From the NCBI GenBank assembly GCA_963851265.1, contig CAWKNZ010000002.1, forward strand, positions 1,152,001 through 1,216,000: a stretch of DNA of 64,000 nucleotides, given 5' to 3'. Shown in pieces: positions 1-64,000 of this stretch. The position numbers were made by a program, and so were the translations under genes. Under the pieces are notes generated by a model. That model did not search any database, had not been told where the DNA came from, and saw only the letters and a list, made by a program, of their open reading frames with translations. This DNA is from an uncultured Gemmatimonadales bacterium. GTDB lineage: Bacteria; Gemmatimonadota; Gemmatimonadetes; Gemmatimonadales; Gemmatimonadaceae. Within the stretch, counting starts at the first letter, position 1; each line of letters opens with the position of its first letter.

Positions 1-2
1 GC

Positions 3-1142
3 ACCTACGACTACCCGTCCGATAGCGCGCACGCGCCGTACCGCTACGGGCTGCAATCGCGCTGGGGCGGCGTGCTCACCACCCTGCACGCGACGCGCGG
101 ATCGGCCACGCTCGATGTGGGGGCGCACGCGAACGCGTACTCGCGCGACCACACGTTCGCGGACCGACCGGACCTCGACGCGCCAGCGTACGCGAACCGC
201 GGCTACAAGTCGGAACAGAGTGCCTTCGGCAAGGTCTCGTACGCGCTGGGCAACGCCACGCTGTTCGGCGACCTGCAGCTGCGTGAAGCGGCGTTCCGCT
301 ACCGACCGACGGCGGGCAGCACCGTGCCCGACGCGACCGCCGCGTGGCGGTTCGCGAATCCGCGCGTTGGCGCACGCTATCGAGCCGCGCCGGCGCTCAC
401 CGTCTCGGCGAGCTACGGCACATCGGGGCGCGAACCGACGCGCGCGGACCTGCTCGCCGGCGCGGACGACGTCTCGCCGCAGGACGTCGATTCGCTGCTC
501 CCGCTCACGCGCGTCCGCCCGGAACACGTCGGCGATCTGGAGCTGGGCGCCGACGTTCGCACGGGCGGACTCGTCCTGCACGTCGGCGCGTACGACATGC
601 GATTCCGCGACGAGATCGCCCTCACCGGCCGCACCACGCCGCTCGGCTACGACATCCGGACCAACGTCCCGTCGAGCTCGCGGCGCGGCGTCGAGATCGA
701 GGGACAGTACGCGATCACGACGACCCTGTCGGTTGGCGGCTCCCTGGCGCGGAGTCGTAACCTGATCTCGCAATACCGCGACGATGCCACCGGCGACGTC
801 TTCACCGACGTGCCGCCGACGCTCACGCCGGCCGCCCTCAGCACGCAGCAGGTGACGTGGGCACCGGCGCACTGGCTCATCCTCACCGGCGACGGGCGGT
901 ATCAGGGCCGCACGTTCCTCGCACCGTTCGGCGACCCGCGTCTGACGACGCCGCCGTTTTTCGTGCTCGCAGGTGGTGCCACGCTCCGTATCGTGGGTCG
1001 CGAACTGCTCGTGCAGGGGCGCAACCTGCTCGACCGGCGGGCGTACCCGTCGGGCGACGTGAGCGGCGACGGCGTCCCGCGCTACTACATTCTCGCGCCG
1101 CGGAACGTGGTCGTGAGCCTGCGCCTCGGCTTCGGTCAGTAA
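3..1142 (+). CDS. TonB-dependent receptor, C-terminal beta-barrel part (5' end lies before the window); resembles Omr1-like vitamin receptors
   Basis: Frame is open from position 3. Amphipathic beta-strand pattern and TBDR-like motifs FANPRVGARY, GREPTRADL, PEHVGDLELG, RRGVEIEG, GRNLLDRRAY, plus terminal PRNVVVSLRLGF. The substrate class is inferred from recalled motif similarity only. Confidence 0.85.
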   Translation, partial: TYDYPSDSAHAPYRYGLQSRWGGVLTTLHATRGSATLDVGAHANAYSRDHTFADRPDLDAPAYANRGYKSEQSAFGKVSYALGNATLFGDLQLREAAFRYRPTAGSTVPDATAAWRFANPRVGARYRAAPALTVSASYGTSGREPTRADLLAGADDVSPQDVDSLLPLTRVRPEHVGDLELGADVRTGGLVLHVGAYDMRFRDEIALTGRTTPLGYDIRTNVPSSSRRGVEIEGQYAITTTLSVGGSLARSRNLISQYRDDATGDVFTDVPPTLTPAALSTQQVTWAPAHWLILTGDGRYQGRTFLAPFGDPRLTTPPFFVLAGGATLRIVGRELLVQGRNLLDRRAYPSGDVSGDGVPRYYILAPRNVVVSLRLGFGQ

Positions 1143-1744
1143 GACGGAGCGAGCGGGGGGTCGAACATAGTCGCCACGGCCGCGAGCACCGCGTGCACGC
1201 GCGCGTCGCCCAGCCCGCGAATCAGGAGCCAGCGGCAGTCGAGCGAGTCCAGGGTGCGCGCGAATGCGTCGCGCAAGCCCGCGCGTGCGTGCGGTCGGTC
1301 GCGCTGTTCGTCTGCCTCCCATGCGACGTCGACGTCGCAAAGCAGGTAGAGATCTGCGCGCCGCCGTGACGCGGCGTCGACGATCCACGGCGGGCAGGCG
1401 CCGTAGTAGTGTCGCGCGTACACGACGGTGCTCACGAGGTCCGTGTCGCGGACGACCAGCGTGCACCCACGCCCCTCCGCGCGCGCGGCGGCGGCGTCCT
1501 CGCACGCGATCTGCGCGCGGGCAATTGGCTCCACGTCTCGCGCGTCCAGTAGGGCGTCGGGCGGTGCCGCCGGGCCCAGTTCGGCGCGCCGAGCCGCGGC
1601 GTACGCCCGCGCAGCCTCGGGCGACAGCTCGCCGCCGTACGCGCGGGCGAGCGCGACAGCTAGCGTCGATTTCGCGGTGCTCTCCGGTCCGGTGAGCGCG
1701 ACGACACGCCGCCGCGCCGGCCCGACCGCGCTCGCGTCAGTCGT
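1136..1744 (-). CDS. NadR-like (AAA_28) nicotinamide riboside/nucleotide kinase-type ATPase; start codon uncertain
   Basis: The ORF track gives 1136..1534, but the frame extends upstream through VVALTGPESTAKSTLAVALARAYG (Walker A-like) to an in-frame TGA at 1768-1766. Downstream motifs IARAQ, VRDTDLVSTVVY and DLYLLCDVDVAWEADEQRD are typical of NadR C-terminal domains. The best-placed candidate start before Walker A is ACG at 1744. Confidence 0.75.
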   Translation of the reverse strand, partial: TTDASAVGPARRRVVALTGPESTAKSTLAVALARAYGGELSPEAARAYAAARRAELGPAAPPDALLDARDVEPIARAQIACEDAAAARAEGRGCTLVVRDTDLVSTVVYARHYYGACPPWIVDAASRRRADLYLLCDVDVAWEADEQRDRPHARAGLRDAFARTLDSLDCRWLLIRGLGDARVHAVLAAVATMFDPPLAPSY

Positions 1745-2363
1745 CGCGGTTCCGGAGTGCGTAGCTCAGCCCCTCGAGCTCCATCGCCATGTTGACGTTC
1801 TTGAGCGTCACGCCCGCGGGTACCTGCACCTGGGCCGGCGCGAAGTTGAGGATCGCGCTGATGCCCGCGCGCACGATCCGGTCGACCTCCGGCTGCACGT
1901 CGTCGGCCGGGATCGCGAGCACGGCGATGTCCGGGCGGTCGCGTGCCGTGTCCGATTCGAGATCGGCGATCGGGCGGACCACCTGATCGTCCCACCGACT
2001 CCCGATCTTACGCGGATCGTTGTCGTACACCGCGACGACGCGGAACCCGCGTTGCGCGAAGCCGCGGTAGGCGGAAAGCGCGGAGCCGATCTTCCCCGCG
2101 CCCACGATCACCACCTTCCACTCGCGCCCCAGTCCAAGGATGTCCTGGAGCTTGGCCGTCAGCTCGGCGACCGAGTAGCCGAGGCCGCGCGTGCCGAACG
2201 AGCCGAAGAACGAGAGATCCTTTCGCACCTGCGCCGACGTCGTACCGGCGTAGTGCGCGAGATCTTCGCTCGAAGTCGTAGCGCCGCCGCGAGCGGCGTG
2301 CTCTTCGAGGTACCGGAGGTAGACCGAGAGTCGGCGGACGGTCGAGTCGGCGATGTGCTTCAC
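1737..2363 (-). CDS. rex: Redox-sensing transcriptional repressor Rex
   Basis: VKHIADSTVRRLSVYLRYL, SSEDLA, SAQVRKDLSFFGSFGTRGLGY, Rossmann VIVGAGKIGSAL, and AILNFAP. Start set at GTG 2363. Confidence 0.96.
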   Translation of the reverse strand: MKHIADSTVRRLSVYLRYLEEHAARGGATTSSEDLAHYAGTTSAQVRKDLSFFGSFGTRGLGYSVAELTAKLQDILGLGREWKVVIVGAGKIGSALSAYRGFAQRGFRVVAVYDNDPRKIGSRWDDQVVRPIADLESDTARDRPDIAVLAIPADDVQPEVDRIVRAGISAILNFAPAQVQVPAGVTLKNVNMAMELEGLSYALRNRDD

Positions 2364-2412
2364 GAGAGGCTGGCGGTCGAAGCGGCCGCGGTCGCGCGTG
2401 GCCGCGCCGAGC

Positions 2413-2430
2413 TTGTGAAATCCTTCACAA
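2413..2430. promoter_or_regulatory. Rex operator (ROP) TTGTGAA-ATCC-TTCACAA
   Basis: Perfect match to the established Rex consensus TTGTGAA-N4-TTCACAA. It lies 50 bp upstream of rex and overlaps a putative minus-strand -10 (TATCTT, 2434-2429). Confidence 0.92.
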
Positions 2431-2534
2431 GATAGCCCGGATGGCGCGATGCTTCTACCCGCGCGCGTTCGGCGCACCGTTCGACGGCGCGGGCGAGCGC
2501 CGAATCGCGCGCGAACCCGCTTAGCTTGCAGCCG

Positions 2535-3764
2535 ATGTCCGTGTCCGTCGGCTCCGAAATTGGCGCGCTGCGACGCGTGCTCGTGCACACTCCCGGGCCC
2601 GAAGTGCTCGCGGTGACGCCCAGCACGCGGGAAGATTTCCTCTACGACGACATCATCGACCGCGAGAGCGCGCGGCGCGAGCACGAGCAGTTGGCCGCGG
2701 TCCTCGCGCGGTACGCCGAGGTGCACCAGCTCCGCACGCTACTCGGCGAGGTGCTACGCGACGCCGACGTACGCACGGCGTTGCTCCGCGAGGCGCTCCG
2801 CGCGTTGGTCTCCGGTCCGCCCGCGGACGAGCTCTGCGCCCTTCCGCCCGACGCGCTCGCCGACGCGCTCATCACGGGGTACGCCGCCGAACCCGGCCCG
2901 CTCGCGCGCGCCCTCAACGAGCCCACCTACGCGCTTCCGCCGCTTCCCAATCTGTTCTTCACGCGTGACACGGCGATGGTCGTCGGAGGCCACGTCCTGC
3001 TCGGCGCCATGCGCTACGGCGCGCGGTGGTCGGAAGGGCTCATCATGCGGTACGTGTTCGCGCACCATCCGGCGCTGGCCAACCGCGGGCTGCTGTACGA
3101 TGGGTCGGTCGAGCGGCGACACGGCCACACGCTCGAAGGCGGCGACGTGCACGTGCTCACGGACGACACCGTGATGATCGGATTCTCGGAGCGGTCGAGC
3201 CCCGCGGCCATCGACCATCTCTGCGAGCTGCTCTTCGCCGAGGGCGGCGTCGAGCGCGTCATCGTCGTCGTCATGCCGGCCGAACAGACGGCGATCCACC
3301 TCGACATGATCTTCACCCAGGTCGGCCGCGGCACGTGCGTCGTGTACCCGCCGCACTTCGTCGGAGCGAAACGGTTGCCCGTACTGCTCCGGCACCGCGG
3401 CGATGCCACTCTCGCGACGATGCCCGACGTCTTCGCGGCGCTCCGCGCGTGCGGGCTGTCGCTCGACCCCGTGCTGTGTGGCGGGCCCCGGCGCGCGTCG
3501 CAGGACCGTGAGCAGTGGGCGTCCGGCTGCAATTTCGTCGCGGCTCGCCCCGACGTCGTGCTGTCGTACGAGCGGAACGGGGAGACGCTGCGTGCCCTCG
3601 ACGACGCCGGATTCCGCGTCGTCAGCGCAGCGGACGTGATCGCGTCGTCCACCGCGCCGCCGGAGGGCACGCCGACCGTCATCACGATCGCCGGCGGTGA
3701 GCTCGTCCGCGGCGGCGGCGGTCCGCGCTGCATGACGTGCCCGATCGAGCGGGACGCGCTGTGA
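2535..3764 (+). CDS. arcA: Arginine deiminase
   Basis: SEIGALRRVLVHTPGPE, FLYDDI, PLPNLFFTRD, LEGGDV, IHLD, REQW, and ELVRGGGGPRCMTCP with the catalytic Cys. Confidence 0.93.
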   Translation: MSVSVGSEIGALRRVLVHTPGPEVLAVTPSTREDFLYDDIIDRESARREHEQLAAVLARYAEVHQLRTLLGEVLRDADVRTALLREALRALVSGPPADELCALPPDALADALITGYAAEPGPLARALNEPTYALPPLPNLFFTRDTAMVVGGHVLLGAMRYGARWSEGLIMRYVFAHHPALANRGLLYDGSVERRHGHTLEGGDVHVLTDDTVMIGFSERSSPAAIDHLCELLFAEGGVERVIVVVMPAEQTAIHLDMIFTQVGRGTCVVYPPHFVGAKRLPVLLRHRGDATLATMPDVFAALRACGLSLDPVLCGGPRRASQDREQWASGCNFVAARPDVVLSYERNGETLRALDDAGFRVVSAADVIASSTAPPEGTPTVITIAGGELVRGGGGPRCMTCPIERDAL

Positions 3765-4810
3765 CCCGTGGCGTTGGCGTTCGCCCGTCGGACACACTCC
3801 TGATCGAACGGGCGCGCGACCTGCTCCGGGGCGGGCCGGCTTCCTCGACCGAGCTCGTCACGCGTGTCTGTCAGCTGCCGTCGGTAGCGCCGGCCATCGC
3901 CGAACGCCTCGCGGATGAGCTCCTCGGGGCGCACCCGGACTTCGTACGCGGCGCCGACGGGCGCTGGGCGAGCGCTGCGGGTGGCGTACCGGCGGTCCCG
4001 ACCTTCGACGAGTGGCGCGCGGCTCGGGCCGCTGCCCCCGCCGCGGACCGCCGCTCGCCGCGCCCGGCGCGCTCGGCGGCTGGCACGCCGGCGGTGGCCG
4101 CACCCACGCCGGCGTTGCCGGGCGACGACGACGCGCTCGACGCGCTCCCCTACATCGTCGTGGACGTCGAGACGACGGGCGGCAGCCCGGATCACGGGCA
4201 CCGGATCACCGAGATCGCCGCGGTCGTCGTCGAGCGCGGGGAGGTGCGCGACGTGTACGAGACGCTCGTCAACCCCGAGCGCGGCATTCCCCCCGAGATC
4301 ATGCGACTCACGGGGATCTCGTGGGAGATGGTGCGCGACAAGGCGCCGTTCGGCGCGGTCTGTGACGACGTGGTCGGCGCGCTCGAGGGGCGCGTGTTCG
4401 TCGCGCACAACGCCGCGTTCGACTGGCGGTTCGTGACGGCCGAGGTCGCGCGCAGCTCCGGCCGGCAGCTCGACGGCCGGCGACTCTGCACGGTTCGGCT
4501 GGCGCGCAAGCTGCTGCCACAACTGCGAAGCCGGTCGCTCGGGTACGTGGCCGAGTGGTATGGGGCGACGAAGTTCGCCGAGACGTACTTCGAGGCACGT
4601 CACGGGCGCGAGCGCCCGTGGCGTCACAGCGCGGCCGGGGACGCCGTGGCGACCGCGCACTGCCTGCTGCGACTGCTGAGCGACGCGGCCGACCACGGCG
4701 TGACCACATGGGGTGCGCTCGACCGGTGGCTCGCGGGCGGCACCGGCACCGCCCGTCGCCGCCGCCGGAGCGCGATGCCGACCGGAATTCGACGCGACCC
4801 GGAGGCGTGA
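3761..4810 (+). CDS. DEDDh 3'-5' exonuclease (DnaQ/Pol III epsilon-like) with an N-terminal extension
   Basis: ExoI VVDVETTG, ExoII VAHNAAFD, ExoIII HSAAGDA. GTG start overlaps the arcA stop (GTGA). Confidence 0.88.
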   Translation: MTRGVGVRPSDTLLIERARDLLRGGPASSTELVTRVCQLPSVAPAIAERLADELLGAHPDFVRGADGRWASAAGGVPAVPTFDEWRAARAAAPAADRRSPRPARSAAGTPAVAAPTPALPGDDDALDALPYIVVDVETTGGSPDHGHRITEIAAVVVERGEVRDVYETLVNPERGIPPEIMRLTGISWEMVRDKAPFGAVCDDVVGALEGRVFVAHNAAFDWRFVTAEVARSSGRQLDGRRLCTVRLARKLLPQLRSRSLGYVAEWYGATKFAETYFEARHGRERPWRHSAAGDAVATAHCLLRLLSDAADHGVTTWGALDRWLAGGTGTARRRRRSAMPTGIRRDPEA

Positions 4811-4814
4811 CGGT

Positions 4815-5717
4815 GTGACGACGAATCCCACCTTTCCTCCCGCCAGCACCCGCGTCCAGACGCGCCGCGTCGGGCGGCTCACGGTGCACGCTATCCACGC
4901 CGGCGTGCAGCAGCTCGACGGCGGCGCGATGTTCGGGGTGGTGCCGAGGCCGCTCTGGGAACGCAAAGTTCCGCCCGACGCACGCAACCGCATTCCACTC
5001 GCGATGCGCTGTCTCCTCGTCGAGCACGACGACGGGCTCGTGCTCGTCGACGCGGGCATCGGCAACAAGGACGACGCCAGGTTTCGCGAGATCTACGGCG
5101 TCGCGAACGCCGGTGCGGGCGGCCGGACCTGGCTCGAGGATGGCCTGCGAGCGTTAGGGCACGCGCCGGAGGACGTACGACTCGTCATCAACACGCACCT
5201 GCACTTCGACCACGCGGGCGGGAACACGTACCGTGACGAGGACGGGACCGTGCGCCTCGCGTTTCCCAACGCGCGCTACGTCGTGCAACGCGGCGAGTAC
5301 GTCTATGCGACGCATCCGAACGAACGGACCGCGGCGAGCTATCTGACGCCGAACGTCGCGCCGGTCGAAGCGGCCGGGCGCTTCGACCTGATCGAGGGCG
5401 AGGTCGTGATCGTGCCCGGCATCCGCGCGCTCCCCACGCCCGGTCACGTTCCCCACCATCAGAGCGTGCTGGTCGAGAGCGAGGGCGAGGTCGCGTGCTT
5501 CCTCGGCGACGTGGTGCCCACGTCGGCACACCTGCCGCTACCCTGGATCATGGGCTACGACGTCGAGCCGCTCGTGACGCTCGAAAGCAAGCGCTGGCTG
5601 CTCGCGCGCGCCGCGGCCGACGATTGGGCCGTGGTGTTCGAGCACGATCCCGTGGTGGCGTGGGGTCGCGTGGTACACGACGGCCGGCAATACGCGCTGC
5701 GTGACGCCGCGGGCTGA
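4815..5717 (+). CDS. MBL-fold metallo-hydrolase (YtnP/AHL-lactonase-like)
   Basis: LDGGAMFGVVPRPLW, THLHFDHAGG metal motif, TPGH, GDVVPT, WIMGYD, FEHDP. Confidence 0.9.
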   Translation: MTTNPTFPPASTRVQTRRVGRLTVHAIHAGVQQLDGGAMFGVVPRPLWERKVPPDARNRIPLAMRCLLVEHDDGLVLVDAGIGNKDDARFREIYGVANAGAGGRTWLEDGLRALGHAPEDVRLVINTHLHFDHAGGNTYRDEDGTVRLAFPNARYVVQRGEYVYATHPNERTAASYLTPNVAPVEAAGRFDLIEGEVVIVPGIRALPTPGHVPHHQSVLVESEGEVACFLGDVVPTSAHLPLPWIMGYDVEPLVTLESKRWLLARAAADDWAVVFEHDPVVAWGRVVHDGRQYALRDAAG

Positions 5718-5742
5718 GCATCGGTCGTGACGCGGATAGGCC

Positions 5743-5771
5743 TTGACCGGCTCGGCGCGCTCGGCTAACCT
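5743..5771 (+). promoter_or_regulatory. Putative sigma70 promoter for the infC-rpmI-rplT operon
   Basis: TTGACC (5743-5748), 17-bp spacer, TAACCT (5766-5771). Confidence 0.65.
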
Positions 5772-6003
5772 CTTGGGTCACAATGCGCGAAGTGGGGCGA
5801 CGCGCGCGCTCGTGCGTCTGCCCCCACCCTCCGGCCCCGCGGCGATTCCGATCGCGGGTGTGCTGTAGGAGTTCTGGCGACTGCCACGCGTTCTGCCCGT
5901 GCCGTCCTGAAGCGAATGCGACGGGGCGCGTCGTGGCAGGGCGCGTGCGCTCCGCGACGCAACGCGGCCCGTACGAATTCGTGCGGGCCGCGTGCATCGA
6001 CGA

Positions 6004-6046
6004 GGCGCGAGCTCCGGGGGTCCGGAGCTCGCGCCGTTTGCGTTTT
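6004..6046 (+). terminator. Intrinsic terminator/attenuator-like hairpin in the infC leader
   Basis: Perfect 14-bp stem GGCGCGAGCTCCGG/CCGGAGCTCGCGCC with a 4-nt loop, followed by GTTTGCGTTTT. Confidence 0.55.
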
Positions 6047-6067
6047 CCCCCTCGAGGAGCACGGCGT

Positions 6068-6583
6068 ATCCAGGACACGACGAAGCGCGTCCGCGTCAAC
6101 CGGCAGATTCGCATCAGCCCGATCCGCGTGATCGCGGCCGACGGCAGCCAGCTCGGGATTTTGGAGGTCGAAGCCGCCCTCCGCATCGCCGAAGAACAGA
6201 GCCTTGACCTGGTCGAGGTGGCACCGCTGGCTCGTCCGCCCGTGGCCCGCATCATGGACTACGGGAAGTTCAAGTTCGAGCAGGCGAAGCAGGCGCGCAC
6301 GGCCAAGAAGAAGCAGCACGTCATCCAGCTCAAGGAAGTCAAATTCCGGCCGGGGATCGACGAGCACGACTTCGAGACCAAGACGCGTCACGCCCGCCGC
6401 TTCCTCGAGGAAGGCAACAAGGTCAAGGTCACCCTCATGTTCCGTGGCCGCCAGATCACGCACCCCGAACTCGGGCGCGCGGTGGTCACCCGCGTCGCGC
6501 AGGAGCTCGCCGACCTCGCGAAGGTCGAGAGCGACGCCCGCCTCGAGGGCAAGGCGATGACCATGATCCTCACCCCGAAATAA
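6068..6583 (+). CDS. infC: Translation initiation factor IF-3 (non-canonical ATC start)
   Basis: [76 protein letters not shown] (6054-6059) lies 8 nt before in-frame ATC 6068. Confidence 0.95.
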
Positions 6584-6602
6584 TCAAGGAGCCGGCGTAG
6601 CC

Positions 6603-6803
6603 ATGCCGAAGATGAAGTCGCACCGCGGCGCGAAGAAGCGCTTCTCGGTCACCGGGACCGGGAAGGTGAAGCGCGCGAAGGCCTACAAGAGCCACATCCT
6701 CACCAAGAAGTCGCCCAAGCGGAAGCGCAACCTGCGCCGCAACACGACCGTGGGCACCAACGGCGAGGCGAAGGTGCTCAAGCGCCTGCTGCTCGCCTCC
6801 TAA
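6603..6803 (+). CDS. rpmI: 50S ribosomal protein L35
   Basis: [14 protein letters not shown]...[15 protein letters not shown]; position between infC and rplT. Confidence 0.97.
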
Positions 6804-6840
6804 CGCCACCGTCGCGACGCGAATCACAGGAGCCTAGACG

Positions 6841-7248
6841 ATGCCACGCGCAGTCTCGAACGTCCCGCGCCTCAAGCGCAAGAAGCAGATCATGGAGGCC
6901 GCGAAGGGCGCGTACGGTGCGCGCTCCAAGCTCTGGCGGCCGGCCAAGGAAACCGTCGAGCGCGGCTGGCGCTATGCCTACCGCGACCGCAAGAACAAGA
7001 AGCGCGACTTCCGCCGCCTCTGGATCGTGCGCATCAACGCCGCCGCACACCAGCACGGCATGAGCTACTCGGTGTTCATCAACGGGCTCAAGGCCGCCGG
7101 CCTCGAGATCGACCGGAAGATCCTCGCCGACGTCGCCGTCCGCGATCCCCAGGCGTTCGGCGTGATCGCCGACCAGGTCCGTGCGGCCATCGAGCGCGGC
7201 GATCGCGAGGGGCACGCCGCGAACACGATCCAGGCGTCGGCCGCGTAG
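6841..7248 (+). CDS. rplT: 50S ribosomal protein L20
   Basis: [43 protein letters not shown]. Confidence 0.97.
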
Positions 7249-7350
7249 GCCGCGCTCCCGTTCCGTTGATCCGCCGCGGCGGCGGTGCGACCTTGCGAAC
7301 TTCCGCGAGGCGCACCGCCGCCGCGCGGCGTTTCCAGCTCCTGCCCCGAC

Positions 7351-8382
7351 GTGACCCTCTCCGACTACCTCGCCCGCGGTGACGCGCTGCTCGCCGACGC
7401 CCGGGCGCTGCTCGACGCCCTCGACCCGGCGACCCGCGTCGACGACGCCAAGGGTCGCCTGAACGCGCTCAAGGACGCGCGACTCGCCGAACTTCAGGGC
7501 GCGCTCCGCACGCTCGCACCCGACGAGCGCCGCGCGGCAGGACAGGCGTTCAACTCGCTCAAGACCGGCATCGCCGACGCGCTCGCCGCCTTCGAGGCGC
7601 GACTCGCCGCGGCCGCGCGCCCGCAGGATGCAGTCGACCTCACGATGCCCGCGCGTGGCACGTGGGTCGGCGCCGTCCACCCGGTCACGGCAGTCATCGA
7701 CGAAATCTGCGGCATCTTCCGCGAGCTCGGCTTCACCGTCGCGAGCGGCCCCGAGGCGGAGCACGCCTGGTACAACTTCGGCGCGCTCAACTTCCCGCCC
7801 GACCACCCGGCGATGGACATGCATGACACGCTGTACCTCGCCGGCACGCCCGACGCGGTGCTGCGCACGCACACGTCGCCCGTGCAGGTGCGCACCCTCC
7901 AGCGCTTCCGCCCGCCGGTGCGCGTGCTCATTCCGGGCAACGTCTTCCGCCGCGACTTCTTCGACGCGACGCACGCCCCGGCGTTCGCGCAGCTCGAAGG
8001 ACTCGCCGTCGACGAGGGCATCTCGTTCGTCGACCTCAAGGCGACGTTGATGACGTTCGCCCGGCGCTTCTACGGTTCGTCGCGGCGCGTCCGCTTCGGC
8101 CCGTCGTACTTCCCGTTCACGGAGCCCTCCGCACAGATGGACGTCGAGGTCGACCTGGGCGACGGCCGCGGCGCGCGCTGGGTCGAGATCCTCGGCTGCG
8201 GCATGGTCCACCCCGCGGTGCTCGAAGCGGCCGGCGTCGACAGCGAGCGGTACACCGGCTTCGCGTGGGGCATGGGACCGGCCCGCATCGCGATGAGCCG
8301 TCACGACATCCCCGACATCCGCCACCTCTACGATTCCGACGTGCGATTCCTCGCACAGTTCGCCGCGGGTGCAACGTCGTGA
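7351..8382 (+). CDS. pheS: Phenylalanine-tRNA ligase alpha subunit
   Basis: NFGALNFPPDHPAMDMHDTLY, LRTHTSPVQ, FAQLEGL, YFPFTEPSA, WVEILGCGMVHP. Start placed at GTG 7351 (approximate). Confidence 0.96.
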   Translation: MTLSDYLARGDALLADARALLDALDPATRVDDAKGRLNALKDARLAELQGALRTLAPDERRAAGQAFNSLKTGIADALAAFEARLAAAARPQDAVDLTMPARGTWVGAVHPVTAVIDEICGIFRELGFTVASGPEAEHAWYNFGALNFPPDHPAMDMHDTLYLAGTPDAVLRTHTSPVQVRTLQRFRPPVRVLIPGNVFRRDFFDATHAPAFAQLEGLAVDEGISFVDLKATLMTFARRFYGSSRRVRFGPSYFPFTEPSAQMDVEVDLGDGRGARWVEILGCGMVHPAVLEAAGVDSERYTGFAWGMGPARIAMSRHDIPDIRHLYDSDVRFLAQFAAGATS

Positions 8383-10838
8383 TCGTCTCGCACGAGTGGC
8401 TCCGGGCGTTCGTTCCGCACGCGCTCTCGCCCCAACAGGTCGGCGACTTGTTGAGCGCGCACGTTGCGACGCTCGAAGGCGTCGAGGCGCTGCGCGCCGA
8501 CCTCGCGCCGTTCGTCGTCGCCCGGATCGTGGCGAGCGAGCGGATTCCCGACACGAAGCTCTCGTTCAACCGCGTCGACGACGGGTCGGGCGAACTGCTC
8601 GACGTCGTGTGCGGCGCGCCCAACGTCGAGGTCGGCGCGAAGTACCCGTTCGCGCGCACCGGCACCACGATGCCCGGCGGCGCGCTCACGATCGAGCGGC
8701 GGAAGATCCGCGGACACACGTCCAACGGCATGCTCTGCTCGGCACGCGAGCTCGGACTCGGCGAGAACCACGACGGCATCCTCGCGCTCGCGACCGACGC
8801 TGCCCCGGGAACGCCGCTTCTCGACGTGCTGCCGGTCGGTGACGCCCGGATCGAGCTCGACGTCCTGGCAAACCGCCCCGACCTGTTGTCTCAGCGAGGG
8901 ATCGCGCGCGAGGTCGCCGCGCTCACCGGAGTGCCGCTTCAGGCGCCGCCCGAACTGCACGCCGCCGCGCCGCCTCGGCACGCGGCGCGCGGCGCGCCCG
9001 CCGCTACGGCGGATGGTGTCACGGTTCGGGTCGCGGACGCGGAGGGCTGTCCGCACTACTGCGCCGCCGTGGTGCGCGGGGTCCGCGTGGGCCCGAGCCC
9101 GGATTGGCTCGTCCGGCGACTGGAAGGCGTCGGCGCGCGCTCGATCAACAACGTCGTCGACGTCACGAACTACGCGCTCCACGGACTCGGCCAGCCCATG
9201 CACGCGTTCGACCTCGCGCGCCTGGCCGGCGCGAGCGTCGTCGTGCGCCGCGCGCGGGCCGGTGAACCGATCACGACCCTCGACGGCGTCGCGCGCACGC
9301 TCGACGACGAGACGCTCGTGATCGCCGACGCCGAGCGCGCCCAGGCGGTGGCCGGCGTGATCGGCGGTCGCGACAGCGAGGTCACCGCGGCCACGGTCGA
9401 CGTGCTGCTCGAGGTGGCGTACTTCGACCCGCAACGCGCGCGCGTCTCGCGGCGGCACACGAACGTGTCGACCGACGCGAGCTACCGCTTCGAGCGAGGC
9501 GTCGATCGCGCGGCGACGCGTGCGCTCCTCGACGCCGGGGCCGCGTTGCTGACGTCGGTCGCCGGCGGCGCGGTCACGGCGGTGATCGAAGTCGGGAGCG
9601 CGCCGGGCCCGCTGGCGCCGGTCGTGCTGCGGGCCTCGCGCGTCACGCGCGTGCTCGGAACGCCGATCGCGGCGGGCGAGATCGAACGGCTGCTCGCGGC
9701 CGTGGGCTTCGTGCTGACCGCGGAGCCCACCGGCGACGACCGGGTCTGGCGCGTCGAGCCGCCGTCATGGCGGCAGGACGTCACGCGTGAGGTCGATCTG
9801 ATCGAGGAACTCGCCCGACTGGTCGGGTTCGACGCGTTCCCCGACGAACTCCGACCCGTTCGCCCGGGCACCGCGCCGGATGACCCGCTCGTCCTCGCGA
9901 CGCGGCGCGTCCGCGATGCACTCGTCTCGGCGGGCCTGTACGAAGCCCGGCCGTTGCCGTTCGTCCGCGGCGCCGACGCGACGCACGCGCGGGTCGCCAA
10001 CCCGCTCGGCGACGACGAACCGCATCTGCGTCGGTCGGTGCTCGAGACGCTCGCGCGACGCGCCGAGGACAACCTGTCGCGCATGCAGGGCGACGTGCGG
10101 CTGTTCGAGATCGGCAGCGCCTTCACGCCCACGGCGCCCGGCAATCTGCCGACCGAGACGTTGAGCGTCGGTGCGGTCGTCATGGGCGCGCGCCGTCCGC
10201 CCCACTTCACCGAACCGAAGCCGCCGGCGTTCGATCTGTGGGACGCGAAGTGGCTCGCCCAACTTGCCGCGCGCGCCGCACACCCGCACGGGCGCGTGAC
10301 CTGCGAACCGGGCGATGGGGCCGACCTCTGGCGCGTGGTGTTCGAAGGGCGGACCGTCGGGCGCGTGACGCGCCTCGACTTGGACGCGCCGGTCTGGGCG
10401 GCGCCCGCGTTCGGCGTAGAGGTCGTGCTCGGCGTGATTTCGTCCGAGCCGGAAGCTGCGCGCGGCGAGAACCGTTGGGACGCTCCTCCAGGAGCGCCGG
10501 GCGACGACACAGCGCACGGCGCGCCGCCCGCGCGTTTCCGACCGCTTCCGATGACGCCGGCCGTCGAGCTCGATCTCGCGCTCGTCGTCCCGGACGGCGT
10601 ACAGGCTTCCGCCGTCGAGGACGCGATCCGCGGTGCGTCGGGGGCTCTGCTCGAATCGGTGAGTGTGTTCGACGAATTCCGCGGCGGCGAGCTTCCGCCG
10701 GGGACGCGCAGCCTCGCGTGGCGACTCGTGCTGCGCGACGCGACGCGCACGTTGCGCGACAAAGAGATTGAAGGGCGCCGTCGACAGATCGTCGCGGCGC
10801 TCGAGGCGCAACTCGGGGTGCGCGTCCGTGGACTCTGA
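8379..10838 (+). CDS. pheT: Phenylalanine-tRNA ligase beta subunit
   Basis: VVCGAPNV, SNGMLCSARELG, NRPDLLS, INNVVDVTNY, GQPMHAFD, SYRFERGVD, REVDLIEE and a C-terminal FDX-ACB domain. GTG overlaps the pheS stop. Confidence 0.96.
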   Translation: MIVSHEWLRAFVPHALSPQQVGDLLSAHVATLEGVEALRADLAPFVVARIVASERIPDTKLSFNRVDDGSGELLDVVCGAPNVEVGAKYPFARTGTTMPGGALTIERRKIRGHTSNGMLCSARELGLGENHDGILALATDAAPGTPLLDVLPVGDARIELDVLANRPDLLSQRGIAREVAALTGVPLQAPPELHAAAPPRHAARGAPAATADGVTVRVADAEGCPHYCAAVVRGVRVGPSPDWLVRRLEGVGARSINNVVDVTNYALHGLGQPMHAFDLARLAGASVVVRRARAGEPITTLDGVARTLDDETLVIADAERAQAVAGVIGGRDSEVTAATVDVLLEVAYFDPQRARVSRRHTNVSTDASYRFERGVDRAATRALLDAGAALLTSVAGGAVTAVIEVGSAPGPLAPVVLRASRVTRVLGTPIAAGEIERLLAAVGFVLTAEPTGDDRVWRVEPPSWRQDVTREVDLIEELARLVGFDAFPDELRPVRPGTAPDDPLVLATRRVRDALVSAGLYEARPLPFVRGADATHARVANPLGDDEPHLRRSVLETLARRAEDNLSRMQGDVRLFEIGSAFTPTAPGNLPTETLSVGAVVMGARRPPHFTEPKPPAFDLWDAKWLAQLAARAAHPHGRVTCEPGDGADLWRVVFEGRTVGRVTRLDLDAPVWAAPAFGVEVVLGVISSEPEAARGENRWDAPPGAPGDDTAHGAPPARFRPLPMTPAVELDLALVVPDGVQASAVEDAIRGASGALLESVSVFDEFRGGELPPGTRSLAWRLVLRDATRTLRDKEIEGRRRQIVAALEAQLGVRVRGL

Positions 10839-11169
10839 GCCGCGGGCCGCCGCTCCGGATCCGCCCGACGCGCTCGGCGAACTCGAGCGCGTCGTCCACA
10901 GCCTCGGCGACGAACTCGCGTTTTTTCGCCGACGCGCACTCGAGGCAGAACGCCGGGTCCGCGAGCTGCTCGCGCACCAAGCGGGTGGCGCGCCCGGTTC
11001 GGGACGGAATGCGGAAGCGGACCGCGGACGTATCACCGACCTTGAGGCCGAAAACGCGATGCTGCGGGCGCGCATGGCCGAGGCCGCGGAGCGGGCGCGG
11101 TCGGTTGCGAGTCGCATGCGATTCGCGCGTCAGCAGGATGAGGCCGCCGCCGTCGACGGCCCCCGATGA
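10828..11169 (+). CDS. Coiled-coil protein, ZapB-like by position
   Basis: Heptad-rich ALGELERVVHSLGDEL...RITDLEAENAMLRARM; lies between pheT and zapA. Confidence 0.6.
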   Translation: MDSEPRAAAPDPPDALGELERVVHSLGDELAFFRRRALEAERRVRELLAHQAGGAPGSGRNAEADRGRITDLEAENAMLRARMAEAAERARSVASRMRFARQQDEAAAVDGPR

Positions 11170-11187
11170 GCGGGACGTGAGGAGCGT

Positions 11188-11493
11188 GTGACCGAAAGAA
11201 GATCCGTCCGCGTCCGCATCGTCGGCGAGGAGTACGCGTTACGCAGCGATGCCGACCCGGAGCATACGCGGGAGGTGGCGTCGTACGTCGACCGCGTGAT
11301 TTCGCAGGTGCGCGCGAGTGGGACCGTCATCGAGACGCACAAGCTCGCGATTCTCGCCGCGCTCCAGATCGCCGACGAGTTGCTGCGGCTCCGGGCGTCG
11401 GTCGCGGACCGCGATGCCCGCATCCACGAACTCGGCGAGGAAGTATCACGATGGTTACCACCGGCGAAGCGCGCGCCCGACTCGGCGGGCTGA
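11188..11493 (+). CDS. zapA: Cell division protein ZapA
   Basis: VRVRIVGEEYAL...VASYVDRVI...KLAILAALQIADEL; pheT-zapA-rny synteny. Confidence 0.9.
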   Translation: MTERRSVRVRIVGEEYALRSDADPEHTREVASYVDRVISQVRASGTVIETHKLAILAALQIADELLRLRASVADRDARIHELGEEVSRWLPPAKRAPDSAG

Positions 11494-11518
11494 ACGGCCG
11501 GAGTGGTGCCGGGTCGCG

Positions 11519-11547
11519 TTGCCTTTCGCCCGTCCGGTACGTAGCTT
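11519..11547 (+). promoter_or_regulatory. Putative sigma70 promoter upstream of rny
   Basis: TTGCCT (11519-11524), 17-bp spacer, TAGCTT (11542-11547). Confidence 0.55.
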
Positions 11548-11719
11548 GGCGAGGCGTCGCCGATCCGGCTATACGCAAGTCACGTCGTCACTTACGCCCC
11601 TAGCGCCGGATCGCGCGCGCTCGGCGGCGGCGCCTCGGCGGTCCTGACGGACTCGCCGCGCCGGACCGTCTGACTGCAGTCCGACCGCGCGCTCGGCGCG
11701 CTGGCATATAGAGATCGAC

Positions 11720-13330
11720 ATGGCAGAGTTTGCGGTCCTCGCCCTCGCGGGCGTGCTCGCGTGTGTGCTCGCGGGCGCGACGTACGTGTGGGGACGTGGT
11801 GTGGGCCGCGTCGCCGGCGACGCAGCCGGGCGTGCCGACGAGCGTGCGAAGCAGGTCGCGGCACAGGCCACCGCAGAGGAGGTCTCCCGTCGCGTGATCG
11901 CCGACGCCGAGCGCGAAGCCGAGCGGATGAAGCGTGATGCCGTGATCGCCGGGCGAGAGGAAGTTTTGAAGGCTCGCGAGGCACAAGAAGCGGAGGCGCA
12001 GAAGCGCCGCGAGGATCAGGTGCGTGAGGACCGGCGCCAGCAGGAGCGCGCCGGCGACCTCGAGCGGCGGGCCGACGCGGTCGAGCAGAAGGATCGCGAG
12101 ATCGCGCGCCGTGCGAGTGAGATCGGGCGTCGCGAGAAGCTGGTCGCCGACCGCCAGGCCGAGATCGAGCGTTCGGAGCAGGACGCGTCACGTCGCCTCG
12201 AAGAGCTCGCCGGGTTATCGGCCGAGGACGCGAAGAACGAGCTCATGCGTCGCATGGAAGAGCAGGCGCATGCGGACGCGTCGAACCGCGTGCGCGAAAT
12301 CCGCGAAACGGCCCGCCGGAGCGCGGAACGCGAGGCGAAAAAGATCGTCGCCCTCGCGGTGCAGCGGATCGCGGCCGAACACACGGCGGAAAGCACCGTG
12401 TCGGCCGTCGCGCTTCCCAACGACGAGATGAAGGGGCGCATCATCGGGCGCGAGGGGCGCAACATCCGGGCGTTCGAGCTCGCGACCGGCGTCGACGTGA
12501 TCATCGACGACACGCCGGACACGGTGGTCGTGAGCGCGTTCGACCCGGTGCGGCGCGAGGTCGCGCGCCTCGCGCTCGAGAAGCTCGTCGCCGACGGGCG
12601 CATTCATCCCGGGCGGATCGAGGAAGTCGTGGGGAAGGCGCGCCAGGAGGTCGACCGCTCTATCGTCGAGGGTGGCGAGGCCGCGGCGTACGAGGTCGGC
12701 GTGAACGGGCTACACCCCGAACTCGTCCGCCTCGTCGGGCGCATGCGCTACCGCACGAGCTACGGGCAGAACATCCTGCAGCACTCGAAGGAGGTGGCCT
12801 GGCTCGCGGGGATCATGGCGGCCGAGCTCGGTCTCGACGTCGCGCTCGCCAAACGAGGCGCGCTGTTGCACGACATCGGAAAGGTTCTCACCCACGACCA
12901 CGAGGGCACGCACGTTCAGCTCGGCGTCGAGATGGCGACGCGCTACGGAGAGCACCCACTCGTCGTGAACGCGATCGCGGCACACCACGACGACGTGCCG
13001 CACGAGAGCGAGGTGAGCGTGCTCGTCCAGGCGGCCGACGCGATCAGCGGGTCGCGGCCGGGCGCGCGCCGCGAGGCGTTCGAAACGTACGTGAAACGGC
13101 TTGAGGGGCTGGAGCGCATCGCGTCCAGCTACAACGGCGTCGAGAAGGTCTACGCGATCCAGGCCGGGCGCGAGATCCGCGTCGTCGTCCTGCCCGACGC
13201 CGTCGACGACGGGCGCATGGCCGCCCTCTCCGACGAGATCGCGCGCCGCATCGAGGCGGAGCTGCAGTACCCCGGACAGATCAAGGTCGTCGTGATTCGC
13301 GAGACGCGGTCCGTCGACTTCGCACGATGA
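11720..13330 (+). CDS. rny: Ribonuclease Y
   Basis: N-terminal TM segment, coiled coil, KH domain (EMKGRIIGREGRNIRA), HD domain (LLHDIGK), [20 protein letters not shown]. Confidence 0.97.
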   Translation: MAEFAVLALAGVLACVLAGATYVWGRGVGRVAGDAAGRADERAKQVAAQATAEEVSRRVIADAEREAERMKRDAVIAGREEVLKAREAQEAEAQKRREDQVREDRRQQERAGDLERRADAVEQKDREIARRASEIGRREKLVADRQAEIERSEQDASRRLEELAGLSAEDAKNELMRRMEEQAHADASNRVREIRETARRSAEREAKKIVALAVQRIAAEHTAESTVSAVALPNDEMKGRIIGREGRNIRAFELATGVDVIIDDTPDTVVVSAFDPVRREVARLALEKLVADGRIHPGRIEEVVGKARQEVDRSIVEGGEAAAYEVGVNGLHPELVRLVGRMRYRTSYGQNILQHSKEVAWLAGIMAAELGLDVALAKRGALLHDIGKVLTHDHEGTHVQLGVEMATRYGEHPLVVNAIAAHHDDVPHESEVSVLVQAADAISGSRPGARREAFETYVKRLEGLERIASSYNGVEKVYAIQAGREIRVVVLPDAVDDGRMAALSDEIARRIEAELQYPGQIKVVVIRETRSVDFAR

Positions 13331-13366
13331 CTCGACCTGCGAGGTTCGGCTGAGGTGACCGCGAAC

Positions 13367-14263
13367 ATGACAGCTACGGCAGAAGCCGGCCTGATCGACG
13401 GCGCGGCGGTGGCGCGCGCCGTCCGTGCCCGCGTCGCGGCGGAGTGCGCTGCTCTCGCGACCGCGGGCGTGGTGCCCGGGCTCTCGGTGGTGCTCGTCGG
13501 CGACGACCCCGCCAGCGCCGTTTACGTACATCACAAGGGAAACGACGCTCGGGAAGTCGGCATGCGGAGCGAGACGATCCGCATGCCGGCGACCGCGAGC
13601 GAGGCCGAGTTGTTGGACGTGCTCGACCGGCTCAACGCCGACGCGAGCGTCCACGGCATCCTCGTCCAGATGCCGGTTCCGAAGCAGATCGACGCCGAGA
13701 CGGTGATCCGCCGCATCGATCCGAGGAAGGACGTCGACGGATTTCACCCGGCCAACGTCGGCGAGCTGCTGATCGGCACCGGCGCGGGCTTCGCCCCGTG
13801 CACGCCCGCGGGCGTCGTCGAGCTACTTCGGGCGTACGACGTCGAGACGAGCGGCCGCGACGTCGTGGTGATCGGGCGCAGCAACATCGTCGGGAAGCCG
13901 ATGGCGGCGCTCCTCGTCCAGCCGGGCGCCGACGCGACCGTCACGGTGTGTCACAGCCGCACGCGCGATCTCGCGGCGCACACTCGCCGCGCGGACATCC
14001 TCATCGCGGCGATCGGTCGCGCGCGTTTCGTCACGGCCGACATGGTCAAGCCTGGCGCGGTGGTCATCGACGTCGGCATGAACCGGATTGACGACCCGAG
14101 CACCAAGTCGGGGTCGCGACTCGTCGGCGACGTCGACTTCGCGCGGGTGCGCGAGGTCGCGTCGCTCATCACGCCTGTGCCCGGCGGCGTCGGGCCGATG
14201 ACGCGCGCGATGCTGCTCGCCAATACCGCGCGTTCGGCGCGCCGCGCGCTCGCGGCGGCGTGA
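13367..14263 (+). CDS. folD: Bifunctional methylenetetrahydrofolate dehydrogenase/cyclohydrolase
   Basis: [54 protein letters not shown]. Alternative GTG start at 13355. Confidence 0.96.
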
Positions 14264-14281
14264 CCCGGGCGTGATGCGCGC

Positions 14282-15577
14282 GTGAGTCCGCGCCGACGTA
14301 CCCCGGGCGAACAGGTGCTGGAGCTGTTCGGCGACGAGGCGGCACGGGCCCTGAGCGCGCCGCCACGCGCGCGGCCGCCGACGCCGCGCGACGTCGAACT
14401 CGAGATCCCGGGCGCATCGCCCGCGGCGGCGGTCCCGGTGAGCGCGCTCGCCGAGACGGTGAAGGACGTCGTCGAGGGCGCGTTCGTGCCGATCTGGGTT
14501 CGCGGCGAGGTGAGCGACTTCAAGGCGCACCGCAACGGGCACTGGTACTTCTCGCTCCGCGATCACGCGGCGCAGCTCCGATGCGTCGTCTGGGCGCGCG
14601 ACGCGCGCCGGCTCCCCGCGGCGCCCGACGACGGCATGCAGGTCGTCGCGCTCGGCCAACTCGGGGTGTACACGGCGCGCACCGAGGTGCAGTTCACGGT
14701 GCGCGCGCTCGACGCGCGCGGCGACGGCCTCTGGCGCAAGGCGCTCGAACGCACGCGCCTGGTACTCGCCGCGGAAGGATTGCTCGACGCCGAGCGTAAG
14801 CGGCCGCTGCCGCGCTTCCCGCGGCGGGTCGCGATGGTCACCAGTCCGGATGGCGCGGCGCTGCACGACGTCGCGGCGGTGCTCCGGCGGCGCTGGCCTT
14901 GCGCCGAGCTCATCGTCGTGCCGGCCAAGGTGCAGGGGGACGGCGCGGTCGAGGAGCTGTGCCAGGCACTCGAGCGCGTAGGCCGTTACGGACTCGTGGA
15001 CGTCGTGATCATCGGACGCGGTGGCGGCGCGGCAGAGGACCTCTGGGCGTTCAATGACGAGCGCCTCGCGCGGGTCGTCGCGGCGTGTCCCGTGCCGACC
15101 GTATCGGCCGTCGGCCACGAGGTGGACGTGACGATCTGCGACCTCGTCGCGGACCTTCGCGCGCCGACGCCGTCGGCGGCTGCCGAGGCGGTCGCGCCGC
15201 TGCTCGACGACCTCCGGGCCGAAATGGCCGACGCCGGACGCGCGCTCGGCGACGCGATGCACGCGCGTGTGGACGAGGCCCGGACCTCGCTCGGCGACGC
15301 GGCGCGCGGGCTCCGGCGCGGGCTGCAGGCCGTCGCCGATCGGCATCGGCACACGGTCGCCACGCGCGCGGCGCAGTTGCACGCACTTTCGCCACTCGCC
15401 ACGTTGGGACGCGGATTTGCGTACGCGCGCGCCGCGGAGTCCGGCGCGCCGCTCACCCACGTGGCCGACTTCTCCGCGGACCGCGACTTCGATTTGTTGC
15501 TGCGCGACGGAAGCGTGCGTGCGCGCACGCTCTCCGCGACGCGTACGCCGCCCGCCCCGACTCCGCCCGCGTCGTGA
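14282..15577 (+). CDS. xseA: Exodeoxyribonuclease VII large subunit
   Basis: WVRGEVSDF, GHWYFSLRD, TSPDGAALHD, GRGGGAAEDLWAFNDE, SAVGHEVD, RAPTPSAAAE. Confidence 0.95.
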   Translation: MSPRRRTPGEQVLELFGDEAARALSAPPRARPPTPRDVELEIPGASPAAAVPVSALAETVKDVVEGAFVPIWVRGEVSDFKAHRNGHWYFSLRDHAAQLRCVVWARDARRLPAAPDDGMQVVALGQLGVYTARTEVQFTVRALDARGDGLWRKALERTRLVLAAEGLLDAERKRPLPRFPRRVAMVTSPDGAALHDVAAVLRRRWPCAELIVVPAKVQGDGAVEELCQALERVGRYGLVDVVIIGRGGGAAEDLWAFNDERLARVVAACPVPTVSAVGHEVDVTICDLVADLRAPTPSAAAEAVAPLLDDLRAEMADAGRALGDAMHARVDEARTSLGDAARGLRRGLQAVADRHRHTVATRAAQLHALSPLATLGRGFAYARAAESGAPLTHVADFSADRDFDLLLRDGSVRARTLSATRTPPAPTPPAS

Positions 15578-15786
15578 GCTTCGAACACACCCTGGACCGC
15601 CTGCACGCGATCGTCGCCGCGCTCGAGAGCGACGGGCTGCCACTTGACGACGCGCTGCGCCTCTTCGAGGAGGGCGTGACGCGCCTGCGCGACGCCGGCG
15701 GAGAGCTTGACCGCGTCGAGGCCAAGCTGTCACTGCTCGTCGAGCTGCCCGACGGCACGTTCGAACTCGCGGACATGGGCCGATGA
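15574..15786 (+). CDS. xseB: Exodeoxyribonuclease VII small subunit
   Basis: SFEHTLDRLHAIVAALESDGLPLDDALRLFEEG; GTG overlaps the xseA stop. Confidence 0.92.
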   Translation: MSFEHTLDRLHAIVAALESDGLPLDDALRLFEEGVTRLRDAGGELDRVEAKLSLLVELPDGTFELADMGR

Positions 15787-16727
15787 CGGCGGTCGACCGC
15801 GCGCGGGACGCCGCCGCTGCGGCGGCGACACCCTCGCCCGACGTGAACGCGACCTTCGCGCGTCAGCGCGACGCGGTCAATGCCGCGCTGACGGCGGTTT
15901 GCGACGGCCACCTCGCGCCCCTCGACTCGCGGACCGCCGCGGCGGTCCGTTACGGGCTCCTGAGCGAGGGCAAGCGACTGCGCCCCCTGCTCACCCTTGC
16001 AGCCTACTCCGCCGGCGGCGGAACCGGCGATGCCGTCGCCCTCGCCTCGTCGATCGAGATCGTGCACGCGTATTCACTCGTCCACGACGACCTGCCCTGC
16101 ATGGACGACGACGACGTGCGGCGCGGGCGCCCGACCGTCCACCGCGTGTACGGCGTCGCGGCCGCGACCGCCGCCGGCCTTGCGATGGTCCCGCTCGCGG
16201 CGCGCTGCGCTCTCGAGGGCGCGCGCGCGATGGCGCTGCCATCGTCCGTCGGCGGGGCGATCGTTCGGGAGCTGATGCGGGCGTCTGGTGCGGTCGGCAT
16301 GATTGGCGGCCAGCAACTCGACCTCGACGGGGAAGGGCAGGCGCATTCGCTCGACCAGCTCGAGCGCATCCACACGGCCAAGACGGGCGCGTTGATCACC
16401 GCGGCCGCCCGCATCGGCGGGCTCGCCGCGGGCGTGTCACCGGCCCGTCTCGACGCGCTCGGTCGCTACGGTCGCGCGGTCGGCCTCGCGTTCCAGATCG
16501 CCGACGACGTACTCGACGTTACGGCGACCTCGGACGAACTCGGCAAGACCGCGGGCCGCGACCTCGCCCTCCAGAAGAGCACCTATCCGGCGCTCCTCGG
16601 CGTCGACGGCGCGATGCACCGGGCGCGCTCCCTCGTCGACAGCGCGTGCGCGGCGCTCCGCGAGGTCGGCCTGCTCACCCCGGCGCTCGCCTACGTCTCT
16701 GAGTTCTCGGTCGCCCGACGGTCGTAG
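15783..16727 (+). CDS. ispA: Farnesyl diphosphate synthase / geranyltranstransferase
   Basis: GKRLRP, HAYSLVHDDLPCMDDDDVRRGRPT, GQQLD, KTGAL, FQIADDVLD; xseB-ispA-dxs synteny. Confidence 0.92.
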   Translation: MTAVDRARDAAAAAATPSPDVNATFARQRDAVNAALTAVCDGHLAPLDSRTAAAVRYGLLSEGKRLRPLLTLAAYSAGGGTGDAVALASSIEIVHAYSLVHDDLPCMDDDDVRRGRPTVHRVYGVAAATAAGLAMVPLAARCALEGARAMALPSSVGGAIVRELMRASGAVGMIGGQQLDLDGEGQAHSLDQLERIHTAKTGALITAAARIGGLAAGVSPARLDALGRYGRAVGLAFQIADDVLDVTATSDELGKTAGRDLALQKSTYPALLGVDGAMHRARSLVDSACAALREVGLLTPALAYVSEFSVARRS

Positions 16728-16889
16728 CTCGGCGCTCGGGGCGCGGTTGCAAGCCGCGCGCGAGCGGGAACGGCCGCGAACCGGAACGGCTCGCCATCCG
16801 TTCGGTATGCTTCAGACGTAGATTCGTGACCGGCTGGTGACGCGATGGCTGCCGCGCGCGCCACGCCCTTTCTCTCTCGTCGCACCCCC

Positions 16890-18794
16890 ATGTCCCTGCT
16901 CGCCCGCGTCCAGTCGACCGCCGACCTGAAGCGCTTCTCGCGCGACGAACTGCGTGCGCTCGCCGCCGAGATGCGTGAGCGCCTCATCGCGGTGTGCGCG
17001 ACCACGGGCGGGCACATTGGCGCCGGCCTCGGCGTCGTCGAGCTGACGATCGCTCTGCATTACGTGCTCGACACGCCGCGCGACCAGCTCGTCTGGGACG
17101 TCGGGCATCAGGGCTACCCGCACAAGCTGCTCACCGGCCGCAACACGGGCATGGAAACGCTGCGCCAGGAAAACGGCGTTTCGGGGTTCCTGAAGCGGAC
17201 CGAAAGCGAGTACGACGCGTTCGGCGCGGGGCACGCCGCGACGTCGATCTCGGCCGCGCTCGGGATCGCGGCCGGGCGCGATCTCACCGGGCAGGATTTC
17301 AAGGTCGCCGCGGTGATCGGCGATGGCGCACTCTCGTCCGGTCTCGCGTACGAGGGCCTGAACAACGCTGGCAGCGCGGAGCGCGACGTCATCGTCGTCC
17401 TGAACGACAACGAGATGTCGATCGCGCCCAACGTGGGCGCGATGCACAAGTACCTCGTCTCGGTCCAGCGCAACCCGCTCTACAACCGCCTCCGCACCAA
17501 GGTCTTCGAACTCGTCACCGCGCTCGGCGGCAAGGGCGGCGTGCCCAGCGCGCTGCTCCGAAAGTGGGAGGAGAGCTTCAAGGCGTTCGTCACCCCGGGC
17601 ATCCTTTTCGAGGAGCTCGGGTTTCGCTATTTCGGTCCCATCGACGGACACGACGTCGACGCGCTCGTCGACACCCTCGCGGCCGTGCGAGACATGAAAG
17701 GCCCGCGTCTCGTGCACGTGATCACGCAGAAGGGCAAGGGGTTCCCGGCCGGCGAGAACATCGAGAAGTGGCACGCCCTGCCGCCAGGGCACGACCCGAC
17801 CACGGGCAAGCTCCTGCGCGCGAGCACCGCGAATCCTGCCTACACGGCCGTCTTCGGCCGAGCGCTCGCCGAGCTCGGAACGCTCGACCCGCGTGTCGCC
17901 GTCATCACCGCCGCGATGCCGACGGGGACCGGGACCGCGACGTTCGCGAAGGCGCACCCGGGCCGGTTCTTCGATGTGGGAATCGCGGAAGGGCACGCGG
18001 TCACGTTCGCTGCCGGCCTCGCGACGCAGGGCGTGAAGCCGGTCGTCGCCATCTACTCGACATTCCTGCAGCGCGCATACGACAACGTCATCCATGACGT
18101 CGCGCTGCAGCACCTCCCGGTCGTGTTCGCGATGGACCGCGCCGGCCTCGTCGGCGAGGACGGCGAAACGCACATGGGGCTGTACGACATCGCCTACATG
18201 CTCGCCGTCCCCGACATGATCGTCGCGGCGCCGAAGGACGGCACCGAGATGCTCGCGCTGCTTCGCGCGGCGGTTGACTACGACGCCGGCCCGTTCTGCT
18301 TCCGCTATCCGCGCGACGCGACGCCCGATACGGTGCCCGCGATCTCCGAAGTCGAGCCCGCCCCGATCGGCACGTGGGACGTGCTTCGCCGCGGCCGCGA
18401 TGTCGCGATCCTCGCTGTGGGCACGATGGTCGGCCAGTCGCTCGCCGCGGCAGATACGCTCATCGCCGAGGGCCTCGACGTCACGGTCGTGAACTGCCGC
18501 TATCTCAAGCCGTTCGACGAACTCACGCTGACCGCGCTCCTCGCCGACCACCGCCAACTGCTCGTCGTCGAGGAAGGGACGGTGGTGAACGGGTTCGGCG
18601 CGTACATGGCCGAGATCGTCGCGAAGCGCGACCCGGCGGTCCGCGTCATCGCTCACGGCGTGCCCGACCGTTTCATCTACGCGGCATCGCGCACGCGGCA
18701 GCTCGCGCAATGCGGTCTCGACGCTGCGGGCATTGCGGAACGCGTCCGCGCGCTACACGACACACGGCAGGCGAGCGAGGCGTTCGCCGGATAG
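16890..18794 (+). CDS. dxs: 1-deoxy-D-xylulose-5-phosphate synthase
   Basis: GGHIGAGLGVVEL, WDVGHQGYPHKLLTGR, GDGALSSGLAYE, NDNEMSI, GPIDGHD, DVGIAEGHAV, YSTFLQRAYD. Confidence 0.97.
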   Translation: MSLLARVQSTADLKRFSRDELRALAAEMRERLIAVCATTGGHIGAGLGVVELTIALHYVLDTPRDQLVWDVGHQGYPHKLLTGRNTGMETLRQENGVSGFLKRTESEYDAFGAGHAATSISAALGIAAGRDLTGQDFKVAAVIGDGALSSGLAYEGLNNAGSAERDVIVVLNDNEMSIAPNVGAMHKYLVSVQRNPLYNRLRTKVFELVTALGGKGGVPSALLRKWEESFKAFVTPGILFEELGFRYFGPIDGHDVDALVDTLAAVRDMKGPRLVHVITQKGKGFPAGENIEKWHALPPGHDPTTGKLLRASTANPAYTAVFGRALAELGTLDPRVAVITAAMPTGTGTATFAKAHPGRFFDVGIAEGHAVTFAAGLATQGVKPVVAIYSTFLQRAYDNVIHDVALQHLPVVFAMDRAGLVGEDGETHMGLYDIAYMLAVPDMIVAAPKDGTEMLALLRAAVDYDAGPFCFRYPRDATPDTVPAISEVEPAPIGTWDVLRRGRDVAILAVGTMVGQSLAAADTLIAEGLDVTVVNCRYLKPFDELTLTALLADHRQLLVVEEGTVVNGFGAYMAEIVAKRDPAVRVIAHGVPDRFIYAASRTRQLAQCGLDAAGIAERVRALHDTRQASEAFAG

Positions 18795-18830
18795 CCCAGA
18801 CCGCGAACCCACGCCGCGAGCCTTCCGGCC

Positions 18831-19718
18831 ATGGCCTCTTCCTCGCCGCCGGTCGCGCGCGTTGGCGTCGTCGGTCACCCGCGGTATGACGGGTTGCCCG
18901 AGGTGCTGCGGCAACTTCGGGCGATCGCGGCCCCGCTCGGCCTCACGCTCTCGCCCGAGTCGGCGCTGCTCGCGGCGCTCCCGGGCTCGCAGCCACTCAC
19001 CGAGCACACGCCCGTCGACGCGCTCCTCAGCCTCGGCGGTGATGGCACGTTGCTGCGCGCGGCTCGTTTCCTCGCCGGCCGGCCGATCCCGATTCTCGGT
19101 GTGAATCTCGGGCGCCTCGGATTCCTCACGAGTCTGGGGGCAGACGGGCTCGAAGCCGGCGTGCGCCGCCTCGCAGCGGGCGATTACCTCGCCGAAGCGC
19201 GACTCGCGCTCGCCGCTCGCGTGATCGCGGCCGACGGCACGGTTCGCCATTCGTGGCGTTCGCTCAACGACGTCGTACTCCACAAGGGGGGATTCGCGCG
19301 GGTCGTCCGGTTCATGGTCGAAGTCGATGGGGAACCGCTCGGCGCGTTCGCCGCGGACGGCGTCGTCGTGTCGACGCCCACGGGATCGACGGCGTACAGT
19401 CTGAGCGCCGGCGGCCCTGTCGTCGTGCCCACGGTCGACTCGATGGTCCTCACGCCGGTGTCGCCTCACACGCTCGCGATCCGACCCATCGTGCTGCCCG
19501 CGACCGCCGTCGTCCGCCTTCGCGGTGAGTGCGAGCCGGAATCGCTGCTCGCGACGTTCGACGGCCAGGTCGGCGCGCGTTTCCATACGGCCGAGACACT
19601 CGAAATCGAGCGATCGTCTTCCCCGGTGTTGGTGGTCCGGTTCAGCGACGGATCGTTCTTCGGCAGGCTACGCGAGAAGATGGGCTGGGGCGGCCTTACG
19701 GAGCGGGACGGGGTGTAG
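18831..19718 (+). CDS. nadK: NAD(+) kinase
   Basis: LGGDGTLL, GVNLGRLGFL, LNDVV, DGVVVSTPTGSTAYSLSAGGP. Confidence 0.95.
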   Translation: MASSSPPVARVGVVGHPRYDGLPEVLRQLRAIAAPLGLTLSPESALLAALPGSQPLTEHTPVDALLSLGGDGTLLRAARFLAGRPIPILGVNLGRLGFLTSLGADGLEAGVRRLAAGDYLAEARLALAARVIAADGTVRHSWRSLNDVVLHKGGFARVVRFMVEVDGEPLGAFAADGVVVSTPTGSTAYSLSAGGPVVVPTVDSMVLTPVSPHTLAIRPIVLPATAVVRLRGECEPESLLATFDGQVGARFHTAETLEIERSSSPVLVVRFSDGSFFGRLREKMGWGGLTERDGV

Positions 19719-19929
19719 CACCGGATCGCGCGAGCGCCTCGCTACGCGCGCCGAGCCACCGATGACGGGTCCTCGCGCGGTGGCGCGGGGGTGAGACGTG
19801 CCGCCATTTCGGGGAGTCGTCCGCGTGTCGAACGGTCCCATGGGCGGAGCGGCGGAGCCCCCGACGGGGTAGAATGGAACGAGCGGTCGTCCGCGCTGCG
19901 GCGGCGGTCGTTTCTACGTCCCACGCTGC

Positions 19930-21723
19930 ATGCTGACAGAGCTCCGCATCCGGAACTTCGCCATCATCGACTCGCTCGCGCTTCCGCTCGCGCGCGGGTT
20001 CAACGTGTTGTCCGGCGAAACCGGGGCGGGGAAGTCGATCATCGTCGGTGCGCTCGGCCTGCTACTCGGTGAGCGCGCGAGCACCGAGCTGATCCGCACC
20101 GGCGCCGACCGTGCGACGGTCGAGGGCACGTTCGACGTGGACGGACGTGACGACCTCGCCGCGCTGCTCGACGCACGCGGAATCGATGTGGACGCGCGAA
20201 CGGTCGTGCTCAAGCGCGAGGTTGCGACCGGAGGGCGCACCCGCGCGTGGGCCAACGGCACGCCGGTGACGGCCGGCGTGCTGGCGGAGATCGGGCGCCT
20301 GCTCGTCAACCTCCACGGCCAGCACGAGGCGCAGACCCTGCTCGACGCCGAATCGCAGCGCCGCACGCTCGACGCGTTCGCCGGCGCGCAGGGGCAGGCC
20401 GAGCGCGTGCGCGCGGCGGCGGCGGCGCTGGATGCGGTGCGCGCCGAGATTCGTGCGCTCGACGCGCGGCGCGCCGAGGCGGAGCGCCGCGCCGACTACC
20501 TGCGCCACGTCGCCAAGGAGATCGAGGACGCGCGCGTGGTCGTCGGCGAGGACGAGCGGCTCGAAGAGGAGGCGCGCCGCCTCGAGCACGCCGACGAGTT
20601 GCGGACGCTGGCGGCCGGCGCGTCGGCGCTCCTGGACGGCGCCGAGGACGCCGTACTCCAGCAGCTCGCTGCAGTGCATCGCGCGTTAGGCACGCTGGAG
20701 CGCATCGACGCGTCGCTCGCGCGTTTCGGGGAGCTGTACGACGCGGCGTTTTACGCGCTCGAAGAGTTGTCGCGCGAACTCGTCGACTACGAGCGAGGCG
20801 TGGAGCTCGACCCCGAGCGGCTGCAGGACGTTCAGCGCCGGCGCGACCTCCTGTTCCGGCTCACCAAGAAGTACGGCCCCACGCTGGCGAACGTCGTCGA
20901 CCAGGGTCGTCGCGCGCGCGAGGAGCTCGACCTGGTCGACTCCGCCGACGCCGACCTTCGCGCACTCGAGCTCCGCGAGGCGGCGGCGCGCGACGAGCTC
21001 GCGCGGGCGGCCGCCGAGCTCACGGCACGCCGCACGGCCGCGTCCGACCAGTTGAGCGAGGCCGTCGAGCGCGTCTTCCCGGACCTCGGGATGGCCGACG
21101 GGCGGTTCCGGGTCGCGCTCACACCCCGCGCCGAGCCGGCGGCGACCGGCGCCGAGGACGTCGAGTTCCGCGTCGCGCTGAACGTCGGCCACGACGCACG
21201 CCCGCTCGCGCGCGCGGCCAGCGGCGGCGAACTCTCCCGGGTGATGCTCGCGCTCAAGACCATCCTCGCGCGGCTCGACCGCGTGCCGACGCTCGTGTTC
21301 GATGAAGTCGACGCCGGGATTGGCGGCCGCGTCGGCCTGCTCGTCGGTGAGACGATGCGGCGCGTCGCGGATCACCACCAGGTGTTCGCGATCTCGCACC
21401 TGCCGCAGCTCGCGGCGCGCGCCCACCACCACATCCTCGTCAGCAAGGGCGCGCGCGACGGCGTGACGACGGCAGACGTGAGGGTGCTCGCGGGCGACGC
21501 GCGGGTGACGGAAGTCGCGCGGATGCTCGGCGGGGACGCCGAGAGCCCGGTGAGCCGCGCGCACGCGCGCGAACTGCTCGACGACGCGGTTCGCACCTCG
21601 GCGAGCAACGGCGCGGCCGCGCCCGCCCCGGCACCGCCCTCCAGTCCTGCGCCCGGCGTGCCCGGGACTAACGGCGCCCGCGCAGCCCGCCGTACACCCG
21701 CAGCGAGAGCACGTCCGAGCTGA
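19930..21723 (+). CDS. recN: DNA repair protein RecN
   Basis: Walker A SGETGAGKS, HGQHE, signature ASGGELSRVMLA, Walker B FDEVDAGIGG, ISHLPQ, EVARMLGG. Confidence 0.96.
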   Translation: MLTELRIRNFAIIDSLALPLARGFNVLSGETGAGKSIIVGALGLLLGERASTELIRTGADRATVEGTFDVDGRDDLAALLDARGIDVDARTVVLKREVATGGRTRAWANGTPVTAGVLAEIGRLLVNLHGQHEAQTLLDAESQRRTLDAFAGAQGQAERVRAAAAALDAVRAEIRALDARRAEAERRADYLRHVAKEIEDARVVVGEDERLEEEARRLEHADELRTLAAGASALLDGAEDAVLQQLAAVHRALGTLERIDASLARFGELYDAAFYALEELSRELVDYERGVELDPERLQDVQRRRDLLFRLTKKYGPTLANVVDQGRRAREELDLVDSADADLRALELREAAARDELARAAAELTARRTAASDQLSEAVERVFPDLGMADGRFRVALTPRAEPAATGAEDVEFRVALNVGHDARPLARAASGGELSRVMLALKTILARLDRVPTLVFDEVDAGIGGRVGLLVGETMRRVADHHQVFAISHLPQLAARAHHHILVSKGARDGVTTADVRVLAGDARVTEVARMLGGDAESPVSRAHARELLDDAVRTSASNGAAAPAPAPPSSPAPGVPGTNGARAARRTPAARARPS

Positions 21724-23347
21724 GCCGCGGCTGGGTGCCGCCGCCGCCCGCGGCGGTGACCGCGTGCAGGTAGCTCAGCTCGATCGGGAGTCGAGCACGA
21801 CCTCGCGACCACGCCGTCATCGTCGAGTACGACAGCCCAAGCCCGACGCGCGCCTCCCGCTGCGCCGTGCCGATGCCTAACGAAGAGGCGTCGAACGTCA
21901 CCGGCGGCCCGCCCGTCTCGTCCGCGGTGGCCGTGTACTGGCCGGTGTAGCGATCCGCCGCGCGCGCGCGAACGAGCGCCTGCCCCCACACGGCGAACGT
22001 CTCGCCCGTCGCGTATCGCGGATTCAGTTCGACCTGGACCTCGCGCCCGAGCTGTCGGCTGACCTCTCGCTCGCGGAAGAGCGGGACGTAGCCGGAGTCG
22101 AACGCGGCCGGCACGCGCAGCCGGCGCGTGTCGCCGAACGGCGCGGCGAGGCGGACCGCGCCGGAGATCGACACGCGCGGATTGAACACCACGTCGGTGA
22201 TCGAACGCAGGAGCAGCCCGTACGCACCGGTCGCGGGCGGCACGTCCAGCAGGATCCCCGGTACTTCGTACCGCCCGGTCCCTAACCGAACTCCGGCGAC
22301 GATCGTGCTCCGCACGCGCCGGCCCGCCGAGGTCGCACGCGAGCGCGCCATCCCACGCGCGTCCCGCGCGTCGTCGAACGTGTTCAGCCATTGATACATC
22401 GCGGTGAGCTCGACGTCACCGATCCCCCAATGGCGGAAGCCGCCGCCGAGCGAATCGGCTGCGGCCAGCCCGAACGACGTGTCCGCGACGGCGACGTGGT
22501 AGCCGGCGATCCCGATCCGCGCCTGCGCCGCGTACGGGACGGCGGTCGTGTCGAGCGTGACGCCGTCCGCGCGCGCACTGGCCGCGAGCCGCCCGAGTCG
22601 TTGGATGACCGCGGCCTGCGCGGCCGACCCTACGAGCGGGACCGCGTTTGCGCCCGGTGCCGTCCCGTTGCCGTAGACGCTGGCGAGCGCGGTCGCGAAG
22701 CGCGCGAGCGAGTCCGCGAGCGCGCTCGCGCCCGCGCTCTTGAGCGCCGCCGCGGCGGTCGTGAGGGCCTGCTGCGCCCGCAGGTTCGCCGCGTTCGCGG
22801 TCGACACCGTCGTCGCGTCGGCGTACCGAGAGTTGGCCGGGTTCAGCCCGAAATTCCCGTCCTTGCCCCCGGGGTTGACCGTGGGGGCGATGGACGTGCG
22901 CGTGCGCGTGATCGGCACCAGCACGCCGAACGCGAGCCGGCGCGAGAGCCCGACCTCGAGCGACAGTGGCACACTCAGCGTCTGGGCGTATCCGCTCACC
23001 TGCACCCGCCCGAGTGACAGGGCGAGCGCGCTGTTGCCGGTGATGGCGCGCAGCGTGTCGCGCACGGCGCGCAGTCGTGGGAGCTGCGTCACGCCGAACG
23101 AGTCGGTCGAGAACGCGCTTCCCACGCCCGCGCGCGCGCCACCGGCGAACGTCGATCCCCACGCCGTCACGTTCGGCGTCGCGCGAGCGCGCACCTGGCC
23201 GGGGGCGGGCAGCGTAGCGTCTTCGCCGCCGCCGAGGACGGCCTGGGCGGCGAGGTCACGCGCGCCGGCCAGCGACGCCGTGAGGGCGGCCGCTGCCAGG
23301 AGACCGGGCGCGCGGTGATTACGGAACGGCAAACCTTTGCTCCACAA
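21668..23347 (-). CDS. Exported/outer-membrane-like hypothetical protein (about 550 aa); start approximate (TTG 23347 or 23332)
   Basis: Signal-peptide-like GLLAAAALTASLAGARDLAAQ, then beta-strand-like segments (LSLEVGLSRRLAFGVLVP, GIGDVELTAMYQW, VGLGLSYS, LSLRVY). The longer ORF to 24757 is a shadow of the + strand gene. A promoter lies just upstream. Confidence 0.65.
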   Translation of the reverse strand: MWSKGLPFRNHRAPGLLAAAALTASLAGARDLAAQAVLGGGEDATLPAPGQVRARATPNVTAWGSTFAGGARAGVGSAFSTDSFGVTQLPRLRAVRDTLRAITGNSALALSLGRVQVSGYAQTLSVPLSLEVGLSRRLAFGVLVPITRTRTSIAPTVNPGGKDGNFGLNPANSRYADATTVSTANAANLRAQQALTTAAAALKSAGASALADSLARFATALASVYGNGTAPGANAVPLVGSAAQAAVIQRLGRLAASARADGVTLDTTAVPYAAQARIGIAGYHVAVADTSFGLAAADSLGGGFRHWGIGDVELTAMYQWLNTFDDARDARGMARSRATSAGRRVRSTIVAGVRLGTGRYEVPGILLDVPPATGAYGLLLRSITDVVFNPRVSISGAVRLAAPFGDTRRLRVPAAFDSGYVPLFREREVSRQLGREVQVELNPRYATGETFAVWGQALVRARAADRYTGQYTATADETGGPPVTFDASSLGIGTAQREARVGLGLSYSTMTAWSRGRARLPIELSYLHAVTAAGGGGTQPRLSSDVLSLRVYGGLRGRR

Positions 23348-23387
23348 CGCGTTAGACGATGCGCCGTGAGCCGGGCGCGCGGGGGCT

Positions 23388-23416
23388 AGATTAGCCGCGC
23401 CGCGGGGGAGCGTCAA
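23388..23416 (-). promoter_or_regulatory. Putative sigma70 promoter for the exported protein gene
   Basis: Minus strand TTGACG (23416-23411), 17-bp spacer, TAATCT (23393-23388). Confidence 0.6.
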
Positions 23417-23452
23417 CGTGGCGCCCCGCACGCGGTCCCCTTTCGTCCAACC

Positions 23453-25258
23453 GTGCCAACACTCCCGCCCACGCAGGTTCCCTGGCAAGTCACCGGCAAT
23501 CACTGGCTGTCGCTGCCGTGCATCCACCCGGCGGACGGCGCGGTTCACGCGGTCGGGGTACTTCACCGCGGGGCGCGCGCGGCCGTCGAGTTCGCCGGCG
23601 ACGCCGAGTTCCTCGCCGGGACCGGGCCCGCGTTGCTGCGCCCGGTGCTGCGCGTGGACGGCGTGGTGCGCGAGGTCGGCGGTGAGGGCGGAGCGATCGC
23701 GTGGGAGCGGGCCATGCACTGGCTGCCGACGTTCACGTCGACGCTCGCCGATTCCCTCGTCGTGCGCGGAACGATCTTCGCGCCGCACGGGCGCGACGCC
23801 GACCTGTCCGGCGCGGTGTACACGATCGCCGTCGAGAACCGGGGCGCCGCCGCCGTCGACATCGAACTCGCGCTCGAGGGCACGCTCGGGCACCGGCAGC
23901 TGCGCGTCCGCTCTCCACGCCCGTTCGACGACGCGCCGCGCGTGCACCGCGGCGCCGACGACGTGCTGGTGCTTGAAGGCGCGGCGCTCCCGGGACTCGT
24001 CGCAATCGCACTCGGGGCGGACGGCGAGGCGCGCGTCGAGATCGACGACGCCGGAGCGGGTGGCGCGCCGCGGTACGCGGTCCGACGCGCGTTCCGGGTC
24101 GAGCGGGGCACGACGCAGCAGGCCGCCTTCTATCTCGCCGCCGGCCCGGAGCGCGACGGCGCCCAGGCGACGGTCGCGGCGATGCGTCGCCGCGGATGGC
24201 GTGAGCTGCTCGCCCGCACGCGCGACGCGCTGCGCGACCTCGAGCAGACCACCGGCAACGCCGCCATCGACCGGCTGCTCAATCGAAACCTGCTGTTCGC
24301 GTACTTCTACGGCTGCGGGCGCGCACTCGACGACGCGCATTTCTACCTCGCGCGCACGCGCTCTCCCGCCCACGGACTCGGAGTCACGGTCCGCGACTGG
24401 GAGGCACTCACGTGGACGCTGCCGGCCGTACAGTTGGCCGACCCGGGCCTTGCGCGTGAACTCCTGCTGCGTGCGTGCGAGCTGCTCGGCTACGCGCCCG
24501 GCGACGGCGTGCGCTACCTCGACGGCACCTTGTTCGAGCCCGGATTCTCGCTCGAGGGTGCGGCGGCGTATGCCCTCGCCGCGGATCGCTACGTGCGCGA
24601 TACCAACGACGACCAGGTGATCGAGGAGGGCGTGCTCGCCGACACTCTCTACGCGGCCCACGACGACATCGCGGCACGGCGCGACGAGCGGCAGCCGCTC
24701 TACTCCACCGCGGTCGGCGTGTCGGGCGACCCGGTCGCGCATCCGTACACGCTGCACGGGAACGCGGTTGTCGCGCAGGCGCTCGCCGTCTTCCGGCGCA
24801 CGCTCGACGAGGAGACCGCGAAGTCGGTCCAGGACCCGGAGGCCGTGCGCGCCGCGCTCGCGCGTCAGTTCGGCGTCGAACGCGAGGGGAAGACGGTGTT
24901 CGCCGCCGCGATCGACCTCAAGGGCGCGAGCGCCGAGCGCGACGACCCGGTCGGCTCGGCGCTGTGGCTCCCGCTGTACGACGCGGTGGAACGCAGCGAC
25001 TCGACGTACCGCCGCACCGCGCGCGCGTTAGGCCCCGAGCACGCGGGCCAGCTCGCCGCACAGATCGCGCGCCTCCTCGGGCCCGACGCGCCACAGATGC
25101 TCCAGTGGCTGCGCCGCGCGCCTCTCGACCAAGGCGTCGCGGCGGAGTTCGTCGACGAGGAGGGGCGCGCGACGGGAAACGGCGGCGACGCCGCGCTCTC
25201 CGGGCTGCTCGCCGCGACCGTGTGGCACGCCGTGCACGTCCTCGGGGTCACGCCGTAA
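23453..25258 (+). CDS. Six-hairpin glycosidase-like protein (GH125/DUF1237-like), possibly degenerate
   Basis: NLLFAYFYGCGRALD, RTRSP, WTLPAVQLADPGLARELL, YLDGTLFEPGFSLE, DPVAHPYTLHGN, APLDQGVAAEFVD recall metal-independent alpha-mannosidase family proteins. Assigned from recalled motifs only. Confidence 0.6.
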   Translation: MPTLPPTQVPWQVTGNHWLSLPCIHPADGAVHAVGVLHRGARAAVEFAGDAEFLAGTGPALLRPVLRVDGVVREVGGEGGAIAWERAMHWLPTFTSTLADSLVVRGTIFAPHGRDADLSGAVYTIAVENRGAAAVDIELALEGTLGHRQLRVRSPRPFDDAPRVHRGADDVLVLEGAALPGLVAIALGADGEARVEIDDAGAGGAPRYAVRRAFRVERGTTQQAAFYLAAGPERDGAQATVAAMRRRGWRELLARTRDALRDLEQTTGNAAIDRLLNRNLLFAYFYGCGRALDDAHFYLARTRSPAHGLGVTVRDWEALTWTLPAVQLADPGLARELLLRACELLGYAPGDGVRYLDGTLFEPGFSLEGAAAYALAADRYVRDTNDDQVIEEGVLADTLYAAHDDIAARRDERQPLYSTAVGVSGDPVAHPYTLHGNAVVAQALAVFRRTLDEETAKSVQDPEAVRAALARQFGVEREGKTVFAAAIDLKGASAERDDPVGSALWLPLYDAVERSDSTYRRTARALGPEHAGQLAAQIARLLGPDAPQMLQWLRRAPLDQGVAAEFVDEEGRATGNGGDAALSGLLAATVWHAVHVLGVTP

Positions 25259-25263
25259 CCGGC

Positions 25264-25292
25264 TTGCCTGTCGGGGCGGGCGCGGCTACGTT
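25264..25292 (+). promoter_or_regulatory. Putative sigma70 promoter of the tRNA-Gly/tRNA-Leu pair
   Basis: TTGCCT (25264-25269), 17-bp spacer, TACGTT (25287-25292), 11 bp before the tRNA. Confidence 0.6.
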
Positions 25293-25303
25293 CGATCGAC
25301 CGC

Positions 25304-25376
25304 GCGGGAATAGCTCAGTTGGTAGAGCACAACCTTGCCAAGGTTGGGGTCGCGGGTTCGAGTCCCGTTTCCCGCT
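25304..25376 (+). tRNA. tRNA-Gly (anticodon GCC); CCA not encoded
   Basis: GCGGGAA/TTCCCGC acceptor stem, D-arm TAGCTCAGTTGGTAGAGC, anticodon arm CAACC-TTGCCAA-GGTTG, T-loop GGTTCGAGTCC. Confidence 0.97.
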
Positions 25377-25463
25377 CTCGTACGTGGCGCGGACGTCCTC
25401 CATGGACGTCCGCGCTCGTCGTTTCTGCGCGCGGTACGCGCCGCACCAGCGCTGCCGCGAACG

Positions 25464-25546
25464 GCCCGGATGGCGAAATCGGTAGACGCATGGGTCTTAA
25501 AAACCCTGGCCCTCTGGGCGTGCGGGTTCGAGTCCCGCTCCGGGCA
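25464..25546 (+). tRNA. tRNA-Leu (anticodon TAA), long variable arm; CCA not encoded
   Basis: GCCCGGA/TCCGGGC acceptor stem, D-loop TGGCGAAATCGGTAGACGCA, anticodon GGGT-CTTAAAA-ACCC, variable arm GCCC-TCT-GGGC, T-loop GGTTCGAGTCC, discriminator A. Confidence 0.94.
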
Positions 25547-25551
25547 TGACG

Positions 25552-25590
25552 CAGGGGGCCCGCGACGATGTCCGTCGCGGGCCCCCTGTT
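25552..25590. terminator. Hairpin terminator between the tRNA pair and the convergent Rad52-like gene
   Basis: CAGGGGGCCCGCGACG...CGTCGCGGGCCCCCTG inverted repeat followed by TTC. Confidence 0.65.
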
Positions 25591-25633
25591 CACGTCGGCG
25601 TGCGCCGCCGACGAGACCGCGCGGTCCACGCCA

Positions 25634-26530
25634 TCAGAACGGCAGGTCGTCGCCGTCGATCGGAGAGCCTAACGGCGCCGCGTCGAACCGCGGCTCGGGC
25701 GATGCCGCGGCTGCCGCGCGCGCACGCGACGGTGCGCGACCGTTCGCCCGCGCCGGCGGAGTTCCGGCGGCTGCCGGCGAGGCTGGCACTTCGGCCGGTT
25801 CCCCGGGGCGCGGCGGCCAAACGACGCCGTCACAGCTTCGATCGCGACACTTGAAGTCAGGCGCCTTCGGATTGCGCTTGGTGAGCCGGTTGTCCCACAT
25901 CCGTCCGCTGCACTTCGGGCACGTCGGGTCGTCGGTAGCCCCCGCGCCGGACTGGGCGGCCGACGCGAACTCATCATCGTCGGCGGGGATCGGCTCGACA
26001 CTCGGCTGACGCGCGGTGACCGGCCGTCGCGTGTCGGCCGCAGCGGTCCGTCGAGCGTCGGCAGCGGCCGGCTCGTCGACGGGGCGCGGCACGTCCGGGC
26101 CGTCGACGACCACCCAGTTCGGCTCGCGCCCGTTGAGCTCGTGACCGATCCCGAAGCGCACCGCGGCGCGCGCGAGCGCGTCGTTCGCCGCGCTCTTGTA
26201 GTCGGGACCGGTGCCGACGTCTTCCCGGATCACGCCGAGGATCTGAAGGCGAGCCTTGAACGCGCATTCCGGTGTGTCACCGGCACGCGTTGGCAGCGAG
26301 GGGAGTAGCTCGAGCGTGAGATCCCACTCGCCGGGAACGACGCGATCGAGGCGCTCGCGGACGGCATTCGCGCCGGGATGCGCGACGTAGCGCACGTACC
26401 ACGCGCCGTCGCGCGCGACGGGTCCGCCGTCCTGCCGCCACGCGGTCGCGTCGGCGTCGAGGGGCGCGGCGAGCGCGGACCAGAGGTTCGGCTTGTCGAG
26501 GGAGGTGGGGGCGTCGTGGCGTGCAATCAT
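25634..26530 (-). CDS. Rad52/Rad22-family (DdrA-like) single-strand annealing protein with C-terminal C4 zinc ribbon/PDF-like motif and acidic DDLPF tail
   Basis: LAAPL...W...AH..ANAVRERLDRVVPGEW...KARLQILGVIREDVG...YKSAANDALARAAVRFGIG aligns by eye with the Deinococcus DdrA core. CPKC-x20-CRDRSC near the C-terminus. SD-like GAGAG before ATG. Confidence 0.85.
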   Translation of the reverse strand: MIARHDAPTSLDKPNLWSALAAPLDADATAWRQDGGPVARDGAWYVRYVAHPGANAVRERLDRVVPGEWDLTLELLPSLPTRAGDTPECAFKARLQILGVIREDVGTGPDYKSAANDALARAAVRFGIGHELNGREPNWVVVDGPDVPRPVDEPAAADARRTAAADTRRPVTARQPSVEPIPADDDEFASAAQSGAGATDDPTCPKCSGRMWDNRLTKRNPKAPDFKCRDRSCDGVVWPPRPGEPAEVPASPAAAGTPPARANGRAPSRARAAAAASPEPRFDAAPLGSPIDGDDLPF

Positions 26531-26675
26531 GCGACTCTCATCCGTCCAGTCTGAGGCTGCCCCGGTCGAGGGGGCGTGAGGTGAACCGCTACCGCGCGGA
26601 ACGTGTGCGTCGGGTGCCGGCCGCCGCGCGCGACGTGCACCCCAGGTGCGACCGCGAAGTCGCCGTACGTGGTGG

Positions 26676-27656
26676 TCAGCGCCCGCGCGCGTGTCCCGCG
26701 CGTTGCGCCTTGAGCTCGGCGTGCACGTCGCGCACGGCGACGCAGGTCGCGCCGTGCACGCAGTACCAGCCGTGGCGGTCGAAGAACACGAGATGCACGG
26801 TCGCCGTCCCCGCGACCTGCTCGTCTACCCGGTACAGCTGTTCGACGCACGTGCTCGGGCCGCAGCGCGCGCACGGGTCGAGCGCCTTGATCCGCACGAG
26901 CCGCGTGCCGGCCGTTGTTCCGGTGGCCGGTTTCCGACCGCCACGCCCGCGTGTGCCGGTCGACGTTGCGAGTCGCGCGGCAACACGGCCCAGCGGCTTC
27001 TCGTCGGCCACCGCCCGCCGCGCGAGCTTCGAGCGCGCCGACGAACCGGAAGCGATTTCCTTCGATGCGCCCCGCACGGGCACGCCTCGCACCTGCACCC
27101 CGAGCGCCGATTTCGATGCGTTCGTTCTGCCGGGCGCGACGCGAGCGGGCTCGCTCACGCGAGCTGACGACTTGCGCCCGACCACTTTCGGGGGTTGCAA
27201 AATCGCGGTCGCCGGCCTCGGCGCGACGGCGCGTGAGCGCGCCGTCGGCGGTTGAGCGCGGTCGGACGCGGCGCGCGTCGTCGAACCCGCGCCCGCGCGC
27301 GCGTTGGAAGGCGCAGACGCGGGCGCGGCGCCACGCGTCCGCGCTGTCTTGGCCGGCGCACCGACATCGCGCGCGCGCGGTGATCGCGGCGAGCCGGTGC
27401 TCGCCGCCGGGCGCGTCGGGGTCGGCACCGCGCGCGATACGGCGGCCTTCGTCGTCGCGACGCGCCCCACCCCCTTGCCGCCCTGCGCGCGTGTCGAGCT
27501 CGGCGACGCGCCGCGCGTGGCCACGACCGCAACGCTCTTCGACGCCGGTGCGCGCTTGTGTGCGGCCGCTCCGGTCTCTCCAGAACGCGACGGCGCGGCC
27601 TTGGCGATCGGCGACTTCGTGGGGGTACGGCGTGACGCAGAACGCGTGGACGGCAC
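26676..27656 (-). CDS. Hypothetical protein: long basic Ala/Arg/Ser/Thr/Lys-rich disordered region plus a small Cys/His C-terminal domain
   Basis: Open frame of 326 aa. Globular-looking C-terminus LDPCARCGPSTCVEQLYRVDE...VHLVFFDRHGWYCVHGATC. Strong promoter 40 bp upstream of the start. Confidence 0.65.
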   Translation of the reverse strand: MPSTRSASRRTPTKSPIAKAAPSRSGETGAAAHKRAPASKSVAVVATRGASPSSTRAQGGKGVGRVATTKAAVSRAVPTPTRPAASTGSPRSPRARDVGAPAKTARTRGAAPASAPSNARAGAGSTTRAASDRAQPPTARSRAVAPRPATAILQPPKVVGRKSSARVSEPARVAPGRTNASKSALGVQVRGVPVRGASKEIASGSSARSKLARRAVADEKPLGRVAARLATSTGTRGRGGRKPATGTTAGTRLVRIKALDPCARCGPSTCVEQLYRVDEQVAGTATVHLVFFDRHGWYCVHGATCVAVRDVHAELKAQRAGHARGR

Positions 27657-27695
27657 GTCGGCGGGGGCAGGAGAACGGGCGGCGTATCGGACCGA

Positions 27696-27724
27696 ATATT
27701 ACCCGAAAGTCGCGGTTCGGTCAA
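27696..27724 (-). promoter_or_regulatory. Sigma70-type promoter for the basic protein gene (and possibly the Rad52-like gene)
   Basis: Minus strand TTGACC (27724-27719), 17-bp spacer, TAATAT (27701-27696). Confidence 0.7.
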
Positions 27725-28016
27725 CGCGCCACGGACCCGCCGGACCGATCCGGCTAGTAGACGCTAAGTCGCTGCGCCGTAATGTTTTACACGGGATGGC
27801 GGCGACGAGTTCCGGCGGTGGATCCGCGGCCGCTCGCGAGCCCAGTCGCGCCGGACCACGCCGGCCGCCACGCCGCGTCCGTCGATTCGCCGATTGCCGA
27901 CCGGCAGGGCGCGAGAGTCGCGCGCCCGCATCGCCGCGGGGGGCGATCCGCGACGCGGTACGTGGCGCGCGACGTGCAACCGCGCCCCGACGACCACCCC
28001 TACCACGAGGATCGAC

Positions 28017-28547
28017 ATGGACCGCGGACGAGACTTTTTGAAGAGCCAGGTCAACAACGCCGTCATGCAGCACCAGACCTTCCTCAAGAATCTGGAGGAC
28101 CACGAGGGCCAGGCCGAAGACCAGCGCTTCCGCGACCTCTGCAGCCGGTACATCCCGGAGATGCGCGAGCACCAGCGGATGCTGGAGCAGTACCAGCAGT
28201 CGATTGGCGCCGAGGTGGGCGCCGGCAAGAAGGCGCTCGGCGCCGCGCTCGGCATCGCGCGCGACCTCGCCGACGCCACGCGCGAGAGCGACTTCCTCCG
28301 CCTCGTAGGTGACATCGTCACCGCGCGGCAGTCCGAGGACACCTTCGGCACGTTCGCCGCCGTGGGCGCGCAGATCGGCGAGCCGCAGCTCACGCACCTC
28401 GGCGAGATGGGGCAGCGGCATCACGAGCAGTACGTGCGTGACGCGAACAACCTCGTCGCGCAGCTCTTCGTCGACCACGTCCGCGACACAGCGCCCGGCG
28501 CGTCCAGCACGAGTTCGCTCGGCTCCGAGCCGCGCGCCGCGTACTGA
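28017..28547 (+). CDS. Ferritin-like four-helix-bundle protein (YciE/DUF892-like), putative stress protein
   Basis: 176 aa, all-helical, with His/Glu clusters (MQHQ, EMREHQ, QSED, QRHHEQ). SD GAGGA before ATG 28017. Strong GC3 codon bias. Confidence 0.65.
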   Translation: MDRGRDFLKSQVNNAVMQHQTFLKNLEDHEGQAEDQRFRDLCSRYIPEMREHQRMLEQYQQSIGAEVGAGKKALGAALGIARDLADATRESDFLRLVGDIVTARQSEDTFGTFAAVGAQIGEPQLTHLGEMGQRHHEQYVRDANNLVAQLFVDHVRDTAPGASSTSSLGSEPRAAY

Positions 28548-28568
28548 GACGTCGACGCCCCGCGCGGA

Positions 28569-28632
28569 GGCGCGCAAAGCTAACGGTCCCGCGCGTGGCA
28601 CCCCACGCGCGGGACCGTTAGCTTTGCGCGCC
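28569..28632. repeat. Perfect 30-bp inverted repeat with a 4-nt loop
   Basis: GGCGCGCAAAGCTAACGGTCCCGCGCGTGG-CACC-CCACGCGCGGGACCGTTAGCTTTGCGCGCC, ending immediately before ATG 28633. Confidence 0.95.
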
Positions 28633-29634
28633 ATGCAACCCGCCGCCGACGTCGTCTCGCTCGCCGCCGAGCTGCTCGCCGCGCAGTCGTCGACCGGCGC
28701 CGAGGGCCCGGCGGTCGATTTCGTATCAGGGTGGCTCATTCGCCGCGGATGGGACGTCATGCTGCAGGAGGTCTCGCCGGGCCGCAGCAACGTCTGGGCG
28801 ACCCGCCGCGGCGGCGGCGTGACCTTCTCGACGCATCTCGACACCGTTCCGCCCTACTATCCCCCGCGGCTCGAGGGCAGCCGCCTGTACGGGCGCGGGT
28901 CGGCCGACGCCAAGGGCATCGCGGCCGCGATGATGGTCGCCGCGGATCGACTCGCCCGCGCGGGCGAGGAGCGCATCGACCTCCTCTTCGTCGTCGGCGA
29001 GGAGAAGGGCTCGGACGGCGCGCGGGCGGCGAATCACCTGCCGGCCACGAGCGCGTGGCTCGTCAACGGCGAGCCCACCGAGAGCAAGCTCGCGAGCGGG
29101 GCCAAGGGCTCGCTCCGCGTGACGGTTCGCACGCGCGGCCGCGAGGCCCACTCCGCGTACGCCCACCTGGGCCGGTCCGCGATCGACCCGCTCGTCGACC
29201 TGCTGTCGGGCCTGCGCACCCGGTCGTGGCCCGCAGACGACGCCCTCGGCGCGACGACCTACAACGTGGGCGTCATCCGCGGCGGGTCCGAGGCCAACAT
29301 CGTGCCGGCCGCGGCGGAGGCGGAACTCATGTTCCGAGTCGTCGGCGACCCCGCTCCGGTGCGCTCCCAGCTGACGGAATGGGCCGACGGCACGGCCCAA
29401 CTCGAATGGGGTTCGTACATTCCGGCCCAACGATTCCACACGATCGACGGGTTCGAGATCGCGCCGGTGTCGTACACCTCGGACATCCCGCTGCTCGGGC
29501 GTTGGGGAACGCCGTTGCTGTTCGGGCCCGGATCGATCACGGTCGCGCACACGCCGGACGAGTACGTGGCGGTCGGCGAACTGCGCGAGAGCGTCGACGC
29601 GTACGCGAGCATCGCGCGCGCGCTGCTCGCCTAA
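28633..29634 (+). CDS. M20 family metallo-hydrolase (ArgE/DapE-like), probable N-acyl-DAP deacylase by context
   Basis: STHLDTVP, GRGSADAKG, VGEEKGSDG, NGEPT, AHS, FGPGSITVAHTPDE; first gene of the DAP operon. Confidence 0.85.
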   Translation: MQPAADVVSLAAELLAAQSSTGAEGPAVDFVSGWLIRRGWDVMLQEVSPGRSNVWATRRGGGVTFSTHLDTVPPYYPPRLEGSRLYGRGSADAKGIAAAMMVAADRLARAGEERIDLLFVVGEEKGSDGARAANHLPATSAWLVNGEPTESKLASGAKGSLRVTVRTRGREAHSAYAHLGRSAIDPLVDLLSGLRTRSWPADDALGATTYNVGVIRGGSEANIVPAAAEAELMFRVVGDPAPVRSQLTEWADGTAQLEWGSYIPAQRFHTIDGFEIAPVSYTSDIPLLGRWGTPLLFGPGSITVAHTPDEYVAVGELRESVDAYASIARALLA

Positions 29635-29647
29635 CGCTCGCCGGTCC

Positions 29648-30799
29648 GTGTCGTCCCGCGATCCGGTACCCCTCGCGCGCGCGGACGCGTACCCCGTCCC
29701 CGTCGGCGGCCCGTGGCCGGTCGCGATCCTCGGCGCGACCGGCGCGGTCGGGCAGACCTTTCTGCGGTTGCTCGCCGGACACCCGTGGTTCCGCGTGACG
29801 GAGCTCGCCGCGTCCGAGCGCTCGGCAGGACGCCGCTACGCGGACGCGACGCGGTGGCTCGAAGGCGAGCTGCCCGACGCGCATCGCGACGCGACGGTGC
29901 TGCCGTGCGACCCCGCGGCCGTGACCGCACCGATCGTGTTCAGTGCGCTCGACAGCGGCGCCGCGGAAGCGGTCGAACCGGCGTTCGCCGCCGACGGCCG
30001 ACTGGTGCTGAGCAACGCGAAGAACTACCGCATGGCGGCGGACGTGCCGTTGCTCATCCCCGAGGTGAACTGGCCGCAGGCCGCGCTGCTCGACGCGCAG
30101 CCCGCCGTTCGCGGCTGGCCGGCCGGAGGCGCGCTCGTGACCAACGCCAACTGCTCTGCCACCGTCATCGCGATGGCGCTCGCCCCACTGCAGGCGGCCT
30201 TCGGCGTGGAGCGGGTGTTCGTGGCGACGATGCAGGCCGTCTCCGGCGCGGGATATCCGGGCGTGCCGTCACTTGACATCCTCGGGAACGTGATCCCGTA
30301 CATCGGCGACGAGGAGCCGAAGATCGAGGCCGAATTGCGCAAGCTCCTGGGCACGACCGAAGGGAGCGTCGCGCGCGACGCCTCGGTTCGCGTTGCGGCG
30401 CACGCGAACCGCGTTGCGGTGGAGCACGGACACACCGCGTGCCTCTCGGTCGGACTCGCGCGGCCCGCGTCGCCCGCCGACGTGACCGAGGCGATGCGCG
30501 CGTGGCGCGGGCCGGACGGGGTGGGCGCATGGCTCGCGCGCTGCCCGAGCGCGCCCGCGACGCCCCTCATCGTCGCCGATGCAGCCGACCGGCCGCAACC
30601 CCGGCGCGACCGCGACGCGGGCGCCGGGATGGCCGTGACGGTGGGCCGCGTCCGTGAGGACCCGCTCCTCGACGTGCGTCTCGTCGCGATGGGACACAAC
30701 ACGATCCGCGGCGCGGCGGGCGGCTCCGTGCTCAACGCCGAACTCCTCGCGTTGGGCGCGCCGCCGTGCGGCGGCCCGGTCGGGCCGTTCCGCCGGTGA
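29648..30799 (+). CDS. asd: Aspartate-semialdehyde dehydrogenase (archaeal/eukaryote-like clade)
   Basis: ILGATGAVGQ, ASERSAG, VPLLIPEVN, TNANCS, TMQAVSGAGYPGVPSLDILGNVIPYI, HNTIRGAAGGSVLNAE. Confidence 0.95.
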   Translation: MSSRDPVPLARADAYPVPVGGPWPVAILGATGAVGQTFLRLLAGHPWFRVTELAASERSAGRRYADATRWLEGELPDAHRDATVLPCDPAAVTAPIVFSALDSGAAEAVEPAFAADGRLVLSNAKNYRMAADVPLLIPEVNWPQAALLDAQPAVRGWPAGGALVTNANCSATVIAMALAPLQAAFGVERVFVATMQAVSGAGYPGVPSLDILGNVIPYIGDEEPKIEAELRKLLGTTEGSVARDASVRVAAHANRVAVEHGHTACLSVGLARPASPADVTEAMRAWRGPDGVGAWLARCPSAPATPLIVADAADRPQPRRDRDAGAGMAVTVGRVREDPLLDVRLVAMGHNTIRGAAGGSVLNAELLALGAPPCGGPVGPFRR

Positions 30800-30863
30800 C
30801 GGTCGTCGCGCTCGTGACCGCGCCGGCGTCCGCCGGCTTGCCGCGCGCCGCGGCTGGCCGACC

Positions 30864-32264
30864 ATGATCGTCGTCAAGTTCGGCGGCACCTCCGTCGGTG
30901 ACGCCGACGCGATCGCGCGCGCCGCCGACATCGTGCGCGGGCGCGTCGTCGCCCGTCCGCTCGTCGTCGTCTCGGCGATGGCCGGCGTGACCAACGCGCT
31001 GCTCGCACTCGCGGAGCAGGCCGCGCGCGGACACCTCGTCGGTGCGCTGAGCGGGGTGTCCACGCTCCGGGAGCGCCATCTCGCGGCGGTTGCCGCGCTG
31101 GCGCCCGGCGACGACGGGCACGAGGTGGCCGCCGACGTGAGCGCGTCGTTCGACGAACTCGCGCGACTGGCCGAGGCGCTCAGCGTGTTCGGCTATCTCA
31201 CGCCGCGAACCCTCGACGCGATCGCCGCGCAAGGCGAGCTCCTGTCGGCGCCGATCGTCGCCGCCGCGCTCCGCGCCCGCGGCGTCGCGACCGAGGTCGT
31301 CGACCCGCGCCAGCTCATGATCACCGACGACGCGTTCGGGCGCGCCGAGCCGCAGCACGAGGCGATCGCGGCGGCCGCGCGCGAGCGCGTACTGCCGCTG
31401 CTGCGCGAGGGCCGCCTTCCCGTGACCGGCGGATTCGTCGGCGCGACGCGCGACGGGATCACCACCACGCTGGGGCGTGGCGGCTCGGACTACAGCGCGT
31501 CGCTCCTCGGCGCCGCGCTCCAGGCCGACGCGATCGAAATCTGGACCGACGTCGACGGGATGCTCACGGCCGACCCGCGCGTGGTGCCGCACGCGCGCCT
31601 CATCGACCGGATCCGATTCGACGAGGCATCGGAGCTCGCGAGCTTCGGCGCGAAGGTGTTGCACCCGAGCACGATCACGCCCGCGGTGCGGCGGGGCATC
31701 CCCGTGTACGTGTACAACTCGCGGCACCCGGAAGGAACCGGCACGTTGATCACCGCGGACGCGCCGCGCCGCGCCGTAAGCGCCGTCGCCGCCAAGAGCG
31801 ACGTCACGGTGGTGAAGTTACGCTCCGCGCGCATGCTGCTGGCGCACGGGTACCTGCGAAACGTGTTCGACGTGTTCAATCGCCACGACACCTCCGTCGA
31901 CGTGATCGCGACCTCCGAGGTGTCGCTCAGCGTCACGCTCGACGACGCGTCCCGCCTCGACGCGCTCGTGGCGGACCTGCGCGCCTTCGGCGACGTCAGC
32001 GTCGAGCGCGGGCGCGGCATCGTCGCCGTGGTGGGCGCGGGGCTGACCGACGATCCGAGCGCGCTCGCGCGCGCCTTCGCCGCACTCGGGCCGGGCGTAC
32101 GCGTCCACATGGCCACGGTCAGCGCGACCGGGATCAACCTCACGCTCGTCCTCGATTCGGACCACGTCGGGCCCGCGATGCACCGGCTGCACGATGCCTT
32201 CTTCGAGACGCCGGTGAGCGCGCCCGCGAGTGCGCCGGCGACTGCGCCCGCGGTGGCCGCGTGA
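30864..32264 (+). CDS. lysC: Aspartate kinase
   Basis: MIVVKFGGTSVGD, VVSAMAGVTN, TTLGRGGSDYSA, WTDVDG, FGAKVLHP and two ACT domains. Confidence 0.95.
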   Translation: MIVVKFGGTSVGDADAIARAADIVRGRVVARPLVVVSAMAGVTNALLALAEQAARGHLVGALSGVSTLRERHLAAVAALAPGDDGHEVAADVSASFDELARLAEALSVFGYLTPRTLDAIAAQGELLSAPIVAAALRARGVATEVVDPRQLMITDDAFGRAEPQHEAIAAAARERVLPLLREGRLPVTGGFVGATRDGITTTLGRGGSDYSASLLGAALQADAIEIWTDVDGMLTADPRVVPHARLIDRIRFDEASELASFGAKVLHPSTITPAVRRGIPVYVYNSRHPEGTGTLITADAPRRAVSAVAAKSDVTVVKLRSARMLLAHGYLRNVFDVFNRHDTSVDVIATSEVSLSVTLDDASRLDALVADLRAFGDVSVERGRGIVAVVGAGLTDDPSALARAFAALGPGVRVHMATVSATGINLTLVLDSDHVGPAMHRLHDAFFETPVSAPASAPATAPAVAA

Positions 32265-32977
32265 TCGGGGAAGGGCGGGTGCGCGCCGCCGTCATCGGAC
32301 GCGGGCGGATGGGCCGTTCGATCGAGGCGCTCGCCGACGAGCACGGCGTGGAAGTCGTGGCGAGCCTCGGACGGGGCGATCCGGTCGGGCGCGAGACGTT
32401 AGGCGGCGCCGCCGTGGCGATCGAATTCACCGAACCCGGTGCGGCACTCGCGAATCTGCGTGCCTGCGCCGCCGCGGGCTGTCCCGTCGTCGTCGGGACG
32501 ACCGGCTGGGGCGCGCCGGACGCGGCATTGCGCGCGGAACTCGCGGCCGCGGGCGCGCGCGCACTCGTTGCCGCTAACTTCTCGCTGGGAGTCAACGCGT
32601 TGCTCGCGGCGGTGGGCCCCATCGCCGCGGCGCTCACGCGCGCGGGGTTCGTGGACCACCTCGTCGAGACGCACCACGCCGCGAAAAAGGACGCGCCGTC
32701 GGGTACGGCACTCGCCATCGCCGACGCGGTCCAGCGCGACGCGGCGCGGCCGCCGATCAGCAGCGTGCGCGTCGGCTTCGTCCCGGGCACGCACACGCTC
32801 GTGTTCGACGCGCCGTACGAGCAGGTTCGTATCACGCACGAGGCGCGTGACCGGCGCGTCTTCGCGTCCGGCGCACTCGTCGCGGCGCGCTGGCTCGCGG
32901 CGGGCCGGCCGCCGGGACTCTACACCATGCAGGACGTGATCGCGCCCGCGGCCGACGCGTCGGAGGCACCCCGATGA
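32261..32977 (+). CDS. dapB: 4-hydroxy-tetrahydrodipicolinate reductase
   Basis: GRGRMG, VVGTTG, ANFSLGV, ETHHAAKKDAPSGTA, ITHEARDRRVFASGA. Confidence 0.93.
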   Translation: MIGEGRVRAAVIGRGRMGRSIEALADEHGVEVVASLGRGDPVGRETLGGAAVAIEFTEPGAALANLRACAAAGCPVVVGTTGWGAPDAALRAELAAAGARALVAANFSLGVNALLAAVGPIAAALTRAGFVDHLVETHHAAKKDAPSGTALAIADAVQRDAARPPISSVRVGFVPGTHTLVFDAPYEQVRITHEARDRRVFASGALVAARWLAAGRPPGLYTMQDVIAPAADASEAPR

Positions 32978-33969
32978 GCGACCCGACATCCGGACGGCCG
33001 ACCCCGGCCGTGCTCGACGCCACGCCGCACGCGCGTCCCGGCGCGCGGCTGCGCGGCTGCGGCACGGCCCTCGTCACTCCATTCACCCGGGACGGTGCGG
33101 TCGACGTCGCCGCGCTGCGGCGCCTCGTCGCGTGGCAGCTCGCCGAGGGCGTGCACTTCGTCGTGCCGTGCGGGTCGACGGGCGAGGCGGCGACGCTGAC
33201 CGCCGACGAGCACCGGCGCGTCGTCGAGATTGTCGTCGACGAAGTTGCCGGACGCGTGCCAGTGCTCGCGGGCGCGGGATCGAACGACACGCGCAAGGCG
33301 ATCGAGGTGTCGCACGCAATGCGCGACGCCGGCGCGACCCACCTGCTGCACGTCTCGCCGATGTACAGCAAGCCGCCCCAGCGCGGGATCGAGGCGCACT
33401 TCCGCGCGATCGCCGACGCGGTCGCGCTTCCGATCGTCCTCTACAACGTGCCGGGTCGCACGGCGAGCAACATGGAAGCGGCGACGACGCTCCGACTCGC
33501 CGAGGTCGAGAACATCGTCGCGATCAAGGAAGCGTCGGGCAACCTCGCGCAGGTCGACGCGATCCTCCGCGACCGCCCGGCCGACTTCACCGTGCTCTCC
33601 GGCGACGACGCGCTCACGCTGTCGATGATCGGACTCGGCGCCGAGGGAGTCATCTCGGTGGTGTCCAACGCCACGCCGCGCGCGATGGCACAGCTCTGCG
33701 ACATGGCCGCAACTGGCGAGGCGGACGCCGCGCTCGAGACCCACCGACGTCTCGCGCCCTGGATGGATGCGGCATTCGTCGAGTCGAACCCGATCCCGGT
33801 CAAGGCCGCGCTCGCCATGTTGGGCGTTTGCGGCGACGCGGTCCGCTTGCCGCTCGTTCCGCTCGCCGATGAGCACCGGGCGCCCGTCGAGCGCGCGCTC
33901 CGGGCGGCCGGTGCGTTCGAACACGCGCCGGCGCGGTCGGACGCCCGCGAGGTGCTCGCGAGTGTCTGA
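32974..33969 (+). CDS. dapA: 4-hydroxy-tetrahydrodipicolinate synthase
   Basis: ALVTPF, CGSTGE, GAGSNDT, LYNVPGRT, IKEASG, SGDD, ESNPIPVK. Confidence 0.96.
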   Translation: MSDPTSGRPTPAVLDATPHARPGARLRGCGTALVTPFTRDGAVDVAALRRLVAWQLAEGVHFVVPCGSTGEAATLTADEHRRVVEIVVDEVAGRVPVLAGAGSNDTRKAIEVSHAMRDAGATHLLHVSPMYSKPPQRGIEAHFRAIADAVALPIVLYNVPGRTASNMEAATTLRLAEVENIVAIKEASGNLAQVDAILRDRPADFTVLSGDDALTLSMIGLGAEGVISVVSNATPRAMAQLCDMAATGEADAALETHRRLAPWMDAAFVESNPIPVKAALAMLGVCGDAVRLPLVPLADEHRAPVERALRAAGAFEHAPARSDAREVLASV

Positions 33970-34825
33970 CGCGCACACCGAGCTCGAAGCACGCGTGCTC
34001 GCGTCAGCAAACACGCCGCCGGCGGAACCGCTGCCCGGCGACGCCGGCGAGACGGTCGAACAGCTGCTCGCCGCTCTCGAGGCGGGCGGCCTGCGTGCCG
34101 CCGAGCAGGACGCGGACGGAACGTGGCGCGCCGTGCCCTGGGTGAAGCGCGGCATCCTGCTCGCGTTCCGTCTCGGCCGCGTCGTCGACATGTCGCCGGC
34201 CACCGACGGCGGCCCGGGGTTCCGCTTTTACGATAAGAACACCGTTCCGCCGCGCGACATCGCGATCGACGCGGGCGTCCGCCTCGTTCCCGGCGGCTCC
34301 GCGGTGCGACGCGGCGCCTACCTCGCCGCGGGCGTCGTCTGCATGCCGCCGATGTACGTCAACGTCGGCGCATGGATCGGCGCCGGCACGATGGTCGACT
34401 CGCACGCCCTCGTCGGCTCCTGCGCGCAGATCGGCGCGCGCGTGCACCTGAGCGCCGCGGCGCAGATCGGCGGCGTGCTCGAGCCGGTGAACGCTGCGCC
34501 TGTGGTGATCGAGGACGACGTGCTCGTCGGCGGCAACTGCGGCGTTTACGAAGGCACGGTGGTCCGGCGCGGTGCCGTGCTCGCCGCGGGCGTCGTGCTC
34601 ACGCGCGGCACGCCCGTGTACGACCTCGTGCGCGAGACCGTCTACCGGGCGACCGCCGACGCGCCACTCGAGATCCCACAGGATGCCGTCGTCGTGCCCG
34701 GAGCGCGGCGCGTGCGCGGCGGCTGGGCCGAGGCCGAGGGGCTGATGCTGCAGACCCCCGTGGTCGTCAAGTACCGCGACGAGCGCACCCAGCTCGCGAC
34801 CGCGCTCGAACAGTGGCTGCGTTAG
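33962..34825 (+). CDS. dapD: 2,3,4,5-tetrahydropyridine-2,6-dicarboxylate N-succinyltransferase
   Basis: WVKRGILLAFR, RLVPGG, YVNVGA, MVDSHALVGSCAQIG, IGGVLEP hexapeptide repeats. Confidence 0.94.
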   Translation: MSDAHTELEARVLASANTPPAEPLPGDAGETVEQLLAALEAGGLRAAEQDADGTWRAVPWVKRGILLAFRLGRVVDMSPATDGGPGFRFYDKNTVPPRDIAIDAGVRLVPGGSAVRRGAYLAAGVVCMPPMYVNVGAWIGAGTMVDSHALVGSCAQIGARVHLSAAAQIGGVLEPVNAAPVVIEDDVLVGGNCGVYEGTVVRRGAVLAAGVVLTRGTPVYDLVRETVYRATADAPLEIPQDAVVVPGARRVRGGWAEAEGLMLQTPVVVKYRDERTQLATALEQWLR

Positions 34826-34842
34826 GCGCCGGGCGGACGACC

Positions 34843-36100
34843 GTGGCCGGCACGGTTCGCGTGCCCGGCGACAAGTCGATCAGCCACCGCGCGCTCATGT
34901 TCGCCGCCCTCGCGTCGGGCAACTCGCGCGTTCGCGGCCTCCAGGACGGCGCGGACGTTCGCGCGACGGCGGGCGCGTTGCGCGCGCTCGGCGCCGAGAT
35001 CGCGGACGACTCCGACGGCACGCTCGTGCGCGGCGGTGCGCTCCGGCCCGCGACGCAGGCGCTCGCGTGCGAGAACAGCGGCACCACCGCCCGACTGCTG
35101 GCCGGCGTCGCCGCTGCGCAGCCGTTCACCACGCGCTTCGTCGGCGACGCCTCCTTGTCTCGCCGCCCGATGGCGCGGGTGGCGGAGCCGCTACGCGCCA
35201 TGGGCGCGTCGCGTCGAGTTCGACGGCTCGCAGCCGCGACTGCCGATGACGGTCGCCGGGGGCTCGCTGACGAACATCGAGTGGACGATCGCGACGGCGA
35301 GCGCACAGGTGAAGAGCGCGATCCTCCTCGCGGGTCTGCTCGCGGGCGTCGAGGTCGTCGTGCGCGAGCCGCACCTTTCGCGCGACCACACCGAGCGCAT
35401 GCTCGCCGCGCGCGGGGGCCAGGTGTACGTGCGCGACGGCGCCGTCTGGCTGCCGCCCGGCCAGCACCTGGTGCCGCTCGACGTCACCGTCCCCGCCGAC
35501 CCGTCGTCCGCCGCGTTCTTCGCCGCGCTCGCCGCCCTCGCCGCGCGCGGCTCGCTCACGCTTCCTGGCGTCTGTCTCAACCCTACGCGTACCGGCTTCT
35601 TCGGCGTGCTCGCGCGGATGGGTGCGCAGCTCGAGTTCACCGACCGTGCGAACGACGGCGGCGAGCCGGTCGGCACGCTCATCGCGCACGCCGCGGCCGG
35701 GCTGCGCGGCGTCGAGGTCGACGCGGCGGAGGTGCCGTCGATGATCGATGAACTGCCGCTCCTCGCGTGCGTCGCCGCCTGCGCCGAGGGCGAGACCACC
35801 GTGCGCGGCGCGTCGGAGCTGCGCGTGAAGGAAAGCGACCGGATTGCGACCGTCGTCGCGAATCTTCGCGCGCTCGGGGTCGAAGCCGACGAGCTGCCCG
35901 ACGGCTTCGTCGTCCACGGTGGCGGGCCGCGCCGACTCGACGGCGCTGTCGCGGCGCACGGCGATCACCGGCTCGCCATGGCGTTTGGCGTCCTCGGCGC
36001 GCTCGACGGGAACGACGTGAGGGTCGACGATCCGGCGTGCGTCGAGGTGTCGTACCCGGCGTTCTGGCGCGATCTCGCCGGCGCGGTCGGCTCGGGATGA
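34843..36100 (+). pseudogene. aroA: 3-phosphoshikimate 1-carboxyvinyltransferase with a +1 frameshift near 35209 (true lesion or sequence error)
   Basis: N-terminal half (VPGDKSISHRA, CENSGTTARL, GDASLSRRPM, LRAMGA) is in one frame. The remainder (ASAQVKSA, SRDHTERML, DPSSAAF, IDELP, ELRVKESDRI, DHRLAMAF, VSYPAF) is in the next frame. Alternative start GTG 34813. Confidence 0.9.
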
Positions 36101-36819
36101 GCGCCGCGTCCGTTCACCGGCGACCGATCGTCGTCGCGATCGACGGCCCGGCCGCGAGCGGGAAGTCGTCGACCGCTCGATGGGTCGCCGAGCGATTGCG
36201 CTTTCATCACGTCGACTCCGGCGCCCTCTACCGTGCGGTGACCCTGCTCGCGCTCCGCGAGCACGGCGCGGCGGCCGAGCGGTGGACCGGCGATGCGCTG
36301 GTCGCCGAAGCGGCCCGCGTCGGGCTTCTTCCCGTGCCGGCCGGCTTCGACCCCGCGATCGACGGGGCGTCGGTGGCCGAGGCCGTCCGCGGGAGCGATG
36401 TCACGCGCCACGTTTCGGCCGTGGCGCAGATGCCGGCCGTTCGGTCTTGGGTCAACGAGCGCGTGCGCGCGGCCGCGACGGCTCACCCCGTCGTGGTCGA
36501 CGGCCGCGACATCGGGACGGTGGTGTTCCCAGACGCTGCGCTCAAGATCTTCCTGGTGGCGGACCCGTGGGAGCGCGCGCGGCGTCGCCTTCTTCAGCAG
36601 CACGGCCGCGCGCCCGATGAGGCGGAGATCGCGGCCGAGACCGACCGGCTGGTCCAGCGGGATGCGCTCGACGCGACACAGACGGTGCAGGCGCGTGACG
36701 CGATCCTGCTCGACACCACGTTTCTGACGCAATCCGAGCAGGTGGACCGGATCGTCGCCCTCGTCCAGGCGCTGCCCGCGGCCGGGCGCGCCGCCCCGGA
36801 GCCGAGCTCGAGCGTGTAA
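36097..36819 (+). CDS. cmk: Cytidylate kinase
   Basis: AIDGPAASGKSS, DSGALYRA, VVDGRDIGTVVFPDA, ERARRR; aroA-cmk-rpsA synteny. Confidence 0.95.
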   Translation: MSAASVHRRPIVVAIDGPAASGKSSTARWVAERLRFHHVDSGALYRAVTLLALREHGAAAERWTGDALVAEAARVGLLPVPAGFDPAIDGASVAEAVRGSDVTRHVSAVAQMPAVRSWVNERVRAAATAHPVVVDGRDIGTVVFPDAALKIFLVADPWERARRRLLQQHGRAPDEAEIAAETDRLVQRDALDATQTVQARDAILLDTTFLTQSEQVDRIVALVQALPAAGRAAPEPSSSV

Positions 36820-36855
36820 GTGTCGCTCGGGTACGCACTTCCGTGCGTCGCTGCG

Positions 36856-36884
36856 TTGACGCGCGAGAAGGGACGCGCTATGAT
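36856..36884 (+). promoter_or_regulatory. Sigma70 promoter of rpsA
   Basis: TTGACG (36856-36861), 17-bp spacer, TATGAT (36879-36884). Confidence 0.75.
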
Positions 36885-36987
36885 GCAAGGTTCGCGCTGC
36901 GTGACCGGCCTTCGGTCGTGGCGTCCCTTCCTTCATGACTCGACGCGGCGAGCCTAAAGACCCCGCGGTTCGGAGAGCAGCTTCGGT

Positions 36988-38811
36988 ATGACCGAGCTCG
37001 ACACCAACACCACCGAGGACGCGGCCATGTTCGCGTCCAACGGCTCCACGAACGGCTCCAACGGATTCGGCATGGGCAGCGGGCTCACGGCGCGCGAAAA
37101 GCGCGACCTGCAGCGCGCCCAACTGCGTCCGCTCGCGAACCGTCGCCCCGAGCTCTACGACGAGGACGAATACTCGTCGGACGAGTACGATGCGATGGTC
37201 GACATGTACAACGGCACGCTCGCGTCGATCGAAGAGGGCGAGATCGTCAAGTCGACGGTCCTCGAGATCCGCGACAACATGGTCGTCCTCGACATCGGCT
37301 TCAAATCCGAAGGGACGATCCCGCTCGAGGAGTTCAAGGACCTCCCCGACCTGAAGCCCGGCGATGAAGTCGAGGTGCTGCTCGAGCACCTCGAGGACAA
37401 CGAGGGCTCGGTGGTGCTGTCGAAGAAGAAGGCGGACTTCATGCGCGTGTGGGAGCGCATTCGGGTCGCCTACGAGACCGACCAGCCGGTGACCGGCACG
37501 CTGACCAAGAAGATCAAGGGCGGCGTCGTGGTCGACCTCATGGGCGTCGACGCGTTCCTCCCCGGCTCGCAGATCGCGCTGCGCCGCGTGCCGAACATCG
37601 ACGACCTGCTCGGCCAGACGTACGATTTCAAGATCATCAAGCTCAACAAGCGCCGCCGCAACATCGTGGTGAGCCGCCGCGTCATCCTCGAGCAGGAGCG
37701 GAGCGGCAAGCGCGAGAAGCTGATGAAGGAGCTGTCGAAGGATCAGATCCGGAAGGGCGTCGTCAAGAACATCACCGACTTCGGTGCGTTCATCGACCTC
37801 GGCGGGGTCGACGGCCTCCTCCACATCACGGACATGTCGTGGGGCCGCATCCAGCACCCGACCGAGATGGTGCAGATCGGCCAGGAGCTGGAGATCAAGG
37901 TCCTCGACATCGACTGGGATCGCGAGCGGATCTCGCTCGGCCTCAAGCAGCTCCAGTCGTATCCGTGGAAGGACGTGGCGGCCAAGTACCCGGTCGGCAC
38001 GCGTGTCCAGGGCCGCGTCGTCAGCATCACGAACTACGGCGCGTTCATCGAGCTCGAGCCCGGCATCGAGGGCCTGGTCCACATCTCCGAGATGAGCTGG
38101 ACGCGTAACGTCCGGCACCCGTCGAAGCTCGTCAGCATCGGCGAGAGCATCGAGGCGGTGGTGCTCAAGGTCGACCCGGACGAGGAGAAGATCTCGCTCG
38201 GGATGAAGCAGACCGAAACCGATCCGTGGACCGTGCTGCCGCTCAAGTACCCGGTCGGCACGCGCATCACCGGCAAGGTTCGCAACCTGACGTCGTTTGG
38301 CGCGTTCGTCGAGATCGAGCCCGGCATCGACGGCCTGATCCACATCTCCGACATGAGCTGGACCAAACGCGTCCAGCACCCGTCGGAGGTCGTGAAGAAG
38401 GGCGATACCGTCGACGTCGTGATCCTCAACATCGACAGCGAGAACAAGCGCATCTCGCTCGGCCTCAAGCAGGCCGAGGCGGATCCGTGGCTCACGATCG
38501 CGGAGACGCTCCCGGTCGGAACGGAACAGCGCTCGACTATCGTGCGTTTGATGGACAAGGGCGTCGTCGTCGACATGGGCGACAACCTCGAAGGCTTCGT
38601 CCCGCTCTCGCAGCTCAACATCACGGGCCGGATCGTGAGCAACCCGGCCGACGTCGCGTACGAGGGGATGTTCCTCGACACGCGCGTGATGGAGGTCGAT
38701 CCGATTCAGCGCCGCATCGTGCTCTCGGTGACCAACATCCCCGACGAGCAGCCGCCGCGCCCGGAGGCGCCGTCGGTCGTGCACTCGAGTGAAGAAGAAG
38801 GGATGCTATAA
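36988..38811 (+). CDS. rpsA: 30S ribosomal protein S1
   Basis: Six S1 repeats (DIGFKSEG, AFLPGSQ, FGAFIDLGGVDGLLHITDMSW, YGAFIELEPGIEGLVHISEMSW, RISLGLKQ). Confidence 0.97.
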   Translation: MTELDTNTTEDAAMFASNGSTNGSNGFGMGSGLTAREKRDLQRAQLRPLANRRPELYDEDEYSSDEYDAMVDMYNGTLASIEEGEIVKSTVLEIRDNMVVLDIGFKSEGTIPLEEFKDLPDLKPGDEVEVLLEHLEDNEGSVVLSKKKADFMRVWERIRVAYETDQPVTGTLTKKIKGGVVVDLMGVDAFLPGSQIALRRVPNIDDLLGQTYDFKIIKLNKRRRNIVVSRRVILEQERSGKREKLMKELSKDQIRKGVVKNITDFGAFIDLGGVDGLLHITDMSWGRIQHPTEMVQIGQELEIKVLDIDWDRERISLGLKQLQSYPWKDVAAKYPVGTRVQGRVVSITNYGAFIELEPGIEGLVHISEMSWTRNVRHPSKLVSIGESIEAVVLKVDPDEEKISLGMKQTETDPWTVLPLKYPVGTRITGKVRNLTSFGAFVEIEPGIDGLIHISDMSWTKRVQHPSEVVKKGDTVDVVILNIDSENKRISLGLKQAEADPWLTIAETLPVGTEQRSTIVRLMDKGVVVDMGDNLEGFVPLSQLNITGRIVSNPADVAYEGMFLDTRVMEVDPIQRRIVLSVTNIPDEQPPRPEAPSVVHSSEEEGML

Positions 38812-38937
38812 GGCGATTCGTCGCCCGTAGCACCACGCCGCCCGCGCCAGCCCCCGTGCTGTCGCGGGCGTCGTGCGTTCGACCACCCGCGCGCCGGCTA
38901 CCCGCCCCGGGAGCCCGCCGCTAGGTTGGCGCGCACG

Positions 38938-40490
38938 ATGTCCATGCGCGCGAAACTCGAAACGCTCGCCGCGCGCCGCGCGGCCTCCGAACTCGGCGGC
39001 GGCGCGGCCCGCCTCAAGGCCCAGCACGACAAGGGCAAGCTCTCCGCCCGCGAACGGCTCGACGTGCTGCTCGACGAGGGCACGTTCGTCGAGGTCGATC
39101 GTTTCGTCACCGCGCGCGCCGCGTCCGACGGCAACGGCGCCGACGGCCCCGTGTACGGCGACGGCGTGGTCACCGGCTCCGGCCGCATCGACGGGCGCCT
39201 CGTCTACGTGTTCTCGCAGGACTTCACCGTGTACGGCGGCTCGCTGGCCGAGGCCCACGCGCAGAAGATCTGCAAAATCATGGACCTCGCCGTGCGTAAC
39301 GGGGCCCCGGTCGTCGGCCTCAACGACTCGGGCGGCGCGCGCATCCAGGACGGCGTCGTCGCGTTAGGCGGGTACGCCGACATCTTCCTGCGCAACACGC
39401 TGGCGTCGGGAGTCGTGCCGCAAATCTCCGCCATCCTCGGCCCGTGCGCCGGCGGCGCGGTGTACTCGCCCGCGATCACCGACTTCATCTACATGGTGCG
39501 CGGCTCGAGCTACATGTTCGTGACCGGGCCGAACGTGGTGAAGACGGTCACGCACGAGGACGTGACGATGGAACAGCTCGGGGGCGCCGACACGCACGCG
39601 GCCACGTCGGGCGTCGCCCACTTCGCCCACGACTCCGAGCTCGCGTCGCTCGCGGCGATCCGCGAGCTGTTCCGGTACATCCCGAGCAACAATCTCGACG
39701 ACCCGCCGCGCGGGCGCGGCGCCGACCCGCGGGACCGCCGAGACGAAGCGCTGCTCGACGTCGTGCCCGACAATCCCAACCGCCCGTACGACATCCACGA
39801 CGTGATCCGCCGCGTGATCGACGACGGCGAGTTCTACGAGGTGCAGGCCGAGTACGCGGCGAACATCGTTTGCGGCTTCGCACACCTCGGCGCGCACTCC
39901 GTCGGGGTTGTCGCCAACCAGCCGGCGGTGCTCGCCGGCGTCCTCGATATCAACGCCTCGCTCAAGGCGGCGCGCTTCATCCGGTTCTGCGACGCGTTCA
40001 ACATCCCGATCGTCACCTTCGAGGACGTCCCCGGCTTCCTGCCCGGCGTCGCGCAGGAGCACGGCGGCATCATCAAGCACGGCGCGAAGCTGCTGTACGC
40101 CTACTGCGAGGCGACCGTGCCGAAGCTGACCGTCATCACGCGCAAGGCGTACGGCGGCGCGTACGACGTGATGAGTTCGAAGCACATCCGCGGTGACTTC
40201 AACGTCGCGTGGCCGACCGCCGAGATCGCGGTCATGGGGCCGAAGGGCGCGGTCGAGATCATCTACAAGCGCGAGATCGCCGAAGCCGACGACGCGGCTG
40301 CCGCGACCGACGCGCGCGTCGCCGAATACACCGAGCGGTTCGCCAATCCGTATGTCGCGGCCGCGCGCGGGTACGTCGACGACATCATCGACCCGCGCGA
40401 CACGCGCCCGCGACTCATCGAGGCGCTCGACGCGTTGCAGGGCAAGCGGGATCGCAACCCGGCCAAGAAGCACGGGAACCTGCCGCTCTG

Positions 40491-40491
<1 letters not shown>
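38938..40491 (+). CDS. pccB: Acyl-CoA (propionyl/methylmalonyl-CoA) carboxylase carboxyltransferase beta subunit
   Basis: [65 protein letters not shown]. Confidence 0.9.
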
Positions 40492-42037
<1,546 letters not shown>

Positions 42038-42041
<4 letters not shown>

Positions 42042-43405
42042 AGCGGGCTGGCGGTCAGCGGCGCGGGCATCCGCGCGGCCGCACGCGGCCGGTCGCGGCG
42101 GCACCGGGCGGCCCCGCCCGCGAACTGGAAGTCGACGCGATCGCCGCCGGTGGCGACGGCGTCGGGCGTCACGACGGACTCGTCGTATTCGTGCCGCGCA
42201 GCGCGCCCGGCGACATCGTGCGCGCGCGCTGGACGCCGTCCGGGCGCTTCGCACGGGGCGCGCTCGTCGACGTGGTGCGTCCATCCCCCGAACGCGTCGA
42301 GCCGGCGTGTGCGCACTACACCGACGATCGCTGCGGCGGCTGTCAGCTGCAGCACCTCGCGCTGTCGGCGCAGCACGCGGCCAAGCGCCGGCTCGTCGCC
42401 GACGCGCTCGCCCGTATCGGGCGACGCGACGTGGACGTCGCGCCCGTCGTCGCGAGCCCGCGGGCATGGCGGTACCGGCGCAAGCTCACGCTTGCGCTGC
42501 GCCGCGGCGTGGACGGCAGTTGGATCGCCGGACTACACCCGTATGACGCGCCAACGGCGGTTTTCCGACTCCGCGACTGTCCCATCACCGATGAGCGGGT
42601 CGTCGCCGTCTGGCGCGCCGTGCTCGCGACGGCCGCGCTGCTCCCGGGTGATGCCGCGGCGCTCCGTGGCGCCGTCCGGCTGCTCGATGACGCGTCGGTC
42701 CCCGATGGAGGGGCGAGCGCGACGTTCACGCTCGAGGGCGGAACACGCTGGGATCGCGCCGACGATTTCTTCGAGCGCGTTCCCGCGCTCGCGGGGCTCT
42801 GGTGGCGGCGCGAGGGCGGCGATAGACGGCTCCTGCACGCGCGCGGGCGGGCGGACGCCGGCGCGTCGTTCGCGCAGGTCAACGCGGGCGTCGCGCGCGT
42901 TCTGTACGCGGACGTGGTCGAGACGCTCCGGGATCTCCACCCGACGACGCTGGTCGACGCGTACGCGGGCACGGGCGACGTGGCACTCGCCCTCGCGCGT
43001 GAGGGCGTGCGCGTCACCGCGATCGAACTCGATCGCGACGCGGCCGCGCTCGCGGCGGAGCGTCTCGCGCCCTATGGTGGCCGCTCGATCCGGGCGAGTG
43101 TGGAACACGCGCTCGCCGGCGCGCTTCCGGCTTCCGCCGTGCTCGTGAATCCACCGCGCACCGGGCTCGACGCAGCGACGGCAGACACACTCGAACGCGC
43201 GGCGGGAGGCGCGTTCGGTCCGCCGCCCGAGGTGCTGCTGTACGTGAGCTGCAACCCGGCGACGCTCGCACGCGACCTCGCGCGCATGCCCTCGTACACG
43301 ATCCGGCGCGCGACGCCGTACGACATGTTCCCGCAAACCGCGCACGTCGAGACGCTCGTCGTGCTCGACCGCGCGGCGCGACCCATCACGGAGGAGTCGG
43401 CGTGA
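42038..43405 (+). CDS. RlmD/TrmA-family RNA (uracil-5)-methyltransferase with TRAM domain
   Basis: TRAM GDGVGRHDGLVVFV, Fe-S C..CGGCQLQH, SFAQVN, DAYAGTG, NPPRTG, YVSCNPATLARD, DMFPQTAHVE. Confidence 0.9.
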
Positions 43406-43902
43406 AGTACGTGGTCGAAATCGACGGACACCGCACCGAGGTCGAGATCGTCGGCGACGAGGTCCGCATCGAAGGGGAGACGGTGCGCGCCGCGCTTACC
43501 GAGGTGCGCGGCACACCCGTGAGCGTGCTCGTGGTCGGCGACGCCGTGCACCGGGTCATCGCGCGGCGCGGCGCCTCGCGCGGGAGCTACGAACTGACCA
43601 TCGACGGACGGAGCTACGCGGCCGACGCCGTCGACGAGCGCACGCGCGCGATCCGCGACCTGTCGGCCGCGAGCGCTGCGGCGGTCGGGCCCGCGCCGCT
43701 GGTCGCGCCGATGCCCGGCCTCGTCGTACGGGTCGACGTATCGCCCGGCGACGTCGTCGCGAGCGGGCAGGCGCTCGTGGTGATGGAGGCGATGAAGATG
43801 GAGAACGAGTTGCGCGCGCCGAGCGGCGGAACCGTGAAGCGCGTCGCGGTCGCGCCCGGTACCGCGGTCGAAAAAGGGACGGTGCTGGTCGAGCTCGATT
43901 GA
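43402..43902 (+). CDS. Biotin carboxyl carrier protein
   Basis: APMPGLV...MEAMKMENEL biotinylation motif. Confidence 0.92.
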   Translation: MKYVVEIDGHRTEVEIVGDEVRIEGETVRAALTEVRGTPVSVLVVGDAVHRVIARRGASRGSYELTIDGRSYAADAVDERTRAIRDLSAASAAAVGPAPLVAPMPGLVVRVDVSPGDVVASGQALVVMEAMKMENELRAPSGGTVKRVAVAPGTAVEKGTVLVELD

Positions 43903-43939
43903 GCGCGAGGCTCGCGGTCGAATCGGCGCTAGCCGTTCA

Positions 43940-43968
43940 TTGACAACGACTTACGTCCCCACTAGCAT
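43940..43968 (+). promoter_or_regulatory. Sigma70 promoter of rplM-rpsI
   Basis: TTGACA (43940-43945), 17-bp spacer, TAGCAT (43963-43968). Confidence 0.75.
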
Positions 43969-44067
43969 CCGAGACTGCGCGAAAACGCCTTCTGCACGGA
44001 CCGGAGGGCGGCCGAGACCCGGGTTGCGATACGCACCGGTGAGGCGCCGTCGTCCCAGAGACAGCAC

Positions 44068-44529
44068 ATGCGTTCCACCTACACCGCGACGCCAGCGGAC
44101 ATTGAGCCGCGCTGGTACGTCGTGGACGCCGAGGGCATGGTCCTCGGGCGTCTCGCTTCGGAGGTCGCCAAGATCCTCCGCGGCAAGCACAAGCCGATGT
44201 TCACGCCCCACATGGACACCGGCGACTTCGTGATCGTTGTCAACGCGAGCAAGGTGCGCGTGACGGGCCGCAAGGCGGAGCAGAAGACGTACTTCAAGCA
44301 CACCGGCTACATGGGTCACGACCGGCAGATCCCGTTCGCGACCATGATCGCCAAGCACCCCGAGCGCGTCATCGAGAAGGCGGTGTTCGGGATGCTGCCG
44401 AAGTCGTCGCTCGCCAAGCAGGAGATCCGCCGCAAGCTGCGTGTCTACGCCGGGGCCGAGCACCCGCACGTGGCGCAGCAGGCGACGCCGCTCACGTTCG
44501 ACGCACTCACCACCGCGGGGGCGAAGTAA
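44068..44529 (+). CDS. rplM: 50S ribosomal protein L13
   Basis: [45 protein letters not shown]. Confidence 0.97.
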
Positions 44530-44530
44530 G

Positions 44531-44923
44531 ATGGCCGAAGGAACTCTGCACGCGATCGGCCGCCGCAAGGAAGCGGTGTGCCGCGTGTACATGACGCCGG
44601 GTTCGGGCAAGTGGGAGATCAACGGTCGCCAACTCGGCGACTACTTCCCGCGCCCGGTGCTCGTCAGCTCCATCCAGCTGCCGTTCGTCGCGACCGAGAA
44701 CCTCGGCAAGTACGACGTCAAGGCCAACCTCGACGGCGGCGGCCAGGCGGGTCAGGCCGGGGCCCTTCGTCTGGCCATCGCCCGCGCGCTCGTGATGACG
44801 GACGAGACGTACCGCCCGAAGCTGCGCGAACTCGGTCTGCTCACGCGCGACGCGCGCGCGGTCGAGCGCAAGAAGCCCGGCCGTCCCAAGGCCCGTAAGC
44901 GCTTCCAGTTCTCCAAGCGCTAG
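44531..44923 (+). CDS. rpsI: 30S ribosomal protein S9
   Basis: GRRKEAV, GGGQAGQAGALRLAIARAL, LTRDARAVERKKPG, FQFSKR. Confidence 0.97.
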   Translation: MAEGTLHAIGRRKEAVCRVYMTPGSGKWEINGRQLGDYFPRPVLVSSIQLPFVATENLGKYDVKANLDGGGQAGQAGALRLAIARALVMTDETYRPKLRELGLLTRDARAVERKKPGRPKARKRFQFSKR

Positions 44924-44941
44924 TCGCACCGGTCCACATCT

Positions 44942-45036
44942 CGCACGCCTCCCGAGCGCCGCGCGGGTGCCCGCCCCACGAGTCCGACTCCGGGGCGGGT
45001 CGCGCGGCGCCGCGACGGGGGCGGACGACCAACCCA
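44942..45036 (+). ncRNA. S2 ribosomal-protein leader (t44-like) of rpsB-tsf
   Basis: Directly upstream of rpsB. Outer stem CGCCTCCCG/CGGGGGCG, inner GCGCCGCGCG/CGCGCGGCGC, internal GGGTGCC (44965-44971) and downstream AACCC (45031-45035), as in the known S2 leader pseudoknot. Confidence 0.65.
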
Positions 45037-45054
45037 CGTTAGGCACACACCACC

Positions 45055-46116
45055 ATGGCCACGACCGTCACGCCCGACCAGCAGCAGTCCGAGGGCGGCG
45101 CCCAGCCGCCCCGCATGCTCGACCAACTCCTCGCCGCCGGCGTCCACTTCGGGCACCAGACGCGCCGGTGGAATCCCAAGATGCGCCGCTTCATCTTCGC
45201 GGAGCGCAACGGGATTCACATCATCGACCTGCAGAAGACCCTGCGCCAGCTCGACCTCGCGCGGCAGCTCGTCCGCGAGACCGTCGCGCGCGGGGAGCAG
45301 GTCCTGTTCGTCTGCACCAAGCGCCAGCTCGCCGCGATCGTCCAGAGCGAGGCGGAGCGCGCGGGTTCGTACTTCATCACCGAGCGCTGGCTCGGTGGGC
45401 TGCTGACGAACTTTTCCACGGCCAAGAAGCAGATCAAGAAGCTGAAGGAGCTCGAAGCCGGTTCGGAAGAGGGCGGCGACTTCGCGAACTACACGAAGAA
45501 GGAGCAGCTCATGATGACCCGTGAGCGCGACAAGCTCGCGAAGAATCTGTCGGGCATCAAGAACATGGGTCGTCTTCCGGGCCTGCTCTTCGTCGTCGAT
45601 TCCAAGAAGGAGCACATCGCCGTCGAGGAGGCTCGCAAGCTCGGCATCCCCGTCGTCGCGATCGTCGACACCAACGCGGATCCGGACCTCATCACGGTCC
45701 CGATCGCCGGAAACGACGATGCGATCCGCTCGGTCGAGCTGATCGCGCGCACGATCGCCGACACGATCGCCGAGGCGCGGCGCGAGGCCCCGCAGCGGCA
45801 GGAAACGGACGAGGCGCAGGACAGCTACACGTACTCGTCCGACCGCGGCAGCGAGCGTACGGACCGCGGCGGAGATCGCGGCGGCGACCGTGGGCCGCGT
45901 GGTGGCCAGGGCGGCGGCGAGGGCGGCGCGGGTGGCGCCGGCGGCCCCGGAGGCGGCGATCGCACGCGGCGTCCGCGTCGTCGTCGCGCCCGCCCGGACG
46001 CCATCGCCGCCGCGCGCCGGCCCGGTGCGCCCGGCGAGGGTGGCGAGGGTGGTGACCTGCCCGCCGAGGGTGGCGAAAGCCCGGTTCGCGACAGCACGAA
46101 CACCGGCGACGCCTGA
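45055..46116 (+). CDS. rpsB: 30S ribosomal protein S2 with long Gly/Arg-rich C-terminal tail
   Basis: [53 protein letters not shown]. Confidence 0.97.
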
Positions 46117-46268
46117 GCCGGCCACCCGTGAACCGCCGGCGCCCCCGGCGCCGCGCGACGGGCCGCCCGTCCTCGTTCCCCCGCTAGATTCGATGCGCCG
46201 CCGGCCCGTGCCGGCGGCGTTTCCACGACAGCCCCGCGTCGTCCGCGACGCGTTCGGAGATACATGAG

Positions 46269-47147
46269 ATGAGCACCGCCACCTTCACCGCGAAGGACGT
46301 CCAGGAGCTGCGCCAGCGCACCGGCGCGGGCATGATGGACTGCAAGAAGGCCCTGGAGGAAAACCAGGGAAACATGGAGGCCTCGGTCGACTACCTGCGC
46401 AAGAAAGGCATCGCGAAGGCCGAGAAGCGCGCCGGTAAGAGCACGAGCGAGGGCGTGGTCCGCGCCGAGATCGGGCAGAACGGGTCGACGGGTGTGCTCG
46501 TCGAGATCAACTGCGAGACCGACTTCGTCGCGCGGAACGAGGGGTTCCAGGCGATCGCGAAGACCGTCGCCGACCAGGCGCTCGCGACGTCGACCGCCAG
46601 TGACGCCAACGCACTCCTGAGTTCCACGATCGCCGGTGGCCAGTCGGTCGAGGAGTACGTCAAGGAGAGCTCGGCGAAGATGGGCGAGGCCGTGAACGTG
46701 CGTCGCGTGGCGCGCTTCGACGCGCCTAACGGCGTCGTCGGGTCGTACGTGCACTTCAACGGCAAGATTGGCGTGCTCGTCGAGGTAGAGGCAGCCAACG
46801 GGTCGAAGGACGAGGCCCTCACGACGCTTGCCCGCACGCTCGCCGAGCACGTGGCGGCTGCAGCGCCGGTCGGCGTCGATCGCGATACCGTCCCGGCCGA
46901 CGTCGTCGAGCGCGAGCGCGCGATCTTCATCGACCAGGTGCGCGCGAGCGGCAAGCCCGAAGCGATGATCGACAAGATCGTGACTGGCAAGGTCGAGGCC
47001 TACTACAAGGACGTCGCGCTCGTCCACCAGGCCTGGATCCGCGAGCCGAAGACGACGATCCAGCAGGTCGTCGATCAGGCCGCCAAGCAGGTCGGCGCGC
47101 CGGTCACCGTCAAGCGCTTCGCACGTTTTCAGCTCGGGCAGGAGTGA
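46269..47147 (+). CDS. tsf: Elongation factor Ts
   Basis: [48 protein letters not shown]. Confidence 0.97.
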
Positions 47148-47154
47148 GCCGCGC

Positions 47155-47898
47155 GTGAGCGACCCGGACCAACGCGTCGCGTCGGTCTCGGCACTGCGTT
47201 ACCCGCGGGTCCTCCTCAAGCTGTCCGGGGAGGCGCTCGCGGGTGAGCGCGGGTTCGGGTTCGACTTCGACCGGCTGAGCTTTTTCGCCGAACAGATCGT
47301 GGACGTCGCCCGCGCGGGTGCCACCGTCGGCCTCGTGATCGGGGGCGGCAACATCGTACGCGGCGCGCAGCTCTCGCGGATGGGAATGGAGCGCGTCGGC
47401 GCCGATTACATGGGCATGCTCGGCACGGTGATCAACGCGCTCGCGCTACAGGACGCGCTCGAGAAGCGCGGCCTCGACACGCGCGTGATGACGGCGATCC
47501 GCATGGAGGAACTCGCCGAACCGTTCATCCGACGCCGGGCGCTGCGACACTTCGAGCAGGGGCGGATCGTCATCTTCGCGGCGGGTACCGGAAACCCGTA
47601 CTTCTCGACCGATACGGCCGCGGTGCTGCGCGCGATCCAGATTAAGGCGGACGTGATCGTGAAGGCGACGAGCGTCGACGGCGTGTACTCCGCCGACCCG
47701 AAGCTCGACCCGAACGCGACGCGCTACGACACGATCAGCTACCGTGACGTGATGCTCGGCGATCTGCGGGTGATGGATCAGACCGCGGTGACACTCTGCC
47801 GCGAGAACAATCTGCCACTCATCGTGCTCAACATCCACGACGCCGGCGCGGCGCTTCGAGCCGTGCGTGGCGAGAAGGTCGGAACCCTCGTGAGCTGA
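47155..47898 (+). CDS. pyrH: Uridylate kinase
   Basis: [52 protein letters not shown]. Confidence 0.97.
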
Positions 47899-47903
47899 AC
47901 CGA

Positions 47904-48458
47904 ATGGCCACCATCAAGGACATCCTGCAGCAGGGCCGCACGGCGATGGAGAAGGGCGTCGACTCGGCCAAGCGCGAGTTCGCCACCGTGCGCGCTGGCA
48001 AGGCGAGCGCGAACATGCTCGACGCGATCCGGGTCGACGCGTACGGGTCCGAGCTGCCGCTCAACCAGGTCGCGTCGGTGAGCGCGCCCGAACCGCGACT
48101 CATCCTCGTGACGCCGTTCGATCGCGGGCAGGCGAAGGCGATCGAGAAGGCGATCCGGGACAGCGACCTCGGGCTCGAGCCGTCTAACATGAGCGGCGTG
48201 ATCCGCGTTCCGCTGCCGCAACTCAACGAGCAGCGCCGCAAGGAGCTGGTCAAGGTCGCGCACAAGTACGCCGAAGACGGACGCGTCGCCGTGCGTCACG
48301 CGCGTACCGAGGCGCGTGACCGCATCAAGAAGCTCGACGGCGTGTCCGAAGACGAGAAGTCCCGGGCCGAGAAGGAGCTGCAGAAGCTCACCGACGATCA
48401 CATCGCCAAGGTCGAGGCCCTTCTGAAGACGAAGGAAGCCGAGATCCTCGCCGTCTGA
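47904..48458 (+). CDS. frr: Ribosome recycling factor
   Basis: VRAGKAS, YGSELPLNQVASV, IEKAI, PQLNEQRRKELVK, KEAEIL. Confidence 0.96.
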   Translation: MATIKDILQQGRTAMEKGVDSAKREFATVRAGKASANMLDAIRVDAYGSELPLNQVASVSAPEPRLILVTPFDRGQAKAIEKAIRDSDLGLEPSNMSGVIRVPLPQLNEQRRKELVKVAHKYAEDGRVAVRHARTEARDRIKKLDGVSEDEKSRAEKELQKLTDDHIAKVEALLKTKEAEILAV

Positions 48459-48490
48459 TCGCGCCCACCCCCGCGTCCGCCCTGCGCGCC

Positions 48491-49246
48491 GTGGCCGCCG
48501 AGCCGTCCGTCGACGATCTGCTGGCGCGCGTGCGCTCGAGCGGCGACGTGCCGCGCCACGTCGCGGTGATCATGGACGGCAACGGCCGGTGGGCGCGTCA
48601 ACGCCTGCTGCCTCGACCGTTGGGCCACCGATCCGGCATGAAGTCCGTTCGCGACGTGGTCACGGGCGCGCTCGAGGCCGGAGTCGAGTTCCTGTCGCTC
48701 TACGCGTTCTCGCAGGAGAACTGGCAGCGGCCCGCGCCCGAGGTCGGCGCACTCATGTCGCTGCTGGAGGAGTACATCGCGCGCGAGGTTGACGAGTTGC
48801 GCGAGCGTGGGGTCCGCGTGCGCGTACTCGGCGACCTCGCGCGCCTCACGGGCGCGCCGGCGCGGGCCGTCGAGCGCGTGGTCGCGGAGACCGCGCACAA
48901 CCAGCGGCTCGTGCTCAACCTGTTCATCTCGTACGGGTCGCGCGCCGAACTGCTCGGCGCCATCCGAGCGATCGCCGACGACGTGGCCGCCGGCCGCGTC
49001 TCCGCCGCGGATTTGCGCGAGGAACACGTGTCCGAGCGTCTTTACACGGCCGGGATCCCTGACCCCGACCTGCTGATCCGCACGTCGGGTGAGCAGCGGC
49101 TGTCCAACTTCCTGCTGTGGCAGATCGCGTACACGGAGCTTTTCATCTCGCCCGTGCTGTGGCCCGACTTCGGGCGCCGCGAGCTGTTCGAGGCGATCAC
49201 CGCCTATCAGTCGCGCGAGCGGCGATTCGGGCGCGTCACGGCGTGA
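48491..49246 (+). CDS. uppS: Undecaprenyl diphosphate synthase
   Basis: HVAVIMDGNGRWA, YAFSQENWQRP, PDLLIRTSGEQRLSNFLLWQ, RERRFG. Confidence 0.96.
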   Translation: MAAEPSVDDLLARVRSSGDVPRHVAVIMDGNGRWARQRLLPRPLGHRSGMKSVRDVVTGALEAGVEFLSLYAFSQENWQRPAPEVGALMSLLEEYIAREVDELRERGVRVRVLGDLARLTGAPARAVERVVAETAHNQRLVLNLFISYGSRAELLGAIRAIADDVAAGRVSAADLREEHVSERLYTAGIPDPDLLIRTSGEQRLSNFLLWQIAYTELFISPVLWPDFGRRELFEAITAYQSRERRFGRVTA

Positions 49247-49299
49247 GCGCGCGCTCCTCGGGTGCGCGGTCGTGAGCGGGCGCGCGTGAGGCGGCGCCG

Positions 49300-50163
49300 G
49301 TGAGCGAACTCGCGCAACGCGTGGCGTCGGCCGTGGTCGCCGTCCCCGTCACGCTCGCCTGCGTGTGGTTCGGAGACGCACCGCTCGCGACGCTCCTCGC
49401 GGCGGCGGCCGCCGTTGGCGCATGGGAGTTCTACCGCATGGCCGACGCGGCGAGCGGCGCGCAATCGCTCTCGCGCACCGGGATCGTGCTCGCGGCGCTG
49501 GTTCCGATCCTCGTGCACGCGGCGGCGCGCGGACTCGGCCAGCCTCCGCTCGCTGCCGCCGTCGTCGTCGTGCTCGCCCTTCTCGCCGCCGCCATCTGGC
49601 GTCGCGGTGCCGACGGCCGTCCGCTCGTCGCCGTCGCGACGACCGTTCTCGGTGTTCTCTACGTCGGCGTGCCGCTCGCCTACGGCTACGCGCTCCGGAA
49701 CTTCGACTACGTCGTGGGGCGCGCGGCGGGAAGTGCGCTCGTGATGCTTCCCCTGCTGTGCACGTGGGCGAGCGACATCGGCGCGTACGCGGCCGGACGC
49801 ACGATCGGCGGCGCCAAGCTGATCCCGGCGGTGAGTCCTGGGAAGACGATCTCGGGCGCGGTCGGCGCCCTCGCGGCGTCGGCCGCGGTCGCGGCCGTGT
49901 ACGCGCCGAACGTGTTGCGGCCCGTCGCCAACCTGGGTTTCGCTCCGGGGCGGGCCATCCTATTCGGGCTGCTCGTGTCGATCGCCGCGCAGATCGGCGA
50001 CCTGGTCGAATCGCTGCTGAAGCGCGACGCCGGGGTCAAGGACTCGTCCCACCTGATTCCGGGACACGGGGGCGTGCTCGACCGCGTCGACTCGCTCCTC
50101 TTCGTGCTGCCCGCGAGTCACCTGCTGCTCGGGTGGCTGCTACTGCCGGCGTTCGGCGGGTGA
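49300..50163 (+). CDS. cdsA: Phosphatidate cytidylyltransferase
   Basis: Multi-TM protein with SDIGAY, SPGKT and GDLVESLLKRDAGVKDSSHLIPGHGGVLDRVDS. Confidence 0.95.
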   Translation: MSELAQRVASAVVAVPVTLACVWFGDAPLATLLAAAAAVGAWEFYRMADAASGAQSLSRTGIVLAALVPILVHAAARGLGQPPLAAAVVVVLALLAAAIWRRGADGRPLVAVATTVLGVLYVGVPLAYGYALRNFDYVVGRAAGSALVMLPLLCTWASDIGAYAAGRTIGGAKLIPAVSPGKTISGAVGALAASAAVAAVYAPNVLRPVANLGFAPGRAILFGLLVSIAAQIGDLVESLLKRDAGVKDSSHLIPGHGGVLDRVDSLLFVLPASHLLLGWLLLPAFGG

Positions 50164-51314
50164 GCACCGGCCGCGCGTTAGGCGCCGCGCCGCGCGGCGT
50201 CGCCGTGTTGGGCAGCACCGGCTCCATCGGGACGGCCACGCTCCGCGTGCTCGCGCGGCACGCCGACCGCTTCGCGGTCCGCGCGGTGACCGCGCATCGG
50301 AACGCCGAACTCCTCGCGCAACAGGCCGCGGAGTTCGCCCCGGGCTATATCGGCGTGACGGATCCGGAGTCGGCCCGCGATGGCTGGCATGCTGGCGCTG
50401 ACGTGCTGCTGGAGGCGGCGACGCGCTCCGACGTCGACGTGGTCGTCAACGCCGTCGTCGGCGCTGCCGGCCTCGACGCGACTCTCGCGGCGCTGCGAGC
50501 GGGACGTCGCGTCGCGCTCGCGAACAAGGAAACGCTGGTCATGGCGGGCCGACTCGTGCGCGCGGCCGCTCGCGCCGGATGCGGCGAACTCGTGCCCGTG
50601 GACAGTGAACACTCCGCGATCCTGCAGTGCATCGCCGGGCGGCCGGGTCAGGCCGTGCGCCGACTGATCATCACTGCGTCGGGCGGCCCGTTTCGCACGT
50701 GGGACGCGGCTCGCCTCGCGGGCGCGACGATCGCCGACGCGCTCCGGCATCCGACGTGGACGATGGGCCGAAAGATCACGGTCGACAGTGCCTCGCTCGC
50801 GAACAAGGCTCTCGAGGTGATCGAAGCGCACGAACTCTTCGGCGTTCCGTACGACAGGATCGAGGTCGTGGTCCATCCGCAGAGCGTCGTGCATTCGATG
50901 GTCGAGTTCGTCGACGGCAGCGTGCTCGCGCAGCTTGGAACCCCGAGCATGGAAGTGCCGATCCTGTATGCCCTGACGCACCCGGAGCGGGCGGCCGACA
51001 CCGCACTCCCGCCGTTCGATCCGGTCGCGCACGGGCGACTCGACTTCGAGCCGGTTCGGCGCGACGCGTTCCCGATGCTCGATCTCGGGATCACGGCGGG
51101 GCGTAGCGGCGGCGCCGCACCGGCCGTGTACAACGCGGCGAACGAAGCCGCCGTCGCGGGGTTCCTCGAAGGCCGCCTCACCTTCGGTCAGATTCCGGTC
51201 GTGGTCGAATCAGCGCTCGACGCGCTCGGCACCCTTCCGGGCGAGACGCTCGACCACCTCCGAACGGCCGACGCCACCGCGCGGCGTCACGTCCGAGAAT
51301 ACCTCGCGCGCTGA
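50160..51314 (+). CDS. dxr: 1-deoxy-D-xylulose-5-phosphate reductoisomerase
   Basis: LGSTGSIG, ALANKETLV, PVDSEHSAI, TASGGPF, HPTWTMGRKITVDSA, NAANE. GTG overlaps the cdsA stop. Confidence 0.96.
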   Translation: MSTGRALGAAPRGVAVLGSTGSIGTATLRVLARHADRFAVRAVTAHRNAELLAQQAAEFAPGYIGVTDPESARDGWHAGADVLLEAATRSDVDVVVNAVVGAAGLDATLAALRAGRRVALANKETLVMAGRLVRAAARAGCGELVPVDSEHSAILQCIAGRPGQAVRRLIITASGGPFRTWDAARLAGATIADALRHPTWTMGRKITVDSASLANKALEVIEAHELFGVPYDRIEVVVHPQSVVHSMVEFVDGSVLAQLGTPSMEVPILYALTHPERAADTALPPFDPVAHGRLDFEPVRRDAFPMLDLGITAGRSGGAAPAVYNAANEAAVAGFLEGRLTFGQIPVVVESALDALGTLPGETLDHLRTADATARRHVREYLAR

Positions 51315-51371
51315 ACCACGCGCGTCCGCGCCAGACGGACGCGACGGCGACCAACGCACCACCGTACCCCC

Positions 51372-52592
51372 ATGCTCGCCATATTCGCGCCGCTCCTCGT
51401 GTTCGGGCTCGTGGTGTTCGTCCACGAGTTCGGGCATTTTCTCGCGGCCAAACTGACCGGCGTGTACGCCCCGCGCTTTTCGATCGGATTCGGGCCGGCC
51501 CTTCTGAAGAAGCGCATTGGCGAGACGGAGTACGTCCTCGCCTTGTTGCCGCTGGGCGGGTACGTCCGGATGGCATCGCGGGAGGACGACGCCGTCGCGT
51601 TCCTCGAGGGCGGCGCCGAGCATCCGGCGGGTGCGGTGCCCGTCACTGGCGGGAACGCGGCCGGGCGCGTCACCGACGACCACACCGGGGACCCGCACCG
51701 CGGGCGGGATTGGGACCCGAACGCGCTCGCGCCATTCGGACCACGACCTGTCCCGGCACACCGGTGGTTCGAGTCGAAGCCTCTGGTCGCGCGGCTCTTC
51801 ATCCTGCTCGCGGGCGTGACCATGAACATCGCGCTCGCCTTCACGGTCTACGCGACCAACTACGCGGTCCGGGGTCGACCGTACGTGCCGCCGGTCGTCG
51901 ATTCGGTCGTGCCCGGGCGCCCGGCAGCGCTCGCGGGCTTGCAGGGGGGCGACAGCATCACCGCTGTCGACGGCCGACCGATCCGCACGTGGACCGAGCT
52001 GGTCGCGCGCGTGAGCGCGGTTCCGCCGAGCACCCTGACCCTGCGCGTCGTCCGCCGGACGGGGACGACGGACGTTCGCATCACGCCGGTGCTCGCCGAG
52101 GCGCCCGACCCCGCGACCGGCGCACCGAGGACGGTCGGACAGATCGGCGCCTACGTCCGTCCGACGATCGTGCGCGAGCCGATCGGCGTCAGCACCGCGA
52201 TCCGCGAAGGTGCCCTCAACACGTGGCAGGACGCGACAGCGGTGGTCGACGTGTTGCGCGGCCTCTTTGGCGGGAAGGTCGCGGTGTCGAATCTTGGCGG
52301 GCCGATTGCAATCGCGCGTACGTCCGTCGCTGCCGCGCGCGCCGGGTTCGAATCGCTGTTGCGACTCGTCGCATTCCTCAGCGTGAACATCGCCGTCCTG
52401 AACCTGCTCCCGGTCCCCGTTCTCGACGGCGGCCAGGTGTTGCTCAACGTGCTCGAGGCGGCGAAGGGGAGTGCGTTCAGCGCGCGCGTTCGCGAGCAGA
52501 TCCTCCGCGTTGGACTCGCGGCAGTCGCGTTGCTCTTCGTGACCGTCATGTGGAATGACCTGTCGCGCCTCGTCGGCGACTGGCTCCGGTGA
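51372..52592 (+). CDS. rseP: RIP metalloprotease RseP (M50, PDZ)
   Basis: VHEFGH zinc motif, FSIGFG, PLGGYVRM, PDZ domain, NLLPVPVLDGG. Confidence 0.93.
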   Translation: MLAIFAPLLVFGLVVFVHEFGHFLAAKLTGVYAPRFSIGFGPALLKKRIGETEYVLALLPLGGYVRMASREDDAVAFLEGGAEHPAGAVPVTGGNAAGRVTDDHTGDPHRGRDWDPNALAPFGPRPVPAHRWFESKPLVARLFILLAGVTMNIALAFTVYATNYAVRGRPYVPPVVDSVVPGRPAALAGLQGGDSITAVDGRPIRTWTELVARVSAVPPSTLTLRVVRRTGTTDVRITPVLAEAPDPATGAPRTVGQIGAYVRPTIVREPIGVSTAIREGALNTWQDATAVVDVLRGLFGGKVAVSNLGGPIAIARTSVAAARAGFESLLRLVAFLSVNIAVLNLLPVPVLDGGQVLLNVLEAAKGSAFSARVREQILRVGLAAVALLFVTVMWNDLSRLVGDWLR

Positions 52593-53104
52593 GCGGAGGC
52601 CGCGTCGGCGCCGCCCTCGCCGGCGCGGCGATTCTCTGCTCGGCGTGCCATCGCGCCGGCCCGGCGACGACGCCGTTTCCTAGCCCGCCGGGCGCGCCGC
52701 CGGAGGTGCAAGCGCCCGTCGGCGCGGCGCCGATCGGAGGCGTCGCGACGCCGGCCGCGGTGAATTCGCCCGACCCGCAGACACGGCGGTTCGACGTCGT
52801 CGCGGTCGAGGACACGACGTTCACGATCCTCATCGGCGCTGATCGGTGGGTGCGGCGCGGCACCGTCGGCGTCACCGTCGATCCCAGGCGCCGCGACGCG
52901 CTCGTCGCGAAGTTCCGCGTGCTGTCGCGCGCCGGAGACAGCGTGACCGCGCTCATCACCGGCCAAACCACGCGCGTGTCGTTGACCGACGTCGCGCTCA
53001 TGCGTGAACCCGTTCCCGGCCCGCTGCGCCGCCCGGTATTCTGGGGCGGCCTGTTCGTTGGCGCAGCTCTTGGCGCGGCAGCGACGTTGCTCGTGCGCCA
53101 CTGA
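52589..53104 (+). CDS. Putative lipoprotein, unknown function
   Basis: Signal peptide with lipobox-like AILCSA-C, Pro-rich linker, small beta domain and a C-terminal hydrophobic helix. GTG overlaps the rseP stop. Confidence 0.6.
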   Translation: MSGGRVGAALAGAAILCSACHRAGPATTPFPSPPGAPPEVQAPVGAAPIGGVATPAAVNSPDPQTRRFDVVAVEDTTFTILIGADRWVRRGTVGVTVDPRRRDALVAKFRVLSRAGDSVTALITGQTTRVSLTDVALMREPVPGPLRRPVFWGGLFVGAALGAAATLLVRH

Positions 53105-53173
53105 TTCGGCCCGCGGCACTGCCGGCGGGCTCAGCGCCGTTCGAGCGTCGAGCTACTGAGAGCCCCGGCCGAG

Positions 53174-55084
53174 CTACTGACAGAGCAGTTTGTGCGGCTC
53201 GCGACGCGTCTTGCCCGCGACGACCGGGAGGCGGTCGTCGCTGTACGACGCGCAGGCGCTCGCCTCGACCGTTAGGCGATACGTACCGTCTGGGAGAACG
53301 AGCGGTTCGGAGAGGGGGAGCACACCCTCGCGTGTCGGTCCGCCGCGGAGCGGGACGAGCGTGTAATGCGGGGTCGACGTGGCGCTGAAATCGAGCAACA
53401 ACCGGCCACACGGGATCGGCTCCAACGTGATGGCCCGTCGGGTTCCCGGGACCACGTCGACCGCAACCGCCGTGTCGGCCGAGGAGCAGCCCGGGAGTCC
53501 CCCAACGCTCGCGCGTACCGTATAGCGGCCGGCCGGTATCGGCCCGCTCCGCCATGGCCCGCGCCCGACCGACTCGCCGTCGAGGTACACGTCGGCCTCG
53601 GACGGTACCGAGACTGAAACCGTGCCGGCGCCGACGGCCTTGGCCGGTCCGCCGCGCGCCGCGGCTGACCGCACTCTGCCGCCCATTACCGTGGCGACAT
53701 CGGCGCTGCCCGGGAGGGCCGCGCTCGCCATCGATGCGAGTTCGGCGCGACGGGCCGCTGTGGCGGCCGCAAGACGTAATGCCGAGTCGCTCGTTGAGCC
53801 CGGCGACCGGTTCGACAGGTCCGTGCCGGGCGCGACAGCCGGACGCGCCGAATCGGCGCCCAGCGACGTCACCGCGTGCGCGTCGAGGGTCGTCCCGAGA
53901 CCAGTCGCGGGGCGCGGCGCCGCCGTCGGCGCGACCGGACTTCGTGTCGGCGTCCGCTCGGGCGAGCCGCGGACCGCGAGCAGACGCCCGCCCACGATCG
54001 CGATGCTTCCGGCCGCGAGCGTCGCCGCAGCCCACCGCCAGCGCTTCGGCGCGCCGCGCGCGGCGGACGCAGCGGCGACGCGCGGAATCTCGGTGGTGTT
54101 CAGCCGGTTACCGGCCGCGCCGCGCAGGGCGTCGAGGGCGTCGGCCAGCGCGTCGCCTGTCTGGTACCGCGCCGCGGGATCCTTGGCGAGCGCACGCGCG
54201 ACCACGGCATCGAAGCGCCCATCGAGGTCGCCGTTCACGCTCGACGGCGGCGGTGCGGTCTCTTCGACGTGCTGCCGCATGACGACGTACCAATCGTCAC
54301 CGGCGAACGGCACGACACCCGTTGCCGCGCGGTACAGTGTGACGGCGAGCGAGTACAAGTCGCTCCGACCATCGAGCGCGAGTCCTCGGGCCTGCTCGGG
54401 CGAGAAGTACGCGGGCGTTCCGAGGAGGACTTGACGACTCGGCCCCGACGGCGCGGCGCTGAGTGCGCGTGCGATCCCGAAGTCGGTGACGACTGCGCGC
54501 CCGTCGCGGGCGAACAGCACGTTCTCCGGCTTGACGTCGCGGTGTACGATGCCCTGACGGTGGGCGTATGCGAGACCGCGCGCGACCTCCGCACCGATCC
54601 GCGCCACGTCGGACTCGCCGAGTGCCCCGCCCGCGTTGAGACGGTCGGCGAGCGAGTGCGGCAGGTAGTCCATCACCAAGTACGGCGCGCCGACCGGGAT
54701 ACCGTCGAAGGGCTCGGTCAGGCGCCCGACCGTCAGGACGGTGATGACGTGGGGGTGTCGGAGCTTCGCCGCCGTCGTTGCCTCGCGCCGGAACCGTTCG
54801 ACGACTTCTGCGTCGTGGGCGAGCTCCGGGCGGAGCACCTTGATCGCGACGTCGAGCTCGAGGTCTGGGTCGACGGCGTGGTAGACGCGGGCGAATCCGC
54901 CGACGCCGACCGACCGCACGACGCGGTAGCGGCCGAACAATCGGCCGCCAACCTCGGCGTCGGTCGGGGGGGGCGCAGCGACGAATTCGGGCGCGTCTGA
55001 CAGGGGCGGGACGGCGAAGGATGGACGCGGGCTGGCGAGCGCCGGCGCGCACGACGCCAACGGCCGCTGTCGCAGACTTGTCAC
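53174..55084 (-). CDS. Hanks-type Ser/Thr protein kinase, membrane-anchored, with PEGA-like extracellular domain
   Basis: [51 protein letters not shown] segment [22 protein letters not shown]-like [16 protein letters not shown]. Confidence 0.92.
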
Positions 55085-55165
55085 GGCGGGGTTGCGGGAG
55101 TAAGCTTATGTGCTTACGAGCGTTGCGCGCTTGAGCGCCGCCGGACGTGCCGAGAATATACATCC

Positions 55166-55426
55166 ATGGCTTTCGAGAAAGCACCGACCATCACCAAGTA
55201 CCAGACGCACGAGTCCGACACGGGTTCGACGCGCGTCCAGGTCGCGGTCCTGACGGACCGCATCAACTACCTGACCGATCACTTCCGAACCCACCAGAAG
55301 GATCACCACGGACGGCTCGGGCTTCTGAAGATGGTCGGTAAGCGCCGGCGGCTGCTCGACTACCTGAAGCGTACGGACGTCGCGGGATACCGCACGCTCG
55401 TCACGGAGCTCGGGCTTCGGCACTGA
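55166..55426 (+). CDS. rpsO: 30S ribosomal protein S15
   Basis: [38 protein letters not shown]. Confidence 0.97.
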
Positions 55427-55443
55427 GTGGTTCGCAGGATCAA

Positions 55444-55486
55444 TCGCGCGGGCGCAGCGACTGCGGCCGCGCGTTTTGTGTTTTGC
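55444..55486 (+). terminator. Putative intrinsic terminator after rpsO
   Basis: GC stem CGCGCGGGCGCAG/CTGCGGCCGCGCG followed by TTTTGTGTTTT. Confidence 0.55.
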
Positions 55487-55670
55487 ACGTGCGGCTCGCA
55501 CGTGGCGTCTCCCCTGCCGTCAGCTTGTTGCGCAGCGGGTCTGTTGTGGCCGCCGGATGTCGTCGTCTCCGGTCGCCTGCCGTTCTCCGGGCTCCACGAT
55601 TGGCTAGCGGAGCGCTAGCGGGCCCCGGACGGCTTCCTCCATCGCGCCTGGCGCGCGAGAGTACCTCTTT

Positions 55671-57938
55671 ATGATGCAACGCGTAGAACGCACCTTCGCC
55701 GGCCGCCGCCTCGTGATCGAGACGGGCCGCATGGCGAAGCAGGCGGCCGGCTCGGCCCTCGTCCAGTACGGCGACACGATGGTGCTCGCCACGGTGACGG
55801 TGAGCGACAACCAGAGCACGCTTCCGTTCTTCCCCCTCACGGTCGAATACCGTGAGAAGACCTACGCCGCGGGCAAGATCCCCGGTGGCTACATCAAGCG
55901 CGAGACGCGCCCCGCCGACGCCGAGATCCTGTCGGCCCGGATCATCGACCGGTCGATCCGCCCGCTCTTTCCCGAGGGCTTCAAGAACGAAGTCCAGGTC
56001 TTCGTCTACGTCATCTCCGCCGACCAGGAGAACGACCCCGACGTTCTCGCCCTGGTCGCGACGAGCTACGCGCTGAACGCCTCACGTGTGCCGTTCCTCG
56101 GCCCGATCGCCGGAGTTCGCGTCGGGCGCGTGCAGGGCAGCTGGATCCTCAACCCGACGTTCCAGCAGCTGCAGTACAGCGACCTCGAACTCGTCGTCGC
56201 GGGCTCGCAGGACTCGATCGTGATGGTCGAGGGCGGCGCGCTGGAAGTGAGCGAGGACGACGTCGTGCAGGCCCTCACCGTCGGGCACAACGGAATCCGC
56301 GAGCTCATCGACGCCCAGCGCGAACTGCTCGGCAAGGCCGGGCAGGTCGAGAAGATGGCGTGGAGCAAGGCCGAGATCCCCGAAGCCGTCACCGCCCGCG
56401 TGAAGGAGCTCGCCGAAGGCCGGATCGCCGAGGCGATCAATCAGGCCGACAAGGCGAGTCGCGTGCAGGCCGTCGACGCTGTCAAGAAGGCCGTGAAGGA
56501 GCAGCTGCTCCCCGAACTGCCCGACAACTCGAAGGACCTCGGCGCGATCCTCGGCGATATCGAGTACAACGCGCTCCGCGGTCAGGTGCTCGACACCGGC
56601 CTTCGCGTCGATGGGCGCAAGCCCAACGAGGTCCGCGCGATCTCGATCGATACGGGCCTCCTCCCGCGCGCGCACGGGTCGGCGCTGTTCACCCGCGGCC
56701 AGACGCAAGCGCTCGTCGCGGTCACGTTAGGCACGGCCAACGACGTCCAGCGCCTCGACTCCGTGAACGACGCGGCCGAGACGACCAAGTCGTTCATGCT
56801 GCATTACAACTTCCCGCCGTTCTCGACCGGCGAGGTCCGCCCGGTGCGCGGCACGAGCCGCCGCGAGATCGGGCACGGCAACCTCGCCGAGCGCGCCCTG
56901 CAGGGCGTGCTCCCCGAGTTCGAGCAATTCCCGTATACGGTACGCATCGTCTCCGACGTCCTCGAGAGCAACGGCTCGTCGTCGATGGCGTCGGTGTGCG
57001 GCGGTTCGCTCGCCCTGTTCGACGCCGGCGTGCCGATGCGCGCGGCGGTCGCCGGTGTGGCGATGGGCCTCATCAAGGAAGGCGAGCGGTACGCGGTCCT
57101 CACCGACATCCTCGGCACCGAGGACCACCTCGGCGACATGGACTTCAAGGTCGCGGGGACGGCGGCGGGCATCACCTCGATCCAGATGGACATCAAGATC
57201 GAGGGGCTCGACCTCCAGATCCTGACGGAAGCGCTGACGCAGGCCAAGGAAGGTCGCCTGCACATCCTCGGCGAGATGGACAAGGCGCTCGCGGCACCGC
57301 GCGCCGAGATGTCGGCGTACGCGCCCCGCATCGTCACGATCCAGATCAGCCCCGAGAAGATCGGCGATCTCATCGGTCCCAAGGGCAAGACGATCCGCGG
57401 CATTCAGGAAGAGACCAAGACCGAAGTCACGGTCGACGACACGGGCCTCGTCACGATTGCGGCCGTCGGCGCCGAATCGATGGACCGTGCGAAGCAGATG
57501 GTCGTCGCGCTCACCGCGGAGCCGATCGTCGGCGACGTGTACGAGGGGACGGTCAAGAGCACGACGGCGTTCGGCGCGTTCATCGAGATCATGCCGGGCA
57601 CCGAAGCGCTGCTGCACATCTCCGAGATGAAGCACGGCCGCGTCGAAAAGACCGAGGACGTGGTCAAGAAGGGCGACACGGTGAAGGTGAAGCTGATCGA
57701 GCGCGACGAGCGCGGGCGCCTGCGCCTTTCGATGAAGGCACTCGAGCCGAAGCCGGAAGGGATGACCGAGTCCGACGGCAACGGGAACGGCGCGGGCGGC
57801 GACGCCGACGGCCGCGGCGAGCGCCCGGCACGGTCTGGGAGCGACCGCGGCGGCCGCGACCGCGGTCCGCGCGGAGAAGGCTCGCGCGGGGAAAGCTCGC
57901 GCGGCGAGGCCCGCAGTGGGGGCCGCGATCGCGAGTGA
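55671..57938 (+). CDS. pnp: Polyribonucleotide nucleotidyltransferase (PNPase)
   Basis: FFPLTVEYREK, AGKIPGG, DRSIRPLFP, RREIGHG, ESNGSSSMAS, EDHLGDMDFKVAG, KH and S1 domains. Confidence 0.97.
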   Translation: MMQRVERTFAGRRLVIETGRMAKQAAGSALVQYGDTMVLATVTVSDNQSTLPFFPLTVEYREKTYAAGKIPGGYIKRETRPADAEILSARIIDRSIRPLFPEGFKNEVQVFVYVISADQENDPDVLALVATSYALNASRVPFLGPIAGVRVGRVQGSWILNPTFQQLQYSDLELVVAGSQDSIVMVEGGALEVSEDDVVQALTVGHNGIRELIDAQRELLGKAGQVEKMAWSKAEIPEAVTARVKELAEGRIAEAINQADKASRVQAVDAVKKAVKEQLLPELPDNSKDLGAILGDIEYNALRGQVLDTGLRVDGRKPNEVRAISIDTGLLPRAHGSALFTRGQTQALVAVTLGTANDVQRLDSVNDAAETTKSFMLHYNFPPFSTGEVRPVRGTSRREIGHGNLAERALQGVLPEFEQFPYTVRIVSDVLESNGSSSMASVCGGSLALFDAGVPMRAAVAGVAMGLIKEGERYAVLTDILGTEDHLGDMDFKVAGTAAGITSIQMDIKIEGLDLQILTEALTQAKEGRLHILGEMDKALAAPRAEMSAYAPRIVTIQISPEKIGDLIGPKGKTIRGIQEETKTEVTVDDTGLVTIAAVGAESMDRAKQMVVALTAEPIVGDVYEGTVKSTTAFGAFIEIMPGTEALLHISEMKHGRVEKTEDVVKKGDTVKVKLIERDERGRLRLSMKALEPKPEGMTESDGNGNGAGGDADGRGERPARSGSDRGGRDRGPRGEGSRGESSRGEARSGGRDRE

Positions 57939-59221
57939 CGCTTCTCACGGCACGGGGCGCGTCGGCTGACGCCGACGTCCCCCCGCGCCGCACGACGCTG
58001 CCTAACGGACTGACCGTACTTTCGGCCCGCGTGCCGAGGGTGCGGTCGGTTGCGTTCGGCGCGTTCGTGCGCGCGGGATCGCTGCACGAGAGCCGCGCGA
58101 CGATGGGCGTGGCACACCTGCTCGAGCACATGGTCTTCAAGGGCACGCCGACGCGCACCGCGCGGCAGCTCTCGCTCGACGTCGAAACGCTCGGCGGCTC
58201 GCTCGACGCGTACACCACCCGCGAGTACACGTCGTATCAGGCGCGCGTGCTCGCCGACGACGTGCGCGTAGCCGCCGATGTGATCGGGGACCTCGTCTTC
58301 CGCCCGCTGCTGCGCGACGAGGACCTCGCGCTCGAGCGGAACGTGATCCTCGAAGAGATCGGGACGATGGAAGACACCCCCGACGACCTCGTGTTCGAGC
58401 TGCACAACGCCCTGCTCTGGGGCGACCACCCGCACGGCTACTCGATTCTCGGCACGCGCGAATCCGTCGGGGCGCTCACGGGAGACGACCTGCGCGCGCT
58501 GCACGCGCGGGCGTACCACCCCGGCCAGATAATCGTCGCCGCGGCCGGTGCGGTCGAGCACGACGAGCTGGTGGAGGTGCTGCGTGCGACCGGGTGGGGC
58601 GACGTACCGGCGGGCGACCCCGCGCCGCTCGTCACCATCGCACCGCGATTCGAGCCGCCCGCGTACAAGCACGTGCCGAACCGCGAGCTGACGCAGACCC
58701 ACGTCGTCTTCGGCGCGCCGGGCGTGTCACACGCCGACCCCCGTCGCGATGCGCTGGCGCTGGTCAGCACCGTCCTCGGCGGCGGGATGAGCTCGCGCCT
58801 GTTCCAGACCGTTCGCGAGGAGCTCGGGCTCGCGTACACGGTCCAGACGACCCAGTCGGTGCACGCCGACGCCGGTACCCACGGCGTGTACTTCGCGAGC
58901 GCGGCCAAGACGGCGCGGAAGGCGGCCGACGCCGTGCGTCGCGAGTACGCGCGGTTACACAGCGAGGGGCTGCCGGACGCGGAACTGGACGCAGCCAAAC
59001 GACAGATCCGCGGACAGGTGCTCCTGAGCGCGGACAGCGTGACGAACGCCATGTACCGGGCGGCCGAGACCGCGCTGTTCGAGGAGCCCTACCGGTCGCT
59101 CGACGAAGTCGTCGCGCGCATCGACGCCGTGACGCCCGACGACGTGCGGGCACTCTGCGCCGAGCTGTACGACCCCGAGCGCCAGACCGTCCTCAGTCTC
59201 GGCCCGAAGCCCGTCGCCTGA
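57935..59221 (+). CDS. M16 family (pitrilysin-like) zinc peptidase
   Basis: TLPNGLTV, inverted zinc motif [42 protein letters not shown] overlaps the pnp stop. Confidence 0.92.
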
Positions 59222-59307
59222 GCGCCGCGGCGCGCCCGCCGGCTCGCGCCGCGTGGCTAAGTTGCGCTGGAATCGACCCACCTCCGACCCTGTTTCCGTT
59301 CCGCCCC

Positions 59308-60441
59308 ATGCTGATTGGCGTCCCGAAAGAGATCAAGACCAACGAAAACCGCGTCGCCCTCGTCCCAGCCGGGGTCGAGGCGCTCGTGAGTGCTGGCCAC
59401 GACGTGCTGGTCGAGACGGGCGCGGGAGAGGGGAGCGGGTTCTCGGACGACACGTACACCGCGGTCGGCGGTCGAATTGGCGCCGATGCGGACGCCGTGT
59501 GGGGCGAGGCCGACATGATCATGAAGGTGAAGGAGCCGATCGAACCGGAGTGGAAGCGCATTCGGCGCGGGCAGGTCCTCTTCACGTACTTCCACTTCGC
59601 GGCCGACGAACGGCTCACGCGCGCGCACCTCGATAGCGGCGCGACGTGCATCGCTTACGAGACCGTCGAGCTCCCGACGCGCGAGTTGCCGCTACTGACG
59701 CCGATGTCCGAAGTGGCGGGGCGCATGGCCGTCCAGGAAGGGGCGAAGTACCTCGAGAAGCTGTACGGCGGCCGTGGCGTGCTGCTCGGCGGCGTTCCCG
59801 GCGTGGCGCCGGCGAAGGTGGTGATCCTCGGCGGCGGCATCGTCGGCATCAACGCGGCGAAGATGGCCGCGGGGCTCGGCGCCAAGGTCCTCGTGCTCGA
59901 CATCAGCCTCGACCGCCTGCGGTACCTGTCCGACGTCATGCCCGCCAACGTGCAGCTGATCTATTCGAACCGGCAGAACGTGCTCGAGTCGATCGCCACG
60001 GCGGACCTGGTCGTTGGCGCCGTGCTGATTCCGGGCGCGAAAGCTCCGAAGCTGATTCGCCGCCCCGACCTCGCCCACATGCGTCCGGGGTCCGTGATCG
60101 TCGACGTGGCCATCGATCAGGGCGGCTGCATCGAGACCATGCACCCGACGACGCACGAGAATCCGACGTTCACGGTGGACGGCATCATCCACTACGCCGT
60201 GGCCAACATGCCGGGCGGGGTGCCGCGCACCTCGACGCTCGCGCTCACGAACGCGACGCTGCCGTACGCGCTCCAGCTCGCGAACAAGGGGTGGCGGCGC
60301 GCGCTGCAGGACAATCCCGCCCTGCGTCGCGGTCTGAACGTCGCCGACGGCCACGTGACGTATGCGGCTGTGGCGGAGGCGTTCGGGCTCGAGCACACGC
60401 CGGCGGACGACGTCCTCGCGCTCGAACCGGCTGGAGTGTGA
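59308..60441 (+). CDS. ald: Alanine dehydrogenase
   Basis: [56 protein letters not shown]. Confidence 0.96.
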
Positions 60442-60640
60442 CGCGCCGCGGGTGAGCGCCGCGCGGGCCGGTTGAACGGGCCGTCGGCGCGGGCTACGTT
60501 AGGGGGTCAGCGGGCCGCTCTCGGTTGCGCCCGCCTCTCCCCCGACCGCGTCTGCGCGGCGGGTCATCCCCGCGCCGTCGCCCCCGCGGCTCCCCGCACC
60601 GGGCGCGGCGCGGTCCTCGTTCCGCACTGACGCGCTCCTA

Positions 60641-61678
60641 ATGCGCTGGCCTTTCTCGAAGTCCGGGTCGCTGTTTCCCGCAAACGCAATCGCCGTAGAC
60701 CTCGGCACCGCGAACACGCTCGTCTACGTCAAGGGCGAAGGGATCGTCCTCAACGAGCCGTCGGTCGTCGCGATCGACCGCGACACGAAGCGGATGCGTG
60801 GCGTCGGCCTAGAGGCCAAGCGCATGCTTGGCCGAACGCCGGAGGGCATCATCGCGGTACGCCCGTTGAAGGACGGCGTGATCGCCGATTTCGACGTGAC
60901 CGAGAAGATGCTGCGCTACTTCCTCACGCTCGTGATCGAGAAGCACGTCTTCAAGGTCAAGCCGCGCGTGATCGTCTGCGTGCCGTCGGGCATCACGGAG
61001 GTCGAGAAGCGCGCGGTCCGCGATTCGGCGATCGGCGCCGGCGCGAAGGAGGTGTTCATGGTGTCCGAACCGATGGCTGCCGCGATCGGCGTCGGGCTCC
61101 CGGTCGAGAGCCCGACCGGCAACATGGTGATCGACATTGGCGGTGGCACGACCGAGATCGCGGTCATCGCGCTCGCGGGAATCGTCAGCGACACGTCGAT
61201 CCGCACGGGCGGCGACGAGCTCGACGTCGCGGTCGTGCAGTTCATGCGCAAGAATTACAACCTGCTGATCGGCGAGCCGACGGCGGAGCAGATCAAGATC
61301 CACATCGGGTCCGCGTATCCGACGGGCGACGAGAAGGAGATGGACGTCAAGGGGCGCGATCTGGTGTCGGGGATCCCGAAGACCGTGCGCGTGCATTCGG
61401 CCGAGATCCGCGAAGCCATCCAGGAGCCGATTCAACAGATCGTCGACGCCGTGCGGCGGGCGCTCGAGATCACGCCGCCCGAACTCGCGTCCGACATCGT
61501 CGATCGCGGCATCGTGATGACCGGCGGCGGCGCGCTGATACGCGGGCTCGATCTCATGCTGAGTCAGGAGACGGGGCTGCCGATCCACGTCGACGGCGAT
61601 CCGCTCACGTGCGTCGTTCGTGGCACGGGACGCATCCTCGATGACGAGGAGAAGTACTGGTCGGTGCTCACCACCTGA
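60641..61678 (+). CDS. mreB: Rod shape-determining actin MreB
   Basis: [50 protein letters not shown]. Confidence 0.97.
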
Positions 61679-61692
61679 TCGGGAGCTGACGA

Positions 61693-63171
61693 ATGGCGGT
61701 CTCGCTGCGCGCCGGACGTCTCGAAGAACCGTCGAAGTCACGCTCGACGCGTCGCACGCGGCTGCCCGGTTCGGCACCGGCGCGCGCGCGGAGTTCGGCC
61801 GCGGTCGATTCCGTCGTGCTCGGGATCTGCGTCGGCGTTGCGCTGCTCGCGAATCTGTTGCCGTCCGTGATCCGCGACCGGACCTCGGCGGAGCTGCGTC
61901 GGACGGTGGCGGCGCCGCTCGCCGTGCTCGAACAGTGGACCGAGCTGCGCCGCGCTGCGTTCCTCTCGTACGACGACCGTGTGGCCGCGCGAGGAGCCAT
62001 CACGCGCGACGTTCAGGAGGCGGCCGCACTGCGGGAGGAGAACGCGCGCCTTCGCCAGCTCCTGGCCCTCGGCGCGCGCCTGCGGTGGGGCTTCGTCACG
62101 GCAGAGGCGGTACCGAGCCAGCAGGCGGGTGAACTGGGCAGCGCGCAGACGCTGCAGGCTTTCAAGGTGACCGTGGGCAGTCGCGCCGGGGTCGCGCTGT
62201 TCACGCCGGTGATCGCGCCGGCAGGCCTCGTCGGGATGGTCCAGCAGGTCGACCCCGTGCGCAGCCAGGTCATCTCGTACGCACACCCCGACTTCCGCGT
62301 CAGCGCACAGGCGGACTCGGCGTACGGCATCGTGCAGCCGCACCTCGGCTCGGGCGCGGAACGTGGACTGCTCGAGTTGCACGGCGTCGCGTTTCGGAGC
62401 CCGCTCAAAGCCGGCCAGGCGGTCATCAGCTCGGGGCTCGGCGGCACGTATCCGGCCGGGATTCCGATCGGGACAGTCATCCGCGAGATCCAGACGCCCG
62501 AGCGCTGGGCGCGAACGTACCTCCTTCAACCGGCGGTGAACCTCGCGGAGGTCGGCCCGGTGCTGCTCCTGCTGCGCGCGCGCGCCGACGCCGGGCTCGA
62601 TTCGGTCTGGTCGTCGGTGCACGCCGTCGACGTGACGTCGCGTCGCGTGGCCGCGGCGGGCGACTCGATCCAGCGCGAGGAGCTCGCGCGCGAGGCGGCG
62701 GCGCGGCGTGCGGCGCTCGACTCGACTCGTGGCGACAGCGCGCGCCGCGACTCGACCGCCGCCGCGACGCGAGACGGCGCCACGCGCGTCGACTCGGCCG
62801 CGCCGGCGACGCCGGCGCGGTCCGAGGGCGACGTGCGTCCGGCGGCGCCACGCCCGGTCGCGCCGCGCACGGCGGCGCCGCGCTCCGGCGATGCAGCCAC
62901 CGGCGATGCGCGGCCCAACGACGGGCGAGGTGAAGCGGGTACGGGATCCGACGCGGCGTCGCGCACCGCGACCGCGGGTGCGAGCGGCGCGCGCGCGGAC
63001 TCCGGTCACGCCCGGCCGCCGCGCCCAACGGTTCCGCTTCTCGGCGCGACTCCGTCGGGTGCGGGCATCGGGACCGCGTCGAGCGCGCCGCGTTCCCGGC
63101 CGCGTACGTCGCCCGCGGGCTCTGCGGCGCGGGCACGCGGTGACAGCGCCGCGCGCGGACCGCGTCCGTGA
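61693..63171 (+). CDS. mreC: Rod shape-determining protein MreC with long low-complexity C-terminal extension
   Basis: N-terminal TM segment, LREENARLRQLL coiled coil, GLVG, SSGLGGTYPAGIPIG; directly after mreB. Confidence 0.9.
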   Translation: MAVSLRAGRLEEPSKSRSTRRTRLPGSAPARARSSAAVDSVVLGICVGVALLANLLPSVIRDRTSAELRRTVAAPLAVLEQWTELRRAAFLSYDDRVAARGAITRDVQEAAALREENARLRQLLALGARLRWGFVTAEAVPSQQAGELGSAQTLQAFKVTVGSRAGVALFTPVIAPAGLVGMVQQVDPVRSQVISYAHPDFRVSAQADSAYGIVQPHLGSGAERGLLELHGVAFRSPLKAGQAVISSGLGGTYPAGIPIGTVIREIQTPERWARTYLLQPAVNLAEVGPVLLLLRARADAGLDSVWSSVHAVDVTSRRVAAAGDSIQREELAREAAARRAALDSTRGDSARRDSTAAATRDGATRVDSAAPATPARSEGDVRPAAPRPVAPRTAAPRSGDAATGDARPNDGRGEAGTGSDAASRTATAGASGARADSGHARPPRPTVPLLGATPSGAGIGTASSAPRSRPRTSPAGSAARARGDSAARGPRP

Positions 63172-63181
63172 GGAACGCGGC

Positions 63182-63670
63182 GTGAGAGGCCTGCTTGCCC
63201 TGCGAGTGGCGTTCGTCGTGCTCGTGCTACTCGTGTTGCAGTTCACGGTGCGACCGTTCCTCGGCTGGCGCGCGCCGATCGACTTCCTCACGATCGCCGT
63301 GCTGCTCGCGGCGGTTCGCGTGCGGCCGGGCGCGGCGGCGTTGATCGGGCTCACCCTCGGGCTACTTGCCGATGCGTTGACGCCGAGTGCGTTTGGGAGC
63401 GGTGCGCTGGCACTCACGCTCGTCGCTTACGGGGCGTCGACCCTCAAGGCCGTCTTCTTTGCAGACAACGCCGCGCTCAGCGCGCTGTTCGTGTTCGCCG
63501 GGAAGTGGATCTTCGACGTCGTGTACTTGGTATCAGAGCGCCGGGTCCGCGGAGCGGAACTGCTCGTACAGCTGCTGCTCTGGTCGCCGCTCGCCGCGAC
63601 CGCGACCGCCGTGACGGCCCTGCTCCTGCTGGTCGCTTTACGCCCGGCGATCGGCCGCGCGACGGTCTGA
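63182..63670 (+). CDS. mreD: Rod shape-determining protein MreD
   Basis: Hydrophobic multi-TM protein with GLTLGLLADAL...FGSGALAL; between mreC and mrdA. Confidence 0.85.
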   Translation: MRGLLALRVAFVVLVLLVLQFTVRPFLGWRAPIDFLTIAVLLAAVRVRPGAAALIGLTLGLLADALTPSAFGSGALALTLVAYGASTLKAVFFADNAALSALFVFAGKWIFDVVYLVSERRVRGAELLVQLLLWSPLAATATAVTALLLLVALRPAIGRATV

Positions 63671-63731
63671 GCGCGTCGCCGTACGGCGACGGCCACAGTT
63701 CGCTTCCTGATGCTTCGGCCGTGACGCACTC

Positions 63732-64000
63732 GTGAGCTTCCTCACCAGCGACGTGGTCCGGCGCGCCCGCGCGGCGCGTCTGGTCATCCTCCTCGCGTTC
63801 CTATTCCTGGGCGCGGGCTTTTACCGCGCCCAGGTGCTCCGTCACGCCGAGTACGTGACGCAATCCGAGGAGAATCGGCTGCGCGAGATTCCGCTCCCCG
63901 CGGCGCGCGGCACCATCTACGACCGCAACGGCAAGGTCATCGCGGAGAACCTGCCGGGCTACACGGTCTCGATCCTCGCCCCGAGCGCGGATTCGCTGCG
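63732..64000 (+). CDS. mrdA: Penicillin-binding protein 2, N-terminus (runs off the window)
   Basis: Manual translation from GTG 63732: TM segment, then QSEENRLREIPLPAARGTIYDRNGKVIAEN (PBP dimerisation domain); mreBCD-mrdA synteny. Confidence 0.88.
   Translation, partial: MSFLTSDVVRRARAARLVILLAFLFLGAGFYRAQVLRHAEYVTQSEENRLREIPLPAARGTIYDRNGKVIAENLPGYTVSILAPSADSL

Follow-up and report, generated by a model that had tools for sequence, protein, structure and literature searches.

The word (C>T)GTTAGGC pervades the genome of the Gemmatimonadota soil bacterium analyzed here (G000), and we put at about even the chance that it resembles an uptake sequence and that biased recombination has spread it. 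Its octamer form, CGTTAGGC (reverse complement GCCTAACG; core GTTAGGC/GCCTAAC), occurs 1,396 times in the whole genome, 708 times on the plus strand and 688 times on the minus strand, and the core occurs 1,762 times. When 8-mer counts were compared with Markov expectations, CGTTAGGC was the top 8-mer, with observed/expected ratios of 27.8 (order 2) and 24.0 (order 3). A literature search found no paper on this word.

The original prediction concerned the window, a 64,000-nucleotide stretch of contig C2, and claimed 15 exact octamers there; all 15 were confirmed, with their coordinates and strands. One hundred dinucleotide shuffles of the window gave a mean of 1.01 octamers, and none reached 15. 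Contexts were assigned from our own gene calls, Pfam/NCBIfam names, one translation, and direct reading of the sequence. They agreed with the prediction for nine genes with x-Leu(TTA)-Gly, two with Pro(CCT)-Asn, one with Arg-Leu(CTA)-Thr, two stop codons, and one intergenic copy, as follows.

1..20683, no strand: part of the 22.3-kb word-free stretch G000:C2:1150385-1172684, the second-longest such gap in the genome
20684..20691, plus: recN, Ala-Leu(TTA)-Gly; the same codon also holds the word in G001 and G004
21875..21882, minus: unnamed minus-strand ORF, Ser-Leu(TTA)-Gly; missed by the gene caller, frame read by hand, no Pfam match
25026..25033, plus: unnamed 601-aa ORF, Ala-Leu(TTA)-Gly; CTC codon in G001, G004, and G303
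25667..25674, minus: 298-aa ORF on the minus strand that scores weakly as coding, Pro-Leu(TTA)-Gly
29629..29636, minus: the M20 peptidase gene ends on the TAA within GCCTAAC (gene calls, sequence, family names)
32397..32404, plus: dapB, Thr-Leu(TTA)-Gly (gene calls, family names, comparison with relatives)
34820..34827, plus: dapD ends on the TAG within GTTAGGC (gene calls, sequence, family names)
39362..39369, plus: carboxyl transferase gene, Ala-Leu(TTA)-Gly; common to G001 and G004
41029..41036, plus: biotin carboxylase gene, Ala-Leu(TTA)-Gly; common to G001 and G004
45037..45044, plus: intergenic, 10 bp 5' of the rpsB start (gene calls, sequence)
46724..46731, minus: tsf, coding strand Ala-Pro(CCT)-Asn; relatives have other residues
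50176..50183, plus: near the dxr 5' end, Ala-Leu(TTA)-Gly (gene calls, family names, comparison with relatives)
53270..53277, plus: antisense in a minus-strand protein kinase gene, Arg-Leu(CTA)-Thr (gene calls, sequence, family names)
56725..56732, plus: pnp, Thr-Leu(TTA)-Gly; common to G001, G004, G303, and G164, CTC codon in G094 and G008
58000..58007, minus: M16 peptidase gene, coding strand Leu-Pro(CCT)-Asn (translation, family names)

Three seven-base matches also claimed, at 5152, 6799, and 60497, are present as CGTTAGG, but their last base is wrong and the true core GTTAGGC is absent. The sites delimiting the proposed feature (20684-58007) are real, but the word is genome-wide and not limited to that span; its density is 0.23 per kb in the window versus 0.38 per kb in the genome. 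The tRNA-Leu(TAA) gene was located at 25464-25546, but nothing was seen to tie it to the word, and its presence is incidental as far as testable.

The excess goes well beyond a synonymous-codon expectation. Coding sequences contain 1,260 words, versus 50-79 in ten synonymous-codon shuffles (~20-fold). The word rewrites codon and stop-codon use: as predicted, it accounts for a large share of TTA codons, 986 of 1,241 genome-wide (four in five), and 114 of 393 TAA and 80 of 673 TAG stops lie within it. It is kept against codon bias in all available frames. The excess over synonymous shuffles, together with occurrence in four frames, two stop-codon contexts, intergenic copies, and both strands, supports the proposal that selection or drive acts on the DNA instead of the protein. 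Words are denser in convergent spacers than in genes (1.08 versus 0.32 per kb), and by gene GC3 their representation is 0.44 in the lowest 5% and 1.58 in the top 5%. Word-free gaps of 45 and 22 kb occur in ordinary genes. Peptides encoded by the word are enriched, leaving an imprint on the proteome. The Leu-Gly dipeptide alone stands at 1.03 of expectation, and [APST]-Leu-Gly at identical aligned columns numbers 188 in G000 versus 133 in five word-poor genomes (reverse control, 138 versus 151; Fisher p 0.009). Where four word-rich relatives have a word-bearing Leu-Gly, G000 has Leu-Gly at 52 of 122 positions, versus 147 of 264 where theirs lacks the word (p 0.02).

The word is blind to strand and replichore. 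Chi and KOPS are short asymmetric over-represented words within genes, and a strand skew of their kind had been suggested as a discriminating property; with gene direction controlled, none was seen relative to replichores or dif, which we take to lie at C2:1,368,968 from its consensus and the switch in gene direction. Observed/expected words on C2 were 286/290.0 (leading strand) and 197/201.6 (lagging strand); the ratios were 1.01 and 0.83, respectively, within 400 kb of dif, and 0.97 and 1.04 farther away. KOPS and a replication-polar Chi therefore fail, the former also for want of any strong orientation towards dif. Sites of the matS, SlmA, and Noc type are restricted to, or kept out of, a chromosome domain; the word occurs in all G000 contigs and around dif, neither confined to nor excluded from one domain, and a domain-restricted nucleoid site was rejected.

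Spacing shows saturation. Words occur about once per 2-3 kb in G000 and scattered relatives, and a second copy within ~200-300 bp is rare whatever its orientation. Only 12 pairs lie <200 bp apart in G000 versus 82.2 expected, a sevenfold depletion, with every bin under all 300 simulations. Counting each pair twice, close pairs number 22 versus 100.5 expected in the same orientation and 7 versus 51.5 in opposite orientations. Among the 1,762 words, only six inverted pairs lie <35 bp apart. The neutral control CTT.GGC was clustered, not depleted (3 close pairs versus 0.5 expected). Depletion of pairs <300 bp apart was also found in two of five other sequence sets, G239 (113 versus 176.8) and G012 (36 versus 69.7), was not significant in G296 (26 versus 34.3) or in Gemmatirosa plasmid samples (18 versus 22.7), and was absent from the G303 chromosome sample (29 versus 26.6).

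Within Gemmatimonadales the word is plentiful in some lineages and in that sense lineage-specific, as proposed, but these lineages are scattered over three families and have word-poor sister taxa. Density ranges from ~1 to 1,250 per Mb across genomes, with sister taxa at either extreme (G239/G296, ~1,100; G292, 15). The 1.1-Mb plasmid NZ_CP007129.1 of Gemmatirosa kalamazoonensis KBS708 carries 855 copies versus 25 of the control. A 15-kb integrase-primase element (G303:C4) holds 14 unique words, 0.93 per kb versus 0.63 in the G303 chromosome sample, and insertion sequences inside the G000 cassette array bear words as well. Positions are conserved in part: several window sites are common to G001 and G004, but only 2 of 11 are shared with G303. 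Window words lie within gap-free codon triplets of aligned orthologs, and in these comparisons the word arises by substitution at permissive codons and turns over between genera. G012 favours CGTTAGGT and CGTTATGC besides the word, and in G239 CGTTATGC is depleted and CGTTAGTC/CGTTAGGA are favoured; tolerance differs by lineage, in the manner of dialects.

In the reading that we favour, a sequence-specific protein would recognize (C>T)GTTAGGC in double-stranded form and favour DNA that carries it, in a step that precedes homologous recombination. By analogy with the Neisseria and Haemophilus uptake sequences, that step would most likely be DNA uptake through type IV pilus/ComEA/ComEC machinery. 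Word-bearing alleles would prevail during recombination, and molecular drive would spread them. One word would already favour a fragment, so a second copy would gain nothing and sink towards the neutral rate; the effective fragment or protein footprint would span a few hundred bases. Sister lineages without an excess may have lost or relaxed the reader, or may recombine less. Uptake sequences described elsewhere behave similarly in several respects and differently in others. In H. influenzae, passages of one study state that two uptake sequences within 100 bp give no extra uptake and that 23% of sites lie <100 bp from another, many being terminator pairs (PMC7811141); the few short inverted pairs in G000 contrast with the latter. 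Excerpts from other papers describe recently gained genes as poor in uptake sequences (PMC2397512), tripeptide enrichment as one of their properties and frames with common codons as preferred (PMC2817400), and lineage dialects (PMC3630211).

G000 encodes comEA, pilB/T/C, pilA, minor pilins, pilM-Q, comEC, dprA, and recA; comF and comM were not found by a crude motif scan. The ComP family (PF16732) exceeded its cut-off in none of five word-rich genomes, the presence of two PilX-like pilins does not track the word, and no reader emerged among the candidates examined. ComEC (5/5 genomes), HHH_3 (52/53), and pilM (39/39) are present irrespective of word content. In a limited literature listing, no record of natural transformation was found for the phylum.

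That uptake genes do not follow word content suits a different and somewhat unlikely explanation, in which the word is bound by an intracellular protein with a nucleoid-organising, repair-loading, or self-marking role that needs only one site every few hundred bases, and is kept by ordinary selection. Orientation-blind saturation fits a protein footprint, secondary replicons such as the KBS708 plasmid are rich, and the mobile element and insertion sequences bear the word at or above host density; passages of one paper propose a structural role for quasi-periodic HIP1 (10.64898/2026.06.24.733823). Such a role sits poorly with the extreme range of densities between sister taxa, the tolerated 45- and 22-kb gaps, and the turnover of sites relative to G303. 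Nor is there a terminus or parS pattern, and the word-free gap at parAB of G000 is not common to 10 other word-rich genomes. It is highly improbable that the word is a Chi-like signal read by a helicase-nuclease and lacks skew because it acts at two-ended breaks or on incoming DNA. The word is a non-palindromic 7-8-mer within genes and G000 has an AddAB-like pair, but replichore skew is absent and opposite-orientation pairs are depleted like same-orientation ones, where a polar signal predicts otherwise; with a single query, an AddA-like protein was found in 2 of 20 word-rich versus 11 of 32 other genomes. Least probable of all is a methyltransferase site that, as has been suggested for HIP1, drives its own spread through methyl-directed repair or through uptake that depends on methylation. 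Type IIG-like methyltransferases do read asymmetric words, and an intact type IIG-like adenine methyltransferase is conserved across the order (67 of 68 genomes), but no residue of this enzyme separates 12 word-rich from 14 word-poor genomes. C5-methyltransferases (PF00145) were found in none of five word-rich genomes and N6/N4 family matches in none of G000, G001, and G239. The published SMRT methylome of KBS708, a word-rich strain other than G000, contains only RGATCY, ATGCAC, and CCAGN7TCA (PMC3974934), without the word, and the predicted methyltransferase-site reading is already largely refuted.

The word is identical to the commonest core of Gemmatimonadales integron attC sites, which the original prediction had missed. 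According to part of one source, attC boxes read R' = GTTRRRY and R'' = RYYYAAC, with GCCTAAC as the R'' of attCaadB (PMC12901181), and the word fits this consensus. We regard it as improbable that an integron integrase or other attC-directed recombinase makes or selects the word at chromosomal secondary sites. It is the commonest R box in the G000 array (15 of 22 core-type matches are GTTAGGC and 19 of 25 are GCCTAAC, counting words in insertion sequences), one attC folds with both copies paired (z -2.8), and a hand count of core-type matches lying up to 1.5 kb from intI in 15 word-poor genomes gave the word in 20 of 32. Against this, IntI is present in 15 of the 22 word-rich genomes and 24 of the 36 others, was not found in G001 (5 contigs, 97% complete), and is encoded in G000 by a gene split by a serine-recombinase element; a stand-alone integrase core-binding domain is absent from G001, G130, and G008. 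The array holds just 34 of 1,762 words, dispersed words lie in gap-free codon triplets without partner box or attC flanks, and of the 16 words that match CGTTRRRY, CGTTAGGC alone shows strong enrichment (27.8; next, 2.3). The attC architecture (R'' and R' boxes separated by the usual 57-141 bp, L boxes, and a hairpin) is found at none of the 15 window sites and ~2% of all words; true array sites fit it.

The shared letters suggest that uptake and the traffic of integron cassettes may be linked. DNA uptake with a sequence bias is known in two proteobacterial families. As a specific and unlikely form of the uptake reading, the word could mark a sequence-specific uptake system that arose independently of those two, making it the third of its kind and the first beyond Proteobacteria, with a receptor tuned to the cassette core ("cassette fishing"): cassette-sized GTTAGGC DNA would be preferred, and the word across the genome, saturating at 200-300 bp, would be a by-product on kin DNA. 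If so, competence would be tied to cassette acquisition, and how cassettes reach chromosomal integrons would become testable in a cultured soil bacterium. More generally, finding a word of HIP1/uptake-like strength in a soil phylum this common implies a DNA-reading protein that has yet to be described; the presence of the word in the cultured type strain KBS708 makes it bench-testable, and gain and loss between sister taxa provide natural contrasts for finding the reader.

Among the analogies first offered, an uptake-like word and a nucleoid-protein site remain, whereas KOPS, replication-polar Chi, and a methyltransferase site fail; the word does not belong to the HIP1 family, although the comparison with HIP1 is fair. 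Like DUS (Neisseriaceae, receptor ComP) and USS (Pasteurellaceae), the word has hundreds to thousands of exact non-palindromic copies on both strands and in several frames, with permissive codon sites, peptide enrichment, lineage dialects, and no gain from a close second copy. On scarcity in recently gained DNA the signs are mixed: representation falls to 0.44 in low-GC3 genes, but the element G303:C4 has 0.93 words per kb and insertion sequences bear the word too. It differs in its letters, phylum, and length (7-8 bases versus 9-10-base cores), in lacking ComP, in having very few terminator pairs and a patchy distribution across sister taxa, in using the rarest Leu codon (TTA), and in being abundant in a mobile element. 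HIP1 (GCGATCGC) has been a puzzle in cyanobacterial genomics for three decades. It too is a much-iterated octamer that occurs inside and outside coding sequence, spreads by substitution, has a patchy distribution in its phylum, and is regularly spaced, as parts of one paper describe (10.64898/2026.06.24.733823). HIP1, however, is palindromic and recognized by the methylases DmtA and DmtC, whereas CGTTAGGC and GCCTAACG differ and the word is absent from the KBS708 methylome, which excludes membership of the HIP1 family. From Chi (RecBCD/AddAB) and KOPS (FtsK) it is set apart by the lack of replichore or dif skew. With the attC R box (core or inverse core site) it shares its letters, the preceding C>T base, and the status of commonest core in the order's arrays, but 98% of words are lone and outside arrays, lacking L boxes or hairpin, and their abundance does not track the integrase.

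All 15 copies of the octamer in the window (a GTTAGGC core preceded by C or, less often, T, on either strand; hereafter, the word) lay at the predicted positions and in the predicted reading frames, compared with 1.01 copies expected from dinucleotide shuffles. The window spans C2:1,152,001-1,216,000 of the source genome, G000, and the atlas cluster closest to its EF-Ts consists mostly of Gemmatimonadota. G000 is a 4.6-Mb assembly of 12 contigs with ~73% GC, in which CGTTAGGC occurred 1,396 times and ranked first among 8-mers at Markov order 2 (27.8-fold). At Markov orders 5 and 6, its observed/expected ratio was ~1 because these models absorb the word's own sub-words. The core GTTAGGC was present in 1,762 copies, or 92% of all TTAGG, and was preceded by C in 79% and by T in 14% of cases.

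Genes were called with our own Markov-model caller (3,734 genes), and codon statistics were computed on 3,411 confident genes. The word was read in genes as x-Leu(TTA)-Gly (997 copies), Pro-Asn (200), Leu(CTA)-Thr (68), or Val-Arg (23); outside these main readings, ~195 copies lay at stop codons and 279 in DNA called intergenic. It accounted for 986 of 1,241 TTA codons, 114 of 393 TAA stops, and 80 of 673 TAG stops. The proposed selection on DNA rather than protein withstood a codon-preserving null, with 1,260 in-gene words observed versus 50-79 across ten synonymous-codon shuffles. Occupancy by the word was 15-22% at Ala/Pro/Ser/Thr-Leu-Gly sites and 15-25% at Pro-Asn-Gly/Ala/Val/Asp/Glu sites, a similarity indicating that both orientations relative to transcription are about equally used. 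One-base variants were mostly at or below the codon-aware null, with CGTTGGGC (3.4), CGTTAGTC (2.9), and CGTTAGAC (2.5) mildly raised. Separately, CTAG was strongly avoided across the genome (0.18 of expectation) and AGCGCT was low (0.55). Two further features of the window were recorded.

21668-23170, minus strand, and 23453-25258, plus strand: a pair of long ORFs in the recN-tRNA interval, with no Pfam match
34372-36100: aroA, seemingly split across two frames (assembly error or frameshift)

Spacing between words was compared with a null in which eligible codons were filled at their class rate. In the source genome, 12 pairs lay <200 bp apart versus 82.2 expected and 18 lay 200-300 bp apart versus 40.3, the ratio returning to 1 by 500 bp. 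Close pairs were scarce in the same orientation (22 versus 100.5) and in opposite orientations (7 versus 51.5), pairs being counted twice in this test, so that its p-values overstate the significance. A neutral rare-codon control showed clustering of close pairs, not depletion. GTTGGGC, meant as a neutral control, was also depleted in close pairs (2 versus 10.1) and was halved near perfect words (odds ratio of 0.43 versus 0.60-0.69 for TTG elsewhere); we read it as a decayed form of the word or as a weak site. The other genomes were compared with a plain random null.

Word pairs <300 bp apart, observed versus expected
G239, 299 kb: 113 versus 176.8
G012, 153 kb: 36 versus 69.7
G296: 26 versus 34.3 (p 0.09)
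G303, chromosome sample: 29 versus 26.6
Two named plasmid samples: 18 versus 22.7
Small samples (close pairs): G001, 3 versus 7.0; G004, 11 versus 8.7

Three genomes thus show strong close-pair depletion, whereas it was not observed in others. Most simply, one word would suffice for a few hundred bases, leaving little for a second copy to add. One account of Haemophilus influenzae (PMC7811141) states that two uptake sequences <100 bp apart give no extra uptake, and that molecular drive is expected to yield even spacing.

Distribution of the word was analyzed in relatives and in 300 genomes drawn from the phylum. CGTTAGGC reached at least 100 copies per Mb in 10 of 40 relatives, including all four of the same genus, and YGTTAGGC reached that density in 12 of the 300 genomes (hand count from the table). 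G011, an unpublished word-poor genome, is one row in both surveys and underlies none of the conclusions.

Genomes with YGTTAGGC at 100 or more per Mb in the 300-genome draw
Own family: 9 of 70
Family f2: 3 of 125, all of genus g76
Family f3: 0 of 3 word-rich (2 of 8 in the comparison of relatives)
Outside the order: 0 of 102

When 31 genomes of the own family were placed in a PNPase tree, word-rich and word-poor lineages were interleaved. One clade (100/99 support) united G239 and G296 (~1,100 per Mb) with G292 (15) and with G007 and G137 (6), densities that mix C-only and Y counts. Conservation of word positions in orthologs was scored where Leu-Gly or Pro-Asn was kept in both genomes, with G004 having seven of nine G000 words in common and G001 four of nine. 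By the same count, 2 of 11 words were common to G303 and the single one to G164, and neither of two was found in G008 or in G094. Plasmid NZ_CP007129.1 of Gemmatirosa kalamazoonensis KBS708 carried 855 copies versus 25 of the reversed control; therefore, the word is not an artefact of a single assembly. A tsf search of genome contigs gave matches mainly from distant taxa, and a plasmid search with recN gave no relevant match.

Tolerance of word variants differs between lineages. CGTTATGC occurred 708 times in G012, 236 times in G008, and 13 times in G239 (controls: 207, 110, and 115, respectively); other favored variants were CGTTAGGT in G012 (17.7-fold) and CGTTAGTC and CGTTAGGA in G239. No substitute word was found in 80-140 kb samples of word-poor G094, G006, G047, and G067. 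Two other repeated sequences were observed. In word-poor G292 (C168:1-80000, L218-L221), which likewise had no other word of comparable excess, the 8-9-mer CTGAACCC / AGGGTTCA occurred 17-19 times (10-15-fold) and may be a local repeat or a dispersed word. Samples of G012 (L298-L301, L337, L338, L342, and L343) contained a second enriched family, ATAGGGGATA-like, with 16-22 copies (10-18-fold), which is probably a small repeat element.

KOPS and Chi had been proposed as analogies, and we examined strand bias relative to a dif-like site at C2:1,368,968, where gene direction switches. One report describes a 600-kb strand-biased terminus region for this phylum (PMC11237797). The raw skew of contig C2 near the site reflected gene direction and was gone per eligible codon: assuming one replichore on each side, observed/expected words were 143/142.1 (leading) and 52/62.6 (lagging) within 400 kb, and 143/147.9 and 145/139.0, respectively, beyond 400 kb. 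Replichore polarity was therefore rejected, and with it the analogies to KOPS and replication-polar Chi. Several features of contig C1 were also recorded.

11433-12461: dnaA-like gene
182877-227963: 45 kb without the word (14.2 expected in genes alone), spanning three parS-like palindromes, mnmG, parAB, and mnmE
195825-197530: parAB

The dnaA-dnaN-rpmH and mnmG-parAB clusters are ~180 kb apart, and parS in genus g1 is TGTGGCACGTGCCACA, which is GC-richer than that of relatives. Exclusion of the word from a parS/ParB domain was rejected, as the gap was absent in 10 other word-rich genomes, in which the distance from parB to the nearest word, on one or both sides, was 0.1-4 kb.

The original prediction had also considered a methyltransferase site. 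The SMRT methylome of KBS708 lists only RGATCY, ATGCAC, and CCAGN7TCA (PMC3974934), and the word is absent from it. A search for C5-methyltransferases in G000, G001, G303, G239, and G012 found none. The sole DNA methyltransferase found in G000 was a type IIG-like enzyme whose gene precedes a helicase-like one, and no column of its alignment separates 12 word-rich from 14 word-poor genomes. A methylation mark was rejected. The adenine methyltransferase at this locus (C7:579717-585511, L171) is type IIG/DrmMI-like, its motifs are intact, and its C-terminal region is conserved. A search of 68 Gemmatimonadales genomes found the enzyme, apparently in single copy, in 67, and it may be a Dam/CcrM-like housekeeping methylase of the order.

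Integron attC sites share the spelling of the word. In the source genome, intI is split by a serine-recombinase element. C10 and C6 carry a cassette array, in which GCCTAAC and GTTAGGC delimit the attC sites.

C6:1-6100 and C10:188000-215025: chromosomal integron, its array rich in toxin-antitoxin-like cassettes (names presumed from motifs)

The array includes IS481-like and IS110-like elements, the latter apparently inside attC sites. Among three attC sequences folded, one paired its two copies of the word (z -2.8), another lacked box pairing in its best structure, and the third, only half an attC, was uninformative. In word-poor genomes, many of the copies listed formed same-strand clusters ~550 bp apart (G027:C95 and G025:C3) and others were attC-like pairs; near intI in 15 such genomes, 20 of 32 core-type matches were the word (hand count). 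One source gives the word as R'' in the class 1 cassette aadB (PMC12901181). Only 34 of the 1,762 copies in G000 lay inside the array, lone copies lacking attC flanks. IntI was found at similar frequency in word-rich (15 of 22) and other genomes (24 of 36), leading us to reject its presence as the cause, and a stand-alone integrase core-binding domain, which was not found in G001, G130, or G008, was rejected as reader. The word is not maintained by the integrase. The common spelling points to a common history or to a reader tuned to the core, a pointer inseparable from GTTAGGC being the most GC-rich form of GTTARRY.

The uptake gene set of G000 is near-complete (comEA, pilB-pilT-pilC, pilA, pilM-Q, comEC, dprA, and recA), with comEA directly upstream of pilB-pilT-pilC and three minor-pilin sets. 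None of the tested genes (ComEC, HHH_3, pilM, ComP, PilX-like, and AddA-like) tracked the word. ComEC (five of five genomes), the ComEA family (HHH_3; 52 of 53), and pilM (39 of 39) were present regardless of word content; ComP was found in none of five word-rich genomes, and an AddA-like helicase in 2 of 20 word-rich versus 11 of 32 other genomes. In a first tree of PilX-like pilins, a split (support of 82) set the majority of word-rich genomes apart. Once added, the word-poor sister G292 grouped with word-rich G239 and G296 at 100; the split thus reflects kinship and paralogy, and these pilins, with a mixed pattern, were rejected as reader on this comparison. An IMG/VR scan for paired words returned 31 loci, 30 with two to six words and one array-like with 18; one of the 31 had weak protein matches to the compared Gemmatimonadota DNA. 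Contig C4 of word-rich G303 (L341) is a 15-kb element with 14 words and a 6-kb terminal repeat, encoding an integrase, a primase, an excisionase, a repressor, and a 1,024-aa ORF without a PHROGs match; it resembles a phage satellite.

The force acting on the word is strong and saturating, ignores strand, and targets one exact duplex sequence. Tolerance differs by lineage, the proteome bears a modest imprint, and copies are scarce in atypical genes. A sequence-specific protein may bias which DNA enters recombination, and such biased entry would spread word-bearing alleles. We give about an even chance to an uptake-sequence-like drive of this kind; against it, no receptor was found, a mobile element of G303 is rich in the word, terminator pairs are rare, and some lineages showed no spacing effect. 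Recognition by an intracellular binding protein is unlikely, though a serious contender. An integrase-linked process is improbable, and a Chi sequence free of skew more so; methylation, given the KBS708 methylome, is the least credible of these explanations.

Our literature search covered the main texts of papers and, among those listed, found no report on the word; methylation tables in supplements or databases could bear on the case against methylation. The present analysis tested the methylome, the scale of spacing and its replication, lineage dialects, the imprint on the proteome, and candidate readers that were rejected. Compared with known systems, the word differs from KOPS and replication-polar Chi in having no polarity. 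It works like HIP1 yet is not a member of that class, being neither palindromic nor linked to methylation; likewise, it works like the DUS and USS of Neisseriaceae and Pasteurellaceae yet stands apart from them, ComP being found in none of the five word-rich genomes searched.

Follow-up and report, generated by a model that had tools for sequence, protein, structure and literature searches.

A Rad52-fold protein of Gemmatimonadaceae with a plant OSB-like PDF finger and an SSB-like tail: a candidate damage-induced, phage-derived ssDNA repair hub

How a bacterial chromosome came to encode, in one chain, a domain of the Rad52 type, a zinc finger resembling the PDF motif of plant OSB proteins and a terminus resembling that of SSB, and what such a protein might do, is the question raised by P0001, a 298-aa protein encoded at 25634..26530 on the minus strand of the window (i.e., the whole 64,000-nucleotide stretch of Gemmatimonadaceae DNA analyzed here) and organized as Rad52 domain, linker, zinc-PDF finger, linker and acidic tail. 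A previous sequence-only reading had proposed that this protein may combine annealing, a second ssDNA-binding module and recruitment of SSB partners, and that it could be a bacterial counterpart of the plant organellar toolkit; all the motifs which that reading quoted are present in an intact ORF of 298 codons. Of the three outcomes that the reading had named as refuting, none was observed: the finger matches OSB repeats, the tail is conserved in relatives, and our search of the mostly open-access literature found no paper that describes a PDF motif in prokaryotes or the combination of Rad52 domain, finger and tail. On balance, we favor the explanation that P0001 is a ssDNA repair hub, likely induced by damage and likely derived from phage, which would unite a Rad52 ring, a ssDNA-binding finger and a tail that recruits SSB partners.

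The Rad52 core and its altered groove residues

The Rad52/22-family core spans residues 13-142 (26105..26494, minus strand), as delimited by the structure model, fold search and alignments, and is followed in the structure model by a predicted extra helix at residues 154-168 (26027..26071, minus strand). The AlphaFold model shows a confident N-terminal domain and two disordered stretches (residues 182-198 and 245-293) separated by a small folded island (about residues 204-240). P0001 itself matches Pfam Rad52_Rad22 (PF04098) weakly (E 0.043; 14.2 bits vs. the curated cut-off of 20.3), one relative (L002) passes (E 1.8e-10, 41.4 bits), and sequence searches of solved structures returned chance matches alone, with no residue-level alignment to RAD52 obtained. 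The model, in turn, was matched to human RAD52 by both Foldseek (E 1.4e-5) and VIA (Z 10.8, rmsd 4.1, 131 aligned), and by VIA to Mgm101 (Z 9.6) and phage 80alpha Sak (Z 9.2) as well, with dsRBD folds close behind (Z 8-9). Judged from the model, the N-terminal domain adopts the fold of Rad52, as the sequence-only reading had it.

Like the Rad52/22 annealing proteins (PF04098; human RAD52, yeast Mgm101, phage 80alpha Sak), P0001 has this same fold (residues 4-165) and a flexible C-terminal extension, and its relatives pass the Pfam cut-off; it differs from them by the zinc-PDF finger, a SSB-like tail of its own and the absence of three invariant residues. That is, H51, A120 and N133 of P0001 replace Y, K and Y, which are invariant in 29/29 other Rad52 cores, and these are the only changed invariant positions relative to those 29 cores (26 of which are distant phage cores); R121 is retained. 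P0001 is the sole match to its own sequence within the source genome, and 2,577 relatives were found among 8,000 candidates scored. In a set composed of P0001 and the best 120 of these relatives, a lineage of 12 proteins that includes P0001 shows the changes of Y51 to H and K120 to A, whereas Y51 and K120 are retained in all 109 others. Core identity is 65% between this lineage and the other relatives vs. 84% among those others, the corresponding values for the finger being 88% and 92%; inside the 12-member lineage, identity is 90% for the core, 95% for the finger and 61% for the following helix.

By its position, Y51 presumably matches the hairpin tyrosine of RAD52. The end points of the structural alignment (model residue 130 to chain residue 162), as opposed to a residue-level alignment, suggest that positions 120/121 of P0001 correspond to the helix 3 pair K152/R153 of RAD52, which touch ssDNA and are important for annealing (PMC6137706). 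Mgm101 is described as being without the K152 ion pair (PMC13110880); hence, A120 need not harm the groove and, by analogy, the K120 to A change may be tolerated in P0001. The annealing part of the combined function proposed for P0001 is doubtful for this allele, given the loss of three family-invariant residues and the report that the Rad52-family protein DdrA does not anneal (PMC6300522).

A second Rad52 above the Pfam cut-off is present in the source genome and in both same-genus genomes. The copy of the source genome (G000:C2:827633-828331; L543, L551) is without finger or tail, has its own copy of the upstream CCGAA box described below, shares 29% identity with P0001 across 107 residues and keeps the Y, K and Y. 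A second copy does not by itself force the residue change since genome G219, which also has a second copy, encodes a fusion protein above the cut-off; in two genomes, the fusion is the only Rad52 match.

Deinococcus DdrA is similar to P0001 in that its Rad52-family gene is chromosomal and is governed by a damage-response operator, as inferred for P0001, but it is controlled by IrrE/DdrO (PMC6300522) rather than by the likely LexA control of P0001. The available text of the same source describes no finger or tail for DdrA, and a search of P0001 against NCBIfam gave no match. Rad52 proteins from Antarctic soil that are longer than DdrA and have a C-terminal insertion (PMC10140301) may include the P0001-type family.

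The zinc-PDF finger and the SSB-like tail

The finger comprises residues 204-240 (25811..25921, minus strand), based on an alignment of 39 copies, the match to a plant profile and the model (pLDDT 84.7). Its characteristic residues are C204 (whose codon begins at 25921), C207, W212-D213-N214-R215, K218, P224-D225-F226-K227, C228, C233 and W238 (finishing at 25817), with the four cysteines, W212, D213 and W238 being invariant in 39/39 aligned copies, and the C4-finger/PDF pattern occurs in all 121 proteins of the set composed of P0001 and its best 120 relatives of the 2,577. Both the zinc ribbon and the PDF motif of the sequence-only reading are there, interleaved in a single domain rather than forming separate modules.

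The likeness to plant OSB proteins that the reading had pointed to was borne out. A plant-only profile, built from 16 plant/algal OSB repeats, found P0001 alone among the 59,387 frames of the genome (E 9e-7, 30.2 bits; next frame 7.3 bits), with the match confined to positions 13-32 of the profile's 56 (about 20 shared positions); the full PDF motif of about 50 residues with its N-terminal helix is absent from P0001, and a CxxC knuckle takes the place of the helix. Zinc-less phage forms (below) score far higher than P0001 on the same profile (54-71 bits). In the opposite direction, a profile of the zinc form scored 26-32 bits on the best repeat of 9/10 eukaryote-like proteins and 16 on the tenth, vs. 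at most 9.8 bits across 3,010 shuffled or reversed sequences, and hhalign joined the zinc and zinc-less profiles at 97.8%. The P0001 segment WDNRLTKRNPKAPDFK agrees with a Malus repeat in 15 of 16 residues, and single-repeat matches to plant PDF motifs range from E 0.003 to 9 at the 5.8-billion scale. A profile from four zinc-less viral proteins pulled out plant and algal OSBs, with cluster members of the retrieved plant proteins carrying the names OSB2, OSB3 and OSB4; it is important to note that the plant OSB set was obtained with this phage-derived profile, which favors similar repeats. A Logan protein of 743 aa (P0124) has at least seven PDF-like repeats and is without a SSB domain.

In terms of structure, the finger model resembles a zinc ribbon and its top structural matches are weak, the best being the C-terminal ribbon of topoisomerase I (Z 3.7, rmsd 2.9, 40 aligned), which is in the range of generic zinc ribbons; the match to the GRF ribbon of NEIL3, at just Z 2.0, is in this range too and does not identify the finger as a GRF finger. 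Foldseek with the finger model returned nothing at E below 1.8 and generic zinc ribbons only. No family model for the finger was found in Pfam, PHROGs or NCBIfam, and the finger alone had no match among 50,697 annotated phage records; an Atlas search (scores 0.80-0.81) gave leads only, and a short-protein search returned chiefly fragments.

Plant/algal OSBs thus share with P0001 the W-D-N-R..K.NPKAPDFK core and the closing Trp, with the repeats in tandem in some, but they carry an N-terminal OB fold, while P0001 has a Rad52 fold and no OB fold (no SSB match), and an N-terminal helix where the P0001 finger has its four-Cys knuckle. Moreover, PMC4166229 describes the PDF motif as restricted to green plants, whereas the finger occurs in bacterial and phage hosts. 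From these comparisons, we conclude that the P0001 finger is homologous to the OSB PDF motif, and that the plant motif is likely of phage or bacterial origin; the main text of a 2026 study of OSB evolution (PMC13393729) contains none of the strings 'bacteri', 'phage', 'prokaryot' and 'origin'. The PDF motif of OSB1 was sufficient for ssDNA binding (PMC6963530), and the predicted zinc finger of P0001 likely grips ssDNA.

The protein ends in IDGDDLPF (25637..25660, minus strand), a SSB-like acidic tail, as previously read, that is shared with the host SSB and conserved in relatives. Its last five residues are identical to those of the host SSB tail (DDDDDLPF), and among 24,693 six-frame frames of at least 100 aa, only the host SSB and P0001 end in [DE]x0-2[ILVM]PF; such a terminus is kept in 110 of the 121 proteins (P0001 and the best 120 of 2,577). 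The tail is preceded by a disordered linker (pLDDT below 50, residues 245-293). Two OSB-like proteins (P0122, P0205) likewise end in acidic PF tails. In viral Erf proteins, the tail goes with the finger: a PF tail was found in 7/9 finger-bearing vs. 2/49 finger-less clusters (p 4e-6), the 58 clusters being derived from 290 redundant viral Erf frames and not fully independent. If the module replaced SSB, finger-bearing clusters should have lost a neighboring ssb, but such a loss was not significant (ssb near 0/8 vs. 10/40 finger-less clusters, p 0.18) in a test restricted to clusters with enough flank (about 3 kb) and based on a profile seeded on the host SSB, which misses other SSB types. Finger proteins L028, L049, L051 and L089 have no PF tail.

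RecQ and ExoI are partners of the C-terminal tail of SSB. RecO and PriA also bind this tail (PMC5928155), and the P0001 tail, by its identity to that of the host SSB, likely recruits such partner repair enzymes. In characterized systems, it is the annealase that engages the SSB tail (PMC5928155; PMC11846896), for example, through the helical domain of Sak80alpha (PMC11846896); P0001 instead bears a tail of its own.

The operon, its upstream repeat and its chromosomal setting

Upstream of P0001 lies a gene (26676..27656, minus strand, start uncertain) encoding a basic low-complexity N-terminus and a C..C-x-HG-x-x-C domain (26706-26906) for which a SWIM-like relationship is a lead only (Atlas); no Pfam family was found for 25 members of this domain, and none in PHROGs or NCBIfam. 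This partner gene is present in 73/80 genome loci (the best 80 of 251 stretches, below), with four of the seven misses having less than 330 nt of upstream sequence, and in 0/90 viral finger loci. Conversely, in 41/46 genomes with a close partner homolog, the partner lies within 1.3 kb of a finger. An obligate pair was considered and rejected, as 4 fetched loci have a close partner homolog that is not followed by the fusion, and 8 have a distant one. For many relatives, MRA closes the partner sequence and the stop codon of the partner overlaps the Rad52 start codon, which suggests translational coupling with the Rad52-finger gene, and GGATGAGAG stands near the Rad52 start in 48/71 upstream regions (window 26512-26540; L104-L183). 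Neither the conserved partner nor the likely LexA box described next had been part of the sequence-only reading.

A sigma-70-like promoter (27696..27724, minus strand) stands ahead of the partner and the P0001 gene, and its TTGAC-led element is present in 44/65 loci. Its -10 element is overlapped by a CCGAA-N6-CCGAA direct repeat (27692..27707, listed without strand), a likely LexA box and the only strict copy within the 64-kb window. The repeat is found in 63/65 upstream regions vs. 0/59 control stretches and sits ahead of the partner; a motif search of the 220 nt before the Rad52 start recovered partner coding sequence only. Since the motif was discovered in those 65 loci, the lexA promoters provide the independent test: two perfect copies stand before lexA in 6/6 Gemmatimonadaceae genomes (G000:C2:1247940 and 1247964; L565-L569), and none before a second LexA-like gene in 4/4 genomes. 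The source genome has 23 strict sites, which is not above the 9-40 found with other spacers. Eight of these precede lexA (two sites), ruvB, uvrA, two genes for TIGR03916 repair radical-SAM proteins (G000:C3:67740-69140 and C7:671478-672806), the second Rad52 and the P0001 operon, and two are at an error-prone polymerase cassette, one of them probably within the coding region. The remaining 13 are near unrelated genes or not tied to any gene, which counts against the explanation we favor. A one-mismatch copy precedes recA, and ssb has none. Taken as a pattern of sites, CCGAA-N6-CCGAA is likely a LexA box for Gemmatimonadaceae and, because it stands twice before lexA in all six genomes, the P0001 operon is likely SOS-induced.

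In terms of distribution, the finger was found in 54/150 Gemmatimonadaceae genomes (three matches being weak), a patchiness that also counts against the favored explanation, and, in a phylum sample, in 14/53 Gemmatimonadaceae genomes vs. 0/197 genomes from eleven other families. In GTDB contigs, 251 finger stretches were confirmed by scanning; of the best 80, 78 were titled Gemmatimonad, one uncultured bacterium and one Acidobacteriota, with an in-frame Rad52 core in 77 (three cut or shifted) and a PF tail in 75. Breaks of the type seen at L129, with the finger gene seemingly frame-shifted through either an assembly error or decay, were noted at L009, L133 and L175.

Chromosomal loci of the P0001 type have housekeeping neighbors in conserved order, and the chromosomal copy is therefore settled and outside a prophage; a prophage setting was rejected on the same grounds. 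The neighbors include a convergent tRNA-Leu(taa) (25464..25546, plus strand), conserved and outside the system, which is found no more than 1.5 kb downstream in 39/78 loci, and near it a tRNA-Gly(gcc) (25304-25377). A 601-aa protein with a weak GH125 match (E 0.004) is encoded at 23453-25258 of the window (plus strand) and is a downstream neighbor in 45 loci. On the other side, a divergent gene with a weak DUF4142 match (27894-28547, plus strand), upstream in 38 loci, may share the box-holding intergenic region with the P0001 operon.

Mobility of the finger, proposed mechanism and rival explanations

Viral contigs contained 38 and 52 finger loci in two partly overlapping sets. Among 39 finger proteins picked for diversity, the partner domain was ERF in 11 (one below the cut-off), Rad52 in three, RecT in two and Gp3-like in one, and 22 were without a Pfam partner domain, which again counts against the favored explanation; in one genomic copy, the finger is joined to a Sak4-like AAA_24 domain. 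Loci with two fingers in tandem are present in 17/151 genomes, and the five examined (L008, L196-L199) encode stand-alone proteins with an acidic PF tail, one of which has a CCGAA box within 350 nt upstream. The finger is, in other words, a mobile module among phage annealing proteins, and because of this mobility, a phage protein that has been domesticated is a likelier identity for P0001 than the counterpart of the plant toolkit that the sequence-only reading had suggested. A shuffled C-terminal domain (HTH) across annealase classes provides a precedent (PMC8093625). The core of one viral Rad52-finger protein is about 60% identical to that of P0001 and its gene lies ahead of a replication initiator and DnaB, a position that makes a phage source likely, with the direction being what we infer from it. 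P0001 also recalls the phage ssap-ssb modules (Sak4-SSB of HK620, erf-ssb, rad52-ssb), in which an annealase is accompanied by a ssDNA binder with an acidic PF tail (PMC5928155; PMC8093625); the binder of those modules is a separate OB-fold protein, whereas P0001 has binder and tail in one chain, the binder being a finger of 37 residues.

The finger is also fused to three phage families, phrog_10048 (L010, L021, L039), phrog_11717 (L040, L046) and phrog_22961 (L029, L089), which, by their place in the annealase slot, are likely unrecognized annealases. Five viral proteins (L048-L051, L080) have a cysteine-less PDF core after a helix-like stretch and a N-terminal domain without known family; all four loci that were checked have this gene flanked by an exonuclease and a DnaB-like helicase, and three of them also have a primase. 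These zinc-less proteins may represent a new kind of phage SSB or annealase.

Under the explanation that we favor, DNA damage would release LexA from its site at 27692, and co-transcription of the partner and P0001 genes would follow. The Rad52 domain, by analogy with its family, would oligomerize as a ring, the fingers of which may catch ssDNA as the homologous OSB PDF motif does, while the tails, being identical in their last residues to that of the host SSB, may dock tail-binding repair enzymes; that is, the annealase would supply its own mini-SSB rather than bind the tail of the host SSB. Annealing is likely in those relatives whose groove is intact. In the P0001 lineage, because the groove is altered, most of the binding likely falls to the finger, and annealing may be weak; compare OSB1, whose OB fold has reportedly lost binding.

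Several alternatives deserve consideration. It is possible, but unlikely, that the whole family is an end protector or anti-recombinase that coats and shields ssDNA without annealing. DdrA, a Rad52-family ring, guards 3' ends in this manner (PMC6300522), OSBs block microhomology joining (PMC6451138), and the second Rad52 above the Pfam cut-off in the source and both same-genus genomes is consistent with such a role for P0001. However, Y51 and K120 are retained in 109/109 other close relatives, the finger also rides on the Erf and RecT annealase families, and the two genomes in which the fusion is the only Rad52 match are difficult to accommodate. Slightly less probable still is a finger that binds protein, as a pocket for SSB tails, with the tail of P0001 itself as a ligand that inhibits the protein or links rings. 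The SSB tail is engaged by the C-terminal domains of phage annealases (PMC11846896; PMC13110880), and the finger takes this C-terminal position and is coupled to the PF tail, but the plant PDF motif is reported to suffice for ssDNA binding, and some finger proteins (L028, L049, L051, L089) are tail-less.

That the tail is a decoy, with the many tails of a ring sequestering SSB partners and thereby slowing replication or nucleases during SOS (or, in phages, diverting them), appears improbable. The identity of the last five residues to the host SSB tail and the stand-alone two-finger-plus-tail proteins of 17/151 genomes would fit, while the tie of the tail to DNA-binding and annealing domains and a box in common with uvrA and ruvB would not. 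We give little credence to convergence on the plant motif, i.e., an ordinary zinc ribbon that has arrived at a short basic-aromatic hairpin, notwithstanding that just about 20 positions align and that the fold matches of the finger are generic zinc ribbons, since 15/16 residues are the same as in the Malus repeat, and the zinc-less phage proteins reach 54-71 bits on the plant profile and are joined to the zinc form by hhalign at 97.8%. The least probable alternative, and a very improbable one, is that P0001 is a decaying phage relic without function in its lineage. The drop in core identity (65% vs. 84% among the other relatives) and the patchy presence of the finger among genomes are in line with decay, but the lineage itself keeps its core (90%) and finger (95%) far better than the following helix (61%), and the box, the partner and the synteny are all retained.

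On a longer time scale, we tentatively consider a scenario that, in our estimate, falls somewhat short of an even chance. The PDF motif would have come from a phage module of finger and acidic tail, a bolt-on mini-SSB for any annealase class; in phage replication modules, the zinc knuckle would have become a helix, a form that green algae then fused to a bacterial SSB. Independently, a copy borne on Rad52 would have been domesticated by Gemmatimonadaceae as part of their SOS regulon, with the finger of the P0001 lineage taking over DNA binding from the ring.

The OSB PDF motif controls genome stability in plant mitochondria and has had no stated origin; the phage and bacterial versions, with zinc and without, are a candidate source, as well as a small domain for work on structure and binding. 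Annealases that bring a tail and a finger with them lend themselves directly to tests in recombineering, and the P0001 fusion inverts the usual logic in which an annealase binds the tail of SSB. For Gemmatimonadaceae, the likely LexA box renders the damage response of the family testable.
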